Under the pieces are notes generated by a model. The model was not told where the DNA came from. It made no database searches and saw only the letters and a list, made by a program, of their open reading frames with translations. DNA of 36,255 nt from a virus (taxonomy: Duplodnaviria; Caudoviricetes), in IMG/VR virus record IMGVR_UViG_3300025018_000317, positions 1 to 36,255 of that record. One strand, 5' to 3'. Every line of letters starts with the position of its first letter. Positions within the stretch are counted from its first letter, which is position 1. This document shows, in pieces, positions 1 through 36,255 of this stretch. A program made the position numbers and the translations under genes.

Positions 1-3000
1 AGCCACCATGTGGTGCTATTCTAGCAGAGTTTGGATATCTTGTATGGTCTGACACAGTGGGACTACCTGACGTTTCCGAACTCGGATGAACATTGGTTCC
101 CATTTTAGAACCACCACTTCCTGATTTCAGGTTAGCAGAAGGTGGTGTTAATTGACCTGGACCAATAGATCTTGTTGGACTGCTAAGTACAGTGGCTAGA
201 CCTACGGCTCCCGCAAAACCAAGTCCAATTTTTCTTGCATGAGGGATAGATTTTTGTCCTGCGGCAGTAATCTTATTGATAAAAGAGTTTGTACTAGAAA
301 CTAATCTAGAAGCAAACCCTTCAGCTTTTCTTTCTGTGCCTTTGAAAAAACCAGACATAGGACTCATACTAACAACATCATTGCTTAATGTTGCTGCTGC
401 TTCGGTTCCGGTCATACGACCGCCTTTGCTATGAAATATTTCAGCTAATCTAGCCATACTAACACCATTAGCTTTGGTTCTCTCCATGGCTTTTCTTGAC
501 TCGATCATAAAATCTACAGCATTTGCAATGTCTATTCCCCTTACTTTCTTATAACGAACAGCACCAGAAGCTTCTTGAATGGCTACATTAACACCTTCTG
601 TAAGGGCGGATTTGGCTACAGGTTTTGCTTCTTCAAGCACACTGCTAACGGCTTTGATTATTCCAGCCCTATCATTACTCTTGAAAGACTTAGTAATATC
701 TTCAAATAAACCAATCATTCTGCGAGATTCGCCAGCTTTAATATGCTTACCAGATATAGGCGTTTGCTCCATCCATTCAAGTAGTCCGAGAGCATTCATT
801 GCTTGTTTTGAATTTTCTCTTCCCATTCTAGAAAGAATAGCTGAGCGATGGCCCTGTAGTGCTGTAGAAAGTTTACCTAGTCTGCTTTGGGTAATGCCTA
901 ATTTTAGAGCGTCGTCTGCTGCCATTTTATTTCGCATAACTGCACTTAGAGTCAGACTTCCAGAAGGTGCTTTAGCTTTTAAAATCTGACTTCTAAGAGA
1001 ATAAGACTCATATGCAGACTTATAGGCTGCGTCGTTTTGTAGAGTAGTTAGTTTCTTCTGCATGTCCGGAGATCCAAGCATTACAGAGACAATATCACCA
1101 TCAAAGTCGCCAGCTAAACCAACCATAGGAGAAGACCTCAAAAGAGTCTCTGAGATTCCCCTAGCTTTAGCTACTTCTTTTATTGAAGCTGGACTAGACA
1201 TAATACCTTTAAATTCATCCATTCCAATAGAACCAGGAGCAACAATAGCTCGACGCACTTGTTCGTTAAACATTGCGACAGCTTCTTCTCCTGGAATCAG
1301 TTTCATTGTGGTAGGCTGATTAGAATATGGGCCAATATAAGGATGTCTACCAAGAAGACCAGCGATGCCTTCTCCTGCCATAAACCTATCGCTCATGGCT
1401 TTAAGTTCATTGGTACTATAAATACCTAGATTCTCCATACTGGTAAACATTTTTTTCGCGTACTTTTTTGTAATACCAACTTCGCCAGGCAGAAGATCTA
1501 TTCCCTTTCTTTCAAGCCAATCTTCAACCTTTGGTGTTTTAGCAACAGATGTTAGGAATACGCTTCCAGGGACTCTGTTTCGAAGCAGGCCGCCCTTTCC
1601 TGTAATCGTTCCAATTCTAGATTTAGCAACGTCTACCTGCAGAGCTTCAACTTGCTTCATCATGGCATCTTTGGATATGGCGCCAGAAGAGTACATCTCA
1701 GACATTTCTATTGTCTTGTTGTATGAGTTTGCTAGATCACTAGTAATGATTGATCCAGTAGCAGTTTGATATTCTGCTAGAGATTTTACGATATTATTAC
1801 CAGGAACAAAAACTGAGCCCAAATCACCTAGCTGAACATTTCCTCCTGTGCGAAGCAGTTCTGGATTCTTAAGCACATCTCTAGCAGCATGAGCGCCCTT
1901 TATATCTTTTAAGGAAGAAAGGCTTTCTAGGGAACGAGTTAGTTCTTTCTGTTCAAGAAGTCTTTCAGGATACATTGCATTCATTCTATTTGATATGTCT
2001 TGTTGTAGTTCAGGACCTACTGCACCAAGATGAGGGGAATTAAGGAATTGGAAGGCGCGGGGTTCTATTGTTGCCATCTTCCCTGAGCCAGGACCTGCAA
2101 CATCTTCAAAAAAGATCTGTCCAGCGCCAACGACGTTTCCTTGTTTAACAAATTCCATTTCTCCTGGCTTTAAACTAGCTAACAAACTAGCTGAATCCTT
2201 TCCAAAAGCTTCTGGAACAGCACCAAAGGTAAGTCCCATTTGTCTTGGAGTAAGATTAGAGGTTCTGGCTAAATCGATTAATCTGGATATTTTAGCAGGA
2301 TGATCGCCTGCTGTAGCATCTTGAATGCTTTTTGCTACACCAAGAGGGTTGTTCAATAACTCCTCTACGGCCATTTGTTCAACTTTGCCAGAGTTCATAT
2401 TCTGACGAGTAAAGTGCCATAGTGCTGTAAACATCTGATTATAGTGTAACACCCTGTTCTTTTTAAGTTCTGCGGTTGTAAGAATCATCTGAACCGCTTC
2501 GTTTTTAATACCAGGCTTTGTTACTCTACTAACGGTTTCGTTTATAACTGACTGTTCACTAGTGGCCCACATACCCTTGCCTATGCCAAACCCCTTAAAG
2601 AAAGAAGGGTTGGTGACGTTTTCGTGGCCAACTACACGTAAGAAATCGCCTTTGCTCTTGTCGTCCTTAAATCCCTCAACAAGCTTCATTGTAAAATTGG
2701 GTGGAGCTTTTACCGGAAGTCCCTCTGGGCTAAGTCCTAGGACCGTTCCTTCTGGAACACGAACATTCATTCTCATTTGAGAGCCTTTATAAGAGTCTAA
2801 GCCGAAAACATTGCCACCTTCTTCTACTTTAGCGTAGTCTCCAAGAGAAAGAACTTTGTCGCTAGCAATAGAAAACTGGCGCCATTTATTAACACTACGG
2901 GCAGCATAGCCTCGTTCAGAAACAAGATACTGTCCTTCTGCAGAAAGTCCTAAGTCTTGAAGACCCATGGCGCTTTCTTCAGACACATACATTGCTAAAC

Positions 3001-4525
3001 CCATTGGAGCGTCAACCATTCGATTGGATTTCGCCCAAGAGAATAAATCATCTATAGTGCCAGATCCTTTTTTCATGAGAGTAGATGCAATCTTGGTTGG
3101 ACTAGAATTAGCTCTTATTGCTTGGCCAGGTCTACGTCCCCAAGATGCTTCATCCGAGAAGAGAGAGAAGGCGTCTTTTCTTGTATCTCTTAGAGACACA
3201 ACGCTTTTAGCAATCTGAGCAGGAGAAAATCCGGGATAGACAGGAAGAAAACCTTCTCCAGTTTCCTTTAGTTGTTTAAAGATGGTGGAGGCTGCTGTTC
3301 TGTCTAGGTGAAAACGTGAACTTGCTTTCTGAAACTCATTCCAAGAATACTTCTCCCCAAGTCCAAAGAATTCTGGAGTAACCTTAAGTCCGCCTTCTTC
3401 AAGAATGGAAGCTTGGTACAACTCGTTAAGTTTATTGTACTTGCTGTCGTACATGTGAAGTAGGCCAGAACGAGCTTTTATATATGCATCTCTACCTGGA
3501 TGCATTCCTTCAGGAGTAGACATAATCCATTCTGGATCTTCCATCATTTTGTTAGTAAACTGCATTACATGAGAATTATAAGCTCTTCTAGACCTTACCT
3601 TTTCTCTTAAAAGAGTTGGAATTAATTCATCGTTAGCTCTTTTAACCATCCACTCTTGACTAGTGTATGTTGAAAGAACTTTTCCTTCTTCGACTATCCC
3701 ATAGGTTCCTGCAATATATTTTGTTTGTCCTGTAGTCCCAGAGGTAATAAGGGAAGGATTTTTAGGATCTATACCAGGAATCTTAAGTGTAATGGCTTCG
3801 CTTTTATCTATACCTAGTTTTCCACCATAAAGTTTTACTCTAAGTTCCGTACCAGGCTTATCTGGTCTACCAAATTCAGTAATAGAAACAGTTCCCTGTC
3901 TTCCTGGTTCACTGATAGACTCCATTAAGTTCTGAAGTAATCCACTCATTTTAGGGGAAAAATCAGACATATATTTCTTTTCAATCTCGCGAGTGAATGA
4001 CATTGAAACAGCACTAAAAGAAGTTGAAAGACCTCTAGCGCTTCTTGATTCCATTATATTAAATAGTTCGCTAAAGCGACCTGCTGCCTTTGCTGAATAA
4101 ATAGAAGAATTTTTACCTATAACTCCAGTGAAACTTTCAATCACTTGAGCTTGATCAGTCGCAGTTAGAAGATGAGGAGATAGAGAGGCATAGAGATGGC
4201 CAGACGGATCCGAAGCTAAGACAGCTTGAGTTACAAGGTTCTTAAGGTCCTTTAGTGGGATACGCACGGTATGTCGTTTGCTTGCTATACCATCAAGCTG
4301 TGTGCGCTTAAAAACATCTGTACCCATATTTAGATTTACAGATTGACGAATAAGAGAAGACGAAAAAGAGGAGCGCGACGAAAGGTTGTCGCTAAAGGAG
4401 TTTACTAGATTTTCAGCATCACCACTTTTAATAAAACTATATCCACCGTATGCAACAGGAGCAGAGATAACAGCAGCTTTAAATAAGCTAGTTCCTGATT
4501 CGTCAGTTTTCTTTTCACTAGCCAT
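1..4525 (-). CDS. Single-chain two-barrel (DPBB) DNA-dependent RNA polymerase, beta+beta' fused, probable virion RNAP (partial, >1508 aa, runs off left edge)
   Basis: Not in ORF track. ATG at 4525 follows GGAGGA SD and overlaps the upstream TAG; manual translation found no stop to position 2. Motifs in order: EGQYLVSER (2912-2938, cf. beta EDSILVSER), KGFGIGKG (2573-2596, cf. KMAGRHGNKG), VQMILTTAELKKNR, ITSDLANSY (cf. beta' ATSDLNDLY), GKGGLLRNRVPGS, GEVGITKKYAKKMF (cf. QCGLPKKMALELF), LLGRHP (cf. LLNRAP), LAGDFDGD (DFDGD 1094-1108), EQTPISGKH (743-769, trigger-loop-like). Confidence 0.9.
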   Translation of the reverse strand, partial: MASEKKTDESGTSLFKAAVISAPVAYGGYSFIKSGDAENLVNSFSDNLSSRSSFSSSLIRQSVNLNMGTDVFKRTQLDGIASKRHTVRIPLKDLKNLVTQAVLASDPSGHLYASLSPHLLTATDQAQVIESFTGVIGKNSSIYSAKAAGRFSELFNIMESRSARGLSTSFSAVSMSFTREIEKKYMSDFSPKMSGLLQNLMESISEPGRQGTVSITEFGRPDKPGTELRVKLYGGKLGIDKSEAITLKIPGIDPKNPSLITSGTTGQTKYIAGTYGIVEEGKVLSTYTSQEWMVKRANDELIPTLLREKVRSRRAYNSHVMQFTNKMMEDPEWIMSTPEGMHPGRDAYIKARSGLLHMYDSKYNKLNELYQASILEEGGLKVTPEFFGLGEKYSWNEFQKASSRFHLDRTAASTIFKQLKETGEGFLPVYPGFSPAQIAKSVVSLRDTRKDAFSLFSDEASWGRRPGQAIRANSSPTKIASTLMKKGSGTIDDLFSWAKSNRMVDAPMGLAMYVSEESAMGLQDLGLSAEGQYLVSERGYAARSVNKWRQFSIASDKVLSLGDYAKVEEGGNVFGLDSYKGSQMRMNVRVPEGTVLGLSPEGLPVKAPPNFTMKLVEGFKDDKSKGDFLRVVGHENVTNPSFFKGFGIGKGMWATSEQSVINETVSRVTKPGIKNEAVQMILTTAELKKNRVLHYNQMFTALWHFTRQNMNSGKVEQMAVEELLNNPLGVAKSIQDATAGDHPAKISRLIDLARTSNLTPRQMGLTFGAVPEAFGKDSASLLASLKPGEMEFVKQGNVVGAGQIFFEDVAGPGSGKMATIEPRAFQFLNSPHLGAVGPELQQDISNRMNAMYPERLLEQKELTRSLESLSSLKDIKGAHAARDVLKNPELLRTGGNVQLGDLGSVFVPGNNIVKSLAEYQTATGSIITSDLANSYNKTIEMSEMYSSGAISKDAMMKQVEALQVDVAKSRIGTITGKGGLLRNRVPGSVFLTSVAKTPKVEDWLERKGIDLLPGEVGITKKYAKKMFTSMENLGIYSTNELKAMSDRFMAGEGIAGLLGRHPYIGPYSNQPTTMKLIPGEEAVAMFNEQVRRAIVAPGSIGMDEFKGIMSSPASIKEVAKARGISETLLRSSPMVGLAGDFDGDIVSVMLGSPDMQKKLTTLQNDAAYKSAYESYSLRSQILKAKAPSGSLTLSAVMRNKMAADDALKLGITQSRLGKLSTALQGHRSAILSRMGRENSKQAMNALGLLEWMEQTPISGKHIKAGESRRMIGLFEDITKSFKSNDRAGIIKAVSSVLEEAKPVAKSALTEGVNVAIQEASGAVRYKKVRGIDIANAVDFMIESRKAMERTKANGVSMARLAEIFHSKGGRMTGTEAAATLSNDVVSMSPMSGFFKGTERKAEGFASRLVSSTNSFINKITAAGQKSIPHARKIGLGFAGAVGLATVLSSPTRSIGPGQLTPPSANLKSGSGGSKMGTNVHPSSETSGSPTVSDHTRYPNSARIAPHGG

Positions 4526-7500
4526 TTCTCATTCCTCCGTGCAGGATTTTTCTAGCATCTTCGCGACGGTCTGCCTTAAATGAAATATCTAGATTATTTT
4601 TAACAGATGGACTGATAAAAATATTTGCATTTTTAACACCAGAGGCCGCCAATATCCTATCGATATTTGCTCTAATCTCAGATTCAGATTGCCCCTGTGC
4701 TTCTTGTAATTCTTCGGCAGCCGCTTCAATGGCCGGTCTTCTTGTTACAAGTCGCGCTTTATCTGGCCAGAGGTCGTAATCATACATGTTTTTAGCAGCA
4801 TCCTGTACTACTTTAAGCTTTATATCTTCTAAGTCTACAGCGGGGTGCCAGCCTACCCAGTTTGGACCTGGAAGACCCTTACCTTTTAAACCTTCGATAA
4901 GAAGTTTTGTTCTCCTATACCAGTCGGGATAAGATTCACCAGGATGCCTTGTAGACAAAAACTCAGACCAAAGTTCTTTTGTTTTTGGCATACCTTCTGT
5001 ATCTTTATCTTCATATAGTTGTCTTAGTGTTACGTCAACTTCAGCTGCTTCTTTCTCAGATAGAAGTCCTTTCTCTTGGGCTTTTCTTGCGTCGGAAGCG
5101 TCTTTGATTCTCCATCTGGCCATCATGAGAGCCTTCTCATTTTTTGGAATCATCTTTAAAATCTCTTTTCTTTCTGCCATATCGGCACCAACGAACTCTT
5201 CGAAGTAATCCCTTTCTCTTCTTGGTTGAGAACGATAGATTTTGGTAAAATCTTGAGTAAATGGATTTATTCCAAATAGAGTTTCTCTTCTCTGTTGCTC
5301 TGCAATGGCAACAGCTTCAGAGTCGTTAGCTTTTATTGCCTGTTCTTTTAGACGAGTGTTTTTAACATATTTCAATATATCGAAATACTCCTCTAGGCTT
5401 CTTCTTTCCTCGACTTCTTTTGGGGGAGTACTGGAGCCAAGAGAGCCACGAAGTACATTAAAGAATGGCTTAATGAAATCTCGAACAGGATGTTGCCAGA
5501 ATGCACTATCTGTTCCAAAAACTTGAAACTTTTTATAATCTTCTACTGCGGTTCTCTTGTGAATCAGCTTAGCTCCGGGAGCCATAGGGGTTAAAAACTC
5601 AAACGGAGTTTCCGCATTGTGAGCAATAGTCTCCCAGTAAGATCCAAGTATTTTTGCAAAGAGTCCTTTTTTTGCTCCTTTATTTTTAATCTCTTCGTTT
5701 TCTCTCGCTAAGATAGCTTCCATTGGCGTGGTGTCTCTGTCTCTATATAAATAAGGAGAGAAGTTTTTACGCTTCTTCTTTTCTTTGTTCATTGCGAGAA
5801 TGTCTTTGAGACGAGCTTGATCTTCCTTGCTTAAGCGACCACTAGTACTCATTCCCCTGACTTGATGTAGGGTTTCCTTGAATCGATCTGAATATGGTGC
5901 AACATCAGCCAAGATAGAAAGTCTTTCTATGGCAGGATAATCTTCTGGAGCTACATCTTTTAACCATGGATGTAGAGCTGCGTAGCCAACGCCAGGAAGC
6001 CTTTCTTCTCCCTTGGCGACCTTGGTATAGGGATCTCCATGCAAGAAGTCTGGGGACCTCTCAGAGGGTCCTGGTAACCAATCAGGCATTGTATTCCTAA
6101 GAGGATTATATTGCTCTATTTGTCTTCTTCTATGCGGATATAAACGACGTAGCATTTCTGTCGTCATAAGACCGCCGCCGATCTCCTTGTCCCAATATTC
6201 TCTTTCTGCTCCATACATTCTACGAGCAGATTCTAGTTGAGATTCTTCGTCAAAAAGATCGGATGTTCCAGTAATAGCTTCTTTGACAGAGGTAGCTGTA
6301 AAACCTGGAAGACCAACCATTTCTGTCATTCTGTAGACGCTTTCACCGCTTGTCCCTTTAACCCCATAAGGACTGATAGGAACGCCCGCTTCTAACTCTC
6401 CACCAAGTTCTTTGGGAAAGGGCTGGTATCCAAACTTAGGAGGCATACTAAGGACTGCGCCACCAACTTCTCCTTCCGGTATAGGACCTCCTTTACCGTA
6501 AAGAGTACCTCCTCCTTTATTTCCACTTTGCCATTCAGATGTATGCATATAAACAGCTGGTTTAAACAACTTGCCTACCGTTGCTGCCAAGACAGGACCA
6601 ACAAAAGGAACATCTTCAAACGCTGCTCCTGTTAATGGATATGGCCTGTCATAGTAGTGTTTTCTTTCTAGATCATAAGTAAAATTTTCGATAAACCATC
6701 TGCGCATTGGAGATGGGGCGTCTTCGCCGTAGATAGATTTTTCTTTAGCGTTAGCGATTAGAGATGGCAACCAGTGTTGTTCATATCTGTCTATTCTTCC
6801 ACCCTCATATGGTGACCTACCGAACTCCCACCATCTGCCTTTTCTAACAGGAACTAATTGTTGTCCAGAGTAGAGTTTTTCTAGTTCATTGGGTCGTTTC
6901 TCTGGAACAAGGGCACCAGGAAGGAAAGGGAGAATTAGGGCGGCGCCAATGGTTGCTCCAACAAGAGACGGTATCTTTGCAGGAGACATTTCCCCAAAGA
7001 CTCTCATTGCCTTGTTTAAAGCACCCTTTCCCTTTTGGATAGAAGCTATCTTTGCAGCAAATCTACCAGTTCTACTCTTCATTTTATTGGCAGTTTCTCT
7101 TTCTAACATCTCAATAGTGTTTTTCTCAAGAGGCGCTAAGATTTCTTCGGAAACAGCAGTTCCATAAAGAGCTTTTTTAAAGAAGGAAGATTCTGCGCTT
7201 ATGTGAGCAGAGGCTTGAGAAAGAGATAGGCCCGCCTGTGCCTGAAGCATTGTTTGTTTGCCAAGGCGTCTTCCGTATCCGTAGAAGAGTCCTCCAACTG
7301 CTCCAATGGTTGGAAAAGCAATCAAAGAACCTAGGTTTGTGCTACCTGGAGCGCTATCTTCCTGCCATTCTCTAAGGGCATGACCTCCTGTTATCTCAGC
7401 AATTGTTGAAACTCCCTTTTGAACCATAGTGGCAGCATGACCAATGCCAGCTGTGATACCTTCTGAAAAGATTGTTCCGTCTAATAGCGTAGAGTTGCGT

Positions 7501-7913
7501 GCAGCATGATCTAGCTCTTGGTAAGCCGTATACATAAGAGGAGCAGCAATACCAAGTTTGGCTGTTAATTTTCCAAAAGTTTTGAGACCGCTGGAGGGGT
7601 CTACGTCAAACCGGAGACTTCTTACAAGAGGAATCTTTGGAAGAATATCCTTAAGGATAGGCATTTCAAATGGTGCGCGAGCTAACTGATTAAATCTTTC
7701 TATAAGAGAAGTTCCGTATCCACTAACAAATCTATAAGCAGACTGAAGTCTATTTTTACCCCCAGCAAAAATAAACATTTCACTTTCTTTTCCAGCAGCT
7801 CCAAGGAAAGGAATCTTTTGTTTAAAACTTCCTTTGGGAATTGGTCCGCCAGCGAGAGATCGTCCGTAAGCTTCTGCAAATTTAGGATCTGCTCCTGTGA
7901 TATTTCTAATCAC
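4518..7913 (-). CDS. Large tape-measure-like / ejected virion protein, C-terminal portion (frame open upstream to 8042)
   Basis: 1131 aa in the tape-measure position after tube and chaperone genes; TM-like segments LIAFPTIGAVGGLFYGY and VGATIGAALILPFLPGALV; helical charged C-terminus; no Cys. Upstream in-frame sequence ITEILEKGFRYEAGQLRVGKVGGDVLLERAS looks coding. Confidence 0.6.
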   Translation of the reverse strand: MIRNITGADPKFAEAYGRSLAGGPIPKGSFKQKIPFLGAAGKESEMFIFAGGKNRLQSAYRFVSGYGTSLIERFNQLARAPFEMPILKDILPKIPLVRSLRFDVDPSSGLKTFGKLTAKLGIAAPLMYTAYQELDHAARNSTLLDGTIFSEGITAGIGHAATMVQKGVSTIAEITGGHALREWQEDSAPGSTNLGSLIAFPTIGAVGGLFYGYGRRLGKQTMLQAQAGLSLSQASAHISAESSFFKKALYGTAVSEEILAPLEKNTIEMLERETANKMKSRTGRFAAKIASIQKGKGALNKAMRVFGEMSPAKIPSLVGATIGAALILPFLPGALVPEKRPNELEKLYSGQQLVPVRKGRWWEFGRSPYEGGRIDRYEQHWLPSLIANAKEKSIYGEDAPSPMRRWFIENFTYDLERKHYYDRPYPLTGAAFEDVPFVGPVLAATVGKLFKPAVYMHTSEWQSGNKGGGTLYGKGGPIPEGEVGGAVLSMPPKFGYQPFPKELGGELEAGVPISPYGVKGTSGESVYRMTEMVGLPGFTATSVKEAITGTSDLFDEESQLESARRMYGAEREYWDKEIGGGLMTTEMLRRLYPHRRRQIEQYNPLRNTMPDWLPGPSERSPDFLHGDPYTKVAKGEERLPGVGYAALHPWLKDVAPEDYPAIERLSILADVAPYSDRFKETLHQVRGMSTSGRLSKEDQARLKDILAMNKEKKKRKNFSPYLYRDRDTTPMEAILARENEEIKNKGAKKGLFAKILGSYWETIAHNAETPFEFLTPMAPGAKLIHKRTAVEDYKKFQVFGTDSAFWQHPVRDFIKPFFNVLRGSLGSSTPPKEVEERRSLEEYFDILKYVKNTRLKEQAIKANDSEAVAIAEQQRRETLFGINPFTQDFTKIYRSQPRRERDYFEEFVGADMAERKEILKMIPKNEKALMMARWRIKDASDARKAQEKGLLSEKEAAEVDVTLRQLYEDKDTEGMPKTKELWSEFLSTRHPGESYPDWYRRTKLLIEGLKGKGLPGPNWVGWHPAVDLEDIKLKVVQDAAKNMYDYDLWPDKARLVTRRPAIEAAAEELQEAQGQSESEIRANIDRILAASGVKNANIFISPSVKNNLDISFKADRREDARKILHGGMRNG

Positions 7914-7947
7914 AGAAGCTCTTTCTAAAAGAACATCTCCACCTACT

Positions 7948-8349
7948 TTACCAACTCTTAGTTGTCCTGCCTCGTAGCGAAAGCCTTTCTCTAGTATTTC
8001 TGTGATCGAGCCATCCCGGATTTGTTTTGCTGATTTCTTGAATCAAGCCAGGAGAAAAATATCTGGTGACACGAGATGCGCTTTCTAATGGAGAAAGCAT
8101 ACTGCTAACCTGGAATGTACGAAGTATTCTAGCTGGAGAATATTCTTCTATTCCACGAGCAGCTAATGCTAAATAATCAAAGCCTCTTTTTCCGTTAGAA
8201 AACTCTAAGCTTCCAAGCATGCCAGTTGCGGCAATACCTGCACCGAACCCCATATAGGCTGGAATTTGAGAAGAGACAGGATGGGCTAATGGCTGATCAC
8301 CATAAGTCCACTGATCGGATCCTTGATAGCGTGCTGGAATAAAAGCCAT
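7948..8349 (-). CDS. Probable N-terminal portion of the tape-measure-like protein (frame-disrupted)
   Basis: 133 aa with Gly-rich hydrophobic segment YMGFGAGIAATGMLG; its 3' end overlaps the open +1 frame of the downstream ORF (7948-8042). Confidence 0.55.
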   Translation of the reverse strand: MAFIPARYQGSDQWTYGDQPLAHPVSSQIPAYMGFGAGIAATGMLGSLEFSNGKRGFDYLALAARGIEEYSPARILRTFQVSSMLSPLESASRVTRYFSPGLIQEISKTNPGWLDHRNTRERLSLRGRTTKSW

Positions 8350-8355
8350 TAATGA

Positions 8356-9183
8356 TCACTGTTTCCCCTTTTGACTATCTAGATACTCAAGCACATCAGC
8401 GTAAATAACTTGTGCGTCTGATACCATTTGAGCACGAATTATATGAGAATCAACAAGATCATGGCCCCTTAACCCTTTTTCGGCCTCTTTCCTTTCTTTT
8501 TCTAGATCTCTTGCCTTAAGTCTTTTGTTAGGGTTAGCTATGATTGGAGAAACAACGTCTTCTATTTTTTGGCTACTTAAACTTCCCTGAGGATTTTTGG
8601 GATCTGTGTTATGAATAGCCCAAAGATCGTTTGCATCAATATTTCTTTTCTTTGGCTTTTCTTCTTTAATGTCTTTTGTTATTAGTTCAAAAGGACCTTG
8701 GATGATATTCATAGCTATAAGCTTTTTCTCTGCCTGAGCAACCAGAAGTAAAAATGCCTTATAGTTTAATTTATAAATATCCTCTACTCGGTAGGATGGA
8801 AAAGCAATTGTAATCCACTCTCCCATATCGTAGATAGAGGCAAAACGCGGATCTCGAATCGCATATCTTGCATAATCCAAGTCGTTAGTAAAGCCTTCGG
8901 CTGAACCGGGACCTGAATTTGCAATAATATTAAACACTACTGTTGCAACAGTACCAGCAAGAAGCTGATCCATATTGCGAACTAGATTATCGTCTAGTAC
9001 ACATTTTCTAAAGATTTCATCTTCTATTACTGCAATTGGAACTATACTATTTTCGTACTGTTGAGAATACGAAATAAAATCTTCTAGACTGAGAAGTTTC
9101 CAGGGAACGATAGTCTCATCGTCAAAAACAGTTACAAAGACTTCTCCGTAGAGTTTTCTCGTCTGAACTAGACGATGGTGCAT
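8356..9183 (-). CDS. Tail assembly chaperone paralogue with C-terminal extension (GT-like)
   Basis: N-terminal ~95 aa align with 9190-9624 (YGEVFV/YGDVFV; IEDEIFRKCVL/IEESMVAKCLL; AGTVATV/AGTLSTL); lies just before the tape-measure-like gene. Confidence 0.65.
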   Translation of the reverse strand: MHHRLVQTRKLYGEVFVTVFDDETIVPWKLLSLEDFISYSQQYENSIVPIAVIEDEIFRKCVLDDNLVRNMDQLLAGTVATVVFNIIANSGPGSAEGFTNDLDYARYAIRDPRFASIYDMGEWITIAFPSYRVEDIYKLNYKAFLLLVAQAEKKLIAMNIIQGPFELITKDIKEEKPKKRNIDANDLWAIHNTDPKNPQGSLSSQKIEDVVSPIIANPNKRLKARDLEKERKEAEKGLRGHDLVDSHIIRAQMVSDAQVIYADVLEYLDSQKGKQ

Positions 9184-9189
9184 TAGAAC

Positions 9190-9624
9190 CTACAGTTTGC
9201 CAACAAGCATTGCAGCACCTTGTGGGGTGTAGAAATTAGAGTTCTGCATAATTTGCTCGTGTAGGGTAGAGAGGGTGCCTGCCTTAGAGTCATCCCAGCT
9301 AACTTCCAAAGAACGCCAAAGAAGACATTTTGCAACCATAGATTCTTCTATCTTCATAGGGTTAAGTTGGACATTGTTTTTCTGAGCTTCTTCGAGTTCT
9401 GTCTGTAGAACGATCCATTCTTTTCTAGAGATAGCGCGCCAAACATAAACCTCATCGTTAGAAAAACCAGAAACAAAAACATCTCCGTATTTTGCTTTCC
9501 ACTGTTCTACTTGTTGATCAGATGGACGTGATGCAACCTTCTTATAAACATCAACAATGGTTTCTTCTTTCTGTTCTTCTTGTTCGACATCTTTAGTTTC
9601 GGTCGTTTCGTTTACCTGTGTCAT
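9190..9624 (-). CDS. Tail assembly chaperone (G-like)
   Basis: 144 aa, acidic N-terminus, EQWKAKYGDVF motif; located between tube and tape-measure-like genes; GGAG SD. Confidence 0.7.
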   Translation of the reverse strand: MTQVNETTETKDVEQEEQKEETIVDVYKKVASRPSDQQVEQWKAKYGDVFVSGFSNDEVYVWRAISRKEWIVLQTELEEAQKNNVQLNPMKIEESMVAKCLLWRSLEVSWDDSKAGTLSTLHEQIMQNSNFYTPQGAAMLVGKL

Positions 9625-9633
9625 TAAAAACTC

Positions 9634-10419
9634 CTATACTACGGTTCTAGCAATAAAGTCATAAACTTCTTGTACCGCTTCTCCCCCTACTCTAATTGTT
9701 TTCATTTGTCCAGTCAACCTAACATCTAATATTTTTTGAACTGTATGGTTTGCTTTAGGCTCTTCGTAATTTCCAAAAACTACAAAAATATCAAAACCAT
9801 CAAAGGCAGGATCAACTGGATTGCGAATCTGCTTAGTAAGCTTTTGGTTTGTATTGCTTTTCGCCCAGATCTGATCTTCAAACTCTTCAACTATGTTTTC
9901 AAAGACCCTGTCTCTCGGGTTTTTAACTCCAAATGTAGCATATCCAGCTAAATCGTTATAGAACTTGTAGCGATCTCCTCTTGTGCCTCCCCCGTTAACC
10001 ACTCTCTCAATGCTTTCTCTGTTGATTCGTGTTCCATTGGAACCCCATACAGGTCTACGATCTACTGGTCCACGAAGAGGATCTATTCCAAGAGCCTTAT
10101 CTTGTTTACTAAAGCTTTCTTTTGATGTATCAAAAGATGCTGCAGTAGAAATATTTTTAAATCTTCTTAGAACAGCCCAAAGATATCCCGCTTCTTTGTA
10201 GTTGATAGACATTTGGCCGCTAACCATTGACTGCCCAGAAGATACATCGTCCCAATACTGAGAAGCGTATCCAAAGATGGGGGTCTTCTGATGATGAATG
10301 GAATACTGTAGTCCAGTAATTTCGTCTATCCAAACGTCACCAATATATAAGAACATTTGACTGCCGCTAAAATACTCTAAGTCGTAAACTTCGGGAGATT
10401 GTGTAAATTGAGATGTCAA
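9634..10419 (-). CDS. Tail tube paralogue (possible tube initiator / baseplate-tube junction)
   Basis: Shares tube pattern: YFSGSQMFLYI, LQYSIHHQKTPIFG, VSGQMSI, FDIFVVFGN, EVYDFIAR; TTG start with GGAG SD. Confidence 0.7.
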   Translation of the reverse strand: MTSQFTQSPEVYDLEYFSGSQMFLYIGDVWIDEITGLQYSIHHQKTPIFGYASQYWDDVSSGQSMVSGQMSINYKEAGYLWAVLRRFKNISTAASFDTSKESFSKQDKALGIDPLRGPVDRRPVWGSNGTRINRESIERVVNGGGTRGDRYKFYNDLAGYATFGVKNPRDRVFENIVEEFEDQIWAKSNTNQKLTKQIRNPVDPAFDGFDIFVVFGNYEEPKANHTVQKILDVRLTGQMKTIRVGGEAVQEVYDFIARTVV

Positions 10420-10431
10420 TGTTTATCTCTC

Positions 10432-11379
10432 CTAAATAAAAGGATTGCGGCGTCTTGTAAACCTACCAAACGAACTATCGTTTTTGTATTTTTGATAATC
10501 TTCTTCAAAAATAAGACTGCTTGCAGATTTTGCAATGCCTTTCTGCAGTTGATTACTGACTGAATCTATTTGTCTCTTCCCAACTCTTCTCATTGGGTCA
10601 AAATCTCTAGCTACGAAGTTTACAGTATTTTCTGTAATTAAATCCTCAATAGACATTGTTTGACCCTCAGATACAAACTCGACTCCGTATATATCCATTC
10701 TGGAAATAGCCCCATATTCATTAGCAAAAGAAATAAGAATATCTACTGGGGGTAGTTGGTCCATAACAGCAGAAGTGACACTTGATGCTTCAAAATCTGT
10801 AGGATGAGCCTCTAAGAATTCATACAAAACGTGTTTGTCGAAAACAGTGAAAATAAGGGAACCAGCGATTTCTCTCGGACCTCTTGTGAATCCAGCTGGA
10901 TAAACTGTTCCACATCTACGAACCGCTCTCTTATCACGAAAAGTAGAAATAGATAGAGTTTGCACTTCGGCGAGTGTTTTTGTGATTGTAGATGGTCTTG
11001 CCTTAGCAATGTCAGCAGCATCCTTTGATGCTATTTGAAGATTTTGAGAGCTTTCAAAAGTATCTTTCATTAGTCTATTTTTGCGTTGAAGTAGTCGAAG
11101 ATATGTATCGCTACCTGGAAGCTGATCGGCAAGCCTGGTATTGATTTTGCTCAGATTTCTTCTATTTCGTTCTAGCTGACTTGTATACATTGTTACTATT
11201 TCTTGAGGATCTATTCTTGTCCCAATATCGTTAACATTTCCTCTGTTGATTTTGATTAACACCTGTATATCACAACCTGCATACGTTGTGTTATTTAGAT
11301 ATACCGATCCCGCAAGCTTTGGCTTTTTAGGATCGCCAGCTAAGGTAGTTGGATTAGTGTGGTCGTGGTCTAAGCCCAT
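10432..11379 (-). CDS. Tail tube paralogue with helical insertion
   Basis: RGPREIAGSLIFTVFD and DQLPPVDILISFANEYG closely match the major tube. Start probably ATG 11379 (AGGTGA SD) rather than GTG 11388. Confidence 0.75.
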   Translation of the reverse strand: MGLDHDHTNPTTLAGDPKKPKLAGSVYLNNTTYAGCDIQVLIKINRGNVNDIGTRIDPQEIVTMYTSQLERNRRNLSKINTRLADQLPGSDTYLRLLQRKNRLMKDTFESSQNLQIASKDAADIAKARPSTITKTLAEVQTLSISTFRDKRAVRRCGTVYPAGFTRGPREIAGSLIFTVFDKHVLYEFLEAHPTDFEASSVTSAVMDQLPPVDILISFANEYGAISRMDIYGVEFVSEGQTMSIEDLITENTVNFVARDFDPMRRVGKRQIDSVSNQLQKGIAKSASSLIFEEDYQKYKNDSSFGRFTRRRNPFI

Positions 11380-11396
11380 AGTTATCACCTATAAGT

Positions 11397-11424
11397 AGCT
11401 TATGTTGAAGAAAAAACATGTCAA
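11397..11424 (-). promoter_or_regulatory. Possible sigma70/sigmaA-type promoter
   Basis: TTGACA (11419-11424), 16 nt spacer, TAAGCT (11397-11402), directly downstream of a terminator. Confidence 0.35.
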
Positions 11425-11432
11425 CAATAGGT

Positions 11433-11463
11433 AAAAAAATAGCCATCAAAAGATGGCTATTTT
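11433..11463 (-). terminator. Rho-independent terminator after tail tube gene
   Basis: AAAATAGCCATC-TTTT-GATGGCTATTTT perfect hairpin running into a U7 tract. Confidence 0.85.
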
Positions 11464-11486
11464 AAAGAAGAAGATAAGAAGAGAAA

Positions 11487-12170
11487 TTAAGCTCCCGAAG
11501 AAACTCCACCCTGGCTTATGATCTTTTTAGTGTTTGCACTTGGAACATGCGTCCATCCGATAATCTGACGAGCCACATAAGTATGCTGTTGTTCAGTTAC
11601 GATGTCGTCAATGGAGACTCCAGAACCTTCGTTAAGAAGTTCAACACCAAAGATTCTCATAACAGCAAGAGCACCGTACTCGTTAGCAGCAGCTAGGGTA
11701 ATATCGAACGGAGGAATCTGATCGGCATACCATGCTGTTGCTAGTTCTTGATCTCCTCCAACAGTAGCAATTGGAGACTCTGCGTTTTGAACCTGAGTAG
11801 CTGGAGTAACTCCGCTTGTACTTGTTAGGTTCGAAGAGCTTAGATCGTTTGGGTCTTTAAACGCTGGTCTGATATCGTCTTTGTCTGATTGGAACTTAAG
11901 TCCACCATCAGCAGCCATACCACCTAGAATACCAAGAATGGCAGAACGGTCAAAGACAATAAAGATAAGTGTTCCGGCAATACCACGTTTACCTCTAGAG
12001 AAAGAGCGGGCATCGGCTGAACCCATCGTAAAGATAGGGGCTTTTTCTCTAGTGATACTGTAGCTAATAGCCTGAAGAGACCCAACGGGTTTGTTTCCAA
12101 ACACCGCCTTAATGTCCACTCCAGAAAAACTATTATAACTTGCCAAATATTGACTAACTTGTGAGGCCAT
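11487..12170 (-). CDS. Major tail tube protein
   Basis: 227 aa immediately after sheath; SFSGVDIKAVF, LQAISYSITREKAPI, RGKRGIAGTLIF, PPFDITL; GGAG SD; followed by terminator. Confidence 0.85.
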   Translation of the reverse strand: MASQVSQYLASYNSFSGVDIKAVFGNKPVGSLQAISYSITREKAPIFTMGSADARSFSRGKRGIAGTLIFIVFDRSAILGILGGMAADGGLKFQSDKDDIRPAFKDPNDLSSSNLTSTSGVTPATQVQNAESPIATVGGDQELATAWYADQIPPFDITLAAANEYGALAVMRIFGVELLNEGSGVSIDDIVTEQQHTYVARQIIGWTHVPSANTKKIISQGGVSSGA

Positions 12171-12182
12171 TTAAATCACTCC

Positions 12183-14060
12183 TTATGATGCAGCAAGGGC
12201 TACATATACGCTAATTTGACGCAATTCGAAAGCAGGCACACAAACCAACTCAATATTTGCCTTTCCTTGAACTTGCATTGTTGGAGTTGAGATTACAACG
12301 AAATCGTAACGTTGCAAGTATTCTCCCTTCTGTGCCTTCAAAAGTGACTGATCTACGTTTGTCTCTAGGGCAGCCAATCTAGGTCCGGTGATAGCTTCGC
12401 CAAGAAATGGTTCTCCAGCAGCACGAATTCCATCAATAACAGCCTTGACGATACGAACAGTAGACAGTCTCTTGTAGTCGCTATCTGGACGAGCAGCCGT
12501 AGGAGCATCAGCAACTACGATTCCCTTATTTGGTTTGCTATGGAACATAACGTAACCATAGCCAGCTAGAGTATCAACCTTAGAGGTTGCAATCCTAAAA
12601 GGTAGTCGAATTCCTGGCTGAACCTTGTTTGTTGGAGCCGAATTCTCTGCTAGAGAAGAAACCAGACCAACATAAGGAGCCACACCAGCTGATACATAAG
12701 GTAGGGCAGAGGCCGAGTTGGACATAACAACCTGGCCAGCAACCAGGCTGAGATACTTACCGATATCGATAAGGTGATCATTTCTGTCCTTTAGCTGGTT
12801 GCCACCTGGGTAACCTGAGTCGGTAGCAATAAAGCCACCAAACTTTAGTCCATCTACTGAATTGATTGCATGACCTGGCAATCCTGTTCCAGCATTTGCC
12901 TTACGACCTGCAACCCACTTGAGACCAAGAAGACCCGTACCATTAGTGCTAATAACCTCGTTACCTGCGGAATCCTCAGAGCTAACTGGCTCCTTTCCAA
13001 TCCAAGCATTAACGTCTTTACCACTCCAGGAAACTGGAGGCTTAACACCGACAGCACCATGCATCATGTCGTGGTTCTCAGACTGACGATAACAGAAATC
13101 AGCCAACTGATAAGCAAAGTTTGCTTCATTAAAGTCAGATGATTCAAGAGCTACGCCATTGGCATCAGTGGTGGCAGAGGCAGATCCAACGCTTGGATAA
13201 ATCTCAGCAATACCATCACGATCAAGATCCCACCAGAAATACCATTCGCCCTGATACTCTTGAGCGAAAACCTCTCCAAGGGCGTCATAGAAGGTACCTG
13301 GAGTTGGATAAGTAGAGGATGATGCCCATGGAGCAGAAGTATTCAATGCGGAAACTTCAGCTGTGGTCATATCTCTAACGTTGCTATCATCAGCGTAGAC
13401 ATTACGAGGAAGAACCAAGTCGATGTCCTCGTTTTCGATCTCTAGATATCCCTTATAAAGGGCTTCGTAAAGCTCCATTCTACTTAGAAGAACACCATCG
13501 TCACCAGCAGTATAACTAGCTCCACTTACACCGTCAGAAAGAGCCAGTGTAATAGGAACAGCTAAGCTTCCAATATCTCCTGGGTTACCAACGGCGGTAC
13601 CAGAGACAGATACTTCGTTTTCGTCGATAGCAGCTGATGGGTAGACTGGGTTATTGTCGTAAACCAAGAAATCATCGGATGTTCTCCAGACTCTTAGACG
13701 ACCTGTTGAATCTTCCCAGAAGATTTTGTAATCGCTACCCGCACCAGCATCCTTGCTAACGGTTTCAATAGTGATTCCGCCACCAACATCTGCTAGGGTT
13801 GCTGCAACTGCGCCAATTCTTAGAAGTCTAATGTTAGTTGCTCCACCTGATAAAACCTCAAAAAGACCTCTAACAAGAGTTCCGTCAGTGCGTCCAAATT
13901 CGTTAACAGCAGTAGATACGCTATCTACTGAGTAGAATCGGTTTGTGCCACGAGATGCAGTTCCCATAACGAGAACGACTGGAGCGCTACTAACAGGTGA
14001 AACGTTCAAGTTCCCGTCAATTAAATGACCAAACTGCCCTGGCAAGTTTTCATAGGACAT
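12183..14060 (-). CDS. Contractile tail sheath protein
   Basis: 625 aa; N-terminal LPG...PVVLVMGTA..G and C-terminal RLSTVRIVKAV...VPAFELRQI are sheath-like; precedes tube; GGAGG SD. Confidence 0.9.
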   Translation of the reverse strand: MSYENLPGQFGHLIDGNLNVSPVSSAPVVLVMGTASRGTNRFYSVDSVSTAVNEFGRTDGTLVRGLFEVLSGGATNIRLLRIGAVAATLADVGGGITIETVSKDAGAGSDYKIFWEDSTGRLRVWRTSDDFLVYDNNPVYPSAAIDENEVSVSGTAVGNPGDIGSLAVPITLALSDGVSGASYTAGDDGVLLSRMELYEALYKGYLEIENEDIDLVLPRNVYADDSNVRDMTTAEVSALNTSAPWASSSTYPTPGTFYDALGEVFAQEYQGEWYFWWDLDRDGIAEIYPSVGSASATTDANGVALESSDFNEANFAYQLADFCYRQSENHDMMHGAVGVKPPVSWSGKDVNAWIGKEPVSSEDSAGNEVISTNGTGLLGLKWVAGRKANAGTGLPGHAINSVDGLKFGGFIATDSGYPGGNQLKDRNDHLIDIGKYLSLVAGQVVMSNSASALPYVSAGVAPYVGLVSSLAENSAPTNKVQPGIRLPFRIATSKVDTLAGYGYVMFHSKPNKGIVVADAPTAARPDSDYKRLSTVRIVKAVIDGIRAAGEPFLGEAITGPRLAALETNVDQSLLKAQKGEYLQRYDFVVISTPTMQVQGKANIELVCVPAFELRQISVYVALAAS

Positions 14061-14071
14061 ATGTATGCCTC

Positions 14072-14791
14072 CTAGCTTAAATTCTGACCGATACCTAGTC
14101 TTACACAGATTTGCTCAAGTTCTTTTGTGCTGATTACCTTTAGTCTCTCTGTCTTGATGTAGTAGTCTATTGGTCTTCCGAAATATTTCTGATTATTCAC
14201 GTTTATAATTTGAGATGGCCCGCGACCTTCATATAAAATTCTGTTAATTCCGCTGTATCTAAAAAACCATCCATATTCTTCCATCGCGTTCTCTACCCAA
14301 ATTGCTCGTTCGTTTGCTTGTTTATTTGTTCTTGCCCAGCAAGTAACACGCACTATATTGTCATACCAGTAACCTATAACAGCTAATTCGTAACCAGGAT
14401 GATTTGGATCATTGTGAATTGTCTCTCTTAAAACACCCTGTCTTGACTTTATCTTCTGTTCAAAGGGAGCACCTGTTCCAAACGCACCGGGTTCTCTTTT
14501 CTCAAGAGAAATTGTAATTGTTTCAAACTCAGCACCAATATCTGGTAGTTCATAGGTTATTATCGGCTTTGCGTCTTCTGTATCTTCTGACCTAACAACA
14601 AAATCATCTAATGCTGTTTTTATAAGTTCCATCGCTTCATTAATATTTTTTGCGGGAAAAGGTGTAACAGAAGGAGTATTTAACGCCCTTTGTACTGCCA
14701 ACCCTAACTCGTTCTCTAGAATTACTTTTACTAGTGTTTTTTCTTGCAATAGAGTCTGGTCTTCAACTAAACTAAAAACATCGGTTGTCAT
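14072..14791 (-). CDS. Putative tail completion/terminator (neck) protein
   Basis: 239 aa directly before sheath; DNIVRVTCWARTNKQANERAIWVE resembles tail-terminator proteins; TAATG overlap with upstream gene. Confidence 0.55.
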   Translation of the reverse strand: MTTDVFSLVEDQTLLQEKTLVKVILENELGLAVQRALNTPSVTPFPAKNINEAMELIKTALDDFVVRSEDTEDAKPIITYELPDIGAEFETITISLEKREPGAFGTGAPFEQKIKSRQGVLRETIHNDPNHPGYELAVIGYWYDNIVRVTCWARTNKQANERAIWVENAMEEYGWFFRYSGINRILYEGRGPSQIINVNNQKYFGRPIDYYIKTERLKVISTKELEQICVRLGIGQNLS

Positions 14792-15387
14792 TATGCCTCC
14801 GAGTAGCTAGGAGAGTTTAGCCATTTAACGCTCTCTTGTCTTGTAAACAGTTTAAAGTATTCTAGTTTTCCATTATCTGATCTGTAGTCCCAAGATTTTT
14901 CTATTCTATAAATTCCAGTTCTTTTGTTTGGTACGATAGCAGAACCTGAGGTATCTAGAGAAAGAGTGGCTATTTTATCTGCTTCAGTTATTGCTGTCGA
15001 ATACCAAACATAGAATATCACAACTGGAATGTTTATCAAGCCAGGCTCCTTGGCAAAGTTAAGTAGAGCGTTGTCGGTATCCGAATTTCCAAGCACTCTG
15101 TATATTTTTAATGCCGTTTCATCCCATAGATAACCCTCTCCAAAGCAGATAGGGCAGAAGCGATCTTTCTCTGGTTCGCTATAGAAATTGTCTACGCAAC
15201 TGCATTTTGTTTTCTGTCCATTTCCGTCAAGACGCATTTTACGCAAAAGAGCTGGCTGAGACTTTGCAATCTCAGGATAATGCCCATCCATAGTGCGCTC
15301 GAACTCAACTCTCATGTTTGGTTCTGTTTGACTAGTGCCGTACACAGAAGAGAGAGAGCTAGAGGAATAGAAATCGTTTTTACCCAT
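14791..15387 (-). CDS. Putative head closure (stopper) protein with Zn-finger-like motif
   Basis: CSC...CPICFGEG motif; neck-region position. Start probably ATG 15387, overlapping the upstream TAA. Confidence 0.55.
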   Translation of the reverse strand: MGKNDFYSSSSLSSVYGTSQTEPNMRVEFERTMDGHYPEIAKSQPALLRKMRLDGNGQKTKCSCVDNFYSEPEKDRFCPICFGEGYLWDETALKIYRVLGNSDTDNALLNFAKEPGLINIPVVIFYVWYSTAITEADKIATLSLDTSGSAIVPNKRTGIYRIEKSWDYRSDNGKLEYFKLFTRQESVKWLNSPSYSEA

Positions 15388-17138
15388 TACCTGTCCCACC
15401 AACCCTTTCTATACCTTCTATATCCAGTTAGTCGTATACGAGCATTAGCCGCTGGAACCGGATGTCCATCTCTTAGCCAATCTCTACCAACAGCAGGTCT
15501 ATCTGGATCGAGTTCGCCTTTCACAACCATAGATGGCGTTTGAACTTGGCGACCTCCAGCAAGGAGAGCGCCCTCCCACTTTAGTAGACACTCCTCTGCC
15601 TTCTCCATTGGCTTGTCATAGCCTCTGTTGCCAGACGTGTCGTAGGATACCTCTAGATCTCCAAGTCGCTTAGACTTCAATCTACCGCCTCCAGCGGCAG
15701 CATTCATTAGGAGTATTAGTGCTGCTCGGCAGCAGACCCACTGACTTCTTACAAACTGATAGTATTCATCGGTAGAATTCATCTTATTCCAGGTAAGAGA
15801 GTCTGCTTCCTTGGAGGCTAGGTGAATGGCGATATTGATAGTATCGTTTTTTAGGTCTGCAATATAAGCGCCGATCATAACTCTAATACGACGAAGAGTA
15901 CAATAGTAGGGATAGTATTCGGTCGTAAACCAGAACTCGTAATCTTCAGATAGAGAGTTTCCGTCTGTATCTAAGATACCTGTACCAAGAGTTACGGTAA
16001 CTAGATTGTTTCTAAAGAGCATGTCTTGAGGAACAGTAATAGTTAGTTCTGGACCGTCTACGGCTGTAGTAACTTCGATAAGACCAGAAGCGGTTACAGA
16101 TGTTTCTCCCGTAACTGACTCTGCAAAGACAGTAAGATTTAGGCCGTTTAGAACTGTAGATTCATTAATGTCATTATTGAAGTTTACAACAATATCATAA
16201 GCGCCACTTTCTGGAAGAGTTTGATGAGACGCTTCATTAGCTGGAACAGTACTACTTACCTCAAGAGCAGTGGAAGCAGAAGAAGAGGTGACAGGGTCGC
16301 CAGTGATAGAGGTACTAACCGTTGTAGGAATTTCTACAATTGCACCACTGCCAGTCTTAAACGTCCAATACATATTACCGGATAAACCGGTTCTCTCTTT
16401 AACCAAAAAAGTAAAGGTGTCTCCGATTTCATATGTACCATCATCAAACTTAGCTAAAATACCTGAACCTAAAGAGACTCCAGACTTCTTAGTTCTATAG
16501 GGACCATAAGTGGTAAAAGGATCTGAGTTTTTATAAAACGTAAACTTAGAGATTCCTGCCGCGCCAGCAGTGGTAATCTCCAGGTTATAAGTATCAGTAA
16601 AGGTGCCAGAATAAACGCCTTCTAAGGTAATATCACCATTGCCAGTATTAAGACCTGAGGCTGAATCGTAGATTGTTCTTTCGGAAATACCCGAGATGAA
16701 ATCGTCAGTTAGATCATCGTCACCAGACAAGAAGACACTGTACTCTGTGTTTTCACGAAGTCTTTCAGATGGAGTAAAGATAGCTTTTGTTCTATATAGT
16801 AATCCTGATCCAGCCGTATCCTTAGTTTCTACCTCTAAGTTATCGTCAACTAAGTCTATCCTTTTAAAACTTATCTCTCCCTGAACAATCCCCTTAAATG
16901 CAGGAGAGTTAAGAATAGAACTTTCTTCTCCAGAGCTTTCTGCTCCAAAAAGATTTTGAAGATCTGGACCTATAAAAGTATCGTAATCTCTTCCGGTAAC
17001 AAAAAAGGCTCCTCCTGAAGAGAGAATACCTTCATCCATTGCTCTATCGAAGAGGACAGAAATAGTTGCAGCTGTAGGAACACCCAAGCCTGAAACGGCT
17101 GGGTAAATAGAGGTTACAATGTCGGTGATACTAGTCAA
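15387..17138 (-). CDS. Ig-like-domain protein fused to probable head-tail adaptor
   Basis: Ig-like (Big_5-style) patterns ISVLFDRAMD..FTPSERL..NTEYSV and VVNFNNDIN..TVTL..I.D.DGNSL..DY.FWFTT; C-terminal ~175 aa with KSKRLGDLEVSY like head-tail connectors. Confidence 0.6.
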   Translation of the reverse strand: MTSITDIVTSIYPAVSGLGVPTAATISVLFDRAMDEGILSSGGAFFVTGRDYDTFIGPDLQNLFGAESSGEESSILNSPAFKGIVQGEISFKRIDLVDDNLEVETKDTAGSGLLYRTKAIFTPSERLRENTEYSVFLSGDDDLTDDFISGISERTIYDSASGLNTGNGDITLEGVYSGTFTDTYNLEITTAGAAGISKFTFYKNSDPFTTYGPYRTKKSGVSLGSGILAKFDDGTYEIGDTFTFLVKERTGLSGNMYWTFKTGSGAIVEIPTTVSTSITGDPVTSSSASTALEVSSTVPANEASHQTLPESGAYDIVVNFNNDINESTVLNGLNLTVFAESVTGETSVTASGLIEVTTAVDGPELTITVPQDMLFRNNLVTVTLGTGILDTDGNSLSEDYEFWFTTEYYPYYCTLRRIRVMIGAYIADLKNDTINIAIHLASKEADSLTWNKMNSTDEYYQFVRSQWVCCRAALILLMNAAAGGGRLKSKRLGDLEVSYDTSGNRGYDKPMEKAEECLLKWEGALLAGGRQVQTPSMVVKGELDPDRPAVGRDWLRDGHPVPAANARIRLTGYRRYRKGWWDR

Positions 17139-17167
17139 AAGAAAATCACCACCAAAGGTTAGTTAGA

Positions 17168-17830
17168 TTAGCGAGCTGCTATCTCAGCTACCTTACCAAA
17201 ACTAATCTCAATCGTTTCCTCGTCAGATTCTACCACATCAAACACAGAAGCCAAGCGATCCGCATTATCAAGGACAGCTTTTTCGTGCTTGGTTAGTTTG
17301 ACTTTAGTTTTTCTTAGTTTGTCTGCAATCTTCTCTTCTGCAGAAACTATTCTGGATTCGATGTGTTTAACTATATTTGTTCTGTTTTTGGTTTCTTGTT
17401 CCTTCTTGAGCATTTTACGTAAGAAGCGAGTATCTTTTTCTTTTTTAATAGATGTTCTTACCGCAGCTATAGATCCTGTAAGGATAAATTCAATTTTCTC
17501 GTCTTCTTTCTTATCTTTCTCTGCCTTTTCTTTTAGATATAAAGCAGCGGCAGTCTCCTTCTCTACCTTCACAACCTCTTCTTTTGTTTTAGCTTTCTGG
17601 ACATTAAGAGAATTCCAGTGTTTGTACAGATCCTCAAAAGAAACATCGCTACTGATTTCACCTCTGTGAACCGAATCCAGTACCTTTTTCTGGCCACCCT
17701 CGTCTAGTTGATCGAAATCTACCTCAACTGGACCTGTGTTTACAAAGTTCAGGTTAACGATAATGTTATCACGTTCGCCTAGCATCCAGATAGATGGGCC
17801 GTCTTCCGTGAGTGTAATCCAAATTTTCAT
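17168..17830 (-). CDS. Hypothetical protein (charged, helical C-terminus)
   Basis: 220-aa ORF with AAGGAG SD, after the capsid terminator. Confidence 0.7.
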   Translation of the reverse strand: MKIWITLTEDGPSIWMLGERDNIIVNLNFVNTGPVEVDFDQLDEGGQKKVLDSVHRGEISSDVSFEDLYKHWNSLNVQKAKTKEEVVKVEKETAAALYLKEKAEKDKKEDEKIEFILTGSIAAVRTSIKKEKDTRFLRKMLKKEQETKNRTNIVKHIESRIVSAEEKIADKLRKTKVKLTKHEKAVLDNADRLASVFDVVESDEETIEISFGKVAEIAAR

Positions 17831-17852
17831 TCAAACTCCTTTCTGTAATAAT

Positions 17853-17887
17853 AAAAAACCCCACCACACATTTTAGTGCAGCGGGGT
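17853..17887 (-). terminator. Rho-independent terminator after major capsid gene
   Basis: RNA ACCCCGCUGCAC-UAAAAU-GUGUGGUGGGGU (12-bp stem with G-U pairs that form only on this strand) followed by a U tract. Confidence 0.8.
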
Positions 17888-17911
17888 CTTTTAAGTCAAG
17901 AAGGAATCAAC

Positions 17912-19171
17912 CTATAGAGCTAGAGGGGTTGACTCATCGATATTCTGCCATCCAGAGGATACCGATACAGTAGCCTGAGCTGGTAGCACGATCTCGTTTG
18001 GAATAACCTTGACGTTCTTCAGAACAACAGCTGCCTGTCCCTCATCGAACATCTGTAGAGCATAACGTTCACGAAGCTTGATCTTCATGATGTCTCTAGC
18101 AGGATCATTCCATTCCTCTGTGGTGATTGGCTCATCGATAACTAGAGCACCTAGATGACCACTCTGGAACATATAGATGTCAGTTAGCTTGCGAGCTGCA
18201 TCAAAAGGAACGAATGGGCTAACAATGATCTTAAAAGGAACATTGAAGTAGCTTGGTAGCTGTGGAGCAGAACTCAAGGTCTGAGGATACTCAAGTAGAG
18301 TACTAGGAGTTAGACCATGAGGAGCTGTGTTACCAGTAGAGGTCTGTCCAGGAACAATGTTCTGACCAGAAGCAGCACCGACGCCACCCTGTCCAGCGGC
18401 AGACCATGGACGAGTTCCAGCAGGATTACCAGAATAACCAGCGAAGAAGTTGCCGCCGCCATTCTGTTGAACGAATGAGCGAAGAACTGGATCCTTGACC
18501 CACATCAACCATGAAAGTGGATGCATCAAAATAGTATCAGCCAAATAACCCTGAGCCATCAAATGAGCATAAGCGTCAAAGATGTCATCCATGATTACTG
18601 AACCATTAGGTGCGCCGTACATATCGCGACCGTGAGTTACACCATTAACCGAACGAGTTGGGTTAAGGTTGTCGAAGACTGGTGTACCCAAGCTACGAAT
18701 CATATCAAAGCATTTAACTTCTTTGTGGCGAGCTAGAGCATAGCCTGCCTGACGAAGAAGCATTGAGATAATGTCGAACTGACTGAAGCGAATCATCTCA
18801 TCGGTAACTTTCAGTGCTAGACCTACTTTACCGATTGTTGCAGTCATCGTTCCACCAGCGATAGATGGACCGGTTTCTGGGTATTCCTGACCTTCGGCAA
18901 TGTCAGCGGCAGTTAGCGCTCCCATAGCAGGAAAAGTCAGGGTAGTACCATAGCTATACTTAATAGGCGTAAGCAAATTAGTAGCTACCAACAGTGGCTC
19001 CACAGCTTCTCTTACGATATTCTCGATAACTCTTGGGAAGAATACCGGGGCTGAGGTTGTTGCAAGAACATCCCTTAGCTCGATTGGCTCATGAAGTCCC
19101 GGAATAGCACCTGCGTTATCCCAAAGATAACGAAGCTCTTGGACTGTCATGTCTTTTAGATTAAAATCCAT
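17912..19171 (-). CDS. Major capsid protein (HK97 fold)
   Basis: 419 aa; FPRVIENIVREA, IAEGQEYPE, KVGLALKVTDEMI, DTILMHP, IKLRERYA; AGGAGG SD; downstream terminator. Confidence 0.92.
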   Translation of the reverse strand: MDFNLKDMTVQELRYLWDNAGAIPGLHEPIELRDVLATTSAPVFFPRVIENIVREAVEPLLVATNLLTPIKYSYGTTLTFPAMGALTAADIAEGQEYPETGPSIAGGTMTATIGKVGLALKVTDEMIRFSQFDIISMLLRQAGYALARHKEVKCFDMIRSLGTPVFDNLNPTRSVNGVTHGRDMYGAPNGSVIMDDIFDAYAHLMAQGYLADTILMHPLSWLMWVKDPVLRSFVQQNGGGNFFAGYSGNPAGTRPWSAAGQGGVGAASGQNIVPGQTSTGNTAPHGLTPSTLLEYPQTLSSAPQLPSYFNVPFKIIVSPFVPFDAARKLTDIYMFQSGHLGALVIDEPITTEEWNDPARDIMKIKLRERYALQMFDEGQAAVVLKNVKVIPNEIVLPAQATVSVSSGWQNIDESTPLAL

Positions 19172-19191
19172 TATAAAAATCCTCCTTAAGA

Positions 19192-20598
19192 TTATCGAGA
19201 GATCAGGTTAATGATCGCAACTAGATCTGCAGCTCCAGCAAAATGTAGATTAGCTGGGTAGCCACCGGTAGCAGAACCAGGCATCTGATCCAACTGACCA
19301 CGGTTTAAGCTAGCAGAGCCAGCAACACCGTTAGCCATGGTACCAGAAGCATCAGTTAGCAACGCTGGATTCCAAGCGGTTCTAACTCTATCAAGAGCAT
19401 CGCGGGGATGAGTCTCGAAACCTAGAACCTGACCAAGAATAGCGTAACCATCAGTTGCAGGATCGGCCTTAACAAAGTTTGAACCTGCTCCTGCCTTTAC
19501 AAAGTCACCAGGGACAATAACAGAAGAACCTGCCAATAGAGAGGCGAATTCAGAAGTTACTGTTGGAGCTGTGCCGTAACGGTAGTAAGTAAGACTTACT
19601 GTGCCAGCAGCGCCACTTAGTGAAGTTGGAAGAGTTGTTCCATCTGCAGAGTAGATGAAAACTACACCAGCATCGTAGTCAACAAAGAAGTCGCCAGCCT
19701 GACTAACGCCAGAAATAGAAGACTTCTCGCTAACTAGGATATCAGAAACATCGTCAGCAGTATTGTCGCTAGCTAGAGCTAGAGTTGTTCTGCTTGTATT
19801 CTTTGCTAGGTGAGTCTCGTCTAGAACAAAAGCTACAACTGGATATGTTGTAAGAACAGGAATGTAGCCCGTAGTAGAGTCATAACGACCTGTAGCTTCT
19901 CCAACAATACGTGCTCTTGTAACAACAACTCCATCTCCTAGTGTTGGATTAGAGTCAGTTACGGTAGCATCGATCGTCTCTGAGGCTTCTTGCCCTGGGA
20001 CAAGAGGTAGACGAAGGACATAGTCGCACAAGAACGCAACTTGGTGTTGCATAATAAAATTGTGCTTATCTAGCTGAGTTGGGTTCCAACCGTCGCCACC
20101 TGCCCACTGTAGATAAGGCATTGGACAAACACCAACTGGATACTTAGCGGTAGCATCGTTAAAGGCTAGACCCTGAATACCCATAAAGCCTGAAGTAACA
20201 GAGACACCAGCGTTAGCTGCTGTGAAGCCAGCACCACGAGTACCTGTTAGATTGGCCAGAACAACAGTTTTTGCAGTAGTTACCGGATTGCCTGTAGCAA
20301 CGTCGATAACACCAGCATCAACATCATTCTGAGTGTAGACAACTGATGCACTTGTTAGACCATACTCAGCTGGCATCAGGTATCCTAGGGGATCCATTGA
20401 GACAGCCTTACCTGGCATAACAACTACCCAGTTCTCATAGTGCTTGTCATAAAACTTGACTGGAAGCCATGCAGCTGGATGTGTCTCGATGTGTGGACGA
20501 ATACCCTCTGAGTGTTCCACAACGGGAACAATTCTACCTTGGTGGTCCCAAACCTTGTGATTTCCAGAATACTGGCCAATTGTGTTAAAAGACATCAA
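19192..20598 (-). CDS. Capsid-associated/decoration protein
   Basis: 468 aa G/A/T/S/V-rich, between protease and MCP; PGDFVKA...ILGQV pattern; AGGAGG SD. Confidence 0.6.
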   Translation of the reverse strand: MMSFNTIGQYSGNHKVWDHQGRIVPVVEHSEGIRPHIETHPAAWLPVKFYDKHYENWVVVMPGKAVSMDPLGYLMPAEYGLTSASVVYTQNDVDAGVIDVATGNPVTTAKTVVLANLTGTRGAGFTAANAGVSVTSGFMGIQGLAFNDATAKYPVGVCPMPYLQWAGGDGWNPTQLDKHNFIMQHQVAFLCDYVLRLPLVPGQEASETIDATVTDSNPTLGDGVVVTRARIVGEATGRYDSTTGYIPVLTTYPVVAFVLDETHLAKNTSRTTLALASDNTADDVSDILVSEKSSISGVSQAGDFFVDYDAGVVFIYSADGTTLPTSLSGAAGTVSLTYYRYGTAPTVTSEFASLLAGSSVIVPGDFVKAGAGSNFVKADPATDGYAILGQVLGFETHPRDALDRVRTAWNPALLTDASGTMANGVAGSASLNRGQLDQMPGSATGGYPANLHFAGAADLVAIINLISR

Positions 20599-20613
20599 TA
20601 ATCCTCCTATTGA

Positions 20614-21486
20614 CTATTGTTGACTGGCAGAAGCATTTAGTCTATCTGTCCAGTCTTTCAAGAAATTATCTGCAACCTTTTCGCCATGTAGTTTCTTTAT
20701 TTCCCAGTAAGCAATTTTTAGTTCACTTGGAATTTTTGTGGTATCTGTATCTTTAATTACTGGTTCTACTGCGAGCGTTGGGTCCTCTACGGTGCCTTCA
20801 GGCTTTCTCGTCATACCAGAAGTAAGCATATCAGCAATCTTCTCTATGTCAACGGAAGCACTAAGGGTTGTGATGGTGTCTGTTAGTTTTTGAACATCAA
20901 ACGTTCCAAAATCTGTATCTTTCAGCTCTGTTTTTTGCTCAGTTGAAGAAATCTTAAAAAGATCTGAAATATGTGCAATCTTAGCGTTTTTGGCTTCTTC
21001 TAGAGCGTCAGCAAGAGACATTTCCAAATTGGAAATATCTTCGGTAAGATATCTTACTTCTTTTTCTAGCCTGTTTACTTTGTCTAAAAGCTTGGCTGTC
21101 TCATCATCGCTTATAGTGTTGTTTTCAACCTCGGTAACAGGATCACTAACAACATCTTCTACTTCTGATTTTTCTACTCCAAACCTTTCGGATAGAAGAG
21201 TGTACAATCTGTCAACAAGAATTGTAAGTGTTGCTTCGTCAATCACAGGAGTTGCCACTAACTCCTCTGAAGAGTCAGCAACTTGAGTCACTTCTGTTGT
21301 TTCTGTCTCTGTGGCTACCTCTTGTGTAGACACTTCCTCTTTTGGGAGCGTTGCGTCAAAAAGAGAATATAGAGTTTCTTCTGACAGATCCTTGTTCTCG
21401 TCTACAATCTTCTTAATTAGATTTGGATCAAGTGTTGCGTCTTGAAACTTTTCTTTTAGAAGACTCATAGCCTTTTTAAAAGTCAT
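20614..21486 (-). CDS. Probable nested in-frame scaffold protein (290 aa)
   Basis: Internal GGAGG (21495-21499) 8 nt before in-frame ATG 21486 (Met274) at the protease/scaffold boundary. Confidence 0.55.
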   Translation of the reverse strand: MTFKKAMSLLKEKFQDATLDPNLIKKIVDENKDLSEETLYSLFDATLPKEEVSTQEVATETETTEVTQVADSSEELVATPVIDEATLTILVDRLYTLLSERFGVEKSEVEDVVSDPVTEVENNTISDDETAKLLDKVNRLEKEVRYLTEDISNLEMSLADALEEAKNAKIAHISDLFKISSTEQKTELKDTDFGTFDVQKLTDTITTLSASVDIEKIADMLTSGMTRKPEGTVEDPTLAVEPVIKDTDTTKIPSELKIAYWEIKKLHGEKVADNFLKDWTDRLNASASQQ

Positions 21487-22305
21487 TGCATTTTCCTCCA
21501 TAGTTAAATCAACTGCATCAGTTATAAAACTAATGCTAAAGCTGTCTTCTGTTGTAATTGCTGAATCGTTTAAGATACCGAGAATGGCAGAATGGGTGTC
21601 GGCAGGTGCGTTAACTACTGACCATTCATTATAGTCAAGATCGCCAGCAACCATAACACAAGTAGTGCCATCATAAACCTTTCCTGGTGTATGCTTGCAC
21701 TTACCATCTTTAGCCCAATCTTTTTTACAAACTGAACACATAATTGCGTCAGTAGAGGCACCTACAGATCCAGTAAGATATCTCTTGTCTAGGATTTTAA
21801 GAATTGCCTCAGAATCGGTAATCTCGGCCACTAGTTCAATGTATCCAAGCCCTTCGTAAGATGGATCGTCAACAAATCTTGTGTCTAAAATATTTTTAGC
21901 CACATAACTTACCTGATCTAAAAAAGACATTTCTCCAGCAATAAACTTATCGAAGATATCGTTGTCTTTGAAAGAGTCAGAGATAGTTGCAACACCTGAG
22001 CTAATATCTACATACCTAGAAGAGACAACTCTTCCGATTGGATCAGCTTTGTCATTGTGGTGAATTTGAATTGGTTTTGCATACTGAGCAGTAAAAGATG
22101 GGGCGCCAGCTTTCATCTTCGAAGGAAGATAGAATCCCTTGTTTCTTGTAACCTTACCGGCGTGAGTAGCTGCAATAACAACCTTGAGAGGGGTTACTGT
22201 TTCGCCATCTTTAATCTGCTGACTATAGCTATCTTTTAGTTGAGTACTTACCTGCTCAACCGGTTTAAGGATGAATGTATTTTTAATAGGTATTCTATTT
22301 GCCAT
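20614..22305 (-). CDS. Prohead protease fused to scaffold domain
   Basis: IQIHH..DPIGRV, GSVG, CSVC..CKHTPG, EWSVVNAPAD (HK97/U35-like protease pattern); acidic coiled-coil C-terminal half. Confidence 0.85.
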   Translation of the reverse strand: MANRIPIKNTFILKPVEQVSTQLKDSYSQQIKDGETVTPLKVVIAATHAGKVTRNKGFYLPSKMKAGAPSFTAQYAKPIQIHHNDKADPIGRVVSSRYVDISSGVATISDSFKDNDIFDKFIAGEMSFLDQVSYVAKNILDTRFVDDPSYEGLGYIELVAEITDSEAILKILDKRYLTGSVGASTDAIMCSVCKKDWAKDGKCKHTPGKVYDGTTCVMVAGDLDYNEWSVVNAPADTHSAILGILNDSAITTEDSFSISFITDAVDLTMEENAMTFKKAMSLLKEKFQDATLDPNLIKKIVDENKDLSEETLYSLFDATLPKEEVSTQEVATETETTEVTQVADSSEELVATPVIDEATLTILVDRLYTLLSERFGVEKSEVEDVVSDPVTEVENNTISDDETAKLLDKVNRLEKEVRYLTEDISNLEMSLADALEEAKNAKIAHISDLFKISSTEQKTELKDTDFGTFDVQKLTDTITTLSASVDIEKIADMLTSGMTRKPEGTVEDPTLAVEPVIKDTDTTKIPSELKIAYWEIKKLHGEKVADNFLKDWTDRLNASASQQ

Positions 22306-22317
22306 TAAAAAGCGCTC

Positions 22318-24540
22318 CTATAAAAGTTTAATATTCATTCTACTGCCGGGATGAAAAGGAGGAACATCGTCAATAGATATGTTCTCTAAGCTTGTTCTTT
22401 TACCACTTATAGCCTGGCAAGCATCGCAGCCCTCTTCATGTGCCAATAGTTCCAACTCAGCAAGTCCAATAGCTTTTGCACCAAGAACAATACCAAAATT
22501 TCTAGCCTTTTTTCTTTCTGTATCCCAAAGAAATCTTGTTCTATACTCGATCGCGTCAAAGGCTAATTGAATTTGTTTCGATATCTCAGTTTGAGCTTCA
22601 TCGAGTGTAACATCTTCAACCTTTTCGTCAATTCTTCGCTTAGATAGATCTATAGAATCCTTTGCAATTTTATGCAGTCTAAAATAAATGCGATCTGCAA
22701 TTACAGACCTAGCGTAACTCAGCATACCGATATCGCTCATATTGCCGGTTACCGACTGAAATCCCTGGATAAAGTCAGACATACAGACCGACTTAAATTT
22801 GTCTATATTTGTATTTGCCCATGCTGTTGCCTGCGCATTTAGATAGTCGTAATCAATCTTTCTTGAGGTAGAGATTCCTAAAAGAGCACGGTTTTGTGAG
22901 TCGCTAGAAAGACTTAAAAAAGACTCGGTTACAAAATTGTCTGCAATGGAGTTTCTTACTCCACTTGTATTTCCCGTTCCTGCTTTTCTTTGAGCACTAG
23001 CTTTTTCTTTAGATTCTGTTTTGATTTTTTGTTCTTGAGCTTTCTGGGCAGTCTGTTGTTGTTTGGCAGTTACTCCAGATGAACGAGCTTGAGATGCTAC
23101 TTGAGAGGCAACCGAATAAGGTTCATCAACAGCACGAATAAGGTTTAGAGGTTCTTCAAATAACTTCCAATAAGTATTGAACCATTCTGGATACTTCTTT
23201 GGATCTTGATCTTCTCCGTCTTCTGGAATCTTAATAGGTTTCATTCTGAGCCTGCTTCTAAATTCATCCCAGGTAAGACCATTAGATTTAAACATTTCGG
23301 CAGAATGTTGTTCTTGTTCAATGCGATTCTGGATATCTACTTCTGCGAACTCCAGATGAACCATATTCTCTTCTTCCAAAACGTCGTCACCAAACGTAGA
23401 TTCTAAAAGAAGTTCAGAGATAACATATTGATCCCAAAGAGCTTCAAGGTCGTCTTGAATGGCCTTGACAGCATCTACAAGGGCTCTTGAGAGAGTGTTG
23501 GCCGTAGCCCTATTAGTTGTGTCTCCATCGCCCATATCAACCGAGGAGACGCCAAGACCAGCAAATGCTCTCTTTTTAAAATGAGTAAGGTATCCCTCGG
23601 CACGAAGGGCTCTTCCTTCTGATCCAATTGCCTTTACTTCATGTCTCTCAGGAGTAACAATGGCTCCCTCTGCTGGCATAATTCTAATCTGGTCGCGAAC
23701 AGCGTCTACTTCTCTAACACCTTCTTCTGTGTAACCTGCTGGTGCTGACTCAGTACCAACGATATAGTGAAATAAAGGAAAGATGTGTTGATACAACAAC
23801 ATCTCAATATTTTCTTCTATCTGACGGAGAGCACGGATATCGTCCTTAACTGGAATTAAAGTTGGCACACCAAAAAGAAAACCTTCTCGTGTGTCTATAG
23901 CAAAATGGATTACGTCGTCTGGAGAGAAGTCTTTATATCTTCCGTTAGGTAACTTTTGGCGCCACTTCTTAATAACGCCAGTTTCTTTATTGATATCAAC
24001 ATGCATTGTTTCAGGCGCAGCAACAAAATAACCAGCAATTGGTTTTAACACCTTTCCTTCTGGAGTTGTGCGAATCTTACCACCAGAAGCATTGATATCC
24101 CTCTTCTTTATTAGAAATGCATTAGAAGTTCTAATCAGCGAACGTGCAATGCGTTTTAGCAAGAAAATAGTAGGAATTCCTGTAGCTTGAGAAATTTGTC
24201 TCATTCTAGCTTCGTAATATCTAACCGTGTCAGGATTTAACCCGCGAAGGCCAATACCTTCTTTAAACATAAGACCTTCTTTCTTTTTGAAAGACTGTCG
24301 AACGAATGAATCTGTATCTTCTATTTTGCCGATTTCTGACAAATCGTAGACAGGGGTAGTGAACTGGCCTCTACACGAAGCAAAATGTTGGTTGTATGTT
24401 AGTACATTAGGTGTAACTTTTCTAATGCCAGAGACTGGAAGGTCGGATTTGAAAACGGTATTTACGTCAATATCCGTAACACCACCTACTGTTTTAGTAG
24501 TTTTGCCAAATAAGTTTTTAAAAAAGCTTTTAATGCCCAT
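22318..24540 (-). CDS. Portal protein with C-terminal MuF/SPP1 gp7-like domain
   Basis: DVIHF...LFGVPTL.P..DDIRALRQIEE...FAGLGVS portal pattern; C-terminal GCDAC...VPPFHPGSR resembles MuF CxxC...PxHPxCRC. Confidence 0.85.
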   Translation of the reverse strand: MGIKSFFKNLFGKTTKTVGGVTDIDVNTVFKSDLPVSGIRKVTPNVLTYNQHFASCRGQFTTPVYDLSEIGKIEDTDSFVRQSFKKKEGLMFKEGIGLRGLNPDTVRYYEARMRQISQATGIPTIFLLKRIARSLIRTSNAFLIKKRDINASGGKIRTTPEGKVLKPIAGYFVAAPETMHVDINKETGVIKKWRQKLPNGRYKDFSPDDVIHFAIDTREGFLFGVPTLIPVKDDIRALRQIEENIEMLLYQHIFPLFHYIVGTESAPAGYTEEGVREVDAVRDQIRIMPAEGAIVTPERHEVKAIGSEGRALRAEGYLTHFKKRAFAGLGVSSVDMGDGDTTNRATANTLSRALVDAVKAIQDDLEALWDQYVISELLLESTFGDDVLEEENMVHLEFAEVDIQNRIEQEQHSAEMFKSNGLTWDEFRSRLRMKPIKIPEDGEDQDPKKYPEWFNTYWKLFEEPLNLIRAVDEPYSVASQVASQARSSGVTAKQQQTAQKAQEQKIKTESKEKASAQRKAGTGNTSGVRNSIADNFVTESFLSLSSDSQNRALLGISTSRKIDYDYLNAQATAWANTNIDKFKSVCMSDFIQGFQSVTGNMSDIGMLSYARSVIADRIYFRLHKIAKDSIDLSKRRIDEKVEDVTLDEAQTEISKQIQLAFDAIEYRTRFLWDTERKKARNFGIVLGAKAIGLAELELLAHEEGCDACQAISGKRTSLENISIDDVPPFHPGSRMNIKLL

Positions 24541-26015
24541 TATTTACTCAACTCTTTGATCCACTGATTTGTTTGATCAACTTGACTGATTTGAAGCTGC
24601 ATCTTACAAGGAAGCGCTACTCTAATTGGATTAACGAGATTATCTGCAACTTTCTTCAACTCTGGAAGTAACAAATCTTCACCTTCGAATTTAATCACAT
24701 TTTCTGTTTCAGACAAGGACCCGATAGCATTATCAAAGTTGGGATCTTTTTCAGTTACTACAAGCTCTCCGTTGTCAACTCTAATAGAGTAGGCACTATT
24801 AGGGTTTAAGTATGTATTGAAAAAGTTATCTATATCGTTTAGTTCAGGTTCTCTTTCTGGATTACAAGCAGCATGACCCTGAGAAATTGCAATAATGATA
24901 GCTGTAACAAAAGATACCATTCTGATGATTTTTAAAATCTTTAACTTGGCTTGAATATAGGCGCTATCACCTACTCCAAATTCTCCTAACATTGCCTTTA
25001 CTTGATCGATATAGAAATTTAGCTTTTCTTTAATCTTAAAAGTTGCTTCTTGTAACTGAGCAGATAATTGCTGCATTGCGTTGCTAAGATCTTTTGTTGC
25101 GTTCTCTATGGTTTTTTTACCTTCTTCTACTGAGCTAGTGTCTAGTTTTAATTCAGGAGCTTTTACTCCTAGTTTTTCCATCTGTTGGTTTATAGAGTCT
25201 ATGATGCACTGTAGTGGATTGGTTACCAGGAGAGAGAATTGGTCTAGTAGAGATGTTATGGCCATTAAAATAGGTGCAAAAAGGGGCGCGATTATGGCCT
25301 GTAGCATTCCAATAAGACCATCTAAAGTTGGAACCTCTAACATAAATAAAGCCATAAGTGTTGCGATAATTCTTTGCAAATCTGGTACACACATAAAAGA
25401 AAGAAGATCTAACAGTTCGCATAAACTGCCAAAAGCATCAAAATTACTTAATAAATCAGTAATATCACTTACAAGCTTGAGAGAGCTTTTTACAAACCCT
25501 TCTAGTGCTCCAAGTAAATCTACATGAGGGTGTAACTCAAGGAATGCCTGAATACGAAAACCACAAGGGATACAGTCTTTTGCCCAGTCAACAAGAGCAG
25601 AACCAAAATCATTTCCACCAAGAGTTGTTGCCTGTTGGGTTCCCATGTCGAGAGATTGCTTGCCGTGATCTGTTTGAGCACTGACACCTTGTGATTCTGG
25701 AAGAGATGAAGCGAACTTTTGAGCTTGCTGCTGAGCTTGAGAAACACTCTGAGAAGGAGCTTGGAGATAACTGCCAACGTTTATGGCGGCATACTCAGCA
25801 AACTTCTTATTGTTTTGTACTGTTCTGCTAAGTGTGGCAAATACGGCAGACTCAGAAGGAGTTGAATGGGCCGCTCGTTCATAAGTAGATGCAATAAGCG
25901 CACAGTCTTGTGTCCTTGTGCCAAAATCTAATCTATCTGGATCAATGCCATTAAGGTCTAGACCAGTGAAGTCAAATTTAGGAGCTTTGGTTTGTATTCC
26001 AACTTCGACAGTCAT
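24540..26015 (-). CDS. Hypothetical protein with hydrophobic/amphipathic helices and Cys motifs
   Basis: 491 aa; DCIPC, LC..L..LSFMC; long apolar helices and a coiled coil; overlaps portal start. Confidence 0.7.
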   Translation of the reverse strand: MTVEVGIQTKAPKFDFTGLDLNGIDPDRLDFGTRTQDCALIASTYERAAHSTPSESAVFATLSRTVQNNKKFAEYAAINVGSYLQAPSQSVSQAQQQAQKFASSLPESQGVSAQTDHGKQSLDMGTQQATTLGGNDFGSALVDWAKDCIPCGFRIQAFLELHPHVDLLGALEGFVKSSLKLVSDITDLLSNFDAFGSLCELLDLLSFMCVPDLQRIIATLMALFMLEVPTLDGLIGMLQAIIAPLFAPILMAITSLLDQFSLLVTNPLQCIIDSINQQMEKLGVKAPELKLDTSSVEEGKKTIENATKDLSNAMQQLSAQLQEATFKIKEKLNFYIDQVKAMLGEFGVGDSAYIQAKLKILKIIRMVSFVTAIIIAISQGHAACNPEREPELNDIDNFFNTYLNPNSAYSIRVDNGELVVTEKDPNFDNAIGSLSETENVIKFEGEDLLLPELKKVADNLVNPIRVALPCKMQLQISQVDQTNQWIKELSK

Positions 26016-26017
26016 TA

Positions 26018-26686
26018 TTAAGCTCCATGTGGTGCCGAAGCAAGATGCACTGCAATTTGTGAGGATGTTTGGCTTTGAATCATTGGAAGCATAAGAGCAA
26101 ACAGAGCAATAACGGCAGACTTCTGGAAAGATTCTGTATCTATTGGCTTAATAGAGTTAAGAGGGGATGAAATCTCCGGTCTATTTTCCCCATTCTGATT
26201 GTTAATTCCTCCAAAGTCAGTTCGTAGTGGATCAGCTTTTGCTTGTCTAATGTCTTCGGCGGTTGGTCCAAGAGGTGGAATGGTGGACTCATTTAGGCAG
26301 TTTAATGCTTGCTTATAGTCATCATAGCTTACTTGGGTTGGGTCTGCCTTGTCGGGAAACCTTCTTTTCATAGCGGCAATAGTAGCTGCATCATTTACTC
26401 GATCAAGCTTAGCAGTAAAACCACCTCCAGTCCTTACTCTATTGTCTATCTTCTCCTGGGTAGCATCAAATAGTTTACCTAAGGCTTCCAGGTTTGTTTT
26501 GAGAGAGGTAGCGCGATCTCTAAACGAATCGATTGTCTCGGGTTCTTCAGCAGCCTGAGTATCTTTTAGTTGATCTGGTTCAATATATTCAATAACTGGA
26601 CGAAACTTAAAGATATCGTAATCGTCGTCAAATGCATTGGCAACATCTTCCGGAACCACAAAATTTGCCTTCTTTTTATCAGCCAT
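26018..26686 (-). CDS. Hypothetical protein
   Basis: 222-aa ORF tightly packed in the operon; hydrophobic AVIALFALMLPMI near C-terminus. Confidence 0.7.
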   Translation of the reverse strand: MADKKKANFVVPEDVANAFDDDYDIFKFRPVIEYIEPDQLKDTQAAEEPETIDSFRDRATSLKTNLEALGKLFDATQEKIDNRVRTGGGFTAKLDRVNDAATIAAMKRRFPDKADPTQVSYDDYKQALNCLNESTIPPLGPTAEDIRQAKADPLRTDFGGINNQNGENRPEISSPLNSIKPIDTESFQKSAVIALFALMLPMIQSQTSSQIAVHLASAPHGA

Positions 26687-27120
26687 TACACTAGAATCTC
26701 CGTAGCCAGTATTCTTAACACAATATCGGTAATATTTCTTACAGCTTGGTTTCTAGGAATTTTAACATAAACCCATACGGGAAGATAGGTATGAATGTCT
26801 GGTAGGGTTGTCGATCCAATATCAGGAAGAGTTAGAGTAGATCCAGGATCTATGGTATCCCATTCTTCTCCGGTCACAGGAACACTCTTTGAAGCGAGCT
26901 TCCATTCCCAGCCAGAAGTACTGCCGTCAACAAGATTTTCATTAAGACTGTCAATAGCTAAAATAGAAATATCTAGATAAGATTTTCTAATATCATCGTT
27001 TCTAACAAACACTTGTTGGGCTACAACGCCCCCTGTTCTTCCGTCAAAGGTAACCCTGAAAGGATTTTGAGAGGTAACTAGGGCTGTTGCCTTAGGCTTT
27101 AAGTAAACTCCTAAACTCAT
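26686..27120 (-). CDS. Hypothetical beta-rich protein
   Basis: 144 aa, GGAG SD overlapping terminase stop; alternating hydrophobic pattern. Confidence 0.7.
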   Translation of the reverse strand: MSLGVYLKPKATALVTSQNPFRVTFDGRTGGVVAQQVFVRNDDIRKSYLDISILAIDSLNENLVDGSTSGWEWKLASKSVPVTGEEWDTIDPGSTLTLPDIGSTTLPDIHTYLPVWVYVKIPRNQAVRNITDIVLRILATEILV

Positions 27121-27129
27121 AGTATTCTC

Positions 27130-30100
27130 CTAGAACTTAGTTCGTTTTGGCATTTTTGATGTACGACCTAGTTTTATCTTTCCTTGCATATTTCCAGTAG
27201 GTTTTGGAGCATCATAACCAAATCCAGGCCAAGACCATACTCCGTTAGAAGAAGGTTTTCTATCGGTATTGGCCGCAGGTATTCGACTATCTACAGAGAG
27301 TTGTTCGAAAATAGATTTATCTTTTGAAAACTCAGATGTTCTATTACCTGGCCTATGTTCTCCTTCTTCCTTCTTGTTTAAATGAGAGTCTCCAAATGTA
27401 CCTGCCATAGAAATATTTGCAACAAATTTAGGTTTAGAAAACATAGACTTTTCTAAAGTGTGAGCAACAAGAGCCAAATTTACAGCGTCTAGAAAGTGGT
27501 CTCCAACCTTCTCGTCAAGAACACCATAAACTGGCTGACCATACATACTGACCCTGTCAACGACATAGTTTTGTAACTGAGCGGTAAAGTCTAGATCTCC
27601 TCTTGGATATCTAATCTGTATTTGCTCAAACCTTCTAACTGAGTTTTCTACCAAGAAAGACTTGCTATGTTTTTTGACCTTTTGTTTGGTAAACGGATCT
27701 GTGATTTCAATACTAGTGCTAAACGAGTATCCTTTAACAATGTCTTTTAGTCTAGAGTCAGGACTAGAAGGTCCATGCAAAAGGGTTTGATCAAAACCAA
27801 ACTTACGTAGAACTTCAATTTGGGTTGTTCCAAATCCTTGGTCCACATATATAAACTCAGGAAGCCATTTTCTATTAAGCTGAGAGATTCTTTGACAGGC
27901 AGCAAGCTGCGTCCACTCTCCTCTCCTTACAACGTCCTTCTCAACCAAATAGAACAATCCATCATCGGGATTAAATCCCATTACAGCAATAGTTGTTCCT
28001 ATTTTGTGATCGTTCCAATCTACTCCAATTGTATACGCCCACTCCTTGGTTGGCTTCAGGTCTCCATAGTTAAATTCTGCCTGACACTGTTCAATGTATT
28101 TATTCTGATAAACACCCTCTTCCTGTTCACCAAACTCCGCTTTGATTTCGTGCTTGTATCCAGCCTCCGTCAATTCAGATTTAAAATAATCGTCAAGATC
28201 TTGAGTCCAGTTAGGGTTAACGAAAGAAGGATAAAAGAACTCTCTGTATTGTTTGTTCATACAAGTTTCATAGAATTTTGCACGAGCACCAGTAGGGGTT
28301 GAAGACATCCACACAGTTGCTTCTGGAAAGTTGGCAATTGTGGCGATAGCGGCATTGATGTCACCAGGGCTATTGTGGGTTAAAGTCCCACTGGCAACAA
28401 AATTGTTTGTTTTAGGTACTCGTAAATCATAAACTTCTTTAAAACGATTTTTCATAGGATGAATAATATTAATCCTAGAAGCATAACAACAAATTCGTTG
28501 TTGAATTTGATTTATAAAATCCTCTTCACCAATTTGTTCTAATCCTATCAGTAGTTTTTCGATACTATTAAGAGTTGGATTAACTTTTCTATGTAAACTA
28601 TCAAAAATAATTTGCTTACCTGTAAATTTCTTAGAAATAGATTTCTTAATAGATTGAAAAATATCTTTAAAATATCCAGCATGATATCTCAAATTAGAGT
28701 ATTTATTTGGATTAGATACCCTATTAGTTATAGCAATTTCTAATTTTGCAGACTTAGCAGAACTACCAAAACCAATATAATTATTAAAAAGTTTAATAAA
28801 ACGGTCTTCGGCAATAGATAATTGATATACGGGATTTTTACCAAACCCAGAAGGTTTATGTTTAGATAATGATGATAAGATCCCCAGTTTTTGCAGTAAC
28901 AGTCTTATTATACGAATTACAGTAAAGTCTTCCTGAGAAACTACGACAGAATTTCTTGTAAGATTAACCGAACCTTCTGCATCATAAAATCCCGATAAAA
29001 ATGCTCCTAACCCTTCGATGTCCAATGTGCTAATTTCTTTTGTTATTTTTTTGCTAGTCAGAAATCCTGGAAACCATTTTTCAATATAATCGACAAAAGT
29101 TTTTGAACTTAGACGTAATCTATATCCCTTACCGGATGAGTATTTGGAAATCTTACCTTTATTAGTAAAGCCCAATTGAACCGCCAAATCTCTATAGAAA
29201 ACAAGGTTGGAAATATCTTTATCAGTAAATTCTATAGTTGTTCTATCTAAATATCCATCACCTAAGAAATAACCCATTATTTGACATAATCTAGGATCAA
29301 CAGATCTATGCCCTAAAATACCTTGGCGTGGATGGATAAAAAAATCACCAATTTGCAAATCTTCAGCAGCTTTTTCTGTAACTCCATTATCAGTAAGTAC
29401 AATATGCTTATGGTCTTTTGTAGTCTCTAAATATCCATATGAAGATTTTATAGCATACAGATTGGTCTCTTCTCTTCTTGACTTCCAGATGGCAGGAGCG
29501 ATATTAGAATGTAAAGATTCGTCTAGACAATGTATATTATAGTCTTTAGGAATATCATCAGAAATAAAAGAAATTGTTCCATCAGAACCTTCTATTAAGG
29601 TATCTGGAGAAACACATAGATAGTCGGCTTCGTCAAACACAAGCATGTTTGCTGGCTGACCACGAGCAGCGCCCGCTTCCTGTCCCGATCTTGTACCAGC
29701 TGTAAAGCCGATAATATTCGAACCGTTAAAAAGTTCCATTTTGTAACTTGGAGACTTTACATATCTAGAGCGAGACATGAAAAGAATATCATTACTTTTA
29801 ATAAGGTCATCGATGCGACCAAAGATCATTTCAATCTGAGACTGATATGGAGTAATAACAACAACCTTAAATTGTTTATGTGTCCATATTGCATAAAGGA
29901 TAGAGATACATAGAACTTCTGTTTTTCCAGCCTGGCGCCCGACACGAAAGACCTTTCTTCTTGAGCTGCAGTTGTGAACAATCAAACCGTTAGCAACAAA
30001 GTTGTGTCTTGTATCAACCTCTATATCCCAAACGTTATCTTTTCCAAGATATTCTATATTTGTAATTTTTGTTCGGGAGAGAGTATTGCATTTTCCATGG

Positions 30101-31494
30101 CGTCTAAAGCTAGCTCTCTTTGATATTTCTTTTTTTGCAATCTCGCTTTGAGTTTCTTTTCCAAAAATAAGACCAACTTCAAGAAAAAATCTTTCTACAT
30201 CAGAAGACCTTCTGATGCTTAAACGATATCCTTTTCCTTCCTTTTTATCTTTGTAAATATGAGAAGCGTATATTCCAATTTTTTTAAGTAAATATCTAAA
30301 CTTATTAAGAAAATCAGTATTTCCACTTGCTAAACTAAGGTTTGAAATACGAAAACTATCATTGGAAGGACTGTTATATACGCATCCGTCTCCTGCCCAC
30401 GCCCTGTTTATAAAAACCCCAAGCGCTTTCTTATTGAACTTGAAAGCGTAGTTAAGTATAGATATTTCTCGATTCTCTGGTCCAGTGCAGCCGATCTCTG
30501 CAAGAAAAGACAGTAGCTCTCTACTCTCCTTGAAATAGCTTACGCTCCAACTCTCTTTGTGAGAGCATGATTTGTTTTTATATTTAGGGTGGTATTTGAT
30601 CTCTGCATTTATATTAAATAGTTCAAGAACTAATTTCTGAAATTCTTCTACGTATTTTCTTCTGGTATTTCTGAATTGTACAACGTGTTTTTTCCCAACA
30701 ATGCCAGAGTTTTTAACACAACCATCGGTTACTAAATATCCCATAAGCTTAGCTAGGGAAACATTGTCTATTTCACCAAAAACACCAAACTCGTTTAGTG
30801 TATAAATCTTGTCTCCAATAGAAAGACCTTCTTTTAATGACTTGTAAACTCTTTTAAAGGATTTCTTACCAACAAGGTTGTTTTTCTTTCCTTCGTGAAA
30901 CCAGGATAGGATAGGGTGGTTGTCGGTAACGATCAAGGAGTCCCCATTTTCTAGGGAAACCTTAAAGACATCCCTTTCTCCATTGTTCCACTTATTGAGA
31001 ACTTTGTAAGATCTTTGTGTTTTCTTTCTGCCTTCGTTATAGGTAACTACTATGTCTCCTGGCTCTATTTCTTTTATTTTTTTTAGGGTACCATTGCCAA
31101 GAAAAACTTCGGTATCTCCATGTAGACAGCGAAGCATTTCTGCTTGATATGGGCGATGATATATAGACTTACCAGCCTTAGCTCTTTCTTCGTCATATTT
31201 AGCGGAGTTAGGAGGAATAGTGCCGTCTGCTGTTTTACGTTTCCAGACTTCTCCATCTGGATCTAGACAGTGCCAGTCTAAAAAAGTGGCGGCCCATGTA
31301 ACTGGATCCACTGAAGCGATTGACATGTTTGGGTCTTCGTCTAGCGTAGCAAGAATTTCGTCGGGAACATACTTAATAGGGATTCCGTTACATTTAACTG
31401 CAAACTTATCGCCCTTTCTAAGTCTATGTTTTTCAATATATCTTGAAACACAATTAGTGCAGGCATTTTGACATTCTTTAAGATTGAGTGACAT
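27130..31494 (-). CDS. terL: Terminase large subunit with two inteins (653 aa after splicing)
   Basis: RPYQ, Walker A VGRQAGKT, Walker B LVFDEADY, motif III SSTP, nuclease IGVDWN / YVDQG / DHFLDA. Confidence 0.95.
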   Translation of the reverse strand: MSLNLKECQNACTNCVSRYIEKHRLRKGDKFAVKCNGIPIKYVPDEILATLDEDPNMSIASVDPVTWAATFLDWHCLDPDGEVWKRKTADGTIPPNSAKYDEERAKAGKSIYHRPYQAEMLRCLHGDTEVFLGNGTLKKIKEIEPGDIVVTYNEGRKKTQRSYKVLNKWNNGERDVFKVSLENGDSLIVTDNHPILSWFHEGKKNNLVGKKSFKRVYKSLKEGLSIGDKIYTLNEFGVFGEIDNVSLAKLMGYLVTDGCVKNSGIVGKKHVVQFRNTRRKYVEEFQKLVLELFNINAEIKYHPKYKNKSCSHKESWSVSYFKESRELLSFLAEIGCTGPENREISILNYAFKFNKKALGVFINRAWAGDGCVYNSPSNDSFRISNLSLASGNTDFLNKFRYLLKKIGIYASHIYKDKKEGKGYRLSIRRSSDVERFFLEVGLIFGKETQSEIAKKEISKRASFRRHGKCNTLSRTKITNIEYLGKDNVWDIEVDTRHNFVANGLIVHNCSSRRKVFRVGRQAGKTEVLCISILYAIWTHKQFKVVVITPYQSQIEMIFGRIDDLIKSNDILFMSRSRYVKSPSYKMELFNGSNIIGFTAGTRSGQEAGAARGQPANMLVFDEADYLCVSPDTLIEGSDGTISFISDDIPKDYNIHCLDESLHSNIAPAIWKSRREETNLYAIKSSYGYLETTKDHKHIVLTDNGVTEKAAEDLQIGDFFIHPRQGILGHRSVDPRLCQIMGYFLGDGYLDRTTIEFTDKDISNLVFYRDLAVQLGFTNKGKISKYSSGKGYRLRLSSKTFVDYIEKWFPGFLTSKKITKEISTLDIEGLGAFLSGFYDAEGSVNLTRNSVVVSQEDFTVIRIIRLLLQKLGILSSLSKHKPSGFGKNPVYQLSIAEDRFIKLFNNYIGFGSSAKSAKLEIAITNRVSNPNKYSNLRYHAGYFKDIFQSIKKSISKKFTGKQIIFDSLHRKVNPTLNSIEKLLIGLEQIGEEDFINQIQQRICCYASRINIIHPMKNRFKEVYDLRVPKTNNFVASGTLTHNSPGDINAAIATIANFPEATVWMSSTPTGARAKFYETCMNKQYREFFYPSFVNPNWTQDLDDYFKSELTEAGYKHEIKAEFGEQEEGVYQNKYIEQCQAEFNYGDLKPTKEWAYTIGVDWNDHKIGTTIAVMGFNPDDGLFYLVEKDVVRRGEWTQLAACQRISQLNRKWLPEFIYVDQGFGTTQIEVLRKFGFDQTLLHGPSSPDSRLKDIVKGYSFSTSIEITDPFTKQKVKKHSKSFLVENSVRRFEQIQIRYPRGDLDFTAQLQNYVVDRVSMYGQPVYGVLDEKVGDHFLDAVNLALVAHTLEKSMFSKPKFVANISMAGTFGDSHLNKKEEGEHRPGNRTSEFSKDKSIFEQLSVDSRIPAANTDRKPSSNGVWSWPGFGYDAPKPTGNMQGKIKLGRTSKMPKRTKF
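28372..29616 (-). mobile_element. Intein 2 with LAGLIDADG homing endonuclease (415 aa)
   Basis: Starts CVSPDT, block B TTKDHK, IMGYFLGDG and FLSGFYDAEG, ends GTLTHN followed by Ser+1. Confidence 0.93.
29971..31128 (-). mobile_element. Intein 1 with LAGLIDADG homing endonuclease (386 aa)
   Basis: Starts CLHGDT, block B VTDNHP, LMGYLVTDG and FINRAWAGDG, ends NGLIVHN followed by Cys+1. Confidence 0.93.
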
Positions 31495-31521
31495 CGCCTA
31501 TCCTTAGTCTATCGTCCTTTG

Positions 31522-31977
31522 TTATCGATGGTTCCACAGTGTGCCTGCTTTACCCCTGAGTGCATTGAAGCCATTGACGGCTTTATTGGCATCCATTTTT
31601 ACCCCCCGTCCCACCGCCGAAGCTCCTGATCCAAGCGTGCCGAGGACGCCCCTGTTTGATCTAATAGCAGATCTCATAGCTCCTACTCCCATAGCGCCAT
31701 ATCTTCCCGCTCCAGCGCCAAGCAAACCTGCTCCTATTGTGCCGAAGAAAGAAGGGTCATCGCGAAGAGCTATGTTTGCAGCCATACTGCCATAGAGACC
31801 AGCGCGACCATATGAACCAGCCATGCCTTTTCTCTGAGCAGCAAAACCAAGAGCGCCAGCGGCCAAGGTTCCCCAAAAAGAAGTGTCTCTGTCCATGGCT
31901 ATATTTGTACCCATGGCTCCTAATGCACCATAACCTCCACGCATACCTAAGCTATGAGCTGTTGATAAAAAACCCAT
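31522..31977 (-). CDS. Small Gly/Ala-rich membrane-active-like protein with internal repeat
   Basis: 151 aa, GxxxG-rich, two similar segments 43 aa apart; GAGGTG SD; no Cys. Confidence 0.7.
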   Translation of the reverse strand: MGFLSTAHSLGMRGGYGALGAMGTNIAMDRDTSFWGTLAAGALGFAAQRKGMAGSYGRAGLYGSMAANIALRDDPSFFGTIGAGLLGAGAGRYGAMGVGAMRSAIRSNRGVLGTLGSGASAVGRGVKMDANKAVNGFNALRGKAGTLWNHR

Positions 31978-31988
31978 CTAATTCACCT

Positions 31989-32714
31989 CTATCCAAAGTA
32001 AGGTCTATAGGCAAGTGCAGCCTCATTTCCAATAGCAGATCTTCCATTAATTCTAGAGTTCTGCATTGCTGTCACACTTCTTTGCCTCATTGTAGCAGCA
32101 GTTCCAAAAGGATCAACAACAGGTCTAGTCATTTCTACTCCTGCGTGTTTTTTCATATGGTCCCGTACCCAGGGGCGAGCCATAAATTCAAAAGGATTGG
32201 CGCCGCCTGATGCGAAATTAGCTGCCGAATAAGCTGCACCCGCTATTGCTAAAACACCTAACCCTGTTCCAGAGAGCACTCCACCAGATAATTGAGTAAT
32301 ACCTTTTACTGCTGCACCAAACGCATAGTTATGCACCATAAACTCTGCAGCACCACCAATCGCGCCACTTATTCCACCTTTTTGATATCCTTCATATGCG
32401 CTATATCCAATAAACGCTTTTCCAAGATAACCTGCAGACATGTCTCTCATCCACTTCATGCCGTTAGCGTGGATACTAGATTGACCATAAGTCTTAAACG
32501 CATCTAGTGTTCTACTAGCTCTTGGATAGCTTTCTCTTATGTGAGAAAGCATTTCTCTACCAGAGGCTTTAATGTTAGCCATATGTGGATTTATAAAGCT
32601 TCGTATTCTTCCAGGAGGTGGAGGTGGCGCAGGAGGATATGACGCCCCAAAAGCCTTCTGCCTTGGGTACATTCCTCTTTTTAAATTCCATTCATATTCT
32701 TCAAATCTACTCAT
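31989..32714 (-). CDS. Gly/Ala-rich putative ejection protein
   Basis: 241 aa; GGISGAIGGAA and GLGVLAIAGAAY hydrophobic segments; PPAPPPPP tract; no Cys. Confidence 0.65.
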   Translation of the reverse strand: MSRFEEYEWNLKRGMYPRQKAFGASYPPAPPPPPGRIRSFINPHMANIKASGREMLSHIRESYPRASRTLDAFKTYGQSSIHANGMKWMRDMSAGYLGKAFIGYSAYEGYQKGGISGAIGGAAEFMVHNYAFGAAVKGITQLSGGVLSGTGLGVLAIAGAAYSAANFASGGANPFEFMARPWVRDHMKKHAGVEMTRPVVDPFGTAATMRQRSVTAMQNSRINGRSAIGNEAALAYRPYFG

Positions 32715-32717
32715 TGG

Positions 32718-33455
32718 TTAGTGTCTCCCCTGATGCATACCCTGAACTAATCCAAATGTGCTAGCATTAAACATTTCACGAGCTTGTTGTCTATTGTTTG
32801 TAGAATTGCCAATGTCGAATCCAGCAGAGGAAACTCCTGACGCCATTAGAGCGTTTGAAGGGTCAAAATCCCTAGCAGAATTGCCAGACGTAGCGATTCC
32901 GTACATTGCTGCTGCAGTGGCAACTCCACCGAGAGCAAGGGTTGGGTTTCTGAGCGCCGCTTCCCCAACGCTTCTTGCTGCGCCACCAAAAATAGACAGA
33001 GTATCTAAGCCAAACTTACCTAAACCTTTTCCGACATTTAACCCAGCTTTTCCAGCGCTAGCAGCCTTGCGAGTTAGATTCCCTGCCATGCCTCTGCTTT
33101 TTACCATATAATTTGTAATATCTTTCGCTTGACTTTTACTTATAATGCCCTCAGTAAGATGCGGAGCTAATATTGTATTGGATTCATTTATAATAGTTTG
33201 TTTGCTTGGTATTCCTTTAAGCCCCCACAATCTTCTAAATGTTAGGGCTCCTAAGCCTGCACCAATACCCGCACCAGCTATAGCTCTTGTAAGCCCAGTG
33301 CCCGGAGCAGCATCGTCTGGAGTTGAAAAGCCACCATAGGCAGCACCAATACCTGCACCTAAAACAGCGCGACCTCCACCTGTTCCAAATAGGCTACCAA
33401 CACCACTTTTCATACCGCCAGCTATATCGAACAAAGGTTTTTGGAATACGCTCAT
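32718..33455 (-). CDS. Glycine-zipper putative ejection protein
   Basis: 245 aa; AVLGAGIGAAYGG, AIAGAGIGAGLGAL, LALGGVATAAAMYGI; GGAG SD; no Cys. Confidence 0.65.
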   Translation of the reverse strand: MSVFQKPLFDIAGGMKSGVGSLFGTGGGRAVLGAGIGAAYGGFSTPDDAAPGTGLTRAIAGAGIGAGLGALTFRRLWGLKGIPSKQTIINESNTILAPHLTEGIISKSQAKDITNYMVKSRGMAGNLTRKAASAGKAGLNVGKGLGKFGLDTLSIFGGAARSVGEAALRNPTLALGGVATAAAMYGIATSGNSARDFDPSNALMASGVSSAGFDIGNSTNNRQQAREMFNASTFGLVQGMHQGRH

Positions 33456-33467
33456 GGTTTTGCACTC

Positions 33468-36255
33468 CTATTTCAGACTACGGCCACTAGTATAACTTGT
33501 ATGATTTTTTCCGCCACCAATTGCAGCTTGTGACAACTGGGCTTGAGCTTGCTGCAATCTTTGTGCAGCTAGAACCTGTGTTCCAGGCTTTAGTGCTTGA
33601 GGAGGTATGGGCGGCGGACCTGGTCGAGGAACCGGCGCAAAATCAGTAATTAGTGTTTGAAGTTTTTTATTTGCATTTGGACTCCAAGCCTCTAGACCAG
33701 CAGAGAAAGGTTGGATCTCTCCTTTTATAGCACCACGAACTCCAGCAAATACTTTTTCAACTCCAGAATTTCCAAGACTTTTAACAAAGCCTCCTTCTCC
33801 AATTAAAACTTGTGCAGCGTTATGTTGGCCAACTGTAGTTCTGGCAAGAGTAGCAAATCTGTTTGAAACCTGTCTTTCAAGAACTTCATGGAATAAAACA
33901 GTATTTAGAAAATCATCAGTTCCGACAGAGGATAGATCTTTTATCCCAGCTTTAGTTCCAAATTCCTGGAAAGACTTTTGTAAACGCGCAGGATCCATTA
34001 AGATATATTTTTCTCCACTGTCGTGAACAACCATTCCAGCTCCACCACCTAGTCCAGGTTGTTGTCTTAATGCGTCTTCAAAAAACGCTTTCTTTGCGGG
34101 AGTGTTCGCAACAATGACATTCTTTTCTCCTAGCGCCTCTATAAACTGTTCAAGATTTTTTCCCTTAGCGAGTCTTGCGGCTTCTATAGGGTTAGTTAGT
34201 TTACTTGCAAGAGGGGCTGGATTTTTAGCCATGAACCTGCTAATTCTTCTGGAAATTCCACCAAACCATCCTTTCCAAGGAGAACCAAAGTCTCCATAAA
34301 GCCTTCTCTCTAGAGAGGCTATTCCTCCATGACTAAAACCATTAAACGGGTTTAGTCCCATATTTGAAGATGGTCTTGCTATAGATAAACCGGCTGCCAT
34401 GTCCATATCATAAAGAGATGTTTTATCTTCTACAGAAGAGTTCATGGCTGCTCTTTTCCGAATAGCATCGGGAGATGCAGCACCAGTGAGAGGACCGCTT
34501 AGATGTTGAGATCTTGAAACGATAGGAGCACTTGAGTTTGCAAAGGATGACAGTTCTTTTAGGGTGTTTTGAAGCTTTTCAAACCCTATCTCCATCCTGA
34601 GTTCGTGGTCTATATTCATGCCCCAACTTTCCAAGTTCTTAGTCTTCGAAGTTGCAACTCCCCAATCTATCCAAGAAACACGATTACTGGCAGCATCGTA
34701 CATTATGTTGTCTGCCTTAATGTCGAAGTTTGCCAATCCTCTTGATTTTGTTTCCTCTATTGCTTGTCTCACTCTTGGCAGGATGTCTTTTGGAACATTA
34801 GAGACCCCAAGATCGTGTAGTGCTTTTCCTGGCATTAGTTCCATAAAGAGCTGATTACTTTCAGCTAGGTATGGGGATGGGGCAAAGGACGTGTCTGCAA
34901 GCATACTCATAGCTGAAGCTTCGTTTTTGAGGTTTGTGTTGTGCTTAATAAAATCAAGAGGCAACCTGCCCTCTCTATTTGTTTGAGCCCATCTAGCTAG
35001 ATGTTCCTCTCCTTCATGAATACTTTTTCTAATGTAAGAGAACTCGCGTCCCATATAGCTTGTTTTCATCAGGTGAGTAACGCCAAATTGTCCAGAACCA
35101 AGTTCTTTTACAACAGCACCGCCGCGAATTGCAGCGGCAAACGCCTTGTCTTTTAGAACAGATCCATAGCTTTGGCCTAGATCTTGTGCAATACCTCTTA
35201 CGACATCATAACCGCTACCAAAGGGTGTATTCTTCTTACGTTCTTTTTCTGCCATACCTCCATGACGTAATCCTTCTATGGTGTTATATGCGTCATCTCT
35301 ACCAGAAAAGGAATAAGAGAGAGCAGAGAATGGAAGGGATAGAAGAGCGCCAGCGCCAGCGCCCATTCCAATATCCTTTATATTGCCAAGGAAGAAATCC
35401 CTCATCGGAACGCTTTGTATGTTTCCGTGTTTTATAACCAGGTCGAGCATAGCAGGAGAGCCGGTTTGAGACTCAAAAGCCATTCCGAGCGCCTTTCCTA
35501 ATCTTCCTGGTACCTTTCCTTCGATTCTTTGTCTCATATCTCTAAGTGCTGCGCCCATTGAGCCACCAGCAACGTAAGCTTTTACATCGACATTAAGACC
35601 CTTGCTCTTTAAAATCTCGGCTTGAACTTCAAGAATATCTTCTACTCCAATTTCAGGAATATTTTTTGGATTGAATTTTTTCATTAACCTTGGATCAAGG
35701 AATTTTCTGTTCAGAAAAGATCCCCGCATAAACGATGATGCAAGCATAGATGCTGATGCTGAAGTTTTAATACCTTCAATGGATCCGTTCCAGACCGTCT
35801 GGAAGAAGCTCTGAGGCTGTTCATATTTGAGCGCTTCAGTACCAGCCCAAATGCCTACGGCAGCAGCTGCGCCACCTAGGGCGCCTTTCCAGCCAAATCT
35901 ATCGTAGCCTGTGAGACCAGCAGCCCCAATAAGAAATGCTGTATTTATACCAGACAAAACCCCGCCGATAGTTATGTCATTATCTTTCTGTCCTTGATAT
36001 CCGGATCCAAACTTATACTTCTTTCTTAGTGTCCCAGCCATACCTCCGTGCAATAGACCTTCTATAGTGTTATATGCATCATCAAACCCAGAGAATCTGT
36101 TCCCTAGGGAAAAACGATTGTAACTTCTGTTTACTTCAAGAAAAAGTTTATTAAATTCTGGGGTTTGAAACAGCTCTGATAAAATTGGAATATGTCTATA
36201 TTGATCAAGAGCTTCTTTTAATGGATATTTTTCACTTCTGTAAGCAAGAGCCTCT
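33468..36255 (-). CDS. Multidomain polyprotein: membrane module + Ser/Thr/Tyr-type protein kinase + HExxE module (partial, >928 aa, open past right edge)
   Basis: Frame has no stop from 36254, 67 codons upstream of the track's TTG start. Kinase motifs LGSGQFG, YIRK, KNE, FMELMPG, DIKADN, IDWG; FHEVLE; three copies of a linker motif. Confidence 0.85.
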   Translation of the reverse strand, partial: EALAYRSEKYPLKEALDQYRHIPILSELFQTPEFNKLFLEVNRSYNRFSLGNRFSGFDDAYNTIEGLLHGGMAGTLRKKYKFGSGYQGQKDNDITIGGVLSGINTAFLIGAAGLTGYDRFGWKGALGGAAAAVGIWAGTEALKYEQPQSFFQTVWNGSIEGIKTSASASMLASSFMRGSFLNRKFLDPRLMKKFNPKNIPEIGVEDILEVQAEILKSKGLNVDVKAYVAGGSMGAALRDMRQRIEGKVPGRLGKALGMAFESQTGSPAMLDLVIKHGNIQSVPMRDFFLGNIKDIGMGAGAGALLSLPFSALSYSFSGRDDAYNTIEGLRHGGMAEKERKKNTPFGSGYDVVRGIAQDLGQSYGSVLKDKAFAAAIRGGAVVKELGSGQFGVTHLMKTSYMGREFSYIRKSIHEGEEHLARWAQTNREGRLPLDFIKHNTNLKNEASAMSMLADTSFAPSPYLAESNQLFMELMPGKALHDLGVSNVPKDILPRVRQAIEETKSRGLANFDIKADNIMYDAASNRVSWIDWGVATSKTKNLESWGMNIDHELRMEIGFEKLQNTLKELSSFANSSAPIVSRSQHLSGPLTGAASPDAIRKRAAMNSSVEDKTSLYDMDMAAGLSIARPSSNMGLNPFNGFSHGGIASLERRLYGDFGSPWKGWFGGISRRISRFMAKNPAPLASKLTNPIEAARLAKGKNLEQFIEALGEKNVIVANTPAKKAFFEDALRQQPGLGGGAGMVVHDSGEKYILMDPARLQKSFQEFGTKAGIKDLSSVGTDDFLNTVLFHEVLERQVSNRFATLARTTVGQHNAAQVLIGEGGFVKSLGNSGVEKVFAGVRGAIKGEIQPFSAGLEAWSPNANKKLQTLITDFAPVPRPGPPPIPPQALKPGTQVLAAQRLQQAQAQLSQAAIGGGKNHTSYTSGRSLK
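34275..34352 (-). repeat. Polyprotein linker repeat copy 3 (diverged)
   Basis: NPFNGFSHGGIASLERRLYGDFGSPW keeps the N..xG..HGG.A...R....FGS-x-aromatic pattern. Confidence 0.75.
35208..35309 (-). repeat. Polyprotein linker repeat copy 2
   Basis: FSGRDDAYNTIEGLRHGGMAEKERKKNTPFGSGY; also similar to copy 1 at DNA level (gcatataacaYatagaagg-type core ...ggaggtatggc). Confidence 0.9.
35997..36095 (-). repeat. Polyprotein linker repeat copy 1
   Basis: FSGFDDAYNTIEGLLHGGMAGTLRKKYKFGSGY. Confidence 0.9.

Follow-up and report, generated by a model that had tools for sequence, protein, structure and literature searches.

A predicted single-chain, two-barrel RNA polymerase in the gp146 slot of a myovirus tail operon

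The window, the whole 36,255-nucleotide stretch of viral DNA that was analysed, comes from an uncultured contractile-tailed phage. At its low-coordinate end is an open reading frame which, as supported by its predicted structure and conserved catalytic residues, is predicted to encode a single-chain RNA polymerase, beta followed by beta', with a two-barrel fold. We propose that this predicted whole polymerase is probably built into the contractile tail via a C-terminal tag, injected, and would transcribe the earliest phage genes without the host enzyme. In the part of the literature covered, experiments have established virion polymerases of the single-chain two-barrel type in two phages, phi14:2 (gp66) and P23-45 (gp96), and no description of one from a contractile-tailed phage was found.

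Reading frame, catalytic motifs and predicted fold

The ORF runs from 4525 to 2 on the minus strand, 1508 codons with no stop, and off the contig end, which may explain its missing annotation. The complete protein, 1560 aa long, can be read in L007, a second assembly of this phage; its last 52 aa, the terminal tag, lie past the end of our contig. A GGAGG ribosome-binding site is present 8 nt 5′ of the ATG, and the ORF shares 8 nt, stop included, with the 4518-7913 ORF. The giant open frame, its overlap with the stop of a tape-measure-like gene, and the motifs KGFGIGKG (aa 644), RHP (1060) and DFDGD (1140-1144) had all been described in an earlier note made from the letters of this DNA, and were recovered as described. 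The features are:

2..4525, minus strand: polymerase-bearing ORF, first 1508 of 1560 aa (frame reading and L007)
4534..4538, minus strand: GGAGG ribosome-binding site, within the 3′ end of the upstream gene
3809..4525, minus strand: N-terminal region, aa 1-239, of low conservation in the alignment
2078..3808, minus strand: beta-like half, aa 240-816; model residues 1-577 align with E. coli RpoB 118-1244
2573..2596, minus strand: K644-x5-K650, the putative two active-site lysines of the beta barrel
1598..1969, minus strand: clamp-like helical connector, aa 853-976; model residues 614-737 against the archaeal clamp domain 3qqc
1073..1567, minus strand: predicted catalytic double-psi beta-barrel (DPBB), aa 987-1151 (model 748-912), aligning with stand-alone DPBBs
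1340..1348, minus strand: R1060-H-P1062; R in 123/125 and P in 125/125 homologues
1094..1108, minus strand: D1140-F-D1142-G-D1144 metal-binding loop, three Asp invariant
506..1072, minus strand: beta'-like C-terminal part, aa 1152-1340 (model and alignment)
2..505, minus strand: C-terminal scaffold with an apolar helix (aa 1430-1447, window 185-238) and a Pro/Gly linker, common to polymerase-free slot proteins

Conservation was read from 125 aligned homologues with 19-43% identity to the query (P0006, short fragments and several long matches were left out), in which 22 conserved positions were tabulated. D1140, D1142 and D1144 were unchanged in every homologue; K644 and K650 were each lysine in 120, and K644, K650 and R1060 were jointly present in 113 (median identity 26%). 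The conservation expected of DFDGD thus held for its three aspartates but not for the pentamer itself, which was found in 4 homologues, with DKDAD in 34, DVDGD in 12 and DTDGD in 11. The two lysines lie on adjacent strands in the model and may correspond to those of RpoB; their spacing is shorter than that of the lysines in cellular beta. P0006 has no DxDxD stretch, which was treated as an assembly error and not a true loss, because L001, 100% identical to it over the core, has one. R1060-H-P1062 precedes D1140 at a distance within the 20-100 residues that Chaban et al. (Supplementary Data 4) allow in their filter between [RK]xP and DxDxD. Among 2000 shuffles of the sequence, DFDGD arose in 0.05% and R/K-x-P with a DxDxD after it in 2.8%, so the motif by itself is evidence of modest weight; it is conservation and fold that settle the case. 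Although several relatives manage without a polymerase, as might be expected if a catalytically dead polymerase fold were retained as a structural tail part, such a reading is extremely improbable with invariant aspartates and nearly invariant lysines and R-x-P at this level of divergence.

An AlphaFold model covering aa 240-1340 (model residue 1 is aa 240) had a pLDDT of 90.5 and a pTM of 0.90. In a fold search of 48,161 PDB chains, rows 1-19 were two-barrel polymerases without exception, the best match being QDE-1 (Z 11.9, 505 aligned, rmsd 8.2); QDE-1 and RDR2 were the top whole-chain matches (Z 11.9-12.3), on a scale at which whole-chain scores are middling (Z 8-12, rmsd 4-8). Matches to beta (aa 240-816) and beta' (aa 870-1340) occupied separate, collinear halves. 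Both of the paired barrels sought in the model were matched: a beta-type barrel, N-terminal to the catalytic one, aligned at Z ~11 with RpoB and with the AR9 and phiKZ beta-barrel subunits (model 208-578 and Z 11.1-11.2 for the latter), and the catalytic barrel aligned with the stand-alone DPBBs 7dbo and 7dww over 82-83 of 86 residues (rmsd 2.2-2.3). In the predicted structure, model residues 614-737 and 631-1101 also aligned with clamp and beta' C-terminal elements, the clamp match (3qqc) having a Z of 6.9, middling for helices. The helix order in aa 1152-1340 appears to be that of a bridge helix and trigger helices, and is followed by a conserved EQTPISGKH. The N-terminal region of the aligned homologues opens with a Gly/Ala-rich apolar stretch. 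Model, fold searches and invariant catalytic aspartates together support the single-chain beta+beta' polymerase that had been proposed.

A family distant from known polymerases

The family comprises 255 clusters at 50% identity and escapes both Pfam, where no family matched the ORF at E <= 0.1 and hence not RdRP (PF05183), and PHROGs, where no match was found. Searches of PDB sequences with phmmer and with a 9-sequence profile gave best E values of 0.53 and 0.12, both to unrelated proteins; none of the solved polymerases gp96, gp64 and gp66 was matched at either level. By tblastn, nothing was found in 50,697 annotated phage records with the ORF, or in annotated phages with a divergent family member. 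Prokaryote genomes gave no sequence match, and the best ESM Atlas score, 0.80, is at chance level. A distinct lineage, which the earlier note had considered possible, is supported by the lack of any profile match among PDB sequences and by a fold for which gp96, gp62 and gp66 are no nearer matches than QDE-1. No description of the family was found in the part of the literature covered. ME3, WH1 and 0305phi8-36 were not found in the supplements searched of PMC10770324, and the part consulted of a 2021 jumbo phage survey (PMC7824862) credits a polymerase, within its group 3, only to 0305phi8-36 and c-st.

P23-45 gp96 (PDB 8H2M/8H2N) is likewise a single chain with two barrels and a DFDGD, encoded at a tape-measure locus, and its structures match the model with Z 7.8 (329 aligned, rmsd 4.3) and 7.3. 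However, gp96 forms the N-terminus of a tape measure of 5002 aa in a long-tailed phage, whereas the polymerase of the window belongs to a contractile-tailed phage and is encoded by a separate 1560-aa gene, not fused in frame to any giant tape measure; the complete family genes read at their loci are likewise separate ORFs (1424-1592 aa) that follow the gp145-like gene. In addition, gp96 has no clamp, unlike our model with its clamp-like region. The authors linked this absence to passage through the tail, and P23-45 gp64 retains the clamp (Chaban et al., PMC10770324).

The single-chain two-barrel gp66 of phi14:2 (PDB 6VR4) matches the model with Z 6.6 (476 aligned, rmsd 5.3) but is a 2166-aa chain with no sequence match to the window polymerase. 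It is cargo of a podovirus capsid, whereas the gene described here lies in a tail operon. According to the parts consulted of two sources, gp66 is packaged, translocated into the host and acts as a DNA-dependent early polymerase (bioRxiv 10.1101/2020.03.07.982082; PMC10770324). The phiKZ and AR9 polymerases consist of several polypeptides packaged in the head, in contrast to one chain from a tail operon, and the YonO-like gp99 of 0305phi8-36 is encoded in the right, non-structural arm.

The tail operon and its exchangeable slot

The polymerase gene occupies the gp146 slot of 0305phi8-36/ME3-type myoviruses, in which the order is tape-measure-like gene, slot and baseplate hub; the hub gene is outside the window and was seen partly in L007 and in relatives. 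Genes for a sheath, tube-like and chaperone-like proteins, together with synteny to 0305phi8-36 and ME3, support the myovirus structural operon in which the earlier note had placed the gene:

4518..8349, minus strand: gp145-like gene, cysteine-free, tape-measure candidate (relatives and assemblies)
8356..9624, minus strand: pair of paralogous genes where 0305phi8-36 has its tail chaperonins gp143/144 (synteny)
9634..14060, minus strand: three tube-like genes and the contractile tail sheath

The gp145-like gene, single in relatives, is interrupted in the window by a frameshift near 8001, the point at which an independent assembly breaks as well.

The gp145-gp146-gp147 block of 0305phi8-36 resembles this arrangement in its slot, its C-terminal region and its cysteine-free gp146, which differs in having a DEDD-like exonuclease motif and no R-x-P or DxDxD, and is by description a hypothetical tape measure. 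Among 28 loci found via the gp145-like gene, 20 had a slot protein with DxDxD and 4 a slot protein without it (two of these being the same 193-aa tag-only protein); 1 was truncated, and 3 ended before the slot. In some relatives the slot protein is the tag only, or an exonuclease, with no polymerase. The polymerase is an exchangeable cargo on a small tail protein.

It could be argued that the slot protein is the tape measure, or one half of a two-part tape, and that the polymerase is injected as a tape fusion like P23-45 gp96. Hardies et al. assigned the tape-measure role to gp146 on its length (PMC2147016), the slot and gp145-like proteins are both cysteine-free and both end in a short 'D-R' tag, a two-part tape is compatible with the weak complex prediction given below, and the top viral fold match of the polymerase model bears the label 'minor tail protein'. 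Nevertheless, we consider this unlikely: the slot protein varies from 193 to 2537 aa with its cargo, at two loci (L018/L019) it has only 193 aa while the gp145-like gene still has 1292 aa and an intact hub follows, about 1100 of the 1560 residues are a globular enzyme, and it is the gp145-like gene, not the slot, that lies directly 3′ of the chaperone pair. Of the two, the gp145-like protein is more likely to act as length ruler and the slot protein more likely to carry the cargo.

The motif series is also present in ME3 gp36, WH1 gp095 and KLEB27-3 gp034, none of which is annotated as a polymerase, and Edson probably carries a distant member as well. The homology of ME3 gp36 rests on fold matches and motif order, because its comparison with the family profile is weak (hhalign E 0.053; 11.6-23 bits by HMM, confined to one stretch). 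WH1 gp095 and KLEB27-3 gp034, on which a literature search found no paper, are labelled 'structural protein', and these labels could be homology-based. In WH1, KLEB27-3 and L039 the polymerase is fused to a DEDD-type exonuclease; the L039 slot protein has the motif pair and no profile match. Distant members have stood unrecognised in cultured phages, and these phages make the polymerase hypothesis testable.

Proposed virion location and function

The near-absence of cysteine, a C-terminal tag common with gp146 and a weak complex prediction suggest that the polymerase is packaged in the virion. The ORF of the window has zero cysteines and 121 of 125 polymerase members have none, compared with a content of 1.05% in 138 ORF pieces from two related genomes. 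For a single protein this argument is weakened, because virion proteins of the window contain little cysteine in any case (2 in 625 for the sheath, 1 in 419 for the capsid). A lack of cysteine in the N4 virion polymerase was looked for in the literature and not confirmed.

The C-terminal region common to the polymerase and gp146 scored 22 bits (best of 600 shuffles, 4.5). The GenBank note of 0305phi8-36 gp146 reads 'identified as virion protein by mass spectrometry', a statement limited to gp146, which has no polymerase motifs. Folded alone, the C-terminal 180 aa gave a pTM of 0.25 and no fold match. Profile similarity between the 'D-R' tags of the polymerase and the gp145-like protein was marginal (E 0.024 over 19 columns). 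For a 3+3 complex of these C-terminal tags, prediction gave a score of 0.50 against 0.00 for the best control, with partner pLDDT of 51-54 and runs agreeing in at least 60% of contacts; it was graded as weak support, only 18/157 solved complexes in the calibration having passed at scores <=0.60, where both passing mismatches (2/215) also fell.

The same gene could instead encode a polymerase absent from the virion, one that is synthesised during infection to serve middle or late genes and whose gene merely happens to lie inside the tail operon. Such a role would suit a model that keeps the clamp, like P23-45 gp64, and two complete relatives (G001 and G005) in which a motif scan found no second polymerase. 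It is, however, very unlikely in view of the fusion to a tag common with a virion protein, the position deep within a structural operon and coupled to the upstream gene, and the lack of cysteine, which also distinguishes the ME3 slot protein (none) from that phage's second polymerase-like gene outside the tail operon (9+3 cysteines).

As an injected virion enzyme, the polymerase would catalyse transcription on a DNA template. It may be loaded into the tail tube or tip, probably through partnership of the slot-protein and gp145-like C-terminal tags, pass unfolded or part-folded, refold in the cytoplasm and use phage-specific early promoters. Against such passage, the model, unlike gp96, keeps its clamp-like region, and a folded 1100-residue body would need unfolding. 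A wider proposal, which we regard as possible though somewhat short of probable, is a modular delivery slot in the contractile tail of 0305phi8-36/ME3-type myoviruses, in which a tag protein of ~190 residues would attach to the tape-measure-like protein and bring exchangeable enzymes into the host. Most often this cargo would be an undescribed lineage of clamp-bearing single-chain polymerases, sometimes joined by an exonuclease, and sometimes an exonuclease alone or none, and the 1100-residue enzyme would enter by threading through the tube and regain its fold in the host. The route of so large an enzyme through a contractile tail, the way in which a single chain without sigma recognises promoters and the existence of a natural cargo tag are questions now approachable.

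A virion polymerase serving mainly to pull in DNA by transcription, to prime, or to copy RNA, and not to make early mRNA, would be in line with the top whole-chain folds, QDE-1 and RDR2, being RNA-silencing polymerases, and with the exonuclease fusions; a promoter motif common to the relatives was also sought and not found. Yet these phages encode DNA replication genes, a motif scan of G001 and G005 turned up no other polymerase, and gp66 also resembles QDE-1/RDR2 but is, in the part consulted of PMC10770324, a DNA-dependent early polymerase. We therefore find this quite unlikely and retain early transcription as the preferred role. One promoter candidate, a 17-nt repeat in G001, was rejected as the terminal overlap of the contig; repeated 14-mers in ME3, scanned outside 20-40 kb, included no family above 3 copies, and no RNA holder was listed for the window. 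A hairpin in G001, which we do not claim as a promoter, folds like an intrinsic terminator.

The reading frame and its predicted fold

The window is an entire virus contig of 36,255 bases, and all its large genes lie on the minus strand. As the earlier note had observed, the frame from 4525 to 2 runs over 1508 codons without a stop (1560 aa in the full-length version from L007, a second assembly of the same phage), shares an overlap, here 8 nt, with the preceding tape-measure-like gene, and carries the RNA polymerase (RNAP) motifs; this observation on the sequence is confirmed.

2..4525, minus strand: RNAP-bearing ORF
8 nt upstream of the ORF, minus strand: GGAGG ribosome-binding site
aa 644 of the ORF: KGFGIGKG
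aa 1060 of the ORF: RHP
aa 1140 of the ORF: DFDGD

The chance of finding DFDGD was 0.05%, and that of the looser RxP..DxDxD pair 2.8%, in 2000 shuffles.

No match of the ORF was found in Pfam, PHROGs or PDB sequences. An AlphaFold2 model of aa 240–1340, built from 54 sequences, reached a pLDDT of 90.5 and a pTM of 0.90, and the PDB entries among the Foldseek matches listed were, without exception, RNA polymerase chains or QDE-1. The structural aligner placed a beta-like half before a beta'-like half: model residues 1–577 (aa 240–816) align with RpoB 118–1244 and residues 631–1101 (aa 870–1340) with Rpb1/beta', and QDE-1 (Z 12.0) and RDR2 (Z 12.3) cover both. Two-barrel polymerases filled rows 1–19 of a structural search of 48,161 chains, with the phage single-chain enzymes lower (P74 gp62, 9.2; gp96, 7.8; gp66, 6.6); stand-alone double-psi barrels matched aa 987–1151 and an archaeal clamp domain matched aa 853–976 (Z 6.9). 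Since whole-chain alignments gave middling scores and rmsd of 4–8 A, the fold indicates membership of the superfamily, not nearness to a single family. The ORF almost certainly has the two-barrel fold, and the predicted polymerase is very probably active; K644 and K650 are the putative beta lysines, and the helices C-terminal to the barrel the putative bridge and trigger helices. The interpretation of the ORF as a single-chain beta plus beta' polymerase, put forward in the earlier note, is supported.

BFVD A0A8S5SD80, the best viral fold match (TM 0.43), comes from Siphoviridae sp. ctnpt50, where it bears the label 'minor tail protein', and is possibly another tail-linked polymerase.

The family and the cargo of the slot

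Two word-index searches returned 12 and 10 homologues, and a 9-sequence profile run against 1.84 billion representatives gave a family of 255 clusters at E ≤ 0.001, 150 of them listed. We aligned 125 sequences (the window core, 115 near-full-length database proteins and 9 proteins from loci), which show 19–43% identity to the query (median 26%). D1140, D1142, D1144, P1062 and E1253 never vary; K644 and K650 are each present in 120/125 and R1060 in 123/125. The conservation of DFDGD, on which the earlier note had let its reading depend, holds for the three aspartates (125/125) but does not extend to the intervening residues, because the pentamer varies and its exact letters recur in only 4 of the 125.

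Along the window, the terminase, portal, capsid and sheath genes are followed by three tube-like genes, a pair of small paralogues, a 1.3-kaa gene and finally the RNAP-bearing ORF; of these, the tube and the 1.3-kaa gene match six cultured phages only (0305phi8-36, WH1, Edson, KLEB27-3, MTATph1 and ME3). These phages and the metagenomic loci share a constant order of chaperones, gp145-like (tape-measure-like) gene, slot and ~2000-aa baseplate hub. The slot of 0305phi8-36 holds gp146, a hypothetical tape measure according to its GenBank note, which also records its identification in virions by mass spectrometry; according to Hardies et al. (PMC2147016), the tape-measure assignment came mainly from length, and only the last 60 residues of gp146 could be aligned to relatives.

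Among 28 loci reached via the gp145-like gene, some of them duplicates, 19 have a slot protein with both a family profile match and DxDxD. One more (L039) has the motif pair and a DEDD-like motif without a profile match; the others lack DxDxD (4), are truncated (1) or end before the slot (3). In L018/L019, between a 1292-aa gp145-like gene and the hub, the slot protein (13353–13934) is 193 aa long, consists of the C-terminal region alone (113 bits) and would be a natural empty carrier. This region is common to 0305phi8-36 gp146 (22 bits vs 4.5 for the best shuffle), in which a DEDD-like motif is present and the polymerase motifs are missing; the MTATph1 slot protein resembles gp146, and a transposase interrupts its gene. 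The slot carries interchangeable cargo, with polymerase motifs in the following:

ME3 gp36: motif pair REP..DHDQD
WH1 gp095: motif pair RYP..DHDGD behind a DEDD-like N-terminus
KLEB27-3 gp034: motif pair RYP..DYDGD behind a DEDD-like N-terminus
L046:21259-28806, L047:22313-29617 and L039:12873-18818 (slot proteins at these loci): DEDD-like exonuclease motif fused to polymerase motifs

Edson is 93% identical to WH1 across the core. A 1603-aa ME3 protein, equal in length to gp36, matches the fold of the model with each of its two halves (E 1e-8 and 8e-6); a 1258-aa half-entry, presumed on its length to be WH1 gp095, also matches. The evidence supports a large lineage of unannotated single-chain polymerases on a modular contractile-tail slot, with members in cultured phages. 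A polymerase in the slot is not named in PMC5000817, nor in the available parts of the Chaban et al. preprint, the gp66 preprint, PMC10770324, PMC7824862, PMC2147016, PMC5795418, PMC12390700, PMC4496689 and PMC13282480; the ME3 announcement is silent on RNA polymerase. Literature searches outside subscription journals found no description of the family.

Three further observations concern other genes. Window 7948–8349 and 4518–7913 form a single gene in relatives, split here by a frameshift near 8001, which is probably an assembly error since an independent assembly breaks at 8001–8002. The large terminase subunit (27130–31494, minus strand) contains two inteins bearing LAGLIDADG endonucleases. 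The gp145-like genes of L002, L006, L035, L037 and L044 are longer (1778–2610 aa, 14–32 cysteines), probably because inteins have inserted into a protein that otherwise lacks cysteine.

Proposed packaging in the virion

Absence of cysteine may mark translocated proteins, on the example of N4. Cysteine is absent from 121 of the 125 family members and from the window's gp145-like gene, vs a background of 1.05% in two related genomes; this, together with the C-terminal tag common to gp146, would argue for the packaging that the earlier note had proposed. On the other side, the window's other virion proteins are cysteine-poor too, the C-terminal tags found on the gp145-like and RNAP-bearing proteins are only marginally alike (E 0.024), and the clamp seems to be kept in the model, whereas gp96 is reported to lack one (PMC10770324). 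The accessible parts of PMC4496689 and PMC13434306 make no mention of such an absence of cysteine. In favour of packaging, a 3+3 complex predicted for these two tags scored 0.50 (best control 0.00; partner pLDDT 51–54), which the tool grades as weak; scores ≤ 0.60 account for 18 passes among 157 solved complexes and for both of the 2 passes among 215 mismatches.

Also in favour, ME3 has a second polymerase-like gene, which does contain cysteine:

222–227 kb (222114–226849, L085): 12 cysteines

It comprises a 798-aa ORF ending in RNPS, a 243-aa ORF resembling a homing endonuclease, and a frame with DVDGD, and is probably intron-split.

Upstream of the terminase, four consecutive genes (31522–36254, minus strand) have 0 cysteine in 1565 aa and may encode a further group of injected proteins. 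In the largest, which spans at least 928 aa, Pfam gives a protein-kinase-like domain at E 5e-5, a match below cut-off; this protein also carries an HE motif (aa 789) and repeats of the unit 'DDAYNTIEGL..GGMA'.

Proposed mechanism and transcription

In the most likely mechanism, which we consider probable as a whole, the RNAP-bearing protein would be produced late in infection and loaded by its C-terminal tag into the tail beside the tape-measure-like protein; sheath contraction would expel it, and it would then refold and transcribe the first genes entering. It is predicted to work like gp96 and gp66, being a member of neither family. A motif scan found no second polymerase in the complete relative genomes G001 and G005, so the host enzyme would serve the later genes there. 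ME3 seems to have two polymerases, as P23-45 does.

A search among relatives found no promoter common to them. In G001, three copies of a conserved element (C1:181428, 183931 and 184621; L062) lie ~50 nt before small genes. The element contains a hairpin, TGAGYA-ATGG-TRCTCA, in which one base change is compensated, together with a run of T; loop and upstream sequence are conserved, and it folds like an intrinsic terminator. As a possible parallel, PMC10770324 describes a conserved motif at the pre-early terminators of P23-45.

Follow-up and report, generated by a model that had tools for sequence, protein, structure and literature searches.

Short-tailed phages, one siphovirus, and the phiKZ-type giants are known to carry RNA polymerases in the virion and to inject enzymes as cargo. 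The locus described here raises the question of whether a phage with a contractile tail may carry a comparable payload; the initial annotation of its sequence had proposed that an RNA polymerase, a kinase polyprotein, and glycine-zipper proteins flanking a structural operon constitute an injected takeover kit. The window (i.e., the whole stretch of DNA analysed) corresponds to an entire virus record (36,255 bases, approximately 19% complete), and its 25 minus-strand genes form one morphogenesis operon. The phage is an uncultured myovirus of the 0305phi8-36/ME3 lineage (GenBank EF583821 and KU935715 for these two cultured members). On balance, the polymerase and the linker-strung kinase polyprotein encoded at opposite ends of this operon are probably virion cargo, injected ahead of or with the DNA, a reading drawn from sequence comparison and predicted structure.

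Operon layout and cysteine content

Pfam and PHROGs name the sheath, tube paralogues, capsid, portal, and two-intein terminase, and the main features are as follows.

2..4525, minus strand: predicted single-chain two-barrel RNA polymerase in the slot of 0305phi8-36 gp146 (predicted fold and motifs)
4518..8349, minus strand: gp145-like Cys-free protein of the 0305phi8-36 gp145/ME3_35 family (sequence match to gp145)
8356..9624, minus strand: two paralogous genes (275 and 144 aa) in tail-chaperone position (as 0305phi8-36 orf143/144)
9634..14060, minus strand: tail sheath (PHROG sheath, E 2.9e-73) and three tail-tube paralogues (homologous to 0305phi8-36 gp140)
17912..19171, minus strand: major capsid protein (PF25209, 72.4 bits)
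22318..24540, minus strand: portal protein (PHROG 9232, E 9e-38) with a C-terminal MuF-like domain (22336-22611)
27130..31494, minus strand: terminase large subunit (TerL) with two inteins (Pfam/PHROGs)
31522..33455, minus strand: three small basic Gly/Ala-rich Cys-free genes (151, 241, and 245 aa; composition and homology)
33468..36254, minus strand: linker-strung putative cargo polyprotein, its 5' end outside the window (linker profile and second assembly)

Only eight of 50,697 cultured phage records contain matches to the tube and to the 1131-aa gp145-like protein, namely 0305phi8-36 (two records), ME3 (two), WH1, Edson, KLEB27-3, and MTATph1. A complete relative, G004, spans 188,653 bases, and in it and others the tail genes are ordered chaperones, gp145-like protein, RNA polymerase, and hub, with the two chaperone-position genes being similar to each other. 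The two candidate cargo loci do not form one contiguous operon; they sit approximately 27 kb apart with the whole head-tail operon between them.

The two ends share a compositional trait. Seven flanking ORFs contain no Cys in 4,337 aa, compared with 57 Cys in the 7,596 aa (0.75%) of the other structural-operon ORFs (binomial P ~6e-15, or 8e-12 with TerL left out); this flanking set was picked post hoc, and Cys is likewise missing from four short genes within the operon. The earlier observation of Cys-free flanks at both operon ends was borne out and found to extend family-wide: the polymerase family has 4 Cys in 181,358 aa (122 rows), the polyprotein family 11 in 63,319 aa (59 polyproteins; 0.017%), and the Gly-rich proteins none in 10,754 aa (51 proteins), while the proteome of G004 contains 1.5% Cys. 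Suppression of Cys is shared by the ejection proteins of N4-like phages, according to the published account (PMC11445570).

The tail-end slot

The polymerase ORF encodes at least 1508 aa in the window, where its 3' end is open, and the full-length protein (P0001) comprises 1560 aa. Three segments of it are referred to below.

1094..1108, minus strand: catalytic DFDGD (D1140, D1142, and D1144; each Asp kept in all 122 rows)
2576..2596, minus strand: beta-type barrel lysines K644 and K650 (Lys in 117 and 111 of 122 rows, respectively)
2..328, minus strand: start of the C-terminal carrier segment (aa ~1400-1560) common to proteins of this slot (profile and alignment)

Sequence libraries (Pfam, PHROGs, NCBIfam, PDB sequences, and cultured phages) gave no match to this protein, nor did a single-sequence locus search, and its identity is hence assigned from motifs and predicted fold. 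Within the family, which numbers 177 representatives at 50% identity, P1062 is also invariant across the 122 aligned rows, and R1060 and R982 are kept in 120 and 109 of them. An AlphaFold (AF2) model of aa 215-1410, built from 50 rows, had a pLDDT of 89.3 and a pTM of 0.90, and all matches listed by Foldseek against the PDB were RNA polymerase subunits or complexes. With VIA, model residues 1-603 aligned to beta subunits and 656-1182 to beta'/Rpb1, and whole-length matches (Z 10-12) were obtained with QDE-1, RDR2, and P74-26 gp62: QDE-1 gave Z 11.6 over 535 aligned residues (rmsd 7.7) and P74-26 gp62 Z 10.1-11.1, with P23-45 gp96 lower at Z 7.4-7.7. The predicted model presents both double-psi barrels, the DxDxD triad of the beta'-type barrel, and the two basic residues of the beta-type barrel. 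Top matches among predicted viral structures include two halves of one ME3 protein with lengths summing to 1603 aa; judged by this length, they are presumably ME3_36, the 1603-aa protein of the same slot. By predicted fold and active site, the tail-end protein is a single-chain two-barrel RNA polymerase, and the initial assignment was upheld by the invariance of the DxDxD motif together with the two-barrel model. No second DxDxD polymerase was found in complete G004, and later genes would therefore rely on the host enzyme; a search of G004 intergenic DNA for exact 11-mers recovered neither a phage-specific promoter motif nor a repeated promoter word.

The C-terminal segment of the polymerase appears to be separable from the enzyme. 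In G006 and G007, two identical records that are the nearest relatives of the window by sheath (66%), the slot between intact gp145-like and hub genes is occupied by a protein of only 193 aa, which aligns to polymerase aa 1400-1557, the polymerase part being lost; this absence counts as one event, and the phage could be defective. Among 22 slot proteins, a profile of the carrier segment matched 0305phi8-36 gp146 (E 1.4e-10), and it also matched WH1 gp095, KLEB27-3 gp034, and the slot protein of G031, in which a DEDDh exonuclease stands in place of the polymerase. When applied to 354 ORFs of five relatives, the profile matched the slot protein only. The tail slot would thus read as carrier plus cargo, with a polymerase, an exonuclease, or nothing borne on a C-terminal carrier of ~160 aa. 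In 0305phi8-36, gp146 was called the tape measure mainly on the basis of tail length, by the account in PMC2147016. The polymerase itself is probably not the tape measure, because a single globular model accounts for 1196 of its 1560 aa, leaving no long tape part fused to it, and because the 193-aa version exists.

The neighbouring gp145-like gene is present in two frames in the window (7948-8349 and 4518-7913), the latter encoding the 1131-aa protein that matches 0305phi8-36 gp145. Contigs from one public run break at 8001-8002, and contigs from the other runs compared do not reach the frameshift site. The predicted model is compact and mostly helical (pLDDT 83.8, pTM 0.81); folded as one whole protein rather than domain by domain, it found no Foldseek match at E<=0.001, its best VIA match (Z 6.6) covered short helical pieces only, and all matches in Atlas searches were below 0.9. 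Neither sequence nor fold matched the ejection proteins of N4/DEV or crAss phages.

The terminase end and its links to the tail

The polyprotein encoded beside the terminase is 928 aa long in the window, where its 5' end is open, and 1013-1100 aa in a second assembly. Its layout is an HExxH module, a Gly-rich module, the kinase, and an HExxE module followed by a basic tail, each joined to the next by a linker.

35991..36104, minus strand: linker copy 1 (~40 aa, of the type FSGxDDxYNTIEGLxHxGxAxxxRKxxTDFGSG; profile score 65; DNA repeat D1)
35205..35312, minus strand: linker copy 2 (profile score 78; DNA repeat D1, 73% to copy 1)
34641..35111, minus strand: predicted atypical (Bud32/RIO/ABC1-like) protein kinase module (Pkinase match, conserved catalytic residues)
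34269..34355, minus strand: linker copy 3, partial (profile score 34)
33471..34268, minus strand: putative HExxE...H...E module (metal-binding or peptidase-like, by motif) and conserved basic C-terminal tail

In the second assembly, the polyprotein is preceded by a gene that contains Cys and has homologues in 0305phi8-36 (gp112), ME3 (ME3_9), WH1 (gp121), and KLEB27-3 (gp005); by its position, this gene would encode the small terminase (TerS). The Pkinase match (E 4.8e-5, 23.3 bits) lies below the 31.7-bit cut-off, and the Gly loop, Lys, Glu, catalytic Asp, Asn, and DxG are kept in 39-40 of 40 segments, with N-F-D spacing and no insert between the catalytic His and Asp. The kinase of the initial proposal is supported in having every catalytic residue conserved. 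The suggestion of a peptidase-like module fared less well: the module within the window has HExxE rather than HExxH, the HExxH...E motif being confined to the N-terminal module, which lies beyond the window, and no solved structure was matched, the HExxE profile (7 rows mixing three sub-families) having found no match among PDB sequences.

The linker recurs in 165 copies among 63 homologous proteins and occurs three times in the window polyprotein. Cutting at the linkers yielded 213 segments in 19 multi-member clusters, and 58 distinct architectures for the 63 proteins, a count inflated by singletons, many of which are fragments, and drawn from a homologue set partly recruited by the linker itself. 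Modules named by Pfam are the atypical kinase, thermonuclease (SNase), and DEDDh exonuclease, the latter two above cut-offs; motifs hint at PD-(D/E)XK-like (cas4, E 0.018), ART-like, and several HExxH/HExxE modules. Domains of the LPD, PBECR, or ArdC type were not seen among the best five families per protein at E<=0.01 in 38 proteins, and an Atlas look-alike of LPD23 at 0.85 serves as a lead only. At the DNA level, linkers from one gene (26 pairs, 63%) barely exceed linkers from different genes (227 pairs, 60%) in similarity, which gives no support for recombination at the linker. No cultured relative matched the linker, and the C-termini of the polymerase, gp145-like, and polyprotein families showed no demonstrable homology to each other (hhalign probability <=3.6).

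Between the polyprotein and TerL lie the three small genes, whose products contain 27-39% Gly+Ala. The description of these as hydrophobic glycine-zipper proteins holds in part: GxxxGxxxG ladders number five in the 245-aa protein and three in the 241-aa protein, while the 151-aa protein has none, and hydropathy is weak, with one marginal 19-residue hydrophobic stretch (1.52) among the three. That they form channels is the most tentative step of the proposal, being suggested by composition. The 241-aa protein is homologous to 0305phi8-36 gp115, WH1 gp117, and KLEB27-3 gp009. At the TerS-TerL position of 0305phi8-36, gp113, gp114, and gp116 are Cys-free, Gly/Ala-rich virion proteins found by mass spectrometry; gp115, the only Gly-rich gene of that phage with significant homology, is not annotated as so found, and comparison of the 245- and 151-aa families with the mass spectrometry-positive gp114 and gp113 was not significant (hhalign probability 0.25-12.7). 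The MuF-like tail of the portal likewise stood only in part. Portal aa 644-735 match TIGR01641 (SPP1 gp7/MuF) below its cut-off (E 1.1e-4, 22.6 bits against 39.65) and PHROG 4728 (E 2.4e-5), and a CxxC...HP/HH motif is kept in five of five relatives looked at; the match runs to aa 735 of 740 and leaves just five residues behind it, so that no enzymatic extension follows, and the domain carries no payload.

Conservation of the two loci was followed in 43 records, 40 being the longer records from the best 80 tube loci and three being others, with three pairs of duplicates. The polymerase-protein profile matched 33 of the 43 (two via the carrier only and three via the C-terminal part only), and 29 of these 33 hold the linker; the remaining four do not cover the cassette. 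Of 33 regions upstream of TerL, 24 encode a linker polyprotein, one a nuclease polyprotein without a linker match, and six none, two regions being cut off. The gene-neighbourhood comparison thus found the flanking homologues to co-occur, as had been anticipated, and the loci of the supposed takeover kit travel together without being fixed: the polymerase is lost from G006/G007, and 6 of 31 informative cassettes have no polyprotein. Co-occurrence among kin can be explained by descent alone.

More telling is the finding that, in 4 of 117 tube loci, the gp145-like protein bears linkers and modules as an N-terminal fusion, in one case with an SNase (55.8 bits). In G036 and the complete G040, the two fully covered fusion cassettes, there is no polyprotein between TerS and TerL. 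Such fusion with loss on the TerL side suggests, from comparison with relatives, that the two loci are tied together. A quick tree groups the four tail-cargo records in a single clade (SH-aLRT 100), and they therefore represent one relocation event; an alignment of the 241-aa protein found no match in them, though their cassettes hold Gly-rich Cys-free ORFs. Independently of these fusions, similarity links one polyprotein module to an insert at aa 1052-1346 of 0305phi8-36 gp145 (E 1.3e-18) and a second module to the slot protein of MTATph1. Taken with the fusions, these matches show cargo modules being exchanged between the tail and terminase loci.

Interpretation and relation to known systems

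In the favoured mechanism, each locus would consist of a carrier and exchangeable cargo, with linker modules riding either the TerS-TerL protein or the gp145-like protein, such that two carrier loci draw on one cargo pool. Cargo would be packed late in assembly and would pass, partly unfolded, down the tube of the contracted tail; the exclusion of Cys would be explained by such passage, and the cargo of crAss001 has been modelled as passing its tail partly unfolded, according to PMC10172136. The polymerase would then refold and transcribe the first phage genes, the kinase may act on host proteins by analogy with the T7 kinase, and the nucleases, ART-like, and metal-binding modules of relatives may target proteins or nucleic acids of the host, probably to counter its defences. 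For the gp145-like and small Gly-rich proteins, a role in packing or in crossing the envelope is most likely, though this is the least certain step. As orthologues of both tail-slot genes, gp145 and gp146 of 0305phi8-36 are annotated 'identified as virion protein by mass spectrometry', while packaging and injection of the polyprotein are proposed because of its Cys loss and the fusion of its modules to the gp145-like protein.

That proposal is weighed against an unlikely alternative, in which the polymerase is virion cargo and the polyprotein a late intracellular effector (for breakdown of host DNA or RNA, or exclusion of competitors) that is never packaged. Virion proteomics bears on orthologues of the tail-slot genes and on no linker polyprotein, the polyprotein is dispensed with in the six cassettes noted above, and nucleases and kinases are useful late too; however, cytoplasmic enzymes would have no reason to lose Cys to the extent seen (0.017% in polyproteins vs 1.5% in G004), and the same modules fuse to the orthologue of a virion protein. 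Similarly low odds are given to the polymerase being a true tape-measure fusion, as in P23-45, whose unfolded chain sets tail length, with the terminase-end genes an unrelated module. Its slot, after the tail chaperones and before the hub, is the one assigned to the tape measure of 0305phi8-36 by the account in PMC2147016, lengths in the polymerase family are tight (10th-90th percentile 1434-1555 aa), and no other tape candidate is evident, the gp145-like neighbour being predicted to be compact and not tape-like. Nevertheless, aa 215-1410 form one globular enzyme with no room for a long tape, a protein of just 193 aa fills the slot in the nearest relative while its gp145-like and hub genes are intact, and the two loci are joined by linker cargo. 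Least probable, at well under the odds of either, is that all are virion proteins of which the Gly-rich and gp145-like members are head or tail scaffolds that are left behind, with the cargo working in or at the particle (e.g., processing or protecting DNA). The weak predicted transmembrane character, the capacity of small basic proteins to bind packaged DNA, and a gp145-like model that matches no known ejection protein would fit; yet neither an RNA polymerase nor a kinase could work without NTPs and substrates, which only the cell supplies, and the Gly-rich proteins share the loss of Cys.

The reading of both enzymes as injected cargo may be taken further, to a speculative model that is doubtful in its full extent: a ~190-kb myovirus lineage with programmable injection, in which the ~40-residue linker is a loading or processing tag for any module on the TerS-TerL or gp145-like carriers, the ~160-residue carrier loads a new RNA polymerase family or other cargo, and the contractile tail perhaps lacks a conventional tape measure. 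If the favoured reading is true, the strategy of virion-borne enzymes would be extended to a lineage of myoviruses that has carrier-plus-cargo loci and a family of single-chain polymerases as yet unannotated, and the tape-measure annotation of 0305phi8-36-like phages would need revising. Defined carrier segments would show how tailed phages pick proteins for packaging, the shuffled modules would provide a pool of candidate anti-defence enzymes, and the idea is testable in the cultured relatives ME3, WH1, and KLEB27-3.

The nearest counterpart of the polymerase in tail position is P23-45 gp96, described in PMC10770324 as a single-chain two-barrel RNA polymerase with DFDGD at the tape-measure position, and it is matched structurally. 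The present phage differs in its contractile tail, in a 1560-aa protein without a long tape part compared with the 5,002 aa of gp96, and in a model for which gp96 scores below QDE-1/RDR2 (Z 11.6); also unlike P23-45, there is no second DxDxD polymerase in G004, and the polymerase has a detachable C-terminal carrier. The 0305phi8-36/ME3 lineage was not found in the supplements of PMC10770324. Cys-free virion RNA polymerases with Cys-free partners proposed to cross the envelope are likewise described for N4/DEV (gp71-73; PMC11445570) and crAss001 (PMC10172136), but these phages have short tails and one contiguous operon, as opposed to a myovirus with two loci, and the N4-type polymerase is of the T7 class (PMC7824862). 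The polyprotein resembles the polyvalent proteins, which in the main text of PMC5512222 are predicted to be injected and combine disparate enzyme domains (kinase, nucleases, ART-like, and zincin-like motifs) in one polypeptide beside the terminase or portal. In contrast to these, the window family has a repeated ~40-aa linker at every joint and a fixed TerS-TerL position, its kinase has no insert between His and Asp such as marks the polyvalent kinases (PMC5512222, section 10), and SNase, a main module of the family, is a term absent from the main text of that paper, supplementary domain lists aside.

With 0305phi8-36 and ME3, the window shares gene order, tube, sheath, gp145, and homology to the gp146 carrier, as set against the genome description in PMC2147016, as well as Cys-free Gly-rich genes upstream of TerL. 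Unlike the window polymerase, 0305phi8-36 gp146 has no DxDxD and no match to the polymerase profile; weak polymerase signals occur in the cultured ME3_36, WH1 gp095, and KLEB27-3 gp034, which are annotated as hypothetical or structural. In the literature covered, mostly open papers and exclusive of the original 0305phi8-36 proteomics paper, no tail-slot polymerase or linker polyprotein is described for this lineage. Each ingredient of the arrangement has a precedent, and it is the relocation of cargo and the detachable carrier that the present analysis adds.

Frame break in the gp145-like gene and apparent inteins of its relatives

The Cys-free tail-slot family typified by 0305phi8-36 gp145 is represented in the window by a gene that is split over two frames.

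7913-8349, minus strand: broken region of the gp145-like gene, with the break near 8030-8050

Comparison with intact homologues indicated that approximately 13-17 codons are missing. A second assembly was found to carry the same sequence as the window up to 7995, and public contigs break at 8001-8002. The frame break may represent either an assembly artefact or a real lesion; among the tail-tube loci, the gp145-like gene is likewise split in L111 and L149.

Longer, Cys-bearing versions of the gene (L054, L051, L057, L083, L102, and L119) appear to carry inteins, an intein having been shown for that of L119. Removal of the inteins by splicing would leave the mature protein Cys-free. Inteins were also located in the terminase large subunit gene.

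27130-31494: TerL gene with two inteins

Possible polymerases, linkers, and tube-like genes

In the cultured Acinetobacter phage ME3, the protein at the gp146 position, ME3_36 (L002:33172-37983), bears a variant motif, DHDQD, and still matches the polymerase fold, as does a second uncharacterised protein, A0A172Q0S6 (798 aa); ME3 possibly encodes two unannotated polymerases. Among predicted viral structures, the top match was a siphovirus 'minor tail protein' (BFVD A0A8S5SD80; TM 0.42, E 1e-9), suggesting that other tail-associated polymerases may still be unannotated.

ME3_11 (L002:5895-7484), which lacks Cys, occupies the polyprotein position, and begins with a DEDDh-like N-terminus (weak profile match, E 0.0025), is likely the cultured equivalent of the linker polyprotein. 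Near-tandem linkers only 30-35 residues apart (L131:545-883, L037:1531-1872, and L141:6616-6930) resemble vacant cargo positions.

Lone copies of tail-tube-like genes occur in many Acidobacteriota assemblies (genome contigs L148-L181), often several per genome, and no tail genes adjoin them. These copies are possibly domesticated tube proteins, or a clue to the host.

The portal and the gene preceding it

24540-26015: 491-aa gene preceding the portal; its product contains three segments that are strongly hydrophobic, as well as 8 Cys residues

Kept in relatives, this gene is, as judged by hydropathy, a better membrane-protein candidate than the three small Gly-rich genes. The portals of four relatives (G001, G003, G002, and G005) run beyond the MuF-like domain into an extension bearing a four-cysteine zinc-ribbon-like motif; unlike these, the window portal is without the motif.
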